64,000 nucleotides of DNA. Source: Camelus dromedarius. Taxonomy: Eukaryota. The position numbers and the translations under genes are program-made. The number at the start of each line of letters is the position of its first letter. Position 1 is the first letter of the stretch. The notes below the pieces were generated by a model that was not told the origin of the DNA, did not search any database, and was given only the letters and a program-made list of their open reading frames with translations. Shown here piece by piece: positions 1-64,000 of this stretch. The DNA lies in NCBI RefSeq assembly GCF_036321535.1, contig NC_087436.1, positions 2,108,001 to 2,172,000 on the forward strand, given 5' to 3'.

Positions 1-2990
1 CTTTTACTCTGGATTCTCAGTCTGTTTCCTAGTGCCGGTTTGAAATTCCTGCAGTTTTCACTGTAAAACCGAGTTGGAGCTAGTACCTCCACATATATAT
101 GTATGGAGTAGAGTTTGCAACTTAAAAGAAACTTTGTGTTCCCAACAAGCTAGGTGAAGGACGGCTTTCACACACACTTATCTCTAAGAACTGAGCATGT
201 GGAGAGACGTTCGTTCATCTAGCAAAAAGGGAACGGGTTGCAGGAGAAACTTTTACTATGGTTTCTAAGTCTGTTTCCTAGTGCCGGTTTGAAGTTCCTG
301 CAATTTTCACTGTAAAACCGAGTTGGAGCTAGTACCTCCCCATATATATGTATGGATTGGAGTTTGCAAGTGAAAAGAAACTTTGTGTTCCCAACAAGCT
401 AGGTGAAGGACGGCTTTCACACACACTTATCTCTCAGATCTGAGCATGTGGAGAGACGTTCGTTCATCTAGCACGAAGGGAATGGTTTACAGGAGAAACT
501 TTTACTCTGGTTTCTCAGTCTGTTTCCTTGTGCCGGTTTGAAGTTCCTGCAGTTTTCATTGTAAAACCATGTTGGAGCTAGTACCTCCCCATAAATATGC
601 ATGGAGTGGAGTTTGCAACTGAAAAGAATTTTTGTATTCCCAAGAAGCTAGGTGAAGGACTGCTTTCACACACACTTATCTCTCAGAACAGAGCATGTTG
701 AGAGACGTTCGTTCATCTAGCACAAAGGGAACGGTTTGCAGGAGAAACTTTTACTCTGGTATCTCAGTCTGTTTCCTAGTGCCGGTTTGAAATTCCTGCA
801 GTTTTCACTGTAAAACCGAGTTTTAGCTAGTACCTACCCATATATATGTATGGATTGGAGTTTGCAAGTGAAAAGAAACTTTGTGTTCCCAACAAGCTAG
901 GTGAAGGACGGCTTTCACACACACTTATCTCTCAGAACTGAGCATGTGGAGAGACGTTCGTTCATCTAGCACGAAAGGAATGGTTTACAGGAGAAACTTT
1001 TACTCTGGTTTCTCAGTCTGTTTCCTTGTGCCGGTTTGAAGTTCCTGCAGTTTTCACTGTAAAACCGAGTTGGAGCTAGTACCTCCCCATAAATATGTAT
1101 GGAGTGGAGTTTGCAACTGAAAAGAATCTTTGTCTTCCCAAGAAGCTAGGTGAAGGGCGGCTTTCACACACACTTATCTCTCAGAACAGAGCATGTGGAG
1201 AGACGTTCGTTCATCTAGCACAAAGGGAACGGGTTGCAGGAGAAAGTTATACTCTGTTTTGTCAGTATGTTTCCTTGTGCCGGTTTAAAGTTCCTGCAGT
1301 TTTCACTGTAAAACCGAGTTGGAGCTAATACCTCCCCATATATATGTATGGAGTGGAGTATGCAACTGAAAAGAAACTTTGTGTTCCCAACAAGCTAGGT
1401 GAAGGACGGCTTTCACACACACTTATCTCTCAGAATTGAGCATGTGGAGAGACGATAGTTCATCAAGCACAAAGGGAACGGGTTGCAGGAGAAACTTTTA
1501 CTCTGGATTCTCAGTATGTTTCCTAGTGCTGGTTTGAAGTTCCTGCAGTTTTCACTGTAAAACCGAGTTGGAGCTAGTACCTCCCCATGTATATGTATGG
1601 AGTGGAGTTTGCAAGTGAAAAGAAACTTTGTGTTCCCAACAAGCTAAATGAAGGACGGCTTTCACACACACATATCTCTCAGAACTGAGCATGTGGAGAG
1701 ACGATCGTTCATCAAGCACAATGGGAACGGGTTGCAGGAGAAACTTTTACTCTGGATTCTCAGTCTGTTTCATAGTGCCGGTTTGAAATTCCTGCAGTTT
1801 TCACTGTAAAACCGAGTTGGGGCTAGTACCTCCACATATAAATGTATGGAGTTGAGTTTGCAACTTAAAAGAAACTTTGTGTTCCCAACAAGCTAGGTGA
1901 AGGACGGCTTTCACACACACTTATCTCTAAGAACTGAGCATGTGGAGAGACGTTCGTTCATCTAGCAAAAAGGGAACGGGTTGCAGGAGAAACTTTTACT
2001 CTGGTTTCTCAGTCTTTTTCCTAGTGCCGGTTTGAAGTTCCTGCAATTTTCACTGTAAAACCGAGTTGGAGCTAGTACCTCCCCATATATATGTATGGAT
2101 TGGAGTTTGCAAGTGAAAAGAAACTTTGTGTTCCCAACAAGCTAGGTGAAGGACGGCTTTCACACACACTTATCTCTCAGATCTGAGCATGTGGAGAGAC
2201 GTTCGTTCATCTAGCACGAAGGGAATGGTTTACAGGAGAAACTTTTACTCTGGTTTCTCAGTCTGTTTCCTTGTGCCGGTTTGAAGTTCCAGCAGTTTTC
2301 ATTGTAAAACAATGTTGGAGCTAGTACCTCCCCATAAATATGCATGTAGTGGAGTTTGCAACTGAAAAGAATCTTTGTATTCCCAAGAAGCTAGGTGAAG
2401 GACTGCTTTCACACACACTTATCTCTCAGAACAGAGCATGTGGAGAGACGTTCGTTCATCTAGCACAAAGGGAACGGTTTGCAGGAGAAACTTTTACTCT
2501 GGTATCTCAGTCTGTTTCCTAGAGCCGGTTTGAAGTTCCTGCAGTTTTCACTGTAAAACCGAGTTGTAGCTAGTACCTACCCATATATATGTATGGATTG
2601 GAGTTTGCAAGTGAAAAGAAACTTTGTGTTCCCAACAAGCTATGTGAAGGACGGCTTTCAAACACACTTATCTCTCAGAACTGAGCATGTGGAGAGACGT
2701 TCGTTCATCTAGCACGAAGGGAATGGTTTACAGGAGAAACTTTTACTCTGGTTTCTCAGTCTGTTTCCTTGTGCCGGTTTGAAGTTCCTGCAGTTTTCAC
2801 TGTAAAACCGAGTTGGAGCTAGTACCTCCCCATAAATATGTATGGAGTGGAGTTTGCAACTGAAAAGAATCTTTGTCTTCCCAAGAAGCTAGGTGAAGGG
2901 CGGCTTTCACACACACTTATCTCTCAGAACAGAGCATGTGGAGAGACGTTCATTCATCTAGCACAAAGGGAACGGGTTGCAGGAGAAAGT
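1..2990. repeat. 7-monomer HOR (1743 bp), ~1.7 copies
   Basis: Variants tgaaattcc, tccacat, caacttaaaa and tctctaagaa in 1-250 recur at 1744-1990. 'acgaagggaatggttta' at ~474 recurs at ~2217. ORFs 1095 and 2838 are offset by 1743. Confidence 0.85.
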
Positions 2991-3649
2991 TTTACTCTGG
3001 TTTCTCAGTCTTTTTCCTAGTGCCGGTTTGAAGTTCCTGCAATTTTCACTGTAAAACCGATTTGGAGCTGGTACCTCCCCATATATATGTATGGATTGGA
3101 GTTTGCAAGTGAAAAGTAACTTTGTATTCCCAAGAAGCTAGGTGAAGGACTGCTTTCACACACACTTATCTCTCAGAACAGAGCATGTGGAGAGACGTTC
3201 GTTCATCTAGCACAAAGGGAACGGTTTGCAGGAGAAACTTTTACTCTGGTATCTCAGTCTGTTTCCTAGTGCCGGTTTGAAGTTCCTGCCGTTTTCACTG
3301 TAAAACCGAGTTGTAGCTAGTACCTACCCATATATATGTATGGATTGGAGTTTGCAAGTGAAAAGAAACTTTGTGTTCCCAACAAGCTATGTGAAGGACG
3401 GCTTTCACACACACTTATCTCTCAGAACTTAGCATGTGGAGAGACTTTCGTTCATCTAGCACGAAGGGAATGGTTTACAGGAGAAACTTTTACTCTGGTT
3501 TCTCAGTCTGTTTCCATGTGCCGGTTTGAATTTCCTGCAGTTTTCACTGTAAAACCGATTTGGAGCTAGTACCTCCCCATAAATATGTATGGAGTGGAGT
3601 TTGCAACTGAAAAGAAACTTTGTGTTCCCAACAAGCTAGGTGAAGGACG

Positions 3650-6600
3650 GCTTTCACACACACTTATCTCTCAGAATTGAGCATGTGGAGAGACGATAGT
3701 TCATCAAGCACAAAGGGATCGGGTTGTAGGAGAAACTTTTACTCTGGATTCTCAGTATGTTTTCTAGTGCTTTTTTGAAGTTCCTGCTGTTTTCACTGTA
3801 AAACCGAGTTGGAGCTAGTACCTCCCCATGTATAAGTATGGAGTGGAGTTTGCAAGTGAAAAGAAACTTTGTGTTCCCAACAAGCAATGTTAAGGACGGC
3901 TTTCACACACACTTATCTCTCAGAACTGAGCATGTGGAGAGACATTCGTTCATTTCGCACAAAGGGAACGGTTTGCAGGAGAAACTTTTGCTCTGTATTC
4001 TCAGTCTGATTCCTAGTGCCGGTTTGATGTTCCTGCAGTTTTCACTGTAAAACAGATTTGGAGCTAGTACCTCCCCATATATATGTATGGATTGGAGTTT
4101 GCAAGTGAAAAGAAACTTTGTGTTCCCAACAAGCTCGGTGAAGTACGGCTTTCACACACACTTATCTCTCAGAACTGAGCATGTGGAGAGTCGATCGTTC
4201 ATCTAGCACAAAGGGAACGGGTTGCAGGAGAATCTTTTACTCTGGATTCTCCATCTGTTTCCTAGTGCCGGTTTGAAGTTCCTGCAGTTTTCACTGTAAA
4301 CCCGAGTTGGGGCTAGTACTTAACCATATATATGTATGGAGTGGATTTTGCAACTTAAAAGAAACTTTGTGTTCCCAACAAGCTAGGTGAAGGACGGCTT
4401 TCAAACACACTTATCTCTAAGAACTCAGCATGTGGAGAGACGTTCGTTCAACTAGCAAAAAGGGAACGGTTTGCAGGAATAACTTTTACTCTGTTTTCTC
4501 TGTATTTTTCCTACTCCCGTTTTGAAGTTCCTGCAGTTTTCACTGTAAAACAAAGTTAGAGCTATTACTTCCACATAAATATGTATGGAGTGGAGTTTGC
4601 AACTGAAAAGAAACTTTGTTTTCCCAACAAGCTAGGTGAAGGGCAGCTTTCACACACACTTATCTCTCAGAACTGAGCATGTTGAGAGACGTTCGTTCTT
4701 CTAGCACAAAGGGAACGGGTTGCAGGAGAAACTTTTACTCTGGATTCTCAGTATGTTTTCTAGTGCTGGTTTGAAGTTCCTGCAGTTTTCACTGTATAAC
4801 CGAGTTGGAGCTAGTACCTCCCCATGTATATGTATGGAGTGGAGTTTGCAAGTGAAAAGAAACTTTGTGTTCCCAACAAGCAATGTTAAGGACGGCTTTC
4901 ACACACACTTATGTCTCAGAACTGAGCATGTGGAGAGACGTTCGTTCATTTAGCACAAAGGGAACGGTTTGCAGGAGAAACTTTTGCTCTGTATTCTCAG
5001 TCTGATTCCTAGTTCCGGTTTGAAGTTCCTGCAGTTTTCACTGTAAAACCGATTTGGAGCTAATACCTCCCCATATATATGTATGGATTGGAGTTTGCAA
5101 GTGAAAAGAAACTTTGTGTTCCCAACAAGCTCGGTGAAGTACGGCTTTCACACACACTTATCTCTCAGAAATGAGCATGTGGAGAGACGATCGTTCATCT
5201 AGCACAAAGGGAACGGGTTGCAGGAGAAACTTTTACTCTGGATTCTCCATCTGTTTCCTAGTGCCGGTTTGAAGTTCCTGCAGTTTTCACTGTAAACCCG
5301 AGTTGGAGCTAGTACCTACCCATATATATGTATGGAGTGGATTTTGCAACTTAAAAGAAACTTTGTGTTCCCAACAAGCTAGGTGAAAGACGGCTTTCAA
5401 ACACACTTATCTCTAAGAACTCAGCATGTGGAGAGACGTTCGTTCAACTAGCAAAAAAGGAACGGTTTGCAGGAGTGACTTTTACTCTGTTTTCTCTGTA
5501 TTTTTCCTACTCCAGTTTTGAAGTTCCTGCAGTTTTCACTGTAAAACAAAGTTAGAGATATTACTTCCACATAAATATGTATGGAGTGGAGTTTGCAACT
5601 GAAAAGAAACTTTGTGTTCCCAACAAGCTAGGTGAAGGGCAGCTTTCACACACACTTATCTCTCAGAACTGAGCATGTGGAGAGACGATCGTTCATCAAG
5701 CACAAAGGGAACGGGTTGCAGGAGAAACTTTTACTCTGGATTCTCAGTATGTTTTCTAGTGCTGGTTTGAAGTTCCTGCAGTTTTCACTGTATAACCGAG
5801 TTGGAGCTAGTACCTCCCCATGTATATGTATGGAGTGGAGTTTGCAAGTGAAAAGAAACTTTGTGTTCCCAACAAGCAATGTTAAGGACGGCTTTCACAC
5901 ACACTTATGTCTCAGAACTGAGCATGTGGAGAGACGTTCGTTCATTTAGCACAAAGGGAACGGTTTGCAGGAGAAACTTTTGCTCTGTATTCTCAGTCTG
6001 ATTCCTAGTTCCGGTTTGAAGTTCCTGCAGTTTTCACTGTAAAACCGATTTGGAGCTAATACCTCCCCATATATATGTATGGATTGGAGTTTGCAAGTGA
6101 AAAGAAACTTTGTGTTCCCAACAAGCTCGGTGAAGTACGGCTTTCACACACACTTATCTCTCAGAAATGAGCATGTGGAGAGACGATCGTTCATCTAGCA
6201 CAAAGGGAACGGGTTGCAGGAGAAACTTTTACTCTGGATTCTCCATCTGTTTCCTAGTGCCGGTTTGAAGTTCCTGCAGTTTTCACTGTAAACCCGAGTT
6301 GGAGCTAGTACCTACCCATATATATGTATGGAGTGGATTTTGCAACTTAAAAGAAACTTTGTGTTCCCAACAAGCTAGGTGAAAGACGGCTTTCAAACAC
6401 ACTTATCTCTAAGAACTCAGCATGTGGAGAGACGTTCGTTCAACTAGCAAAAAAGGAACGGTTTGCAGGAGTGACTTTTACTCTGTTTTCTCTGTATTTT
6501 TCCTACTCCAGTTTTGAAGTTCCTGCAGTTTTCACAGTAAAACAAAGTTAGAGATATTACTTCCACATAAATATGTATGGAATGGAGTTTGCAACTGAAA

Positions 6601-6710
6601 AGAAACTTTGTGTTCCCAACAAGCTAGGTGAAGGGCAGCTTTCACACACACTTATCTCTCAGAACTGAGCATGTGGAGAGACGATCGTTCATCAAGCACA
6701 AAGGGAACGG
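3650..6710. repeat. 4-monomer HOR (996 bp), 3 copies
   Basis: 'caagcaatgttaagg' at ~3881, ~4877, ~5873 and 'tctaagaactcagc' at ~4416, ~5412, ~6408. Minus-strand ORF starts at 3887, 4883 and 5879 are offset by 996. Confidence 0.92.
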
Positions 6711-6899
6711 GTTGCAGGAGAAACTTTTACTCTGGATTCTCAGTCTGTTTCCTAGTGCCGGTTTGAAGTTCCTGCCGTTTTCACTGTAAAATCTTGATGG
6801 AGCTAGTACCTACCCATATATATGTATGGAATGGAGTTTGCAACTGAAAAGAAACTTTGTGTTCCCAACAAGCTAGGTGAAGGACGATTTTCACACACA

Positions 6900-8390
6900 C
6901 TTATCTCTCAGAACTGAGCATGTGGAGAGACGTTCGTTCATAAAGCACAAAAGGAACGGTTTGCAGGAGTAACTTTTACTCTGGTTTCTCAGTATGTTTC
7001 CTACTGTAGGTTTGAAGTTCCTGCAGTTTTCACTGTAAAACCGAGTTGGAGATATTACCTCCCCATAAATATGTATGGAGTGGAGTTTGCAACTGAAAAA
7101 AAACTTTGTGTTCCCAACAAGCTAGGTGAAGGACGGCTTTCACACAGATTTATCTCTCAGAACTGAGCATGTGGAGAGACGTTCGTTCATCTAGCAAAAA
7201 TGGAACAGGTTGCAGGAGAAACTTTTACTCTGGTTTCTCAGTCGGTTTCCTAGTGCCGGTTTCAAGTTCCTGCAGTTTTTACTGTAAAACCGAGTTGGAG
7301 CTAGTACCTCCCCATAAATATGTATGGAGTGGAGTTTGCAACTGAAAAGAATCTTTGTATTCCCAAGAAGCTAGGTGAAGGACGGCTTTCACACACACTT
7401 ATCTCTCAGAACAGAGCATGTGGAGAGACGTTCGTTCATCTAGCACAAAGGGAACGGTTTGCAGGAGAAAGATTTACTCTGGTTTCTCAGTATGTTTCCT
7501 AGTGCCGGTTTGAAGTTCCTGCAGTTTTCACTGTAAAACCGAGTTGGAGCTAGTACCTCCCCATATATATGTATGGAGTGGAGTTTGCAACTGAAAAGAA
7601 ACTTTGTGTTCCCAACAAGCTGGGTGAAGGACGGCTTTCACACACACTTATCTCTCAGAACTGAGCATGTGGAGAGACGTTCGTTCATAAAGCACAAAAG
7701 GAACGGTTTGCAGGAGTAACTTTTACTCTGGTTTCTCAGTATGTTTCCTACTGTAGGTTTGATGTTCCTGCAGTTTTCACTGTAAAACCGAGTTGGAGAT
7801 ATTACCTCCCCATAAATATGTATGGAGTGGAGTTTGCAACTGAAAAAAAACTTTGTGTTCCCAACAAGCTAGGTGAAGGACGGCTTTCACACAGACTTAC
7901 CTCTCAGAACTGAGCATGTGGAGAGACGTTCGTTCATCTAGCAAAAAGGGAACAGGTTGCAGGAGAAACTTTTACTCTGGTTTCTCAGTCGGTTTCCTAG
8001 TGCCGGTTTCAAGTTCCTGCAGTTTTTACTGTAAAACCGAGTTGGAGCTAGTACCTCCCCATAAATATGTATGGAGTGGAGTTTGCAACTGAAAAGAATC
8101 TTTGTATTCCCAAGAAGCTAGGTGAAGGACGGCTTTCACACACACTTATCTCTCAGAACAGAGCATGTGGAGAGACGTTCGTTCATCTAGCACAAAGGGA
8201 ACGGGTTGCAGGAGAAAGATTTACTCTGGTTTCTCAGTATGTTTCCTAGTGCCGGTTTGAAGTTCCTGCAGTTTTCACTGTAAAACCGAGTTGGAGCTAG
8301 TACCTCCCCATATATATGTATGGAGTGGAGTTTGCAACTGAAAAGAAACTTTGTGTTCCCAACAAGCTGGGTGAAGGACGGCTTTCACAC
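6900..8390. repeat. 3-monomer duplication (747 bp), 2 copies
   Basis: 'cataaagcacaaaaggaacggttt' at ~6939 and ~7686. 'ctactgtagg' and 'gaaagattt' are each duplicated. ORFs 7320 and 8067 are offset by 747. Confidence 0.9.
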
Positions 8391-9659
8391 ACACTTATCT
8401 CTCTGAACTGAGCATGTGGAGAGACGATCGTTCATCAAGCACAAAGGGAAAGGTTTGCAGGAGAAACTTTTACTCTGGTTTCTCAGTCTGTTTCCTAGTG
8501 CCGGTTTGTAGTTCCTGCAGTTTTCACTGTAAAACAGAGTTGGAGCTAGTACCTCCCCTTGTATATGTATGGAGTGGAGTTTGCAACTGAAAAGAAACTT
8601 TGTGTTCCCAACAAGCTAGGTGAAGGACGGCTTTCAAACACAATTATCTCTCAGAACTGAGCATGTGGAGAGACGTTCGTTCATTTAGGGCAAAGGGAAC
8701 AGTTTGCAGGAGAAACTTTTACTCTGGTTTCTCAGTCTGTTTCCTAGTGCCGGTTTGAATTTTCTGCAGTTTTCACTGTAAAAACGAGTTGGAGCCTGTA
8801 CCTCCCCATATAAATGTATGGATTGCAGTTTGCAAGTGAAAAGAAACTTTGTGTTCCCAACAAGCTAGATGAAGGACGGCATTCACACACACTTATCTCT
8901 CAGAAATGAGCATGTGGGGAGACGTTCGTTCATCTAGCACTAAAGAAATTGTTTACACGAGAAACTTTTACTCTGGTTTCTCAGACTGTTTCCTTGTGCC
9001 GGTTTGAAGATCCTGCAGTTTTCACTGTAAAACCGAGTTGGAGCTAGTACATACCCATAAATATGTATGGAGTGGAGTTTGCAACTGAAAAAAATCTTTG
9101 TATTCCCAAGAAGCTATGTGAAGTACGGCATTCACACACACATATCTCTCAGAACATAGCATGTGGAGAGACTTTCGTTCATCTAGCACAAAGTTAAAGG
9201 GTTGCAGGAGAAAATTTTACTCTGGTTTCTCAGTATGTTTCCTAGTGCCGGTTTGAAGTTCCTGCAGTTTTCACTGTAAAACCGAGTTGGAGCTAGTACC
9301 TACCCATATATATGTATGGAGTGGAGTTTGCAACTGAAAAGAAACTTTGTGTTCCTAACAAGTTGGTTGAAGGGCGGCTTTCACACACACTTATCTCTCA
9401 GAACTGAGCATGTGGAGAGACGATCGTTCATCAAGCACAAAGGGAACGGGTTGCAGAAGAAAATTTTACTCTGGTTTCTCAGTCTGTTTCCTAGTGCTGG
9501 TTTGAAGTTCCTGCAGTTTTCACTGTAAAACCGAGTTGGAGCTAGTATCTCCCCGTATATATGAATGGAGTGGAGTTTGCAACTTAAAAGAAACTTTGTG
9601 TTCCCAACAAGCTAGGTGAAGGACGGCTTTCACACACACTTATCTCTCAGAACTGAGCA

Positions 9660-12650
9660 TGTGGAGAGAAGTTCGGTCATCTAGCACAAAAGGAACGGTT
9701 TGCAGTAGAAAATTTGACCCTGGTTTCTCAGTCTGTTTCCTAGTGCCGGTTTGAAGTTCCTGCAGTTTTCACTGTAAAACCGAGTTGGAGCTAGTACCTC
9801 CGAATATATATGTATGGATTGGAGTTTGCAACTGAAAAGAAACTTTGTGTTCCCAAGAAGCTAGTTGAAGGACTGCTTTCACACACACTTATCACTCAGA
9901 ACTGAGCATGTGGAGAGACGTTCGTTCATCTAGCAAAAATGGAACGGGTTGCAGTAGAAAATTTGACTCTGGTTTCTCAGTGTGTTTCCAAGTGCCGGTT
10001 TGAAGTTCCTGCAGTTTTCACTGTAAAACCGAGTTGGAGCTAGTACCTACACATATATATGTATGGAGTGGAGTTTGCAACTGAAAAGAAACTTTGTGTT
10101 CCAAACAAGCTAGGTGAAGGACGGCTTTCACACTCACTTATCTCTCAGAACTGAGCATGTGGAGAGACGTTCATTCATCTAGCACAAAGGAAACGGGAAG
10201 CAGGAGAAACTTATACTCTGGTTTCTCAGTCTGTTTAGTGTTGGCGGTTTGAAGTTCCTGCAGTTTTCACTGTAAAACCGTGTTGGAGCTAGTACCTCCC
10301 CATATATATGTATGGAGTGGAGTTTCAACTGAAAAGAAACTTTGTGTTCCCAACAAGGTAGGTGAAGGACGGCTTTCACACACAATTATCTCTCAGAACT
10401 GAGCATGTGGAGAGACGTTCATTCATCTAGCATAAAGGGAACGGGTTGCAGGAGAAACTTTTACTCTGGTTTCTCAGTCTGTTTCCTAGTGCCGGTTTGA
10501 AGTTCCAGCTGTTTTCACTGTAAAACAGAGTTGGAACTGGTACCTCCCCATATATATGTATGGAGTGGAGTTTGCAACTGAAAAGAAACTTTGTGTTCCC
10601 AACAAGCTATGTGAAGGACGGCTTTCAAACGCACTTATCTCTCAGAACTGAGCATGTTCAGAGACGTTTTTTCATCTAGCACAAATGCAACGGGTTGCAT
10701 TAGAAAATTTTACTCTGGTTTCTCAGGCTGTTTCCTAGTGCCGGTTTGAAGTTCCTGCAGTTTTCACTGTACAACCGAGTTTGAGCTAGTACCTCCCCAT
10801 ATATATATATGGATTGGAGTTTGCAACTGAAAAGAATCTTTGTGTTCCCTACAAGCTAGGTGAAGGACGGCTTTCACACACACTTATCTCTCAGAATTGA
10901 GCATGTGGAGAGACGTTCGTTCATCTAGCACAAAGGGAATGGGTAGCAGGAGAAACTTTTACTCTTGTTTCTCAGTCTTTTTCCTGTTGCCTCTTTGAAG
11001 TTCCTGCAGTTTTCACTGTAAAACCGAGTTGGAGCTAGTACCTCCCCATATATATGTATGGAGTGGAGTATCAACTGAAATGAAACTTTGTGTTCCCAAG
11101 AAGCTAGGTTAAGGACGGCTTTCACACACACTTATCTCTCAGAACTGAGCATGTGTAGAGACGTTCGGTCATCTAGCACAAAAGGAACGGTTTGCAGTAG
11201 AAAATTTGACCCTGGTTTCTCAGTCTGTTTCCTAGTGCCGGTTTGAAGTTCCTGCAGTTTTCACTGTAAAACCGAGTTGGAGCTAGTACCTCCGAATATA
11301 TATGTATGGATTGGAGTTTGCAACTGAAAAGAAACTTTGTGTTCCCAAGAAGCTAGTTGAAGGACTGCTTTCACACACACTTATCACTCAGAACTGAGCA
11401 TGTGGAGAGACGTTCGTTCATCTAGCAAAAATGGAACGGGTTGCAGTAGAAAATTTGACTCTGGTTTCTCAGTGTGTTTCCAAGTGCCGGTTTGAAGTTC
11501 CTGCAGTTTTCACTGTAAAACCGAGTTGGAGCTAGTACCTACACATATATATGTATGGAGTGGAGTTTGCAACTGAAAAGAAACTTTGTGTTCCAAACAA
11601 GCTAGGTGAAGGACGGCTTTCACACTCACTTATCTCTCAGAACTGAGCATGTGGAGAGACGTTCATTCATCTAGCACAAAGGAAACGGGAAGCAGGAGAA
11701 ACTTATACTCTGGTTTCTCAGTCTGTTTAGTGTTGGCGGTTTGAAGTTCCTGCAGTTTTCTCTGTAAAACCGTGTTGGAGCTAGTACCTCCCCATATATA
11801 TGTATGGAGTGGAGTTTCAACTGAAAAGAAACTTTGTGTTCCCAACAAGGTAGGTGAAGGACGGCTTTCACACACAATTTTCTCTCAGAACTGAGCATGT
11901 GGAGAGACGTTCATTCATCTAGCATAAAGGGAACGGGTTGCAGGAGAAACTTTTACTCTGGTTTCTCAGTCTGTTTCCTAGTGCCGGTTTGAAGTTCCAG
12001 CTGTTTTCACTGTAAAACAGAGTTGGAACTGGTACCTCCCCATATATATGTATGGAGTGGAGTTTGCAACTGAAAAGAAACTTTGTGTTCCCAACAAGCT
12101 ATGTGAAGGACGGCTTTCAAACGCACTTATCTCTCAGAACTGAGCATGTTCAGAGACGTTTTTTCATCTAGCACAAATGCAACGGGTTGCATTAGAAAAT
12201 TTTACTCTGGTTTCTCAGGCTGTTTCCTAGTGCCGGTTTGAAGTTCCTGCTGTTTTCACTGTACAACCGAGTTTGAGCTAGTACCTCCCCATATATATAT
12301 ATGGATTGGAGTTTGCAACTGAAAAGAATCTTTGTGTTCCCTACAAGCTAGGTGAAGGACGGCTTTCACACACACTTATCTCTCAGAATTGAGCATGTGG
12401 AGAGACGTTCGTTCATCTAGCACAAAGGGAATGGGTAGCAGGAGAAACTTTTACTCTTGTTTCTCAGTCTTTTTCCTGTTGCCTCTTTGAAGTTCCTGCA
12501 GTTTTCACTGTAAAACCGAGTTGGAGCTAGTACCTCCCCATATATATGTATGGAGTGGAGTATCAACTGAAATGAAACTTTGTGTTCCCAAGAAGCTAGG
12601 TGAAGGACGGCTTTCACACACACTTATCTCTCAGAACTGAGCATGTGGAG
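9660..12650. repeat. 6-monomer duplication (1492 bp), 2 near-identical copies
   Basis: 'ttcggtcat', 'tccgaatat', 'ttccaaac', 'gggaagcagg' and 'agtatcaactgaaatga' each occur twice. ORFs 10925/12417 and 10179/11671 are offset by 1492 (6x249-2). Confidence 0.93.
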
Positions 12651-14339
12651 AGACGTTCGTTCATCTAGCACAAGGGGAACGGTTTGCAGGAGAAACTTTT
12701 ACTCTGGTTTCTCAGTGTGTTTCCGGTTGCTGGTTTGAAGTTCCTGCAGTTTTTATTGTAAAACCGAGTTGGAGCTTGTACCTCCCCATATATATGTATG
12801 GAGTGTTGTTTCAACTGAAAAGAAACTTTGTGTTCCCAACAAGCTAGGTGAAGGTCGGCTTTCACACACAGATATCTCTCAGAACTGAGCGTGTGGAGAG
12901 AAGTTCGTTCATCTAGCACAAAGGGAACGGGTTGCAAGAGAAACTATTACTCTGGTTTCTCAGTCTGTTTCCTAGTGCCGGTTTGAATTTCCTGCAGTTT
13001 TCACTGTAAAACCGAGTTGGAGCTAGTACCTCCCCATATATATGTATGGATTGGTGTTTGCAAGTGAAAAGAAACTTTGTGTTACCAACAAGCTAGGTGA
13101 AGTTCGGCTTTCACACACACTTATCTCTCAGAACTGAGCATGTGGAGAGACTTTCGTTCATCTAGCACAAAGGGAAAGGGTTGCAGGAGAAACTTTTACT
13201 CTGGATTCTCAGTCTGTTTCCTAGTGCCGGTTTGAAGTTCCTGCAGTTTTCACTGTTAAACCGAGTTGGAGCTAGTACCTACCCATATATATGTATGGAG
13301 TGGAGTTTGCAAGTGAAAAGAATTTTTGTGTTCCCAAGGAGCTAGGTGAAGGACGGCTTTCACACACACTTATCTCTCAGAACTGAGCATGTGGAGAGAC
13401 GTTCGTTCATCTAGCACAAAGGGAACGGGTTGCAGTAGAACATTTGACTCTGGTTTCTCATTCTGTTTCCTAGTGCCGGTTTGAAGTTCCTGCACTTTTC
13501 ACTGTAAACACGAGTTGGTGCTAGTACCTCCCTATGTATATGTATGGAGTATAGTTTGCAACTGAAAAGAAACTTTGTGTTCCCTACAAGCTATGTGAAG
13601 GACGGCTTTCACACACACTTATCTCTCAGAACTGAGCATGTGGAGAGACGTTCGTTCATCTAGCACAAAGGGAACGGGTTGCAGGAGAAACTTTTACTCT
13701 GGTTTCTCAGTCTGTTTCCTAGTGCCGGTTTGAAGTTCCAGCTGTTTTCACTGTAAAACAGGGTTGGAGCTAGTACCTCCCCATACATATGTATGGAGTG
13801 GAGTTTGCAACTGAAAAGAAACTTTATGTTCCCAACAAGCTAGATGAAGGACGGCTTTCACACACACTTATCTCTCAGAACTCAGCATGTGGAGAGACGT
13901 TCGTTCATCTAGCACAAAGGGAACGGGTTGCAGGAAAAACTTTTACTCATTTATCTCAGTGTGTTTCCTAGTGCCGGTTTGAAGTTCCTGCAGTTTTCAC
14001 TGTAAAACCGTGTTGGAGCTAGTACCTCCCCATATATATGTATGGAGTGGAGCATCAACCTAAAAAGAAAATTTGTGTTCCCAAGAAGCTAGGTGAAGGA
14101 CGGCTTTCACACACACTTATCTCTCAGAACAGAGCGTGTGGAGAGAAGTTCGTTCATCTAGCACAAAGGGAACGTGTTGCAGGAGAAACTTTTACTCTGG
14201 TTTCTCAGTCTGTTTCCTAGTGCCGGTTTGAAGTTCCTGCAGTTTTCACTGTAAAACCGAGTTGGAGCTTGTACCTACACATATATATGTATGGAGTGGA
14301 GTTTGCAACTGAAAAGAAACTTTATGTTCCCAACAAGCT

Positions 14340-17300
14340 AGGGGAAGGACGGCTTTCACACACACTTATCTCTGAGAACTGAGCATGTGGAGAGACGTTC
14401 GTTCATCTAGCACAAAGGTAACGGGTAGCAGGAGAAACTTTTACTCTGGTTTCTCAGTCTGTTTAGTGTTGGCGCTTTGAAGTTCCTGCAGTTTTCACTG
14501 TAAAACCGAGTTGGAGCTAGTACCTCCCCATATATATCTATGGAGTGGAGTTTCAACTGAAAATTAACTTTGTGTTCCCAAGAAGCTAGTTGAAGGACGG
14601 CTTTCACACACACTTATCTCTCAGGACTGAGCATGTGGAGAGACGTTCGTTCATCTAGCACAAAGGGAACGGGTTGCAGAAGAAACTTTTACTCTGGTTT
14701 GTCAGTCTGTTTCCTAGTGCCGGTTTGAATTTCCTGCAATTTTCACTGTAAAACCGAGTTGGGGCTAGTTCCTCCCCATATATATGTATGGAATGGAGTT
14801 TGCAACTGAAAATAAACTTTGTGTTCCCAACAAGCTAGGTGAAGTACGGCTTTCACACACACTTATCTCTCAGAACTGAGCATATGTAGAGACGTTCGTT
14901 CATCTAGCACAAGGGGAACGGGTTGCAGGAGAAACTTTTATTCTGGTTTCTCAGTCTGTTTCCTAGTGCCGGTTTGAAGTTCCTGCAGTTTTCACTGCAA
15001 AACAGAGTTGAGGCTAGTACTTCCCTATATATATGTATGGAGTGGAGTTTGCAACTGAAGAGAATCTTTGTGTTCCCAACAAGCAAGGTGAAGGACGGCG
15101 TTCACACACACTTATCTCTCAGAACTCAGCATGTGGAGAGACGTTCGTTCATCTGGCACAAAGGGAAAGGTTTGCAGGAGATAATTTTACTCTGGTTTCT
15201 CAGTCTGTTTCCTAGTGCCCTTTTGAAGTTCCTGCAATTTTCGCTGTAAAACAGAGTTGGGGCTAGTACTTCCCCATATATATGTATGGAGTGGAGTTTG
15301 CAACTGAAGAGAATCTTTGTGTTCCCAACAAGCTAGGTGAAGGACAGCGTTCACACACAATTATCTCTCAGAACTCAGCATGTGGAGAGACGTTCGTTCA
15401 TCTAGCACAAAGGGAACGGTTTGCAGGAGAAACTTTTACTCATTTATCTCAGTGTGTTTCCTAGTGCCAGTTTGAAGTTCCTGCAGTTTTCACTGTAATA
15501 CAGAGTTGGTGCTAGTAACTATCTATATATATGTATGGAGTGGAGTTTGCAACAGAAAAGAAACTTTGTGTTCCAACAAGCTACGTGAAGGACGGCTTTC
15601 ACACACACTTATCTCTCAGAACTGAGCATGTGGAGAGACGTTCGTTCATCTAGCATAAAGGGAACGGGTTGCAGGAGAAACTTTACTCTGGTTTCACAGT
15701 CTGTTTCCTAGTGCCGGTTTGAAGTTCCTTCAGTTTTCACTGTAAAACAATGTTGGAGCTAGTACCTCCCCATATATATGTATGGAATGGAGTTTGCAAC
15801 TGAAAAGAATCTTTGTGTTCCCAACAAGCTAGGTGAAGGACGGCTTTCACACACACTTATCTCTCAGAACTGAGCATGTGGAGAGACGTTCGTTCATGTA
15901 GCACAAAGGGAACGGGTTGCAGGAGAAACTTTTACTCTGGTTTCTCAGTCTGTTTCCTAGTGCCGGTTTGAAGTTCCTGCAGTTTTCACTGTAAAACAGA
16001 GTTGGGGCTAGTACCTCCCCATATATATGTATGGAGTGGAGTTTGCAACTGAAGAGAATCTTTGTGTTCCCAACAAGCTAGGTGAAGGACGGCGTTCACA
16101 CACACTTATCTCTCAGAACTCAGCATGTGGAGAGACGTTCGTTCATCTAGCACAAATGGAACTGGGTGCAGGAGAAACTTTTACTCATTTATCTCAGTGT
16201 GTTTCCTAGTGCAGGTTTGATGTTCCTGCAGTTTTCACTGTAATACAGTGTTGGTGCTAGTAACTATCTATATATATGTATAGAGTGGAGTTTGCAACTA
16301 AAAAGAAACTTTGTGTTCCCAACAAGCTAGGTGAAGGACGGCTTTCACACACACTTATATCTCAGAACTGAGCATGTTGAGAGACGTTCGTTCATCTAGC
16401 ATAAAGGGAACGGGTTGCAGGAGAAACTTTACTCTGGTTTCTCAGTCTGTTTAGTGTTGGCGGTTTGAAGTTACTGCAGTTTTCACTGTAAAACCGAGTT
16501 GGAGCTAGTACCTCCCCATATATATGTATGGAGTGGAGTTTCAACTGAAAAGAATCCTTGTGTTCCCAAGAAGCTAGTTGAAGGACGGCTTTCACACACA
16601 CTTTTCTCTCAGAACTGAGCATGTGGAGAGACGTTCGTTCATCTAGCACAAAGGGAACGGGTTGCAGTAGAAACTTTTACTCTGGTTTCTCAGTCTGTTT
16701 CCTAGTGTCGGTTTGAAGTTCCTGCAGTTTTCACTGTAAAAAAGAGTTGGGGCTAGTACCTCCACATATATATATATAGATTGGAGTTTGCACCTGAAAA
16801 GATTCTTTGTGTTCCCAACAAGCTAGTTGAAGTACGGCTTTCACACACACTTATCTCTCAGAACTGAGCATGTGGAGAGACGTTCGTTCTTCTAGCACAA
16901 AGGGAACGGGTTGCAGTAAAAAATCTGACTCTGGTTTCTCATTATGTTTCCTAGTGCCGGTTTGAAGTTCCTGCAGTTTTCACTGTAAAACCGAGTTGGG
17001 GCTAGTACCCCCCTATATATATGTATGGAGTGTAGTTTGCAACTGAAAAGAAACTTTGTGTTCCCTACAAGCTAGGTGAAGGACGGCTTTCACACACACT
17101 TAACTCTCAGAACTGAGCATGTGGAGAGACGTTCGTTCATCTAGCACAAATGGAACGGGTTGCAGGAGAAATTTTTACTCTGGTTTCTCAGTCTGTTTCC
17201 TGTTGCCGGTTTGAAGTTCCTCCAGTTTTCACTGTAAAACCGAGTTGGAGCTAGTACCTCCCCATATATATGTATGGAGTGGAGTTTCAACGGAAAAGAA

Positions 17301-20300
17301 ACTTTGTGTTCCCAACAAGGTAGGTGAAGGACGGCTTTCACACACACTTATCTCTCAGAACTGAGCATGTGGAGAGTCGTTCATTCATCTAGCATAAAGG
17401 GAACGGGTTGCAGGAGAAACTTTTACTCAATTTCTCAGTCTGTTTCCTAGTGCCGGTTTGAAGTTCCAGCTGTTTTCACTGTAAAACAGAGTTGGAACTA
17501 GTACCTCCCCATATATATGTATGGAATGGAGTTTGCAACTGAAAAGAAACTTTGTGTTCCCAACAAGGTAGGTGAAGGACGGCTTTCACACACACTTATC
17601 TCTCAGAACTCAGCATGTGGAGAGACGTTCGTTCATCTAGCACAAAGGGAACGGGTTGCAGGAAAACTTTTACTCATTTATCTCAGTGTGTTTCCTAGTG
17701 CCAGTTTGACGTTCCTGCAGTTTTCACTGTAAAACCGAGTTGGAGCTAGTACCTCCCCATATATATGTATGGAGTGGAGCATCAACCTAAAAAGAAAATT
17801 TGTGTTCCCAAGAAACTAGGTGAAGGACGGCTTTCACACACACTTATCTCTCAGAACTGAGCATGTGGAGAGACGTTCGTTAATCAAGCACAAAAAGAAC
17901 GGGTTGCAAAGAAACTTTTACTCTGTTTTCACAGTCTGTTTCCTAATGCCGGTTTGAAGTTCCTGCAGTTTTCACTGTAAAACCGTGTTGGAGCTAGTAC
18001 CTCCCTATATATATGTATGGATTGGAGTTTGCAACTGAAAAGAAACTTTGTGTTCCCAAGAAGCTAGTTGAAGGACGGCTTTCACACACACTTATCACTC
18101 AGAACTGAGCATGTGGAGAGACGTTCGTTCATCTAGCAAAAATGGAACGGGTTGCAGTAGAAAATTTGACTCTGGTTTCTCAGTCTGTTTCCAAGTGCCG
18201 GTTTGAAGTTCCTGCAGTTTTCACTGTAAAACCGAGTTGGAGCTTGTACCTACACATATATATGTATGGAGTGGAGTTTGCAACTGAAAAGAAACTTTGT
18301 GTTCCCAACAAGCTAGGTGAAGGACGTCTTTCACACTCACTTATCTCTCAGAACTGAGCATGTGGAGAGACGTTCGTTCATCTAGCACAAAGGAAACGGG
18401 TAGCAGGAGAAACTTTTACTCTGGTTTCTCAGTCTGTTTAGTGTTGGCGGTTTGAAGTTCCTGCAGTTTTCACTGTAAAATCGAGTTGGAGCTTGTACCT
18501 CCCCATATATATGTATGGAGTGGAATTTCAACTGAAAAGAAACTTTGTGTTCCGAAGAAGATAGTTGAAGGACGGCTTTCACACACACTTTTCTCTCAGA
18601 ACTGAGCATGTGGAGAGACCTTCGTCCATCTAGCACAAAGGGAACGGGTTGCAGGAGAAACTTTTACTCATTTATCTCAGTGTGTTTCCTAGTGCCAGTT
18701 TGAAGTTCCTGCAGTTTTCACTGTAATACAGAGTTGGTGCTAGTAACTATCTATATATATGTATGGAGTGGAGTTTGCAACAGAAAAGAAACTTTGTGTT
18801 CCAACAAGCTACGTGAAGGACGGCTTTCACACACACTTATCTCTCAGAACTGAGCATGTGGAGAGACGTTCGTTCATCTAGCATAAAGGGAACGGGTTGC
18901 AGGAGAAACTTTACTCTGGTTTCACAGTCTGTTTCCTAGTGCCGGTTTGAAGTTCCTTCAGTTTTCACTGTAAAACAATGTTGGAGCTAGTACCTCCCCA
19001 TATATATGTATGGAATGGAGTTTGCAACTGAAAAGAATCTTTGTGTTCCCAACAAGCTAGGTGAAGGACGGCTTTCACACACACTTATCTCTCAGAACTG
19101 AGCATGTGGAGAGACGTTCGTTCATGTAGCACAAAGGGAACGGGTTGCAGGAGAAACTTTTACTCTGGTTTCTCAGTCTGTTTCCTAGTGCCGGTTTGAA
19201 GTTCCTGCAGTTTTCACTGTAAAACAGAGTTGGGGCTAGTACCTCCCCATATATATGTATGGAGTGGAGTTTGCAACTGAAGAGAATCTTTGTGTTCCCA
19301 ACAAGCTAGGTGAAGGACGGCGTTCACACACACTTATCTCTCAGAACTCAGCATGTGGAGAGACGTTCGTTCATCTAGCACAAATGGAACTGGGTGCAGG
19401 AGAAACTTTTACTCATTTATCTCAGTGTGTTTCCTAGTGTAGGTTTGATGTTCCTGCAGTTTTCACTGTAATACAGTGTTGGTGCTAGTAACTATCTATA
19501 TATATGTATAGAGTGGAGTTTGCAACTAAAAAGAAACTTTGTGTTCCCAACAAGCTAGGTGAAGGACGGCTTTCACACACACTTATATCTCAGAACTGAG
19601 CATGTTGAGAGACGTTCGTTCATCTAGCATAAAGGGAACGGGTTGCAGGAGAAACTTTACTCTGGTTTCTCAGTCTGTTTAGTGTTGGCGGTTTGAAGTT
19701 ACTGCAGTTTTCACTGTAAAACCGAGTTGGAGCTATTACCTCCCCATATATATGTATGGAGTGGAGTTTCAACTGAAAAGAATCCTTGTGTTCCCAAGAA
19801 GCTAGTTGAAGGACGGCTTTCACACACACTTTTCTCTCAGAACTGAGCATGTGGAGAGACGTTCGTTCATCTAGCACAAAGGGAACGGGTTGCAGTAGAA
19901 ACTTTTACTCTGGTTTCTCAGTCTGTTTCCTAGTGTCGGTTTGAAGTTCCTGCAGTTTTCACTGTAAAAAAGAGTTGGGGCTAGTACCTCCACATATATA
20001 TATATAGATTGGAGTTTGCACCTGAAAAGATTCTTTGTGTTCCCAACAAGCTAGTTGAAGTACGGCTTTCACACACACTTATCTCTCAGAACTGAGCATG
20101 TGGAGAGACGTTCGTTCTTCTAGCACAAAGGGAACGGGTTGCAGTAAAAAATCTGACTCTGGTTTCTCATTATGTTTCCTAGTGCCGGTTTGAAGTTCCT
20201 GCAGTTTTCACTGTAAAACCGAGTTGGGGCTAGTACCCCCCTATATATATGTATGGAGTGTAGTTTGCAACTGAAAAGAAACTTTGTGTTCCCTACAAGC

Positions 20301-23300
20301 TAGGTGAAGGACGGCTTTCACACACACTTAACTCTCAGAACTGAGCATGTGGAGAGACGTTCGTTCATCTAGCACAAATGGAACGGGTTGCAGGAGAAAT
20401 TTTTACTCTGGTTTCTCAGTCTGTTTCCTGTTGCCGGTTTGAAGTTCCTCCAGTTTTCACTGTAAAACCGAGTTGGAGCTAGTACCTCCCCATATATATG
20501 TATGGAGTGGAGTTTCAACGGAAAAGAAACTTTGTGTTCCCAACAAGGTAGGTGAAGGACGGCTTTCACACACACTTATCTCTCAGAACTGAGCATGTGG
20601 AGAGTCGTTCATTCATCTAGCATAAAGGGAACGGGTTGCAGGAGAAACTTTTACTCAATTTCTCAGTCTGTTTCCTAGTGCCGGTTTGAAGTTCCAGCTG
20701 TTTTCACTGTAAAACAGAGTTGGAACTAGTACCTCCCCATATATATGTATGGAATGGAGTTTGCAACTGAAAAGAAACTTTGTGTTCCCAACAAGGTAGG
20801 TGAAGGACGGCTTTCACACACACTTATCTCTCAGAACTCAGCATGTGGAGAGACGTTCGTTCATCTAGCACAAAGGGAACGGGTTGCAGGAAAACTTTTA
20901 CTCATTTATCTCAGTGTGTTTCCTAGTGCCAGTTTGACGTTCCTGCAGTTTTCACTGTAAAACCGAGTTGGAGCTAGTACCTCCCCATATATATGTATGG
21001 AGTGGAGCATCAACCTAAAAAGAAAATTTGTGTTCCCAAGAAACTAGGTGAAGGACGGCTTTCACACACACTTATCTCTCAGAACTGAGCATGTGGAGAG
21101 ACGTTCGTTAATCAAGCACAAAAAGAACGGGTTGCAAAGAAACTTTTACTCTGTTTTCACAGTCTGTTTCCTAATGCCGGTTTGAAGTTCCTGCAGTTTT
21201 CACTGTAAAACCGTGTTGGAGCTAGTACCTCCCTATATATATGTATGGATTGGAGTTTGCAACTGAAAAGAAACTTTGTGTTCCCAAGAAGCTAGTTGAA
21301 GGACGGCTTTCACACACACTTATCACTCAGAACTGAGCATGTGGAGAGACGTTCGTTCATCTAGCAAAAATGGAACGGGTTGCAGTAGAAAATTTGACTC
21401 TGGTTTCTCAGTCTGTTTCCAAGTGCCGGTTTGAAGTTCCTGCAGTTTTCACTGTAAAACCGAGTTGGAGCTTGTACCTACACATATATATGTATGGAGT
21501 GGAGTTTGCAACTGAAAAGAAACTTTGTGTTCCCAACAAGCTAGGTGAAGGACGGCTTTCACACTCACTTATCTCTCAGAACTGAGCATGTGGAGAGACG
21601 TTCGTTCATCTAGCACAAAGGAAACGGGTAGCAGGAGAAACTTTTACTCTGGTTTCTCAGTCTGTTTAGTGTTGGCGGTTTGAAGTTCCTGCAGTTTTCA
21701 CTGTAAAATCGAGTTGGAGCTTGTACCTCCCCATATATATGTATGGAGTGGAGTTTCAACTGAAAAGAAACTTTGTGTTCCCAAGAAGATAGTTGAAGGA
21801 CGGCTTTCACACACACTTTTCTCTCAGAACTGAGCATGTGGAGAGACCTTCGTCCATCTAGCACAAAGGGAACGGGTTGCAGGAGAAACTTATACTCTGG
21901 TTTCTCAGTCTGTTTCTTAGTGCCGGTTTGAAGTTCCTGCAGTTTTCACTGTAAAATTGAGTTGGAGCTAGTACTTCCCCGTATATATGAATGGAGTGGA
22001 GTTTGCAACTGAAAAGAAACTTTGTGTTCCCAACAAGCTAGGGGAAGGACGGCTTTCACACACACTTATCTCTGAGAACTGAGCATGTGGAGAGACGTTC
22101 GTTCATCTAGCACAAAGGTAACGGGTAGCAGGAGAAACTTTTACTCTGGTTTCTCAGTCTGTTTAGTGTTGGCGCTTTGAAGTTCCTGCAGTTTTCACTG
22201 TAAAACCGAGTTGGAGCTAGTACCTCCCCATATATATCTATGGAGTGGAGTTTCAACTGAAAATTAACTTTGTGTTCCCAAGAAGCTAGTTGAAGGACGG
22301 CTTTCACACACACTTATCTCTCAGGACTGAGCATGTGGAGAGACGTTCGTTCATCTAGCACAAAGGGAACGGGTTGCAGAAGAAATTTTACTCTGGTTTG
22401 TCAGTCTGTTTCCTAGTGCCGGTTTGAATTTCCTGCAATTTTCACTGTAAAACCGAGTTGGGGCTAGTTCCTCCCCATATATATGTATGGAATGGAGTTT
22501 GCAACTGAAAATAAACTTTGTGTTCCCAACAAGCTAGGTGAAGGACGGCTTTCACACACACTTATCTCTCAGAACTGAGCATATGTAGAGACGTTCGTTC
22601 ATCTAGCACAAGGGGAACGGGTTGCAGGAGAAACTTTTATTCTGGTTTCTCAGTCTGTTTCCTAGTGCCGGTTTGAAGTTCCTGCAGTTTTCACTGCAAA
22701 ACAGAGTTGAGGCTAGTACTTCCCTATATATATGTATGGAGTGGAGTTTGCAACTGAAGAGAATCTTTGTGTTCCCAACAAGCAAGGTGAAGGACGGCGT
22801 TCACACACACTTATATCTCAGAACTCAGCATGTGGAGAGACGTTCGTTCATCTGGCACAAAGGGAAAGGTTTGCAGGAGATAATTTTACTCTGGTTTCTC
22901 AGTCTGTTTCCTAGTGCCCTTTTGAAGTTCCTGCAATTTTCGCTGTAAAACAGAGTTGGGGCTAGTACTTCCCCATATATATGTATGGAGTGGAGTTTGC
23001 AACTGAAGAGAATCTTTGTGTTCCCAACAAGCTAGGTGAAGGACAGCGTTCACACACAATTATCTCTCAGAACTCAGCATGTGGAGAGACGTTCGTTCAT
23101 CTAGCACAAAGGGAACGGGTTGCAGGAGAAACTTTTACTCATTTATCTCAGTGTGTTTCCTAGTGCCAGTTTGAAGTTCCTGCAGTTTTCACTGTAATAC
23201 AGAGTTGGTGCTAGTAACTATCTATATATAAGTATGGAGTGGAGTTTGCAACAGAAAAGAAACTTTGTGTTCCCAACAAGCTAGGTGAAGGACGGCTTTC

Positions 23301-25255
23301 ACACACACTTATCTCTCAGAACTGAGCATGTTGAGAGACGTTCGTTCATCCAACATAAAGGGAACGGGTTGCAGGAGAAACTTTACTCTGGTTTCACAGT
23401 CTGTTTCCTAGTGCCGGTTTGAAGTTCCTTCAGTTTTCACTGTAAAACAAAGTTGGAGCTAGTACCTCCCCATATATATGTATGGAATGGAGTTTGCAAC
23501 TGAAAAGAATCTTTGTGTTCCCAACAAGCTAGGTGAAGGACGGCTTTCACACACACTTATCTCTCAGAACTGAGCATGTGGAGAGACGTTCGTTCATGTA
23601 GCACAAATGGAACGGGTTGCAGGAGAAACTTTTACTCTGGTTTCTCAGTCTGTTTCCTAGTGCCGGTTTGAAGTTCCTGCAGTTTTCACTGTAAAACAGA
23701 GTTGGGGCTAGTACCTCCCCATATATATGTATGGAGTGGAGTTTGCAACTGAAGAGAATCTTTGTGTTCCCAACAAGCTAGGTGAAGGACGGCGTTCACA
23801 CACACTTATCTCTCAGAACTCAGCATGTGGAGAGACGTTCGTTCATCTAGCACAAATGGAACTGGGTGCAGGAGAAACTTTTACTCATTTATCTCAGTGT
23901 GTTTCCTAGTGCAGGTTTGATGTTCCTGCAGTTTTCACTGTAATACAGTGTTGGTGCTAGTAACTATCTATATATATGTATAGAGTGGAGTTTGCAACTA
24001 AAAAGAAACTTTGTGTTCCCAACAAGCTAGGTGAAGGACGGCTTTCACACACACTTATATCTCAGAACTGAGCATGTTGAGAGACGTTCGTTCATCTAGC
24101 ATAAAGGGAACGGGTTGCAGGAGAAACTTTACTCTGGTTTCTCAGTCTGTTTAGTGTTGGCGGTTTGAAGTTACTGCAGTTTTCACTGTAAAACCGAGTT
24201 GGAGCTAGTACCTCCCCATATATATGTATGGAGTGGAGTTTCAACTGAAAAGAATCCTTGTGTTCCCAAGAAGCTAGTTGAAGGACGGCTTTCACACACA
24301 CTTTTCTCTCAGAACTGAGCATGTGGAGAGACGTTCGTTCATCTAGCACAAAGGGAACGGGTTGCAGTAGAAACTTTTACTCTGGATTCTCAGTCTGTTT
24401 CCTAGTGTCGGTTTGAAGTTCCTGCAGTTTTCACTGTAAAAAAGAGTTGGGGCTAGTACCTCCACATATATATATATAGATTGGAGTTTGCACCTGAAAA
24501 GATTCTTTGTGTTCCCAACAAGCTAGTTGAAGTACGGCTTTCACACACACTTATCTCTCAGAACTGAGCATGTGGAGAGACGTTCGTTCTTCTAGCACAA
24601 AGGGAACGGGTTGCAGTAAAAAATCTGACTCTGGTTTCTCATTATGTTTCCTAGTGCCGGTTTGAAGTTCCTGCAGTTTTCACTGTAAAACCGAGTTGGG
24701 GCTAGTACCCCCCTATATATATGTATGGAGTGTAGTTTGCAACTGAAAAGAAACTTTGTGTTCCCTACAAGCTAGGTGAAGGACGGCTTTCACACACACT
24801 TAACTCTCAGAACTGAGCATGTGGAGAGACGTTCGTTCATCTAGCACAAATGGAACGGGTTGCAGGAGAAATTTTTACTCTGGTTTCTCAGTCTGTTTCC
24901 TGTTGCCGGTTTGAAGTTCCTCCAGTTTTCACTGTAAAACCGAGTTGGAGCTAGTACCTCCCCATATATATGTATGGAGTGGAGTTTCAACGGAAAAGAA
25001 ACTTTGTGTTCCCAACAAGGTAGGTGAAGGACGGCTTTCACACACACTTATCTCTCAGAACTGAGCATGTGGAGAGTCGTTCATTCATCTAGCATAAAGG
25101 GAACGGGTTGCAGGAGAAACTTTTACTCAATTTCTCAGTCTGTTTCCTAGTTCCGGTTTGAAGTTCCAGCTGTTTTCACTGTAAAACAGAGTTGGAACTA
25201 GTACCTCCCCATATATATGTATGGAATGGAGTTTGCAACTGAAAAGAAACTTTGT
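14340..25255. repeat. Nested 13-mer (3228 bp) and 18-mer (4472 bp) HOR block
   Basis: Matching ORFs at 16027, 19255 and 23727 (offsets 3228 and 4472) and at 14407/22107 (offset 7700). The tandem 13-mer lies at ~15433-18660 and ~18661-21888. Segment ~14340-17555 recurs at ~22040-25255. Confidence 0.9.
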
Positions 25256-27039
25256 GTTCCCAACAAGCTAAGTGAAGGACGGCTTTCACACACACTTATA
25301 TCTCAGAACTGAGCATGTGGAGAGACGTTCGTTCATCTAGCACAAAGGGAACGTGTTGCAGGAGAAAACTTTACTCTGGTTTCTCAGTCAGTTTCCTAGT
25401 GCCCGTTTGAAGTTCCTGCAATTTTCACTGTAAACCAGTGTTGGGGCTAGTACCTCCCCATATATATGTATGGAGTGTAGTTTGCAACTGAAGAGAAACT
25501 TTGTGTTCCCAACAAGCTAGGTGAAGGTCGGCTGTCACACACACTTATCTCTCAGAACTCAGCATGTGGAGAGACGTTCGTTCAACTAGCAAAAAAGGGA
25601 AGGGTTTGCAGGAAAAACTTTTACTCATTTATCTCAGTGTGTTTCCTAGTGCCGGTTTGAAGTTCCTGCAGTTTTCACTGTAATACCGATTTGGAGCTAG
25701 TAACTATCTATATATATGTATGGAGTGGAGTTTACAACTGAAAAGAATCTTTGTGTTCCCAACAAGCTATGTTAAGGAAGGCTTTCACACGCACTTATCT
25801 CTCAGAACTGAGAATGTTCAGAGACGTTTGTTCATCTAGCACAAATGCAACGGGTTGCATTAGAAAATTTTACTCTGGTATCTCAGTCTGTTTCCTAGTG
25901 CCGGTTTGAAGTTCCTGCAGTTTTCACTGTAAAACCGAGTTTGAGCTTGTACTTCCCATATATATATATATGGAGTGGTGTTTGCAACTGAAAAGAAACT
26001 TTGTGTTCCCTACAAGCTAGGTGAAGGAAGGCTTTCACACACACTTATCTCTCAGAATTGAGCATGTGGAGAGACGTTCGTTCATCTAGCACAAAGGGAA
26101 CGGGTAGCGGGAGAAACTTTTACTCTTGTGTCTCAGTCTGTTTCCTATTGCCTCTTTGAAGTTCCTGCAGTTTTCACTAAAAAACCGAGTTGGTGCTAGT
26201 ACCTCCCCATATATATGTATGGAATGGAGTTTGCAACTGAAAAGAATTTTGTGTTCCCAACAAGCTAGGTGAAGGACGGCTTTCACACACACATATCTCT
26301 CAGAACTGAGCATGTGGAGAGACGTTCGTTCATGTAGCACAAAGGGAACGGGTTGCAGGAGAAACATTTACTCTGGTTTCTCAGTCTGTTTCCTAGTTCC
26401 GGTTTGAAGTTCCTGCAGTTTTCACAGTAAAACCGAGTTGGAGCTAGTACCTCCCCATATATATGTATGGAGTGGAGTTTGCAAGTTAAAAGAAACTTTG
26501 TGTTCCCAAGAAGCTAGGTGAAGGACGGCGTTCACACACACTTATCTCTCAGAAATGAGCATGTGGAGAGACGTTCGTTCATGTAGCACAAAGGGAAAGG
26601 GTTGCAGGGGAAACTTTTACTCTGGTTTCTCAGTCTGTTTCCTAGTGTCAGTTTGAAGTTCCTGCAGTTTTCATTGTAAAACCGAGTTGGAGCTAGTACC
26701 TCCCCATATATATGTATGGAGTGGAGTTTGCAACTGAAAAGAAACTTTGTGTTCCCGACAAGCTAGGTGAAGAACGGCTTTCACACACACTTATGTCTCA
26801 GAACTGAGCATGTGGAGAGACGTTCGTTCATCTAGCACAAAGGGAACGGGTTGCAGAAGAAACTTTTACTCTGGTTTGTCAGTCTGTTTCCTAGTGCCGG
26901 TTTGAATTTCCTGCAGTTTTCACTGTAAAACCGAGTTGGGGCTAGTTCCTCCCCATATATATGTATGGAATGGAGTTTGCAACTGAAAATAAACTTTGTG
27001 TTCCCAACAAGCTAGGTGAAGGACGGCTTTCACACACAC

Positions 27040-30000
27040 TTATCTCTCAGAACTGAGAATGTGGAGAGACTTTCGTTCATCTAGCTCAAAGGGAACGGGT
27101 TGCAGGAGAAACGTTTACTCTGGTTTTTCAGTCTGTTTCCTAGTGCCGGTTTGAAGTTCCTGCAGTTTTCACTGTAAAACCGAGTTGGGGCTAGTACCTC
27201 CCTATATATATGTATGGAGTGGAGTTTGCAACTGAAAAGAAACTTTGTGTTCCCTACAAGCTAGGTGAAGGACGGCTTTCACACACACTTATCTCTCAGA
27301 ACTGAGCATGTGGAAAGACGTTCGTTCATCTAGCACAAAGGGAAAGGGTTGCAGGAGATAATTTTACTCTGGTTTCTCAGTCTGTTTCCTAGTACCCGTT
27401 TGAAGTTACTGCAATTTTCACTGTAAAACAGAGTTGGGGCTAGTACCTCCCCATATATATGTATGGAGTGGAGTTTGCAACTGAAGAGAATCTTTGTATT
27501 CCCAACAAGCTAGGTGAAGTACGGCGTTCACACACACTTATCTCTCAGAACTCAGCATGTGGAGAGACGTTCATTCATCTAGCACAAATGGAACGGGGTG
27601 CAGGAGAAACTTTTACTCATTTATCTCAGTGTGTTTCCTAGTGCCGGTTTGAAGTTCCTGCAGTTTTCACTGTAATACAGAGTTGGTGCTAGTAACTATC
27701 TATATATATGTATGGAGTGGAGTTTGCAACTGAAAAGAAACTTTGTGTTCCCAACAAGCTAGGTGAAGGACGGCTTTCACACACACTTATCTCTCAGAAC
27801 TGAGCATGTTGAGAGACGTTCGTTCATCTAGCATAAAGGGAACGGGTTGCAGGAGAAACTTTACTCTGGTTTCACCGTCTGTTTCCTAGTGCCGGTATGA
27901 AGTTCCTTCAGATTTCACTGTAAAACAGAGTTGGAGCTAGTACCTCCCCATATATATGTATGGAATGGAGTTTGCAACTGAAAAGAATCTTTGTGTTCCC
28001 AACAAGCTAGTTGAAGGACGGCTTTCACACACACTTATCTCTCAGAACTGAGCATGTGGAGAGAAGTTCGTTCATGTAGCACAAAGGGAACGGGTTGCAG
28101 GGGAAACTTTTACTCTGGATTCTCAGTCTGTTTCCTAGTGTCGGTTTGAAGTTCCTGCAGTTTTCACTGTAAAACCGAGCTGGAGCTAGTACTTCCCTGT
28201 ATATATGTATGGATTGGAGTTTGTAAGTGAAAAGAAACTTTGTGTTCCCAAGAAGCTAGGTGAAGGACGGCTTTCACACACACTTATCTCTCAGAACTGA
28301 GCATGTGGAGAGACGTTCGTTCATGTAGCACAAAGGGAACGGGTTGCAGGGGAAACTTTTACTCTTAATTCTCAGTCTGTTTCCTAGTGTCGTTTTGAAG
28401 TTCCTGCAGTTTTCACTGTAAAACCGAGCTGGAGCTAGTACTTCCCCGTATATATGTATGGATTGGAGTTTGTAAGTGAAAAGAAACTTTGTGTTCCCCA
28501 GAAGCTAGGTGAAGGACGGCTTTCACACACAATTATCACTCAGAACTGAGCATGTGGAGAGACGTTCGTTCATCTAGCACAAAGGGAACGGGTTGCAGGA
28601 GAAACTTTTACTCTGGTTTCTCAGTCTGTTTCCTACTGCCGGTTGGAAGTTCCTGCAGTTTTCACTGTAAAACCGAGTTGGAGCTAGTACCTCCCCATAT
28701 ATATGTATGGAGTGGAGTTTCCAACTGAAAAGAAACTTTGTGTTCCCGACAAACTAGGTGAAGGACGGCTTTCACACACAGTTATCTCTCAGAACTGAGC
28801 ATGTGGAGAGACGTTCGTTCATCTAGCATAAAGGGAACCTGTTGCAGGAGAAATTTTTACACTGGTTTCTCAGTCTGTTTCCTAGTGCCGGTTTGAAGTT
28901 CCTGCAAATTTCACTGTAAAACCGATTTGGAGCTAGTACCTCCCCATATATATGTATGGAGTGGAGTTTGCAACTGAAAAGAAACTTTGTGTTCCCAACA
29001 AGCTAGGTGAAGGACGGCTTTCACACACACTTATCTCTCAGAACTGGGCAAGTGGAGAGACGTTCGTTCATCTAGCACAAAGTGAACGGGTTGCAGGAGA
29101 AACTTATTCTCTGGTTTCTCATTCTGTTTCCTGTTGCCGGTTTAAAGTTCCTGCAATTTTCACTGTAAAACCGAGTTGGAGCATGTCCCTCCCCATATAT
29201 ATGTATGGATTGGAGTTTGCAACTGAAAGGAACTTTGTGTTCCCAAGAAGCTAGTTGAAGGACGGCTTTCACACACACTTATCTCTCAGAACTGAGCATG
29301 TGGAGAGAAGTTCGTTCATCTAGCACAAAGGGAACGGGTTGCAGGAGAAACTATTACACATTTTTCTCAGTCTGTTTCCTAGTGCCGTTTTGAAGTGCCT
29401 TCAGTTTTCACTGTAAAACACAGTTGGAGCTAGTACCTCCCCGTATATATGTATGGAGTGGAGTTTGCAACTGAAGAGAATCTTTGTGTTCCCAACAAGC
29501 TAGGTGAAGGACGGCGTTCACAGACACTTATCTCTCAGAACTCAGCATGTGGAGAGACGTTCATTCATCTAGCACAAATGGAACGAGGTGCAGGAGAAAC
29601 TTTTACTCATTTATCTCAGTGTGTTTCCTAGTGCCGGTTTGAAGTTCCTGCAGTTTTCACTGTAATACAGAGTTGGTGCTAGTAACTATCTATATATATG
29701 TATGGAGTGGAGTTTGCAACTGAAAAGAAACTTTGTGTTCCCAACAAGCTAGGTGAAGGACGGCTTTCACACACACTTATCTCTCAGAACTGAGAATGTG
29801 GAGAGACTTTCGTTCATCTAGCTCAAAGGGAACGGGTTGCAGGAGAAACTTTTACTCTGGTTTTTCAGTCTGTTTCCTAGTGCCGGTTTGAAGTTCCTGC
29901 AGTTTTCACTGTAAAACCGAGTTGGGGCTAGTACCTCCCTATATATATGTATGGAGTGGAGTTTGCAACTGAAAAGAAACTTTGTGTTCCCTACAAGCTA

Positions 30001-33000
30001 GGTGAAGGACGGCTTTCACACACACTTATCTCTCAGAACTGAGCATGTGGAAAGACGTTCGTTCATCTAGCACAAAGGGAAAGGGTTGCAGGAGATAATT
30101 TTACTCTGGTTTCTCAGTCTGTTTCCTAGTACCCGTTTGAAGTTACTGCAATTTTCACTGTAAAACAGAGTTGGGGCTAGTACCTCCCCATATATATGTA
30201 TGCAGTGGAGTTTGCAACTGAAGAGAATCTTTGTATTCCCAACAAGCTAGGTGAAGTACGGCGTTCACACACACTTATCTCTCAGAACTCAGCATGTGGA
30301 GAGACGTTCATTCATCTAGCACAAATGGAACGGGGTGCAGGAGAAACTTTTACTCATTTATCTCAGTGTGTTTCCTAGTGCCGGTTTGAAGTTCCTGCAG
30401 TTTTCACTGTAATACAGAGTTGGTGCTAGTAACTATCTATATATATGTATGGAGTGGAGTTTGCAACTGAAAAGAAACTTTGTGTTCCCAACAAGCTAGG
30501 TGAAGGACGGCTTTCACACACACTTATCTCTCAGAACTGAGCATGTTGAGAGACGTTCGTTCATCTAGCATAAAGGGAACGGGTTGCAGGAGAAACTTTA
30601 CTCTGGTTTCACCGTCTGTTTCCTAGTGCCGGTATGAAGTTCCTTCAGATTTCACTGTAAAACAGAGTTGGAGCTAGTACCTCCCCATATATATGTATGG
30701 AATGGAGTTTGCAACTGAAAAGAATCTTTGTGTTCCCAACAAGCTAGTTGAAGGACGGCTTTCACACACACTTATCTCTCAGAACTGAGCATGTGGAGAG
30801 AAGTTCGTTCATGTAGCACAAAGGGAACGGGTTGCAGGGGAAACTTTTACTCTGGATTCTCAGTCTGTTTCCTAGTGTCTGTTTGAAGTTCCTGCAGTTT
30901 TCACTGTAAAACCGAGCTGGAGCTAGTACTTCCCTGTATATATGTATGGATTGGAGTTTGTAAGTGAAAAGAAACTTTGTGTTCCCAAGAAGCTAGGTGA
31001 AGGACAGCTTTCACACACACTTATCTCTCAGAACTGAGCATGTGGAGAGACGTTCGTTCATGTAGCACAAAGGGAACGGGTTGCAGGGGAAACTTTTACT
31101 CTGGATTCTCAGTCTGTTTCCTAGTGTCGTTTTGAAGTTCCTGCAGTTTTCACTGTAAAACCGAGCTGGAGCTAGTACTTCCCCGTATATATGTATGGAT
31201 TGGAGTTTGTAAGTGAAAAGAAACTTTGTGTTCCCCAGAAGCTAGGTGAAGGACGGCTTTCACACACAATTATCACTCAGAACTGAGCATGTGGGGAGAC
31301 GTTCGTTCATCTAGCACAAAGGGAACGGGTTGCAGGAGAAACTTTTACTCTGGTTTCTCAGTCTGTTTCCTACTGCCGGTTGGAAGTTCCTGCAGTTTTC
31401 ACTGTAAAACCGAGTTGGAGCTAGTACCTCCCCATATATATGTATGGAGTGGAGTTTCCAACTGAAAAGAAACTTTGTGTTCCCGACAAGCTAGGTGAAG
31501 GACGGCTTTCACACACAGTTATCTCTCAGAACTGAGCATGTGGAGAGACGTTCGTTCATCTAGCATAAAGGGAACCTGTTGCAGGAGAAATTTTTACTCT
31601 GGTTTCTCAGTCTGTTTCCTAGTGCCGGTTTGAAGTTCCTGCAAATTTCACTGTAAAACCGATTTGGAGCTAGTACCTCCCCATATATATGTATGGAGTG
31701 GAGTTTGCAACTGAAAAGAAACTTTGTGTTCCCAACAAGCTAGGTGAAGGACGGCTTTCACACACACTTATCTCTCAGAACTGGGCAAGTGGAGAGACGT
31801 TCGTTCATCTAGCACAAAGTGAACGGGTTGCAGGAGAAACTTATTCTCTGGTTTCTCATTCTGTTTCCTGTTGCCGGTTTAAAGTTCCTGCAATTTTCAC
31901 TGTAAAACCGAGTTGGAGCATGTCCCTCCCCATATATATGTATGGATTGGAGTTTGCAACTGAAAGGAACTTTGTGTTCCCAAGAAGCTAGTTGAAGGAC
32001 GGCTTTCACACACACTTATCTCTCAGAACTGAGCATGTGGAGAGAAGTTCGTTCATCTAGCACAAAGGGAACGGGTTGCAGGAGAAACTTTTACACATTT
32101 TTCTCAGTCTGTTTCCTAGTGCCGTTTTGAAGTGCCTTCAGTTTTCACTGTAAAACACAGTTGGAGCTTGTACCTCCCCGTATATATGTATGGAGTGGAG
32201 TTTGCAACTGAAGAGAATCTTTGTGTTCCCAACAAGCTAGGTGAAGGACGGCGTTCACAGACACTTATCTCTCAGAACTCAGCATGTGGAGAGACGTTCA
32301 TTCATCTAGCACAAATGGAACGAGGTGCAGGAGAAACTTTTACTCATTTATCTCAGTGTGTTTCCTAGTGCCGGTTTGATGTTCCTGCAGTTTTCACTGT
32401 AATACAGAGTTGGTGCTAGTAACTATCTATATATATGTATGGAGTGGAGTTTGCAACTGAAAAGAAACTTTGTGTTCCCAACAAGCTAGGTGAAGGACGG
32501 CTTTCACACACACTTATCTCTCAGAACTGAGCATGTTGAGAGACGTTCGTTCATCTAGCATAAAGGGAACGGGTTGCAGGAGAAATTTTACTCTGGTTTC
32601 ACCGTCTGTTTCCTAGTGCCGGTATGAAGTTCCTTCAGATTTCACTGTAAAACAGATTTGGAGCTAGTACCTCCCCATATATATGTATGGAATGGAGTTT
32701 GCAACTGAAAAGAATCTTTGTGTTCCCAACAAGCTAGTTGAAGGACGGCTTTCACACACACTTATCTCTCAGAACTGAGCATGTGGAGAGAATTTCGTTC
32801 ATGTAGCACAAAGGGAACGGGTTGCAGGGGAAACTTTTACTCTGGATTCTCAGTCTGTTTCCTAGTGTCGGTTTGAAGTTCCTGCAGTTTTCACTGTAAA
32901 ACCGAGCTGGAGCTAGTACTACCCCGTATATATGTATGGATTGGAGTTTGTAAGTGAAAAGAAACTTTGTGTTCCCAAGAAGCAAGGTGAAGGACGGCTT

Positions 33001-34150
33001 TCACACACACTTATCTCTCAGAACTGAGCATGTGGAGAGACGTTCGTTCATGTAGCACAAAGGGAACGGGTTGCAGGGGAAACTTTTACTCTGGATTCTC
33101 AGTCTGTTTCCTAGTGTCGTTTTGAAGTTCCTGCAGTTTTCACTGTAAAACCGAGCTGGAGCTAGTACTTCCCCGTATATATGTATGGATTGGAGTTTGT
33201 AAGTGAAAAGAAACTTTGTGTTCCCAAGAAGCTAGGTGAAGGACGGCTTTCACACACAATTTTCACTCAGAACTGAGCATGTGGAGAGACGTTCGTTCAT
33301 CTAGCACAAAGGGAACGGGTTGCAGGAGAAACTTTTACTCTGGTTTCTCAGTCTGTTTCCTAGTGCCGGTGGGAAGTTCCTGCAGTTTTCACTGTAAAAG
33401 CGAGTTGGAGCTAGTACCTCCCCATATATATGTATGGAGTGGAGTTTCCAACTGAAAAGAAACTTTGTGTTCCCGACAAGCTAGGTGAAGGACGGCTTTC
33501 ACACACAGTTATCTCTCAGAACTGAGCATGTGGAGAGACGTTCGTTCATCTAGCATAAAGGGAACCTGTTGCAGTAGAAACTTTTACTCTGGTTTCTCAG
33601 TCTGTTTCCTAGTGCCGGTTTGAAGTTCCTGCAAATTTCACTGTAAAACCGATTTGGAGCTAGTACCTCCCCATATATATGTATGGAGTGGAGTTTGCAA
33701 CTGAAAAGAAACTTTGTGTTCCCAACAAGCTAGGTGAAGGACGGCTTTCACACACACTTATCTCTCAGAACTGGGCAAGTGGAGAGACGTTCGTTCATCT
33801 AGCACAAAGTGAACGGGTTGCAGGAGAAACTTTTTCTCTTGTTTCTCATTCTGTTTCCTGTTGCCGGTTTAAAGTTCCTGCAATTTTCACTGTAAAACCG
33901 AGTTGGAGCATGTCCCTCCCCATATATATGTATGGAATGGAGTTTGCAACTGAAAGGAACTTTGTGTTCCCAAGAAACTAGGTGAAGGACGGCTTTCACA
34001 CACACTTATCTCTCAGAACTGAGCATGTGGAGAGAAGTTCGTTCATCTAGCACAAAGGGAACGGGTTGCAGGAGAAACTTTTACACATTTTTCTCAGTCT
34101 GTTTCCTAGTGCCGTTTTGAAGTGCCTTCAGTTTTCACTGTAAAACACTG
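27040..34150. repeat. 8-mer HOR (1990 bp, 3 copies) with an overlying 11-mer duplication (2737 bp)
   Basis: ORFs 28952, 31689 and 33679 are offset by 2737 and 1990. ORFs 27459, 29449 and 30196 are offset by 1990 and 747. 'tgagaatgtggagagacttt...agctcaaa' occurs at ~27054 and ~29791. Confidence 0.9.
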
Positions 34151-35860
34151 TTGGAGCTAGTACCTCCCCATATATATGTATGGAGTGGAGTTTGAAATTG
34201 GAAATAAACTTTGTGTTCCCAACTAGCTTGGGGAAGGACGGCTTTAACACACACTTATCTCTCAGAACTTAGCATGTGGAGAGACGTTCGTTCATTTAGC
34301 ACAAAGGGAACGGGTTGCAAGTGAAACTTTTACTCTAGTTTCTCAGTCTGTTTCCTAGTGTCGGTTGAAGTTCCTGCAGTTTTCACTGTAAAACCGAGTT
34401 GGAGCTAGTACCTCCCCATATATATGTATGGATTGGAGTTTGCAACTGAAAAGAAACTTTGTGTTCCCAACAAGTTAGTTGAAGGACGGCTTTCACACAC
34501 ACTTATCTCTCAGAACTGAGCATGTGGAGAGACGTTCGTTCATCTAGCAAAAAGGGAACGGGTTGCAGGAGAAACTTTTACTCTGGTTTCTCAGTCTGTT
34601 TCTTAGTGCCGGTTTGAAGTTTCTTCAGTTTTCACTGTAAAACCGTATTGAAGCTAGTACTTTCGCATATATATGTATGGATTGGAGTTTGCAAGTGAAA
34701 AGAAACTTTGTGTTCCCAAGAAGCTAGGTGAAGGACGGCTTTCACACACACTTATCTCTCAGAGCTGAGCATGTGGAGAGACGTTCGTTCATCTAGCATA
34801 AAGGGAACCTGTTGCAGGAGAAACTTTTACTCTGGTTTCTCAGTCTGTTTCCTAGTGCCGGTTTGAAGTTCCTGCAAATTTCAGTGTAACACCGATTTGG
34901 AGCTAGTACCTCCCCATATATATGTATGGAGTGGAGTTTGCAACTTAAAAGAAACTTTGTGTTCCCAACAAGCTAGGTGAAGGACGGCTTTCACACACAC
35001 TTATCTCTCAGAACTGAGCATGTGGAGAGACGTTCGTTCATCTAGCACAAATTGAACGGGTTGCAGGAGAAACTTTTTCTCTGGTTTCTCATTCTGTTTC
35101 CTGTTGCCGGTTTAAAGTTCCTGCAATTTTCACTGTAAAACCGAGTTGGAGCATGTCCCTCCCCATATATATGTATGGATTTGAGTTTGCAACTGAAAGG
35201 AACTTTGTGTTACCAAGAAGCTAGGTGAAGGACGGCTTTCACACACACTTATCTCTCAGAACTGAGCATGTGGAGAGAAGTTCGTTCATCTAGCACAAAG
35301 GGAACGGGTTGCAGGAGAAACTTTTACACATTTTTCTCAGTCTGTTTCCTAGTGCCGTTTTGAAGTGCCTTCAGTTTTCACTGTAAAACACAGTTGGAGC
35401 TAGTACCTCCCCATATATATGTATGGAGTGGAGTTTGCAACTGAAAAGAAACTTTGTGTTCCCAACTAGCTTGGGGAAGGAAGGCTTTAACACACACTTA
35501 TCTCTCAGATCTAAGCATGTGGAGAGATTTTCGTTCATTTAGCACAAAGGGAACGGGTTGCAAGTGAAACTTTTACTCTAGTTTCTCAGTCTGTTTCCTA
35601 GTGTCGGTTGAAGTTCCTGCAGTTTTCACTGTAAAACCGAGTTGGAGCTAGTACCTCCCCATATATATGTATGGATTGGAGTTTGCAACTGAAAAGAAAC
35701 TTTGTGTTCCCAACAAGCTAGTTGAAGGACGGCTTTCACACACACTTATCTCTCAGAACTGAGCATGTGGAGAGACGTTCGTTCATCTAGCACAAAGGGA
35801 ACGGGTTGCAGGAGAAACTTTTACTGTGGTTTCTCAGTCTGTTTCTTAGTGCCGGTTTGA
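33500..35860. repeat. 5-monomer duplication (~1243 bp), 2 moderately diverged copies
   Basis: 'agcataaagggaacctgtt' at ~33552 and ~34795. 'aactagcttggggaagg' at ~34221 and ~35464. Confidence 0.8.
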
Positions 35861-38800
35861 AGTTTCTGCAATTTTCACTGTAAAACCGTGTTGGAGCTTG
35901 TACCTCCCCATATATATGTATGGAGTTGAGTTTGCAACTGAAAAGAAACTTTGTGTTCCCGACAAGCTAGGTGAAGGACGGCTTTCACACACACTTATCT
36001 CTCAGAGCTGAGCATGTGGAGAGACTTTCGTTCACCTAGCACAAAGGGAACGGGTTGCAGGAGGAACTTTTACTCTGGTTTCTCATTCTGTTTCCTAGTG
36101 CAGGTTTGAAGTTCCTGCAATTTTCACTGTAAATCCGAGTTGGGACTAGTACCTATCCATATATATGGATGGATTGGAGTTCGCAACTGAAAAGAAACTT
36201 TGTGTTCCCAACAAGCTAGGTGAAGGACGGCTTTCACACACACTTATCTCTCAGAACTGAGCATGTGGAGAGAAGTTCGTTCATCTAGCACAAAGGGAAC
36301 GGGTTGCAGGAGAAACTTTTACACATTTTTCTCAGTCTGTTTCCTAGTGCCGTTTTGAAGTGCCTTCAATTTTCACTGTAAAACACAGTTGGAGCTAGTA
36401 CCTCCCCATATATATGTATGGAGTGGAGTTTGCAACTGAAAAGAAACTTTGTGTTCCCAACAAGCTATGTGAAGGACGGCTTTCACACACACTTATCTCT
36501 CAGATCTGGGCAATTGGAGAGACGATCGTTCATCTAGGAAAAAGAGAACGGTATGCAGGAGAAATTTTTCTCTGGTTTCTCAGTCTGTTTCCAAGTGCCG
36601 GTTTGATGTTCCTGCAGTTTTCACTGTAAAACCGAGTTGGAGGTTGTACCTCCCCATATATATGTATGGAATGGAGTTTGCATGTGAAAAGAAACTTTGT
36701 GTTCCCAACAAGCTAGGTGAAGGACGGCTTTCACACACACTTATCTCTCAGAACTGAGCATGTGGAGAGACGTTCGTTCACCTAGCAAAAGGGAACGGGT
36801 TGCAGGAGAAACTTTTACTCTGGTTTCTCAGCCTGTTTCCTAGTGCCGGTTTGAAGTTCCTGAATTTTTCACTGTAAAACCAAGTTGGAGCTAGTACCAC
36901 CGCATATATATGTATGGATTGGAGTTTGCAAGTGAAAAGAAACTTTGTGTTCCCAACAAGCTAGATGAAGGACAGCTTTCACACACTACTTTCTCTCAGA
37001 TCTGAGCATGTGGAGAGAAATTCGTTCATCTAGCACAAAGGGAACGGGTTGCAGGAGAAACTTTTACTCTGGTTTCTCAGTCTGTTTCCTAGTGCCGGTT
37101 TGAAGTTCCTTCATTTTTCACTGTAAAACAGAGTTGGAGCTAGTACCTCCCCATATATATGTATGAAGTGGAGTTTGCAACTGAAAAGAAACTTTGTGTT
37201 CCCAACAAGCTAGGTGAAGGACGGCTTTCACACACACTTATCTCTCAGATCTGGGCAATTGGAGAGACGTTCGTTCATCTAGCACAAAGGGAACGGGTTG
37301 CAGGAGAAACTTTTTCTCTGGTTTCTCAGTCTGTTTCCTGTTGCCGGTATAAAGTTCCTGCAGTTTTCACTGTAAATCCGAATTGGAGCTTTTACCTCCC
37401 CATATATATGTATGGATTGAAGTTTGCAACTTAATGGAACTTTGTGTTCCCAAGAAGCTATGTGAAAGACGGCTTTCACACACACTTATCTCTCAGAACT
37501 GAGCATGTGGAGGGACGTTCGTTCATCTAGCACAAAGGGAACGGGTGGCAGGAGAAACTTTTACTCTGGTTTCTCAGTCTGTTTCCTAGTGCCGGTTTGA
37601 AGTTCCTGCAGTTTTCAGAGTAAAAAAAAGTTGGTGCTACTACCTCCCCATATATATGTATGGAGTGGAGTTTGCAACTGAAAAGAAACTTTGTGTTCCC
37701 AACAAGCAAGTTGAAGGACTGCTTTCACACACACTTTTCTCTCAGAACTGAGCATCTGGAGAGACGTTCGTTCATATAGCACAAAGGGAACGGGTTGCAG
37801 GATAAACTTTTACTCTGGTTTCTCAGTCTGTTTCCTAGTGCCTGTTTGAAGTTCCTGCATTTTTCACTGTAAAACAGAGTTGGAGCTAGTACCTCCCCAT
37901 ATATATGTATGGAGTGGAGTTTGCAACTGAAAAGAAACTTTGTGTTCCCAACAAGCTAGGTGAAGGACGGCTTTCACACACAATTATCTCTCAGAACTGA
38001 GCTTGTGGAGAGACGTTCGTTCATCTAGCACAAAGGAACGGGTTCCAGGAGAAACTTTTACTCATTTATCTCAGTCTGATTCCTAGTGCCGGTTTGAATT
38101 TCCTGCAGTTTTCACTGTAAACCCGAGTTGGGGCTAGTAACTCCCCATATATATGTATGGAGTGGAGTTTGCAACTGAAAAGAAACTTTGTGTTCCCAAC
38201 AAGCTAGGTGAAGGACGGCTTTCACACACACTTATCTCTCAGAACTGAGCATGTGGAGAGACGAACATTCATCTAGCACAAAGGGAACGGGTTGCACGGG
38301 AAACTCTTACTCTGGTATCTCAATCTGTTTCCTGTTGTCGGTTTGAAGTTCCTGCAGTTTTCACTGTAAAACCGAGTTGGAGCTAGTACCTCCCCATATA
38401 TATGTATGGAGTGGAGTTTCAACTGAAAAGAAACTTTGTGTTCCCAAGAAGCTAGGTGAAGGACGGCTTTCACACACAATTATCTCTCAGAACTGAGCAT
38501 GTGGGAGACGTTCGTTCATCTAGCACAAAGGGAACGGGTGGCAGGAGAAACTTTTACTCTGGTTTCTCAGTCTGTTTCCTAGTGCCGGTTTGAAGTTCCT
38601 GCAGTTTTCACTGTAAAACCGAGTTGGGGCTACTACCTCCAGATATATATGTATGGAGTGGAGTTTGCAACTGAAAAGATACTTTGTGTTCCCAACAATC
38701 TATGTGAAGGACAGCTTTCACACACACTTATCTCTCAGATCTGGGCAAGTGGAGAGACGTACGTTCCTCTAGCACAAATGGAACGGGTTGCAAGAGAAAC

Positions 38801-40269
38801 TTTTTCTCCGGTTTCTCAGTCTGTTTCCTGTTGCCGGTTTAAAGTTCCTGCAGTTTTCACTGTAAAATCGAGTTGGAGCTCTTCCCTCCCGATATATATA
38901 TATGGATTGGAGTTTGCAATTGAAAGGAACTTTGTGTTCCCAAGAAGCTAGGTGAAGAACGGCTTTCACACACAATTATATCTCAGAACTGAGCATGTGG
39001 TGAGACATTCGTTCATCTAGCACAAAGGGAACAGGTTGCAGGCGAAAATTTTTCTCTCGTTTCTCTGTCTGATTCCTTGTGCCGGTTTGATGTTCCTGCA
39101 TTCTTAACTGTAAAACAGATTTGGGGCTAGTACCTCCCCATATATATGTATGGAATGGAGTTTGCAACTGAAAAGAAACTTTGTGTTCCCAACAAGCTAG
39201 GGGAAGGACGGCTTTTACACACACTTATCTCTCAGAACTGAGCATGTGGAGAGACGTTCGTTCATCTAGCACAAAGGGAACGGGTTGCAGGAGAAAATTT
39301 TACTCTGGTTTCTCAGTCTGATTCCTAGTGCCGGTTTGAAGTTCCTGCAGTTTTAACTGTAAAACAGATTTGGGGCTAGTACCTCCCCATATATATGTAT
39401 GGAATGGAGGTTGCAACTGAAAAGAAACTTAGTGTTCCCAACAAGCTAGGTGAAGGACGGCTTTCACACACACTTAACTCTCAGAGCTGAGCATGTGGAG
39501 AGACGTTCGTTCATCTAGCACAAAGGGAACGGGAGGCAGGAGAAACTTTTACTCTGGTTTCTCAGTCTGTTTCCTAGTGCCGGTTTGAAGTTCCTGGAGT
39601 TTTCACTGTAAAAGACAGTTGGGGCTACTACCTCCCCTTATATATGTATGGAGTGGAGTTTGCAACTGAAAAGAAGCTTTGTGTTCCCAACAAGCTAGGT
39701 GAAGGACGGCTTTCACACTCACTTATCTCTCAGATCTGGACAAGTGGAGAGACGTTCGTTCATCAAGCACAAAGGTAACGTGTTGCAGGAGAAACATTTT
39801 CTCTGGTCTCTCAGTCTGTTTCCTGTTGCCGGTATAAAGTTCCTGCAGTTTTCACTGTAAAACCGAGTTGGATCTAGTACCTCCCCATATATATGTATGG
39901 AGTGGAGTTTGCAACTGAAAATAAACTTTGTGTTCCCAACAACTAGGGGAAGGACGGCTTTCACACACACTTATCTCTCAGAACTGAGCATGTGGAGAGA
40001 CGTTCGTTCATCTAGCACAAAGGAACGGGTGGCAGGAGAAAATTTTACTCTGATTTCTCAGTCTGTTTCCTAGTGCCGGTTTGAAGTTCCTGCAGTTTTC
40101 ACTTTAAAAGAGAGTTGGGGCTAGTACCTCCGCATATATATGTATGGAGTTGGGTTTGCAACTGAAAAGAAACTTTGTGTTCCCAACTAGATAGTTGAAG
40201 GACGGCTTGCACACACACTTATCTCTCAGATCTGGGCAAGTGGAGAGACGTTCGTTCATCTAGCACAAA

Positions 40270-43200
40270 GGGAACGGTTTGCAGGAGAAACTTTTACACA
40301 TTTTTCTCAGTCTGTTTCCTAGTGCCGTTTTGAAGTGCCTTCAGTTTTCACTGTAAAACACAGTTGGAGCTAGTACCTCCCCATATATATGTATGGAGTG
40401 GAGTTTGCAACTGAAAAGAAACTTTGTGTTCCCAACTAGCTTGGGGAAGGACGGATTTAACACACACTTATCTCTCAGAACTAAGCATGTGGAGAGACGT
40501 TCGTTCATTTAGCACAAAGGGAACGGGTTGCAAGTGAAACTTTTACTCTAGTTTCTCAGTCTGTTTCCTAGTGTCGGTTGAAGTTCCTGCAGTTTTCACT
40601 GTAAAACCGAGTTGGAGCTAGTACCTCCCCATATATATGTATGGATTGGAGTTTGCAACTGAAAAGAAACTTTGTGTTCCCTACAAGCTAGTTGAAGGAC
40701 GGCTTTCACACACACTTATCTCTCAGAACTGAGCATGTGGAGAAACGTTCGTTCATCTAGCACAAAGGGAACGGGTTGCAGGAGAAACTTTTACACTGGT
40801 TTCTCAGTCTGTTTCTTAGTGCCGGTTTGAAGATTCTGCAGTTTTCACGGTAAAACCGTGTTGGAGCTAGTACCTTCGCATATATATGTATGGATTGGAG
40901 TTTGCAAGTGAAAAGAAACTTTGTGTTCCCAACAAGCTAGGTGAAGGACGGCTTTCACACACACTTATCTCTCAGAACTGAGCATGTGGAGAGAAGTTCG
41001 TTCATCTAGCACAAAGGGAACGGGTTGCAGGAGAAACTTTTACAAATTTTTCTCAGTCTGTTTCCTAGTGCCGTTTTGAAGTGCCTTCAGTTTTCACTGT
41101 AAAACACAGTTGGAGCTAGTACCTCCCCATATATATGTATGGAGTGGAGTTTGCAACTGAAAAGAAACTTTGTGTTCCCAACAAGCTAGGGGAAGGACGG
41201 CTTTAACACACAATTATCTCTCAGAACTAAGCATGTGGAGAGACGTTCGTTCATCTAGCACAAAAGGAACGTGTTGCAGGTGAAACATTTTCTCTGGTTT
41301 CTCAGTCTGTTTCCTAGTGTCGGTTTGAAGTTCCTGCAGTTTTCACTGTAAAACCGAGTTGGAGCTAGTACCTCCCCATATATATGTATGGAGTGGAGTT
41401 TGCAACTGAAAAGAAACTTTGTGTTCCCAACAATCTAGTTGAAGGACGGCTTTCACACACACTTATCTCTCAGAACTGAGCATGTGGAGAGAAGTTCGTT
41501 CATGTAGCACAAAGGGAACGGGTTGCAGGGGAAACTTTTACTCTGGATTCTCAGTCTGTTTCCTAGTGTCGGTTAGAAGTTCCTGCAGTTTTCACTGTAA
41601 AACCGAGCTGGAGCTAGTACTTCCCCTTATATATGTATGGATTGGAGTTTGTAAGTGAAAAGAAACTTTGTGTTCCCAAGAAGCTAGGTGAAGGACGGCT
41701 TTCACACACACTTATCTCTCAGAACTGAGCATGTGGAGAGACGTTCGTTCATGTAGCACAAAGGGAACGGGTTGCAGGGGAAACTTTACTCTGGATTCTC
41801 AGTCTGTTTCCTAGTGTCGTTTTGAAGTTCCTGCAGTTTTCACTGTAAAACCGAGCTGGAGCTAGTACTTCCCCGTATATATGTATGGATTGGGGTTTGT
41901 AAGTGAAAAGAAACTTTGTGTTCCCAAGAAGCTAGGTGAAGGACGGCTTTCACACACAATTATCACTCAGAACTGAGCATGTGGAGAGACGTTCGTTCAT
42001 CTAGCACAAAGGGAACGGGTTGCAGGAGAAACTTTTACTCTGGTTTCTCAGTCTGTTTCCTAGTGCCGGTTGGAAGTTCCTGCAGTTTTCACTGTAAAAC
42101 CGAGTTGGAGCTAGTACCTCCCCATATATATGTATGGAGTGGAGTTTCCAACTGAAAAGAAACTTTGTGTTCCCGACAAGCTAGGTGAAGGACGGCTTTC
42201 ACACACAGTTATCTCTCAGAACTAAGCATTTGGAGAGACGTTCGTTCATCTAGCATAAAGGGAACCTGTTGCAGGAGAAACTTTTACTCTGGTTTCTCAG
42301 TCTGTTTCCTAGTGCCGGTTTGAAGTTCCTGCAAATTTCACTGTAAAACCGATTTGGAGCTAGTAACTCCCCATATATATGTATGGAGTGGAGTTTGCAA
42401 CTGAAAAGAAACTTTGTGTCCCCAACAAGCTAGGTGAAGGACGGCTTTCACACACACTTATCTCTCAGAACTGGGCAAGTGGAGAGACGTTCGTTCATCT
42501 AGCACAAAGTGAACGGGTTGCAAGAGAAACTTTTTCTCTGGTTTCTCATTCTGTTTCCTGTTGCCGGTTTAAAGTTCCTGCAATTTTCACTGTAAAACCG
42601 AGTTGGAGCATGTCCCTCCCCATATATATGTATGGATTGGAGTTTGCAACTGAAAGGAACTATGTGTTCCAAAGAAGCTAGGTGAAGGACGGCTTTCACA
42701 CACACTTATCTCTCAGAACTGAGCATGTGGAGAGAAGTTCGTTCATCTAGCACAAAGGGAACGGTTTGCAGGAGAAACTTTTACACATTTTTCTCAGTCT
42801 GTTTCCTAGTGCCGTTTTGAAGTGCCTTCAGTTTTCACTGTAAAACACAGTTGGAGCTAGTACCTCCCCATATATATGTATGGAGTGGAGTTTGCAACTG
42901 AAAAGAAACTTTGTGTTCCCAACTAGCTTGGGGAAGGACGGATTTAACACACACTTATCTCTCAGAACTAAGCATGTGGAGAGACGTTCGTTCATTTAGC
43001 ACAAAGGGAACGGGTTGCAAGTGAAACTTTTACTCTAGTTTCTCAGTCTGTTTCCTAGTGTCGGTTGAAGTTCCTGCAGTTTTCACTGTAAAACCGAGTT
43101 GGAGCTAGTACTTCCCCATATATATGTATGGATTGGAGTTTGCAACTGAAAAGAAACTTTGTGTTCCCTACAAGCTAGTTGAAGGACGGCTTTCACACAC

Positions 43201-43870
43201 ACTTATCTCTCAGAACTGAGCATGTGGAGAAACGTTCGTTCATCTAGCACAAAGGGAACGGGTTGCAGGAGAAACTTTTACTCTGGTTTCTCAGTCTGTT
43301 TCTTAGTGCCGGTTTGAAGATTCTGCAGTTTTCACGGTAAAAAAGTGTTGGAGCTAGTACCTTCGCATATATATGTATGGATTGGAGTTTGCAAGTGAAA
43401 AGAAACTTTGTGTTCCCAACAAGCTAGGTGAAGGACGGCTTTCACACACACTTATCTCTCAGAACTGAGCATGTGGAGAGAAGTTCGTTCATCTAGCACA
43501 AAGGGAACGGGTTGCAGGAGAAACTTTTACACATTTTTCTCAGTATGTTTCCTAGTGCCGTTTTGAAGTGCCTTCAGTTTTCACTGTAAAACACAGTTGG
43601 AGCTAGTACCTCCCCATATATATGTATGGAGTGGAGTTTGCAACTGAAAAGAAACTTTGTGTTCCCAACAAGCTAGGGGAAGGACGGCTTTAACACACAA
43701 TTATCTCTCAGAACTAAGCATGTGGAGAGACGTTCGTTCATCTAGCACAAAGGGAACGGGTTGCAGGTGAAACTTTTACTCTGGTTTCTCAGTCTGTTTC
43801 CTAGTGTCGGTTTGAAGTTCCTGCAGTTTTCACTGTAAAACCGAGTTGGAGCTAGTACCTCCCCATATAT
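40270..43870. repeat. 10-monomer HOR (~2487 bp), ~1.5 copies
   Basis: 'aactagcttggggaaggacggatttaac' at ~40434 and ~42921. 'gaagattctgcagttttcacgg' at ~40829 and ~43316. Confidence 0.85.
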
Positions 43871-46800
43871 ATGTATGGATTGGAGTTTGTAAGTGAAAAG
43901 AAACTTTGTGTTCCCAAGAAGCTAGGTGAAGTACGGCTTTCACACACACTTATCTCTCAGAACTGAGCATGTGGAGAGACGTTCGTTCATGTAGCACAAT
44001 GGGAACGGGTTGCAGGGGAAACTTTTACTCTGGATTCTCAGTCTGTTTCCAAGTGTCGTTTTGAAGTTCCTGCAGTTTTCACTGTAAAACCGAGCTGGAG
44101 CTAGTACTTCCCCGTATATATGTATGGATTGGAGTTTGTAAGTGAAAAGAATCTTTGTGTTCCCAAGAAGCTAGGTGAAGGACGGCTTTCACACTCACTT
44201 ATCTCTCAGAGCTGAGCATGTGGAGAGACGTTCGTTCACCTAGCACAAAGGGAACGGGTTGCAGGAGGAACTTTTACTCTGGTTTCTCATTCTGTTTCCT
44301 AGTGCAGGTTTGAAGTTCCTGCAATTTTCACTGTAAATCCGAGTTGGGGCTAGTACCTCCCCATATATATGGATGGATTGGAGTTCGCAACTGAAAAGAA
44401 ACTTTGTGTTCCCAACAAGCTAGGTGAAGGACGGCTTTCACACACACTTATCTCTCAGAACTGAGCATGTGGAGAGAAGTTCGTTCATCTAGCTCAAAGG
44501 GAACGGGTTGCAGGAGAAACTTTTACACATTTTTCTCAGTCTGTTTCCTAGTGCCGTTTTGAAGTGCCTTCAGTTTTCACTGTAAAACACAGTTGGAGCT
44601 AGTACCTCCCCATATATATGTATGGAGTGGAGTTTGCAACTGAAAAGAAACTTTGTGTTCCCAACAAGCTATGTGAAGGCGGCTTTCACACACACTTATC
44701 TCTCAGATCTGGGCAATTGGAGAGACGTTCGTTCATCTAGGAAAAAGTGAACGGTTTGCAGGAGAAATTTTTCTCTGGTTTCTCAGTCTGTTTCCAAGTG
44801 CCGGTTTGATGTTCCTGCAGTTTTCACTGTAAAACCGAGTTGGAGCTTGTACCTCCCCATGTATATGCATGGATTGGAGTTTGCATGTGAAAAGAAACTT
44901 TGTGTTCCCAACAAGCTAGGTGAAGGACGGCTTTCACACACACTTATCTCAGAACTGAGCATGTGGAGAGACGTTCGTTCACCTAGCAGAAAGGGAACGG
45001 GTTGCAGGAGAACCTTTTACTGTGGTTTCTCATTCTGTTTCCTAGTGCCGGTTTGAAGTTCCTGCAATTTTCACTGTAAATCCGAGTTGGGGCTAGTACC
45101 TCCCCATATATATGTATGGAGTGGAGTTTGCAACTGAAAAGAAACTGTGTTCCCAACAAGCTAGGTGAAGTACGGCTTTCACACACACTTATCTCTCAGA
45201 ACTGGGCAAATGGAGAGACGTTCGTTCATCTAGCACAAAGGGAACGGGTTGCAGGTGAAACATTTTCTCTGGTTTCTCAGTCTGTTTCCTGTTGCCGGTT
45301 TAAAGTTCCTGCAGTTTTCACTGTAAAACCGAGTTGGGGCTTGTACCACCCCATATATGTGTATGGATTGGAGTTTACACCTGAAAGGAACTTTGTGTTC
45401 CCAAGAAGCTAGGTGAAGGACGGCTTTCACACACACTTATCTCTCAGAACTGAGCATGTGGAGAGACGTTCGTTCATCTAGCCCAAAGGGAACGGGTTGC
45501 AGGGGAAACTTTTACTCTGGTTTCTCAGCCTGTTTCCTAGTGCCGGTTTGAAGTTCCTGAATTTTTCACTGTAAAACCGAGTTGGAGCTAGAACCACCGC
45601 ATATATATGTATGGATTGGAGTTTGCAAGTGAAAAGAAACTTTGTGTTCCCAACAAGCTAGATGAAGGACAGCTTTCACACACTACTTTCTCTCAGATCT
45701 GAGCATGTGGAGAGAAGTTCGTTCATCTAGCACAAAGGGAACGGGTTGCAGGAGAATCTTTTACTCTGGTTTCTCAGTCTGTTTCCTAGTGCCGGTTTGA
45801 AGTTCCTTCATTTTTCACTGTAAAACAGAGTTGGAGGTAGTACATTCCCATATATATGTATGAAGTGGAGTTTGCAACTGAAAAGAAAGTTTGTGTTCCC
45901 AACAAGCTAGGGGAAGGACGGCTTTCAAACACACTTATCTCTCAGAACTAAGCATGTGGAGAGACGTTCGTTCATCTAGCACAAAGGGAACGGGTTGCAG
46001 GAGAAACTTTTACTCTGGTTTCTCAGTGTTTTTCCCAGTGCCGGTTTGATGTTCCTGCAGTTTTCACTGTAAAACCGAGTTGGAGCTAGTACCTCCCCAT
46101 ATATATGTATGGATTGGAGTTTGCAAGTGAAAAGAAACTTTGTGTCCCAACAAGCTAGGTGAAGAACGGCTTTCACACACAGTTATCTCTCAGAACTGAG
46201 CATGTGGAGAGACGTTCGTTCACCTAGCAAAAAGGGAACGGGTTGCAGGAGAAACTTTTACTCTGGTTTCTCAGTCTGTTTCCTAGTGCCGGTTTGAAGT
46301 TCCTGCAATTTTCACTGTAAATCCGAGTTGGAGCTAGTACCTCCCCATATAAATGTATGGAGTGGAGTTAGCAACTGAAAAGAAACTTTGTGTTCCCAAC
46401 AAGCTAGGTGAAGGACGGCTTTCACACACACTTTTCTCTCAGAACTGGGCAAGTGGAGAGACGTTCGTTCATCTAGCACAAAGGGAACGGGTTGCAGGAG
46501 AAAGTATTTCTCTGGTTTGTCAGTCTGTTTCCTGTTGCCGATTTAAAGTTCCTGCAGTTTTCACTGTAAAACCGAGTTGGAGCTTGTTCCTCCCCATATA
46601 TGTGTATGGATTGGAGTTTGCACCTGAAAGGAAATTTGTGTTCACAACAAGCTAGGTGAAGGACGGCTTTCACACACACTTATCTCTCAGAACTGAGAAT
46701 GTGGAGAGACGTTCCTTCATCTAGACCAAAGGGAACGGGTTGCTGGAGAAACTTTTACTCTGGTTTCTCAGGCTGTTTCCTACTGCCGGTTTAAAGTTCC

Positions 46801-49800
46801 TGCATTTTTCACTGTAAAACTGAGATGGAGCTAGTACCTCCGCATATATATGTATGGATTGGAGTTTGCAAGTGAAAAGAAACTTTGTGTTCCCAACAAG
46901 CTAGGTGAAGGACGGCTTTCACACAGAGTTTCTCTCAGAATTGAGTATGTGGAGAGACGTTCGTTCATCTAGCACAAAGGGAACGGGTTGCAGGAGAAAC
47001 TTATACTCATTTATCTCAGTCTGTTTCCTAGTGCCGGTTTGATGTTCCTGCAGTTTTCACTGTAAAACCGAGTTGGGGCTAGTACCTCCCCATATATATG
47101 TATGGATTGGAGTTTTCAACTGAAAAGAAACTTTGTGTTCCCCAGAAGCTAGGTGAAGGACGGCTATCACACACATTTACCTCTCAGAACTGAGCATGTG
47201 GAGAGACGTTCGTTCATCTAGCACAAAGTGAGAGGGTGGCAGGAGAAACTTTTACTCTGGTTTCTCAGTCTGTTTCCTAGTGCCGGTTTGAAGTTTCTGC
47301 AGTTTTCACTGTAAAAAAGAGTTGGGGCTACTACCTCCCCATATATATGTATGGAGTGGAGTTTGCAACTGAGAAGAAACTTTGTGTTCCCAAGAAGCTA
47401 GGTGAAGGACGGCTTTCACACACACTTATCTCTCAGATCTGGGCAATTGGAGAGACGTTCGTTCATCTAGCACAAAGGGAACAGGTTGCAGGGGAAACTT
47501 TTTCTCTGGTTTCTCAGTCTGTTTCCTGTTGCCGGTATAAAGTTCCTGCAGTTTTCACTGTAAATCCGAATTGGAGCTTGTACCTCCCCATATATATGTA
47601 TGGATTGGAGTTTGCAACTTAATGGAACTTTGTGTTCCCAAGAAGCTAGGGGAAAGACGGCTTTCACACACACTTATCTCTCAGAACTGAGCATGTGGAG
47701 GGACGTTCGTTCATCTAGAACAAAGGGAACGGGTGGCAGGAGAAACTTTTACTCTGGTTTCTCAGTCTGTTTCCTAGTGCCGGTTTGAAGTTCCTGCAGT
47801 TTTCAGAGTAAAAAAAAGTTGGTGCTACAACCTCCCCATATATATGTATGGAGTGGAGTTTGCAACTGAAAAGAAACTTTGTGTTCCCAACAAGCAAGTT
47901 GAAGGACTGCTTTCACACACACTTTTCTCTCAGAACTGAGCATCTGGAGAGACGTTCGTTCATCTAGCAAAAAGGGAACGGGTTGCAGGAGAAACTTTTA
48001 CTCTGGTTTCTCAGTCTGTTTCCTAGTGCCTGTTTGAAGTTCCTGCAGTTTTCACTGTAAAACAGAGTTGGAGCTAGTACCTCCCCATATATATGTATGG
48101 AGTGGAGTTTGCAACTGAAAAGAAACTTTGTGTTCCCAACAAGCTAGGTGAAGGACGGCTTTCACACACAATTATCTCTCAGAACTGAGCTTGTGGAGAG
48201 ACTTTCGTTCATCTAGCACAAAGGAACGGGTTGCAGGAGAAACTTTTACTCATTTATCTCAGTCTGATTCCTAGTGCCGGTTTGAATTTCCTGCAGTTTT
48301 CACTGTAAAACCGAGTTGGGGCTAGTAACTCCCCATATATATGTATGGAGTGGAGTTTGCAACTGAAAAGATACTTTGAGTTCCCAACAATCTATGTGAA
48401 TGACAGCTTTCACACACACTTATCTCTCAGATCTGGGCAAGTGGAGAGACGTTCGTTCCTCTAGCACAAATGGAACGGGTTGCAAGAGAAACTTTTTCTC
48501 CGGTTTCTCAGTCTCTTTCCTGTTGCCGGTTTAAAGTTCCTACAGTTTTCACTGTAAAATCGAGTTGGAGCTCTTCCCTCCCGGTATATATATATGGATT
48601 GGAGTTTGCAATTGAAAGGAACTTTGTGTTCCCAAGAAGCTAGGTGAAGAACGGCTTTCACACACAATTATATCTCAGAACTGAGCATGTGGTGAGACTT
48701 TCGTTCATCTAGCACAAAGGGAACAGGTTGCAGGCGAAAATTTTACTCTCGTTTCTCTGTCTGATTCCTTGTGCCGGTTTGAAGTTCCTGCATTCTTAAC
48801 TGTAAAACAGATTTGGGGCTAGTACCTCCCCATATATATGTATGGAATGGAGTTTGCAACTGAAAAGAAACTTTGTGTTCCCAACAAGCTAGGGGAAGGA
48901 CGGCTTTCACACACACTTATCTCTCAGAACTGAGCATGTGGAGAGACGTTCGTTCATCTAGCACAAAGGGAACGGGTTGCAGGAGAAAATTTTACTCTGG
49001 TTTCTCAGTCTGATTCCTAGTGCCGGTTTGACGTTCCTGCAGTTTTAACTGTAAAACAGATTTGGGGCTAGTACCTCCCCATATATATGTATGGAATGGA
49101 AGTTGCAACTGAAAAGAAACTTAGTGTTCCCAACAAGCTAGGTGAAGGACGGCTTTCACACACACTTATCTCTCAGAACTCAGCATGTGGAGAGACGTTC
49201 GTTCATCTAGCACAAAGGGAACGGGTTGCAGGAGAAACTTTTACTCTGGTTTCTCAGTCTGTTTCCTAGTGCCGGTTTGAAGTTCCTGCAGTTTCCACTG
49301 TAAAAGACAGTTGGGGCTACTACCTCCCCTTATATATGTATGGAGTGGAGTTTGCAACTGAAAAGAAACTTTGTGTTCCCGACAAGCTAGGTGAAGGACG
49401 GCTTTCACACTCACTTATCTCTCAGATCTGGACAAGTGGAGAGACGTTCGTTCATCAAGCACAAAGGGAACGTGTTGCAAGAGAAACTTTTTCTCCGGTT
49501 TCTCAGTCTGTTTCCTGTTCCCGGTTTAAAGTTCCTGCAGTTTTCACTGTAAATCCGAGTTGGAGCTTCTCCCTCCCCATATATATATATGGATTGGAGT
49601 TTGCAACTGAAAGGAACTTTGTGTTCCCAAGAAGCTAGGTGAAGGACGGCTTTCACACACACTAATATCTCCGAACTGAGCATGTGGTGAGACTTTCGTT
49701 CATCTAGCACAAAGGGAAAGGTTTGCAGGAGAAACTTTTACTCTGGATTCTCAGTCTGTTTCCTAGTGCCGGTTTGAAGTTCCTGCAGTTTTCACAGTAA

Positions 49801-50729
49801 AACCGAGTTGGAGCTAGTACCTCCGCATATATATGTATTGATTGGAGATTGCAAGTGAAAAGAAACTTTGTGTTCCCAACAAGCTAGGTGAAGGACGGCT
49901 TTCACACACACTTATCTCTCAGAACTGAGCATGTGGAGGGACGTTTGTTCATCTAGCACAAAGGGAACGGGTTGCAGGAGAAACTTTTACTCATGTTTCT
50001 CAGTCTGTTTCCTAGTGCCGGTTTGAAGTTCCTGCAGTTTTCACTGTAAAACCGATTTGGGGCTAGTACCTCCCCATATATATGTATGGAGTTGAGTTTG
50101 CAACTGAAAAGAAACTTTGTGTTCCCAACAAGCTAGGTGAAGGACGGCTTTCACACACACTTATCTCTCAGAACTGAGCATGTGGAGAGACGTTCGTTCA
50201 TCTAACACAAAGGAAATGGGAGGCAGGAGAAACTTTTACTCTGGTTTCTCAGTCTGTTTCCTAGTGCCGGTTTGAAGTTCCTGCAGTTTTCACTGTAAAA
50301 CAGAGTTGGGGCTACTACCTCCCCTTATATATGTATGGAGTGGAGTTTGCAACTGAAAAGAAACTTTGTGTTCCCAACAAGCTAGGTGAAGGACGGCTTT
50401 CACACTCAGTTATCTCTCAGATCTGGACAAGTGGAGAGACGTTCGTTCATCTAGCACAAAGGGAACGGGTTGCAGGAGAAACATTTTCTATGGTTTCTCA
50501 GTTTGTTTCCTGTTGCCGGTATAAAGTTCCTGCAGTTTTCACTGTAAAACCGAGTTCGAGCTTGTACCTCACCATATATATGTATGGATTGGAGTTTGCA
50601 ACTTAAAGGAACTTTGTGATCCCAAGAAGCTAGGTGAAGGATGGCTTTCACACACACATATCTCTCAGAACTGAGCATGTGGAGAGACGTTCTTTCATCT
50701 AGCACAAAGTGAACGGTTTGCAGGAGAAA

Positions 50730-53240
50730 CTTTTACTCTGGTTTCTCAGTCTGTTTCCTAGTGCCGGTTTGAATTTCCTGCAGTTTTCACTGTAAAACAG
50801 AGTTGGAGCTAGTACCTACACATATATATGTATAGAGTGGAGTTTGCAACTGAAAAGAAACTTTGTGTTCCCAACAAGCTAGGTGAAGGACGGCTTTCAC
50901 ACACACTTATCTCTCAGAACTGAGCATGTGGAGAGACCTTCGTTCATCTAGCACAAATGGAACGGATTGCAGGATAAACTTTTACTCATTTTTCTCAGTC
51001 TGTTTCCTAGTGCCGGTTTGAAGTTCCTTCAGTTTTCACTGTAAAACCGAGTTGGAGCTAGTACCTCCCCATATATATGTATGGAGTGCAGTTTGCAACT
51101 GAAAAGAAACTTTGGGTTCCCAACAAGCCAGGGGAAGGACGGCTTCCACACACACTTATTTCTCAGAACTGAGCATGTGGAGAGACGTTCGTTCATCTAG
51201 CACAAATGGAACGGGTTGCAGGAGAAAATTTTACTCTGGTTTCTCAGTCTGTTTCCTAGTGCCGGTTTGAAGTTCCTGCAGTTTTCACTGTAAAACAGAG
51301 TTGGGGCTAGTACCTCCCCATATATATGTATGGAGTGGAGTTTGCTACTGAAAAGAAACTTTGTGTTCCCAACTAGCTAGTTGAATGACGGCTTTCACAC
51401 ACACTTATCTCTCAGAACTGAGCATGTGGAGAGACGTTCGTTCATCTAGCACAAAGGGAACGGGTTGCAGGGGAAACTTTTACTCTGGTTTCTCAGTCTG
51501 ATTCCTGTTGCCGGTTTGAAGTTCCTGCTGTTTTCACTGTAAAACCGAGTTGGAGCTAGTACCTCCCCATATATATGTATGGAGTTGAGTTTCAACTGAA
51601 AAGAAACTTTGTGTTCCCAACAAGCTAGGTGAAGGACGGCTTTCACACACACTTATCTCTCAGAACTGAGCATGTGGAGAGACGTTCGTTCATCTAGCAC
51701 AAAGGGAACATTTTGCAGGAGAAACTTTTACTCTGGTTCCTCAGTCTGTTTCCTAGTGCCGGTTTGAATTTCCTGCAGTTTTCACTGTAAAACAGAGTTG
51801 GAGCTAGTACCTAACCATATATATGTATGGAGTGGAGTTTGCAACTGAAAAGAAACTTTGTGTTCCCAACAAGCTAGGTGAAGGACGGCTTTCACACACA
51901 CTTATCTCTCAGAACTGAGCATGTGGAGAGACTTTCGTTCATCTAGCACAAAGGGAACGGGTTGCAGGAAAAACTTTTACTCATTTTTCTCAGTCTGTTT
52001 CCTAGGGCCGGTTTGAAGTTCCTTCAGTTTTCACTGTAAAACCGAGTTGGAGCTAGTACCTCCCCATATATATGTATGGAGTGGAGTTTGCAACTGAAAA
52101 GAATCTTTGTGTTCAAAACAAGCTAGGGGAAGGACGGCTTTCACACACACTTATCTCTCAGAACTGAGCATGTGGAGAGACGTTAGTTCATCTAGCACAA
52201 AGGGAACGGGATGCAGGAGAAAATTTTACTCTGGTTTCTCAGTCTGTTTCCTGTTGCCGGTTTAAAGTTCCTGCAGTTTTCACTGTAAAACCGGGTTGGA
52301 GCTTGTCCCTCCCCATATATATATATGGATTGGAGTATGCAACTGAAAGGAACTTTGTGTTCCCAAGAAGCTAGGTGAAGGACGGCTTTCACACACACTT
52401 ATATCTCAGAACTGAGCATGTGGAGAGACTTTCGTTCATCTAGCAAAAATGGAACGTGTTGCAGGAGAAACTTTTACTATGGTTTCTCAGTCTGTTTCCT
52501 ACTGCCGGTTTGAAGTTCCTGCAGTTTTCACTGTAAAACCGAGTTGGAGCAAGTACCTCCGCATATATATGTATGGATTGGAGTTTACAAGTGAAAAGAA
52601 TCTTTGTGTTCCCAACAAGCTAGGTAAAGGACGGCTTTCACACACAATTATCTCTCAGAACTGAGCATGTGGAGAGACGTTCGTTCATCTAGCACAAAGG
52701 GAACGGGTTGCAGGAGAAACATTAGTCTGGTTTCTCAGTCTGTTTCCTAGTGCCGGTAGGAATTTCCTGCAGTTTTCACTGTAAAACAGGGTTGGAGCTA
52801 GTACCTCCCCATATATATGTATGGAGTGGAGTTTGCAACTTAAAGAAACTTTGTGTTCCCAACAAGCTAGGTGAAGGACGACTTTCACACACACTTATCT
52901 CTCAGAACTGAGCATGTGGAGAGACTTTCGTTCATCTAGCACAAAGGGAACGGGTTGCAGGCGAAACTTTTACTCATTTTTCTCAGTCTGTTTCCTAGTG
53001 CCGGTTTGAAGTTCCTTCAGTTTTCACTGTAAAACCGAGTTGGAGCTAGTACCTCCCCATATATACGTATGGAATGGAGTTTGCAACTGAAAAGAAACTT
53101 TGTGTTCCCAACAAGCTAGGGGAAGGACGGCTTTCACACACACTTATCTCTCAGAACTGAGCATGTGGAGAGACGTTCGTTCATCTAGCACAAAGGGAAC
53201 GGGTTGCAGGAGAAAATTTTACTCTGGTTTCTCAGTCTGA
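50730..53240. repeat. Diverged 4-monomer HOR (~995 bp), ~2.5 copies
   Basis: 'aatttcctgc' at ~50772, ~51767, ~52761. 'actcatttttctcag...gttccttcag' at ~51024, ~52019, ~53012, each followed by 'ggggaagg'. Confidence 0.7.
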
Positions 53241-53259
53241 TTCCTAGTGCCGGTTTGAC

Positions 53260-56200
53260 GTTCCTGCAGTTTTAACTGTAAAACAGATTTGGGGCTAGTA
53301 CCTCCCCATATATATGTATGGAATGGAGGTTGCAACTGAAAAGAAACTTAGTCTTCCCAACAAGCTAGGTGAAGGACGGCTTTCACACACACTTATCTCT
53401 CAGAACTCAGCATGTTGCAAGACGTTCGTTCATCTAGCACAAAGGGAACGGGTTGCATGAGAAACTTTTACTCTGGTTTCTCAGTCTGTTTCCTAGTGCC
53501 GTTTTGAAGTTCCTGCAGTTTTCACTGTAAAACCGATTTGGGGCTAGTACCTCCCCATATATATGTATGGAGTGGAGTTTGCAACTGAAAAGAAACTTTG
53601 TGTTCCCAACAAGCTAGGTGAAGGACGGCTTTCACACACACTTATCTCTCAGAGCTGAGCATGTGGAGAGACGTTCGTTCATCTAGCACAAAGGGAACGG
53701 GAGGCAGGAGAAACTTTTACTCTGGTTTCTCAGTCTGTTTCCTAGTGCCGGTTTGAAGTTCCTGGAGTTTTCACTGTAAAAGACAGTTGGGGCTACTACC
53801 TCCCCTTATATATGTATGGAGTGGAGTTTGCAACTGAAAAGAAACTTTGTGTTCCCAACAAGCTAGGTGAAGGACGGCTTTCACACTCACTTATCTCTCA
53901 GATCTGGACAAGTGGAGAGACGTTCGTTCATCAAGCACAAAGGTAACGTGTTGCAGGAGAAACATTTTCTCTGGTCTCTCAGTCTGTTTCCTGTTGCCGG
54001 TATAAAGTTCCTGCAGTTTTCACTGTAAAACCGAGTTGGAGCTAGTACCTCCCCATATATATGTATGGAGTGGAGTTTGCAACTGAAAATAAACTTTTTG
54101 TTCCCAACAACTAGGGGAAGGACGGCTTTCACACACACTTATCTCTCAGAACTGAGCATGTGGAGAGACGTTCGTTCATCTAGCACAAAGGAACGGGTGG
54201 CAGGAGAAAATTTTACTCTGATTTCTCAGTCTGTTTCCTAGTGCCGGTTTGAAGTTCCTGCAGTTTTCACTTTAAAACAGAGTTGGGGCTAGTACCTCCG
54301 CATATATATGTATGGAGTTGGGTTTGCAACTGAAAAGAAACTTTGTGTTCCCAACTAGATAGTTGAAGGACGGCTTGCACACACACTTATCTCTCAGATC
54401 TGGGCAAGTGGAGAGACGTTCGTTCATCTAGCACAAAGGGAACGGGTTGCAGGAGAAACTTTTACACATTTTTCTCAGTCTGTTTCCTAGTGCCGTTTTG
54501 AAGTGCCTTCAGTTTTCACTGTAAAACACAGTTGGAGCTAGTACCTCCCCATATATATGTATGGAGTGGAGTTTGCAACTGAAAAGAAACTTTGTGTTCC
54601 CAACTAGCTTGGGGAAGGACGGATTTAACACACACTTATCTCTCAGAACTAAGCATGTGGAGAGACGTTCGTTCATTTAGCACAAAGGGAACGGGTTGCA
54701 AGTGAAACGTTTACTCTAGTTTCTCAGTCTGTTTCCTAGTGTCGGTTGAAGTTCCTGCAGTTTTCACTGTAAAACCGAGTTGGAGCTAGTACCTCCCCAT
54801 ATATATGTATGGATTGGAGTTTGCAACTGAAAAGAAACTTTGTGTTCCCTACAAGCTAGTTGAAGGACGGCTTTCACACACACTTATCTCTCAGAACTGA
54901 GCATGTGGAGAAACGTTCGTTCATCAAGCACAAAGGGAACGGGTTGCAGGAGAAACTTTTACACTGTTTTCTCAGTCTGTTTCTTAGTGCCGGTTTGAAG
55001 ATTCTGCAGTTTTCACGGTAAAACCGTGTTGGAGCTAGTACCTTAGCATATATATGTATGGATTGGAGTTTGCAAGTGAAAAGAAACTTTGTGTTCCCAA
55101 CAAGCTAGGTGAAGGACGGCTTTCACACACACTTATCTCTCAGAACTGAGCATGTGGAGAGAAGTTCGTTCATCTAGCACAAAGGGAACGGGTTGCAGGA
55201 GAAACTTTTACAAATTTTTCTCAGTCTGTTTCCTAGTGCCGTTTTGAAGTGCCTTCAGTTTTCACTGTAAAACACAGTTGGAGCTAGTACCTCCCCATAT
55301 ATATGTATGGAGTGGAGTTTGCAACTGAAAAGAAACTTTGTGTTCCCAACAAGCTAGGGGAAGGACGGCTTTAACACACAATTTTCTCTCAGAACTAAGC
55401 ATGTGGAGAGACGTTCGTTCATCTAGCACAAAGGGAACGGGTTGCAGGTGAAACTTTTTCTCTGGTTTCTCAGTCTGTTTCCTAGTGTCGGTTTGAAGTT
55501 CCTGCAGTTTTCACTGTAAAACCGAGTTGGAGCTAGTACCTCCCCATATATATGTATGGAGTGGAGTTTGCAACTGAAAAGAAACTTTGTGTTCCCAACA
55601 AGCTAGTTGAAGGACGGCTTTCACACACACTTATCTCTCAGAACTGAGCATGTGGAGAGAAGTTCGTTCATGTAGCACAAAGGGAACGGGTTGCAGGGGA
55701 AACTTTTACTCTGGATTCTCAGTCTGTTTCGTAGTGTCGGTTAGAAGTTCCTGCAGTTTTCACTGTAAAACCGAGCTGGAGCTAGTACTTCCCCTTATAT
55801 ATGTATGGAGTGGAGTTTGCAACTGAAAAGAAACTTTGTGTTCCCAACAAGCTAGTTGAAGGACGGCTTTCACACACACTTATCTCTCAGAACTGAGCAT
55901 GTGGAGAGAAGTTCGTTCATGTAGCACAAAGGGAACGGGTTGCAGGGGAAACTTTTACTCTGGATTCTCAGTCTGTTTCGTAGTGTCGGTTAGAAGTTCC
56001 TGCAGTTTTCACTGTAAAACCGAGCTGGAGCTAGTACTTCCCCTTATATATGTATGGATTGGAGTTTGTAAGTGAAAAGAAACTTTGTGTTCCCAAGAAG
56101 CTAGGTGAAGGACGGCTTTCACACACACTTATCTCTCAGAACTGGGCAAGTGGAGAGACGTTCGTTCATCTAGCACAAAGGGAACGGGTTGCAGGAGAAA

Positions 56201-59200
56201 CTTTTTCTCTGGTTTCTCATTCTGTTTCCTGTTGCCGGTTTAAAGTTCCTGCAATTTTCACTGTAAAACCGAGTTGGAGCATGTCCCTCCCCATATATAT
56301 GTATGGATTGGAGTTTGCAACTGAAAGGAACTATGTGTTCCAAAGAAGCTAGGTGAAGGACGGCTTTCACACACACTTATCTCTCAGAACTGAGCATGTG
56401 GAGAGAAGTTCGTTCATCTAGCACAAAGGGAACGGTTTGCAGGAGAAACTTTTACACATTTTTCTCAGTCTGTTTCCTAGTGCCGTTTTGAAGTGCCTTC
56501 AGTTTTCACTGTAAAACACAGTTGGAGCTAGTACCTCCCCATATATATGTATGGAGTGGAGTTTGCAACTGAAAAGAAACTTTGTGTTCCCAACAAGCTA
56601 GGGGAAGGACGGCTTTAACACACAATTTTCTCTCAGAACTAAGCATGTGGAGAGACGTTCGTTCATCTAGCACAAAGGGTACGGGTTGCAGGTGAAACTT
56701 TTTCTCTGGTTTCTCAGTCTGTTTCCTAGTGTCGGTTTGAAGTTCCTGCAGTTTTCACTGTAAAACCGAGTTGGAGCTAGTACCTCCCCATATATATGTA
56801 TGGAGTGGAGTTTGCAACTGAAAAGAAACTTTGTGTTCCCAACAAGCTAGTTGAAGGACGGCTTTCACACACACTTATCTCTCAGAACTGAGCATGTGGA
56901 GAGAAGTTCGTTCATGTAGCACAAAGGGAACGGGTTGCAGGGGAAACTTTTACTCTGGATTCTCAGTCTGTTTCGTAGTGTCGGTTAGAAGTTCCTGCAG
57001 TTTTCACTGTAAAACCGAGCTGGAGCTAGTACTTCCCCTTATATATGTATGGATTGGAGTTTGTAAGTGAAAAGAAACTTTGTGTTCCCAAGAAGCTAGG
57101 TGAAGGACGGCTTTCACACACACTTATCTCTCAGAACTGGGCAAGTGGAGAGACGTTCGTTCATCTAGCACAAAGTGAACGGGTTGCAAGAGAAACTTTT
57201 TCTCTGGTTTCTCATTCTGTTTCCTGTTGCCGGTTTAAAGTTCCTGCAATTTTCACTGTAAAACCGAGTTGGAGCATGTCCCTCCCCATATATATGTATG
57301 GATTGGAGTTTGCAACTGAAAGGAACTATGTGTTCCAAAGAAGCTAGGTGAAGGACGGCTTTCACACACACTTATCTCTCAGAACTGAGCATGTGGAGAG
57401 AAGTTCGTTCATCTAGCACAAAGGGAACGGGTTGCAGGAGAAACTTTTACACATTTTTCTCAGTCTGTTTCCTAGTGCCGTTTTGAAGTGCCTTCAGTTT
57501 TCACTGTAAAACACAGTTGGAGCTAGTACCTCCCCATATATATGTATGGAGTGGAGTTTGCAACTGAAAAGAAACTTTGTGTTCCCAACAAGCTAGGGGA
57601 AGGACGGCTTTAACACACAATTTTCTCTCAGAACTAAGCATGTGGAGAGACGTTCGTTCATCTAGCACAAAGGGAACGGGTTGCAGGTGAAACTTTTTCT
57701 CTGGTTTCTCAGTCTGTTTCCTAGTGTCGGTTTGAAGTTCCTGCAGTTTTCACTGTAAAACCGAGTTGGAGCTAGTACCTCCCCATATATATGTATGGAG
57801 TGGAGTTTGCAACTGAAAAGAAACTTTGTGTTCCCAACAAGCTAGTTGAAGGACGGCTTTCACACACACTTATCTCTCAGAACTGAGCATGTGGAGAGAA
57901 GTTCGTTCATGTAGCACAAAGGGAACGGGTTGCAGGGGAAACTTTTACTCTGGATTCACAGACTGTTTCGTAGTGTCGGTTAGAAGTTCCTGCAGTTTTA
58001 ACTGTAAAACAGATTTGGGGCTAGTACCTCCCCATATATATGTATGGAATGGAGGTTGCAACTGAAAAGAAACTTAGTCTTCCCAACAAGCTAGGTGAAG
58101 GACGGCTTTCACACACACTTATCTCTCAGAACTCAGCATGTTGCAAGACGTTCGTTCATCTAGCACAAAGGGAACGGGTTGCATGAGAAACTTTTACTCT
58201 GGTTTCTCAGTCTGTTTCCTAGTGCCGTTTTGAAGTTCCTGCAGTTTTCACTGTAAAACCGATTTGGGGCTAGTACCTCCCCATATATATGTATGGAGTG
58301 GAGTTTGCAACTGAAAAGAAACTTTGTGTTCCCAACAAGCTAGGTGAAGGACGGCTTTCACACACACTTATCTCTCAGAGCTGAGCATGTGGAGAGACGT
58401 TCGTTCATCTAGCACAAAGGGAACGGGAGGCAGGAGAAACTTTTACTCTGGTTTCTCAGTCTGTTTCCTAGTGCCGGTTTGAAGTTCCTGGAGTTTTCAC
58501 TGTAAAAGACAGTTGGGGCTACTACCTCCCCTTATATATGTATGGAGTGGAGTTTGCAACTGAAAAGAAACTTTGTGTTCCCAACAAGCTAGGTGAAGGA
58601 CGGCTTTCACACTCACTTAACTCTCAGATCTGGACAAGTGGAGAGACGTTCGTTCATCAAGCACAAAGGTAACGTGTTGCAGGAGAAACATTTTCTCTGG
58701 TCTCTCAGTCTGTTTCCTGTTGCCGGTATAAAGTTCCTGCAGTTTTCACTGTAAAACCGAGTTGGAGCTAGTACCTCCCCATATATATGTATGGAGTGGA
58801 GTTTGCAACTGAAAAGAAACTTTGTGTTCCCAACAACTAGGGGAAGGACGGCTTTCACACACACTTATCTCTCAGAACTGAGCATGTGGAGAGACGTTCG
58901 TTCATCTAGCACAAAGGAACGGGTGGCAGGAGAAAATTTTACTCTGATTTCTCAGTCTGTTTCCTAGTGCCGGTTTGAAGTTCCTGCAGTTTTCACTTTA
59001 AAACAGAGTTGGGGCTAGTACCTCCGCATATATATGTATGGAGTTGGGTTTGCAACTGAAAAGAAACTTTGTGTTCCCAACTAGATAGTTGAAGGACGGC
59101 TTGCACACACACTTATCTCTCAGATCTGGGCAAGTGGAGAGACGTTCGTTCATCTAGCACAAAGGGAACGGGTTGCAGGAGAAACTTTTACACATTTTTC

Positions 59201-60520
59201 TCAGTCTGTTTCCTAGTGCCGTTTTGAAGTGCCTTCAGTTTTCACTGTAAAACACAGTTGGAGCTAGTACCTCCCCATATATATGTATGGAGTGGAGTTT
59301 GCAACTGAAAAGAAACTTTGTGTTCCCAACTAGCTTGGGGAAGGACGGATTTAACACACACTTATCTCTCAGAACTAAGCATGTGGAGAGACGTTCGTTC
59401 ATTTAGCACAAAGGGAACGGGTTGCAAGTGAAACGTTTACTCTAGTTTCTCAGTCTGTTTCCTAGTGTCGGTTGAAGTTCCTGCAGTTTTCACTGTAAAA
59501 CCGAGTTGGAGCTAGTACCTCCCCATATATATGTATGGATTGGAGTTTGCAACTGAAAAGAAACTTTGTGTTCCCTACAAGCTAGTTGAAGGACGGCTTT
59601 CACACACACTTATCTCTCAGAACTGAGCATGTGGAGAAACGTTCGTTCATCAAGCACAAAGGGAACGGGTTGCAGGAGAAACTTTTACACTGTTTTCTCA
59701 GTCTGTTTCTTAGTGCCGGTTTGAAGATTCTGCAGTTTTCACGGTAAAACCGTGTTGGAGCTAGTACCTTAGCATATATATGTATGGATTGGAGTTTGCA
59801 AGTGAAAAGAAACTTTGTGTTCCCAACAAGCTAGGTGAAGGACGGCTTTCACACACACTTATCTCTCAGAACTGAGCATGTGGAGAGAAGTTCGTTCATC
59901 TAGCACAAAGGGAACGGGTTGCAGGAGAAACTTTTACAAATTTTTCTCAGTCTGTTTCCTAGTGCCGTTTTGAAGTGCCTTCAGTTTTCACTGTAAAACA
60001 CAGTTGGAGCTAGTACCTCCCCATATATATGTATGGAGTGGAGTTTGCAACTGAAAAGAAACTTTGTGTTCCCAACAAGCTAGGGGAAGGACGGCTTTAA
60101 CACACAATTTTCTCTCAGAACTAAGCATGTGGAGAGACGTTCGTTCATCTAGCACAAAGGGAACGGGTTGCAGGTGAAACTTTTTCTCTGGTTTCTCAGT
60201 CTGTTTCCTAGTGTCGGTTTGAAGTTCCTGCAGTTTTCACTGTAAAACCGAGTTGGAGCTAGTACCTCCCCATATATATGTATGGAGTGGAGTTTGCAAC
60301 TGAAAAGAAACTTTGTGTTCCCAACAAGCTAGTTGAAGGACGGTTTCACACACACTTATCTCTCAGAACTGAGCATGTGGAGAGAAGTTCGTTCATGTAG
60401 CACAAAGGGAACGGGTTGCAGGGGAAACTTTTACTCTGGATTCTCAGTCTGTTTCGTAGTGTCGGTTAGAAGTTCCTGCAGTTTTCACTGTAAAACCGAG
60501 CTGGAGCTAGTACTTCCCCT
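53260..60520. repeat. 19-monomer duplication (4726-bp offset)
   Basis: 'aacttagtcttccc' and 'catgttgcaagacg' at ~53345-53425 recur at ~58071-58150. ORFs 53887 and 58613 are offset by 4726. Confidence 0.9.
55950..57990. repeat. Homogeneous 4-monomer HOR (995 bp), 2 copies
   Basis: ORFs 56050/57045 and 56170/57165 are offset by 995. Same diagnostic variants as the terminal 4-mer. Confidence 0.9.
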
Positions 60521-63500
60521 TATATATGTATGGATTGGAGTTTGTAAGTGAAAAGAAACTTTGTGTTCCCAAGAAGCTAGGTGAAGGACGGCTTTCACAC
60601 ACACTTATCTCTCAGAACTGTGCAAGTGGAGAGACGTTCGTTCATCTAGCACAAATTGAACGGGTTGCAAGAGAAACTTTTTCTCTGGTTTCTCATTCTG
60701 TTTCCTGTTGCCGGTTTAAAGTTCCTGCAATTTTCACTGTAAAACCGAGTTGGAGCATGTCCCTCCCCATATATATGTATGGATTGGAGTTTGCAACTGA
60801 AAGGAACTATGTGTTCCAAAGAAGCTAGGTGAAGGACGGCTTTCACACACACTTATCTCTCAGAACTGAGCATGTGGAGAGAAGTTCGTTCATCTAGCAC
60901 AAAGGGAACGGGTTGCAGGAGAAACTATTACACATTTTTCTCAGTCTGTTTCCTAGTGCCGTTTTGAAGTGCCTTCAGTTTTCACTGTAAAACACAGTTG
61001 GAGCTAGTACCTCCCCATATATATGTATGGAGTGGAGTTTGCAACTGAAAAGAAACTTTGTGTTCCCAACAAGCTAGGGGAAGGACGGCTTTAACACACA
61101 ATTTTCTCTCAGAACTAAGCATGTGGAGAGACGTTCGTTCATCTAGCACAAAGGGAACGGGTTGCAGGTGAAACTTTTTCTCTGGTTTCTCAGTCTGTTT
61201 CCTAGTGTCGGTTTGAAGTTCCTGCAGTTTTCACTGTAAAACCGAGTTGGAGCTAGTACCTCCCCATATATATGTATGGAGTGGAGTTTGCAACTGAAAA
61301 GAAACTTTGTGTTCCCAACAAGCTAGTTGAAGGACGGCTTTCACACACACTTATCTCTCAGAACTGAGCATGTGGAGAGAAGTTCGTTCATGTAGCACAA
61401 AGGGAACGGGTTGCAGGGGAAACTTTTACTCTGGATTCTCAGTCTGTTTCGTAGTGTCGGTTAGAAGTTCCTGCAGTTTTCACTGTAAAACCGAGCTGGA
61501 GCTAGTACTTCCCCTTATATATGTATGGATTGGAGTTTGTAAGTGAAAAGAAACTTTGTGTTCCCAAGAAGCTAGGTGAAGGACGGCTTTCACACACACT
61601 TATCTCTCAGAACTGGGCAAGTGGAGAGACGTTCGTTCATCTAGCACAAAGGGAACGGGTTGCAGGAGAAACTTTTTCTCTGGTTTCTCATTCTGTTTCC
61701 TGTTGCCGGTTTAAAGTTCCTGCAATTTTCACTGTAAAACCGAGTTGGAGCATGTCCCTCCCCATATATATGTATGGATTGGAGTTTGCAACTGAAAGGA
61801 ACTATGTGTTCCAAAGAAGCTAGGTGAAGGACGGCTTTCACACACACTTATCTCTCAGAACTGAGCATGTGGAGAGAAGTTCGTTCATCTAGCACAAAGG
61901 GAACGGTTTGCAGGAGAAACTTTTACACATTTTTCTCAGTCTGTTTCCTAGTGCCGTTTTGAAGTGCCTTCAGTTTTCACTGTAAAACACAGTTGGAGCT
62001 AGTACCTCCCCATATATATGTATGGAGTGGAGTTTGCAACTGAAAAGAAACTTTGTGTTCCCAACAAGCTAGGGGAAGGACGGCTTTAACACACAATTTT
62101 CTCTCAGAACTAAGCATGTGGAGAGACGTTCGTTCATCTAGCACAAAGGGAACGGGTTGCAGGTGAAACTTTTTCTCTGGTTTCTCAGTCTGTTTCCTAG
62201 TGTCGGTTTGAAGTTCCTGCAGTTTTCACTGTAAAACCGAGTTGGAGCTAGTACCTCCCCATATATATGTATGGAGTGGAGTTTGCAACTGAAAAGAAAC
62301 TTTGTGTTCCCAACAAGCTAGTTGAAGGACGGCTTTCACACACACTTATCTCTCAGAACTGAGCATGTGGAGAGAAGTTCGTTCATGTAGCACAAAGGGA
62401 ACGGGTTGCAGGGGAAACTTTTACTCTGGATTCTCAGTCTGTTTCGTAGTGTCGGTTAGAAGTTCCTGCAGTTTTCACTGTAAAACCGAGCTGGAGCTAG
62501 TACTTCCCCTTATATATGTATGGATTGGAGTTTGTAAGTGAAAAGAAACTTTGTGTTCCCAAGAAGCTAGGTGAAGGACGGCTTTCACACACACTTATCT
62601 CTCAGAACTGGGCAAGTGGAGAGACGTTCGTTCATCTAGCACAAAGTGAACGGGTTGCAAGAGAAACTTTTTCTCTGGTTTCTCATTCTGTTTCCTGTTG
62701 CCGGTTTAAAGTTCCTGCAATTTTCACTGTAAAACCGAGTTGGAGCATGTCCCTCCCCATATATATGTATGGATTGGAGTTTGCAACTGAAAGGAACTAT
62801 GTGTTCCAAAGAAGCTAGGTGAAGGACGGCTTTCACACACACTTATCTCTCAGAACTGAGCATGTGGAGAGAAGTTCGTTCATCTAGCACAAAGGGAACG
62901 GGTTGCAGGAGAAACTTTTACACATTTTTCTCAGTCTGTTTCCTAGTGCCGTTTTGAAGTGCCTTCAGTTTTCACTGTAAAACACAGTTGGAGCTAGTAC
63001 CTCCCCATATATATGTATGGAGTGGAGTTTGCAACTGAAAAGAAACTTTGTGTTCCCAACAAGCTAGGGGAAGGACGGCTTTAACACACAATTTTCTCTC
63101 AGAACTAAGCATGTGGAGAGACGTTCGTTCATCTAGCACAAAGGGAACGGGTTGCAGGTGAAACTTTTTCTCTGGTTTCTCAGTCTGTTTCCTAGTGTCG
63201 GTTTGAAGTTCCTGCAGTTTTCACTGTAAAACCGAGTTGGAGCTAGTACCTCCCCATATATATGTATGGAGTGGAGTTTGCAACTGAAAAGAAACTTTGT
63301 GTTCCCAACAAGCTAGTTGAAGGACGGCTTTCACACACACTTATCTCTCAGAACTGAGCATGTGGAGAGAAGTTCGTTCATGTAGCACAAAGGGAACGGG
63401 TTGCAGGGGAAACTTTTACTCTGGATTCTCAGTCTGTTTCGTAGTGTCGGTTAGAAGTTCCTGCAGTTTTCACTGTAAAACCGAGCTGGAGCTAGTACTT

Positions 63501-64000
63501 CCCCTTATATATGTATGGATTGGAGTTTGTAAGTGAAAAGAAACTTTGTGTTCCCAAGAAGCTAGGTGAAGGACGGCTTTCACACACACTTATCTCTCAG
63601 AACTGGGCAAGTGGAGAGACGTTCGTTCATCTAGCACAAAGTGAACGGGTTGCAAGTGAAACTTTTTCTCTGGTTTCTCATTCTGTTTCCTGTTGCTGGT
63701 TTAAAGTTCCTGCAATTTTCACTGTAAAACCGAGTTGGAGCATGTCCCTCCCCATATATATGTATGGATTGGAGTTTGCAACTGAAAGGAACTATGTGTT
63801 CCAAAGAAGCTAGGTGAAGGACGGCTTTCACACACACTTATCTCTCAGAACTGAGCATGTGGAGAGAAGTTCGTTCATCTAGCACAAAGGGAACGGGTTG
63901 CAGGAGAAACTTTTACACATTTTTCTCAGTCTGTTTCCTAGTGCCGTTTTGAAGTGCCTTCAGTTTTCACTGTAAAACACAGTTGGAGCTAGTACCTCCC
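59930..64000. repeat. Homogeneous 4-monomer HOR (995 bp), at least 4 copies, running off the window end
   Basis: ORFs 60526, 61521, 62516 and 63511 are each offset by 995 with near-identical translations. Diagnostic variants are 'gtttcgtagtgtcggttaga', 'catgtccctc' and 'actatgtgttccaaagaag'. Confidence 0.95.

Follow-up and report, generated by a model that had tools for sequence, protein, structure and literature searches.

A Terminal 995-bp 4-mer in a 249-bp Satellite Array: Probable Origin by One Monomer-Fusing Deletion and Tandem Duplications

Organization of the Array

The 64,000-nucleotide stretch analysed here (the window) consists of a single satellite array without interruption, for which TRF gave one row with a period of 249 and 257.4 copies. 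Splitting the array yielded 256 whole monomers, from position 249 to 63908, with a mean pairwise divergence of 9.7%, and the G+C content of the window was 42–44%. The first 213 monomers were used as the upstream comparison set; 105 of them have a near-identical recent partner (three differences or fewer), and the recent duplications among them occur at monomer offsets of 4, 6, 13, 11 and 8. The features of the locus are collected in Table 1, where M1–M10 are the monomers of an upstream 10-mer, P1–P5 those of a left flank, and A (M1/M4-type), B (M5-type), C (M6/M9 hybrid) and D (M10-type) those of the terminal 4-mer.

Table 1. Features along the satellite array in the window.
Feature	Coordinates	Strand	Basis or remark
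249-bp satellite array	1..64000	+	TRF, monomer split, distances
M1-M10, upstream sister copy of the source block	40290..42776	+	monomers 158-165 match 215-222 and 234-241
M1'-M4', then M5/M6-type hybrid (43772) and M7-type hybrid (44021)	42777..44269	+	distances, switch patterns
Probable start junction of the long copy (offset of ~57 monomers); 5' like 204/208, 3' like 156/195	52966..53214	+	role as start junction presumed
Block copy 1, 19 monomers: P1-P5, M1-M4, B, C/B, C, D, A, B, C, D, A, B	53215..57940	+	class string
C/B hybrid (M6-type 5', M5-type 3'; breakpoint at positions 95-108)	55702..55950	+	7 C sites, then 12 B sites, 0 private
Junction monomer of the 22-monomer tandem duplication (C 5', P1 3'; breakpoint at positions 46-59)	57941..58189	+	
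Left flank of block copy 2: P2-P5, M1-M3	58190..59929	+	214-222 vs. 233-241: 4 differences in 9 monomers
4-mer run: units at 59930 (opens with M4), 60924, 61919 and 62914; partial unit from 63909	59930..64000	+	
Likeliest M1'-to-M4 junction interval, unit 3	61929..62065	+	137 bp identical between M1' and downstream M4
M6/M9 deletion breakpoint interval, unit 3 (C copy at 62417)	62564..62610	+	47 bp identical between M6 41681-41727 and M9 42427-42473

The Terminal 4-mer

A period of 995 bp was dominant across 60001–64000. The existence of a terminal 995-bp 4-mer, proposed in an initial annotation of this DNA, was confirmed, as was its derivation from the M1–M10 family, the nearest classes of its monomers being M4 (4 differences, compared with 7 to M1), M5 (2), M6 (8) and M10 (1). 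Its four head-to-tail units (59930–63908) diverge from one another by 0.2–0.8%, far less than the monomers within a unit, whose classes differ at about 19–33 of 249 sites as judged by the distances to M4, M5, M6 and M10, and the run is in this respect a HOR. The second unit is a variant at the end of C and at the end of D. The run is a re-amplified stretch, homogeneous as a whole but built of divergent monomers, and the surrounding array is diverged. No other short-period run in the window is as long, with 4.0 tandem units here vs. 2.0 when the first 213 monomers are taken at an equal threshold. The run reaches the window end, and four units is its minimum length.

The M6/M9 Hybrid

Monomer C carries 15 sites of M6 followed by 7 sites of M9 in a clean switch, with the breakpoint at monomer positions 148–194. 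It has 8 mismatches to the best single parent and 1 to the M6/M9 combination, the sole best parent pair among the 213 upstream monomers, and none of 2000 column shuffles fitted as well; C is, therefore, a hybrid monomer in the HORmon sense. Trees of monomer halves, which had been suggested as a check, agreed for the right half, where three C copies grouped with M9 (support 97/87), while the left half remained in an open fork with M6, in which it is placed by distances alone (1 difference to M6 and at least 4 to the others). The upstream motifs at ~41650 and ~42472 were found where the initial annotation had put them. The M6/M9 hybrid is solid, and the single 3-monomer deletion claimed to have produced it is supported by the clean switch, the unique parent pair and the shuffles.

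The Upstream 10-mer and the Duplicated Block

M1–M10 and the three monomers that precede them (39545–40289) match the downstream blocks with a divergence of 0.62–0.76%. The upstream 10-mer had been regarded as the preserved ancestor; it has not stayed unchanged, having accumulated 9 private changes, compared with 5 downstream. It is followed by a partial second copy, composed of four near-identical monomers (42777–43771, at distances of 0, 1, 3 and 4 from M1–M4) and two hybrids, and only monomers 161–164 recur at an offset of 10. Fewer than two whole tandem copies are, thus, present, and the 10-mer is not a HOR in that sense. Given these ~1.4 near-identical copies and its own mutations, the upstream 10-mer is a sister copy and not a frozen ancestral HOR.

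Downstream, a 22-monomer block is present in two copies that differ at 5 sites across 17 monomers, with an offset from copy 1 to copy 2 of 19 and then 22. At the latter offset, monomers 224–231 and 246–253 show 1 difference in 8 monomers, whereas offset 18 gives 10 differences and offset 26 gives 6 across 6 monomers. The offset jumps at the C/B hybrid, the probable scar of a 3-monomer deletion that struck the 4-mers of copy 1. At 57941, the junction monomer has 7 C sites followed by 22 P1 sites and two private changes, and the monomer at 52966 fits as a hybrid with 1 mismatch vs. 8 for its best single parent. A breakpoint hot spot at an AT-rich near-palindrome (positions 95–108) was considered and rejected, the largest pile-up being 6 of 16 intervals (P = 0.36) in an uncurated interval list that included mirror-image calls.

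Two stretches in this region had been interpreted as intermediates that retained M1–M4 and already had the M6/M9 fusion. The first (54458–56447) contains eight monomers, one of which is the previously unreported M6/M5 hybrid at 55702; the second corresponds to M1–M3 plus the first 4-mer unit. Between them (56448–58189) lie one and a half 4-mer units and the junction monomer, so that the proposed order along the array from ancestor through intermediate to product is not what the array contains. Nor are they two independent stages, since both are copies of the one 22-monomer block, which already had at least three 4-mer units. No 7-mer occurs in two whole tandem copies, and what was taken for a 7-mer intermediate would be the first unit together with its left flank, as expected from any tandem duplication. 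If the history proposed below holds, the lesson is that a flank and a first unit mimic an intermediate, so linear order cannot reveal a history of deletions and duplications. The youngest duplication here is that of the 22-monomer block, not of the 4-mer.

The Junction in Monomer A

A second 3-monomer deletion, joining the start of M1 to the end of M4, had been proposed for monomer A. M1 and M4 differ at a single site (position 10) within the first 147 bases, and A has 2 mismatches to a single parent and 1 to the hybrid, with one informative 5' site and 1330 of 2000 shuffles fitting equally well. M4 is the nearest class of A, and the switch from M1 depends on one base. Its nearest upstream monomer is the second copy of M4 (M4', 43523), with 2 differences. 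The M1'-to-M4 junction, which hangs on the one site, could reach back to position 148 of the preceding M10.

An M1/M4-type start follows all ten M10-type monomers that have a whole next monomer (five of them upstream), indicating that the D-to-A adjacency is old. Downstream of the fusion, D is followed by a full M1 in none of the five cases with a whole next monomer, a sixth D being cut by the window end, and the second deletion was accordingly not borne out. The change 181T is common to A and the downstream M4, and B has the sequence of the downstream M5 and not that of the monomer after M4', which indicates that the 4-mer unit was contiguous in one M4..M10-M1' copy. The junction of M10 to M4 would most simply be that of a 4-monomer tandem duplication, preferred over a deletion for reasons of parsimony and because no tandem 7-mer is present in the window. 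Junctions of the two kinds yield identical sequence.

Proposed History and Alternatives

The explanation that accounts best for these data, with a probability of about 0.7, is that one deletion and identity-favoured duplications made the 4-mer by register-preserving homologous exchange between monomers, which may have been unequal sister exchange or template switching. A segment with P3–P5, M1–M10 and M1', recognizable by its homology, would have been copied ~57 monomers downstream, presumably in tandem and with its start at 52966. In the new copy, a 3-monomer deletion inside 47 bp of identity would have fused M6 to M9, leaving the observed hybrid C. On grounds of parsimony, an exchange from M1' (after M10) back to M4 within 137 bp of identity may then have duplicated M4-B-C-D in tandem and created A. 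Near-identical units would presumably favour more in-register gains, up to the four or more units counted, with short conversion-like patches that could have given the variant second unit. The 22-monomer block, with flank and at least three units, would next have duplicated in tandem, with the junction visible at 57941, and copy 1 would have lost three monomers; the hybrid at 55702 and the offset jump are observed, and a loss is the probable direction.

The amplification step was evaluated in a toy simulation with size parameters borrowed from Arabidopsis. At least four units were reached in 0/120 and 0/120 runs without identity bias, and in 1, 6 and 8 of 120 with it. Since a run of four units appeared only with identity-biased exchange, the idea of a self-amplifying unit is partly backed, also by the run being the longest of short period; the claim of an amplifying product holds to this extent, with only four units in the window. 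Even with the bias, few simulated runs reached four units (8/120 or fewer), though the window was chosen for this feature.

The route in the initial annotation, in which the M6/M9 deletion gives a tandem 7-mer that a second 3-monomer deletion (M1 to M4) shortens to a 4-mer, later amplified, results in identical junction sequences and satisfies the arithmetic 10 − 3 − 3 = 4; moreover, all five whole copies of A and the partial one are without the 10A found in the downstream M4. This route is nevertheless unlikely, as it needs one extra event and an unseen tandem 7-mer, of which the missing D-to-full-M1 succession gives no sign. In addition, the 7-mer-like stretches are copies of one block with P1–P5 and 4-mer units between them, and the second 10-mer copy offers no substrate, because M4' is followed there by the M5/M6 hybrid and not by B.

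The missing 10A could also come from M4', which does not have it and is nearest upstream to A. The change 238T is missing from 4 of the 6 D copies, whose right half is then identical to that of M3, so an M10/M3 junction is also possible: a deletion would join the 5' part of M10 to M3', and a later M4'-to-M4 duplication would make the run. Such a deletion would put D beside M4' without 10A. In its right half, the common D has the sequence of both M3 and M3', and one donor would explain both absences. This history is improbable, requiring one more event than the single-deletion explanation and, in the variant D, that 238T be regained; this change is itself a poor marker, being present in 36 of 256 monomers and varying between monomer 160 and its copies.

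Satellite arrays are error-prone in assembly, and the 5 differing sites in 17 monomers would suit two haplotypes or reads wrongly joined in tandem from a true array with one block, but this is very improbable. Besides substitutions, an indel of three monomers, in register and marked by a clean hybrid scar, separates the two copies; the monomer at their junction is likewise a clean hybrid and has two private changes of its own; and similar near-identical blocks occur throughout the window. The C hybrid and the four-unit run would be unaffected either way.

Abundance of the 4-mer

The raw read sets X22 and X23 come from an organism carrying this satellite, which may be another species or individual than that of the window. 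In them, 4-mer-type monomers had depths of 1–9 vs. ~12,000 in consensus-like bins; the M10-specific bin stood at ~9, and M6 position 75 at 1 and 4. The satellite as a whole is abundant, which bears at most indirectly on a possible centromere function. These depths are about what the window alone would give (6–10 for an assumed 2–3 Gb genome) and argue against dominance of the 4-mer unit in these two samples. In the contig runs X15 and X1, the listed pieces have at most 60 bases; the M6-to-M9 joint was absent among the 15/100 joints listed, which is uninformative, and the absence of the 4-mer-specific sites M4 181 and M6 30 among the 40/64 rows listed is likewise uninformative. Twenty satellite-holding runs contained 0.81–0.88 of 92 sampled words. 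From window positions 1–52900, 85 of the 965 31-mers of the 4-mer unit (8.8%) are missing, which fits a private unit and proves nothing.

Comparison with Known Systems

In human alpha-satellite HOR variants, an out-of-register deletion shortens the unit and leaves a hybrid monomer, as when a pentamer becomes 1-2/3-4-5 (PMC6447721; PMC9248890), and the 4-mer would likewise have arisen as a shorter unit with a hybrid monomer. Canonical human HORs repeat hundreds to thousands of times, with cenX edges above 1500 (PMC6447721; PMC9248890), whereas about four tandem units lie here in a patchwork array. Unlike human alpha satellite, the monomer has 249 and not 171 bp, and the CENP-B box core had no match on either strand of the window; identity with primate alpha satellite was rejected for these reasons.

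For Arabidopsis CEN178, all 56 large indels in mutation-accumulation lines are reported to preserve the period, with deletions of 1–18 units, insertions of 1–31, many novel hybrid units at breakpoints and conversion tracts averaging 58.5 bp (10.1101/2025.06.02.657473). The events of 3, 4 and 22 monomers proposed here, and the variant unit, fall within these classes, although that satellite belongs to another kingdom and its events were observed across generations, whereas those proposed here are read from one sequence. The 57-monomer copy exceeds the mutation-accumulation range and is near the 13.7-kb maximum given for the HPG1 set (10.1101/2025.06.02.657473).

PaB6 of Prospero autumnale shares the 249-bp monomer length and, with 44% G+C, the base composition of the window, and has seven TTAGGG per monomer (PMC4273535). 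TTAGGG is absent from the window consensus and neither PaB6 primer matches better than its shuffles, so PaB6 was set aside as unrelated. The four primers of the centromere-mapping alpaca satellites VpaSat05, 06 and 07 also matched the window no better than shuffles. A published description of this 249-bp monomer was not found in the literature searched, mainly outside subscription journals.

The mechanism is already described in human and Arabidopsis centromeres, and the 4-mer is clear but ordinary array turnover, most likely neutral; a new repeat has probably not taken over the array. To a specialist this would come as no surprise, since hybrid-monomer HOR variants belong to human centromere nomenclature and the event types were directly observed in Arabidopsis. 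If the single-deletion explanation is true, the locus neatly illustrates established rules of turnover and makes a sharp prediction beyond the window. Its importance would rise only if the 4-mer unit seeds a large array. It is unlikely that the window end is the edge of a young, homogeneous and haplotype-private array of 995-bp units spanning tens to hundreds of kilobases, whose whole genealogy, from source block through fusion to first unit, can be read within 25 kb. For a satellite that is probably camelid and has no described HOR structure, such an array would give a HOR origin in a non-primate mammal, dated and resolved to the base, that is open to population and CENP-A tests. Describing the 249-bp family itself may be worth more than the 4-mer locus.

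Origin of the 4-mer

The events read for the 995-bp 4-mer near the end of the window (monomers A, of M1/M4 type, B, of M5, C, of M6/M9, and D, of M10) are one deletion, one duplication junction, gains favoured by identity and then a larger block duplication. By the minimal definition of a HOR, the 4-mer is one, while the upstream "10-mer" of ten 249-bp monomers (M1-M10) and the 7-mer are not. For the comparisons, 256 whole monomers were cut from 249-63908, indexed from 0 upward, and each was scored against the majority consensus; their mean pairwise divergence was 9.7%.

B differed from M5 at 2 positions and D from M10 at 0-2. C is a true hybrid: at the 22 sites separating M6 from M9 it follows M6 at the first 15 and M9 at the last 7, with one private change (30G) and the breakpoint within 47 identical bases. 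The best parent pair among 213 upstream monomers was M6 and M9 alone, and none of 2000 column shuffles matched the fit. Among 44 chosen monomers, half-monomer trees clustered the right halves of three C copies with M9 (97/87 support); the left half fell in an open fork, distances alone placing it with M6. Since 42A is present in C and upstream is carried by M6 alone (1/213), the 4-mer is tied to the M1-M10 lineage rather than to the older relatives at 28106-35319.

For A, the case for a hybrid is much weaker. The paralogues M1 and M4 differ at a single site over their first 147 bases; there A has the M1 base, at 7 others it follows the downstream M4, and 1330 of 2000 shuffles fitted as well. 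The SNP switch points expected by the initial annotation were thus found in C, while in A they come down to one 5' site.

Birth of the 4-mer from the 10-mer by two 3-monomer deletions had been proposed, which the sequence bears out in part. The deletion joining M6 to M9 is borne out by the switch in C. The second, from M1 to M4, would yield the 4-mer from a tandem 7-mer with the same letters as a duplication, but it needs that 7-mer beforehand, and a full M1 follows downstream D in 0/5 cases; one duplicating exchange would suffice. All M10-type monomers with a whole successor (10/10) are followed by an M1/M4-type start. Because 181T is common to A and the M4 downstream, where M5 is also identical to B, M4-B-C-D-M1' would have been contiguous in a single copy (M1'-M4' are the partial second copy of the 10-mer, 42777-43771). 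A single exchange that stepped back from M1' to M4, inside 137 identical bases, would then have duplicated four monomers and formed A. The right half of the D copies without 238T (4/6) is exactly that of M3, which widens the possible junction to the stretch between D position 148 and A position 147; as a marker 238T is poor, being present in 36/256 monomers. The C-end variant of the 4-mer looks like a short conversion patch.

Monomers and hybrid units of the array, with window positions
Feature	Monomer index	Position	Remark
M1-M10	161-170	40290-42776	
C/B hybrid	223	55702	7 C sites then 12 B sites, clean
C/P1 hybrid	232	57941	7 C sites then 22 P1 sites, clean
Variant unit		55951 and 61422	two M9 changes missing at C end

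Downstream blocks and the upstream copy

From 53215 the class string is P1-P5 M1 M2 M3 M4 B C/B C D A B C D A B C/P1, continuing as P2-P5 M1 M2 M3 M4 B C D A B C D A B C D A B C D, where P1-P5 are the five monomers left of M1 in the downstream copies. The clean C/P1 hybrid is the mark of a junction made by tandem duplication. At offset 19 the match covers monomers 214-222, and at offset 22 monomers 224-231, with a single difference over these eight versus 10 at offset 18; the jump of three falls exactly at the C/B hybrid. The simplest reading is that 22 monomers were duplicated and the first copy then lost three, in which case the block already contained three complete 4-mer units, with a fourth in part, before duplicating. 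The two stretches of M1-M4 plus 4-mer, previously taken as ordered intermediates, are accordingly copies of one such block. As divergence is 0.12% between blocks and 0.2-0.8% between 4-mer units, the block duplication would come last among the large events, most of the visible expansion of the 4-mer being older.

Nor is the upstream 10-mer an unaltered ancestor. Recurrence at offset 10 covers M1-M4 only, after which come an M5/M6-type hybrid and one of M7 type. Monomers 158-165 match 215-222 and 234-241; since this homology begins three monomers before M1, the copied piece was a longer segment, not the 10-mer unit. Across nine compared monomers, 9 non-consensus changes were upstream-only and 5 were common to the downstream blocks and absent upstream. 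The copies, 0.6-0.8% apart, are sisters.

Extent of the 4-mer expansion

The longest short-period run was the 4-mer, with 4.0 units versus 2.0 upstream at the same threshold. In a toy simulation, uniform events gave at least 4 units in 0/120 and 0/120 runs, and exchange favouring identical sequence in 1, 6 and 8 of 120 runs. The simulation supports a self-reinforcing expansion, with the reservation that the window itself had been picked for the feature. Such expansion was reportedly already expected under unequal-exchange models by Smith in 1976.

Read depth was checked by mapping four of 23 listed runs onto 40440-42776 at 98%. In X22 and X23, raw read sets of the coded organism B, the M10-specific bin (42546-42623) was covered 9.3- and 8.9-fold; depth was 1 and 4 at M6 position 75, 8 and 5 at a similar M7 site, and 11.5 and 10.9 in the 3' part of M1 missing from the 4-mer; the most consensus-like bin reached ~12,600-12,900. 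The window's ~10 read-recruiting monomers would give 6-10 at the M6 and M10 sites, assuming a 2-3 Gb genome. Monomers kept in the 4-mer were not enriched over lost ones in X22/X23, runs that may derive from a different species or haplotype. A large private 995-bp array continuing past the window is improbable.

The 4-mer is a further case of an already known kind. Parts of Uralsky et al. (PMC6447721) include hybrid monomers from out-of-register deletions in HOR nomenclature and treat pseudo HORs as occasional re-amplifications, and a passage of HORmon (PMC9248890) refers to a hypothesis in which new frequent monomers are seeded by hybrids. In Arabidopsis, sections of 10.1101/2025.06.02.657473 describe deletions of 1-18 units and insertions of 1-31 that kept the period, with hybrid units formed at the breakpoints, and conversion tracts of about 58 bp; in simulations such events alone were enough for homogenised blocks.

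The 249-bp family and other duplications

The entire window is a single tandem array with a 249-bp period and 257.4 copies (G+C 42-44%). The family is abundant, because at least 0.43% of letters in two raw runs of organism B (0.43-0.44%) match a 2.3-kb array piece at ≥98% identity. No description of it was found in the literature searched, and it may be a major satellite still undescribed or unindexed. PaB6 (PMC4273535), the sole other 249-bp satellite met, is unrelated; the accessible parts of an alpaca satellite paper (PMC13751797) give non-centromeric units of 1.8-8.5 kb and do not mention 249. The first 39 whole monomers (window 1-9710) are all 249 bp and have in common 238T and 97A, variants rare further on, and 248-bp monomers occur from 10209 onward only, which suggests a possible boundary between two sequence layers.

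Recent duplication is the rule across the array: 28 diagonal runs of at least 3 near-identical monomers were listed, upstream tandem offsets were 4, 6, 13, 11 and 8, and for 105/213 upstream monomers there is a partner no more than 3 differences away. At the opposite window end from the 995-bp 4-mer, 3735-6722 holds three copies of another 4-monomer (996-bp) unit, a 4-mer "birth" of the same sort; monomers 18-21 and 22-25 show 2 differences, and 14-17 are older (6-8 per monomer). A 13-monomer tandem duplication at 15432-25118 (61-73 to 74-86, 5 differences in 13 monomers) has an extra partial copy at 23380-25118. The 11- and 8-monomer duplications at 27111-35816 carry M6-M10 and M1-M2 relatives of greater age (~2% from M6-M10); duplication within the M family thus goes back several rounds.

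Mirror-image M5/M6 hybrids at 43772-44020 and 55702-55950 share a 14-bp switch interval (positions 95-108), which overlies an AT-alternating near-palindrome in the monomer; no breakpoint hot spot emerged from a pile-up test of 16 intervals (P=0.36). Few near-identical partners occur at 44270-53214, where a loose 2-4-monomer rhythm, with 497- and 995-bp recurrences and monomers carrying 195G 199A followed by those with 7T 32G 33T 43A, hints at an older short-period HOR under the recent duplications.
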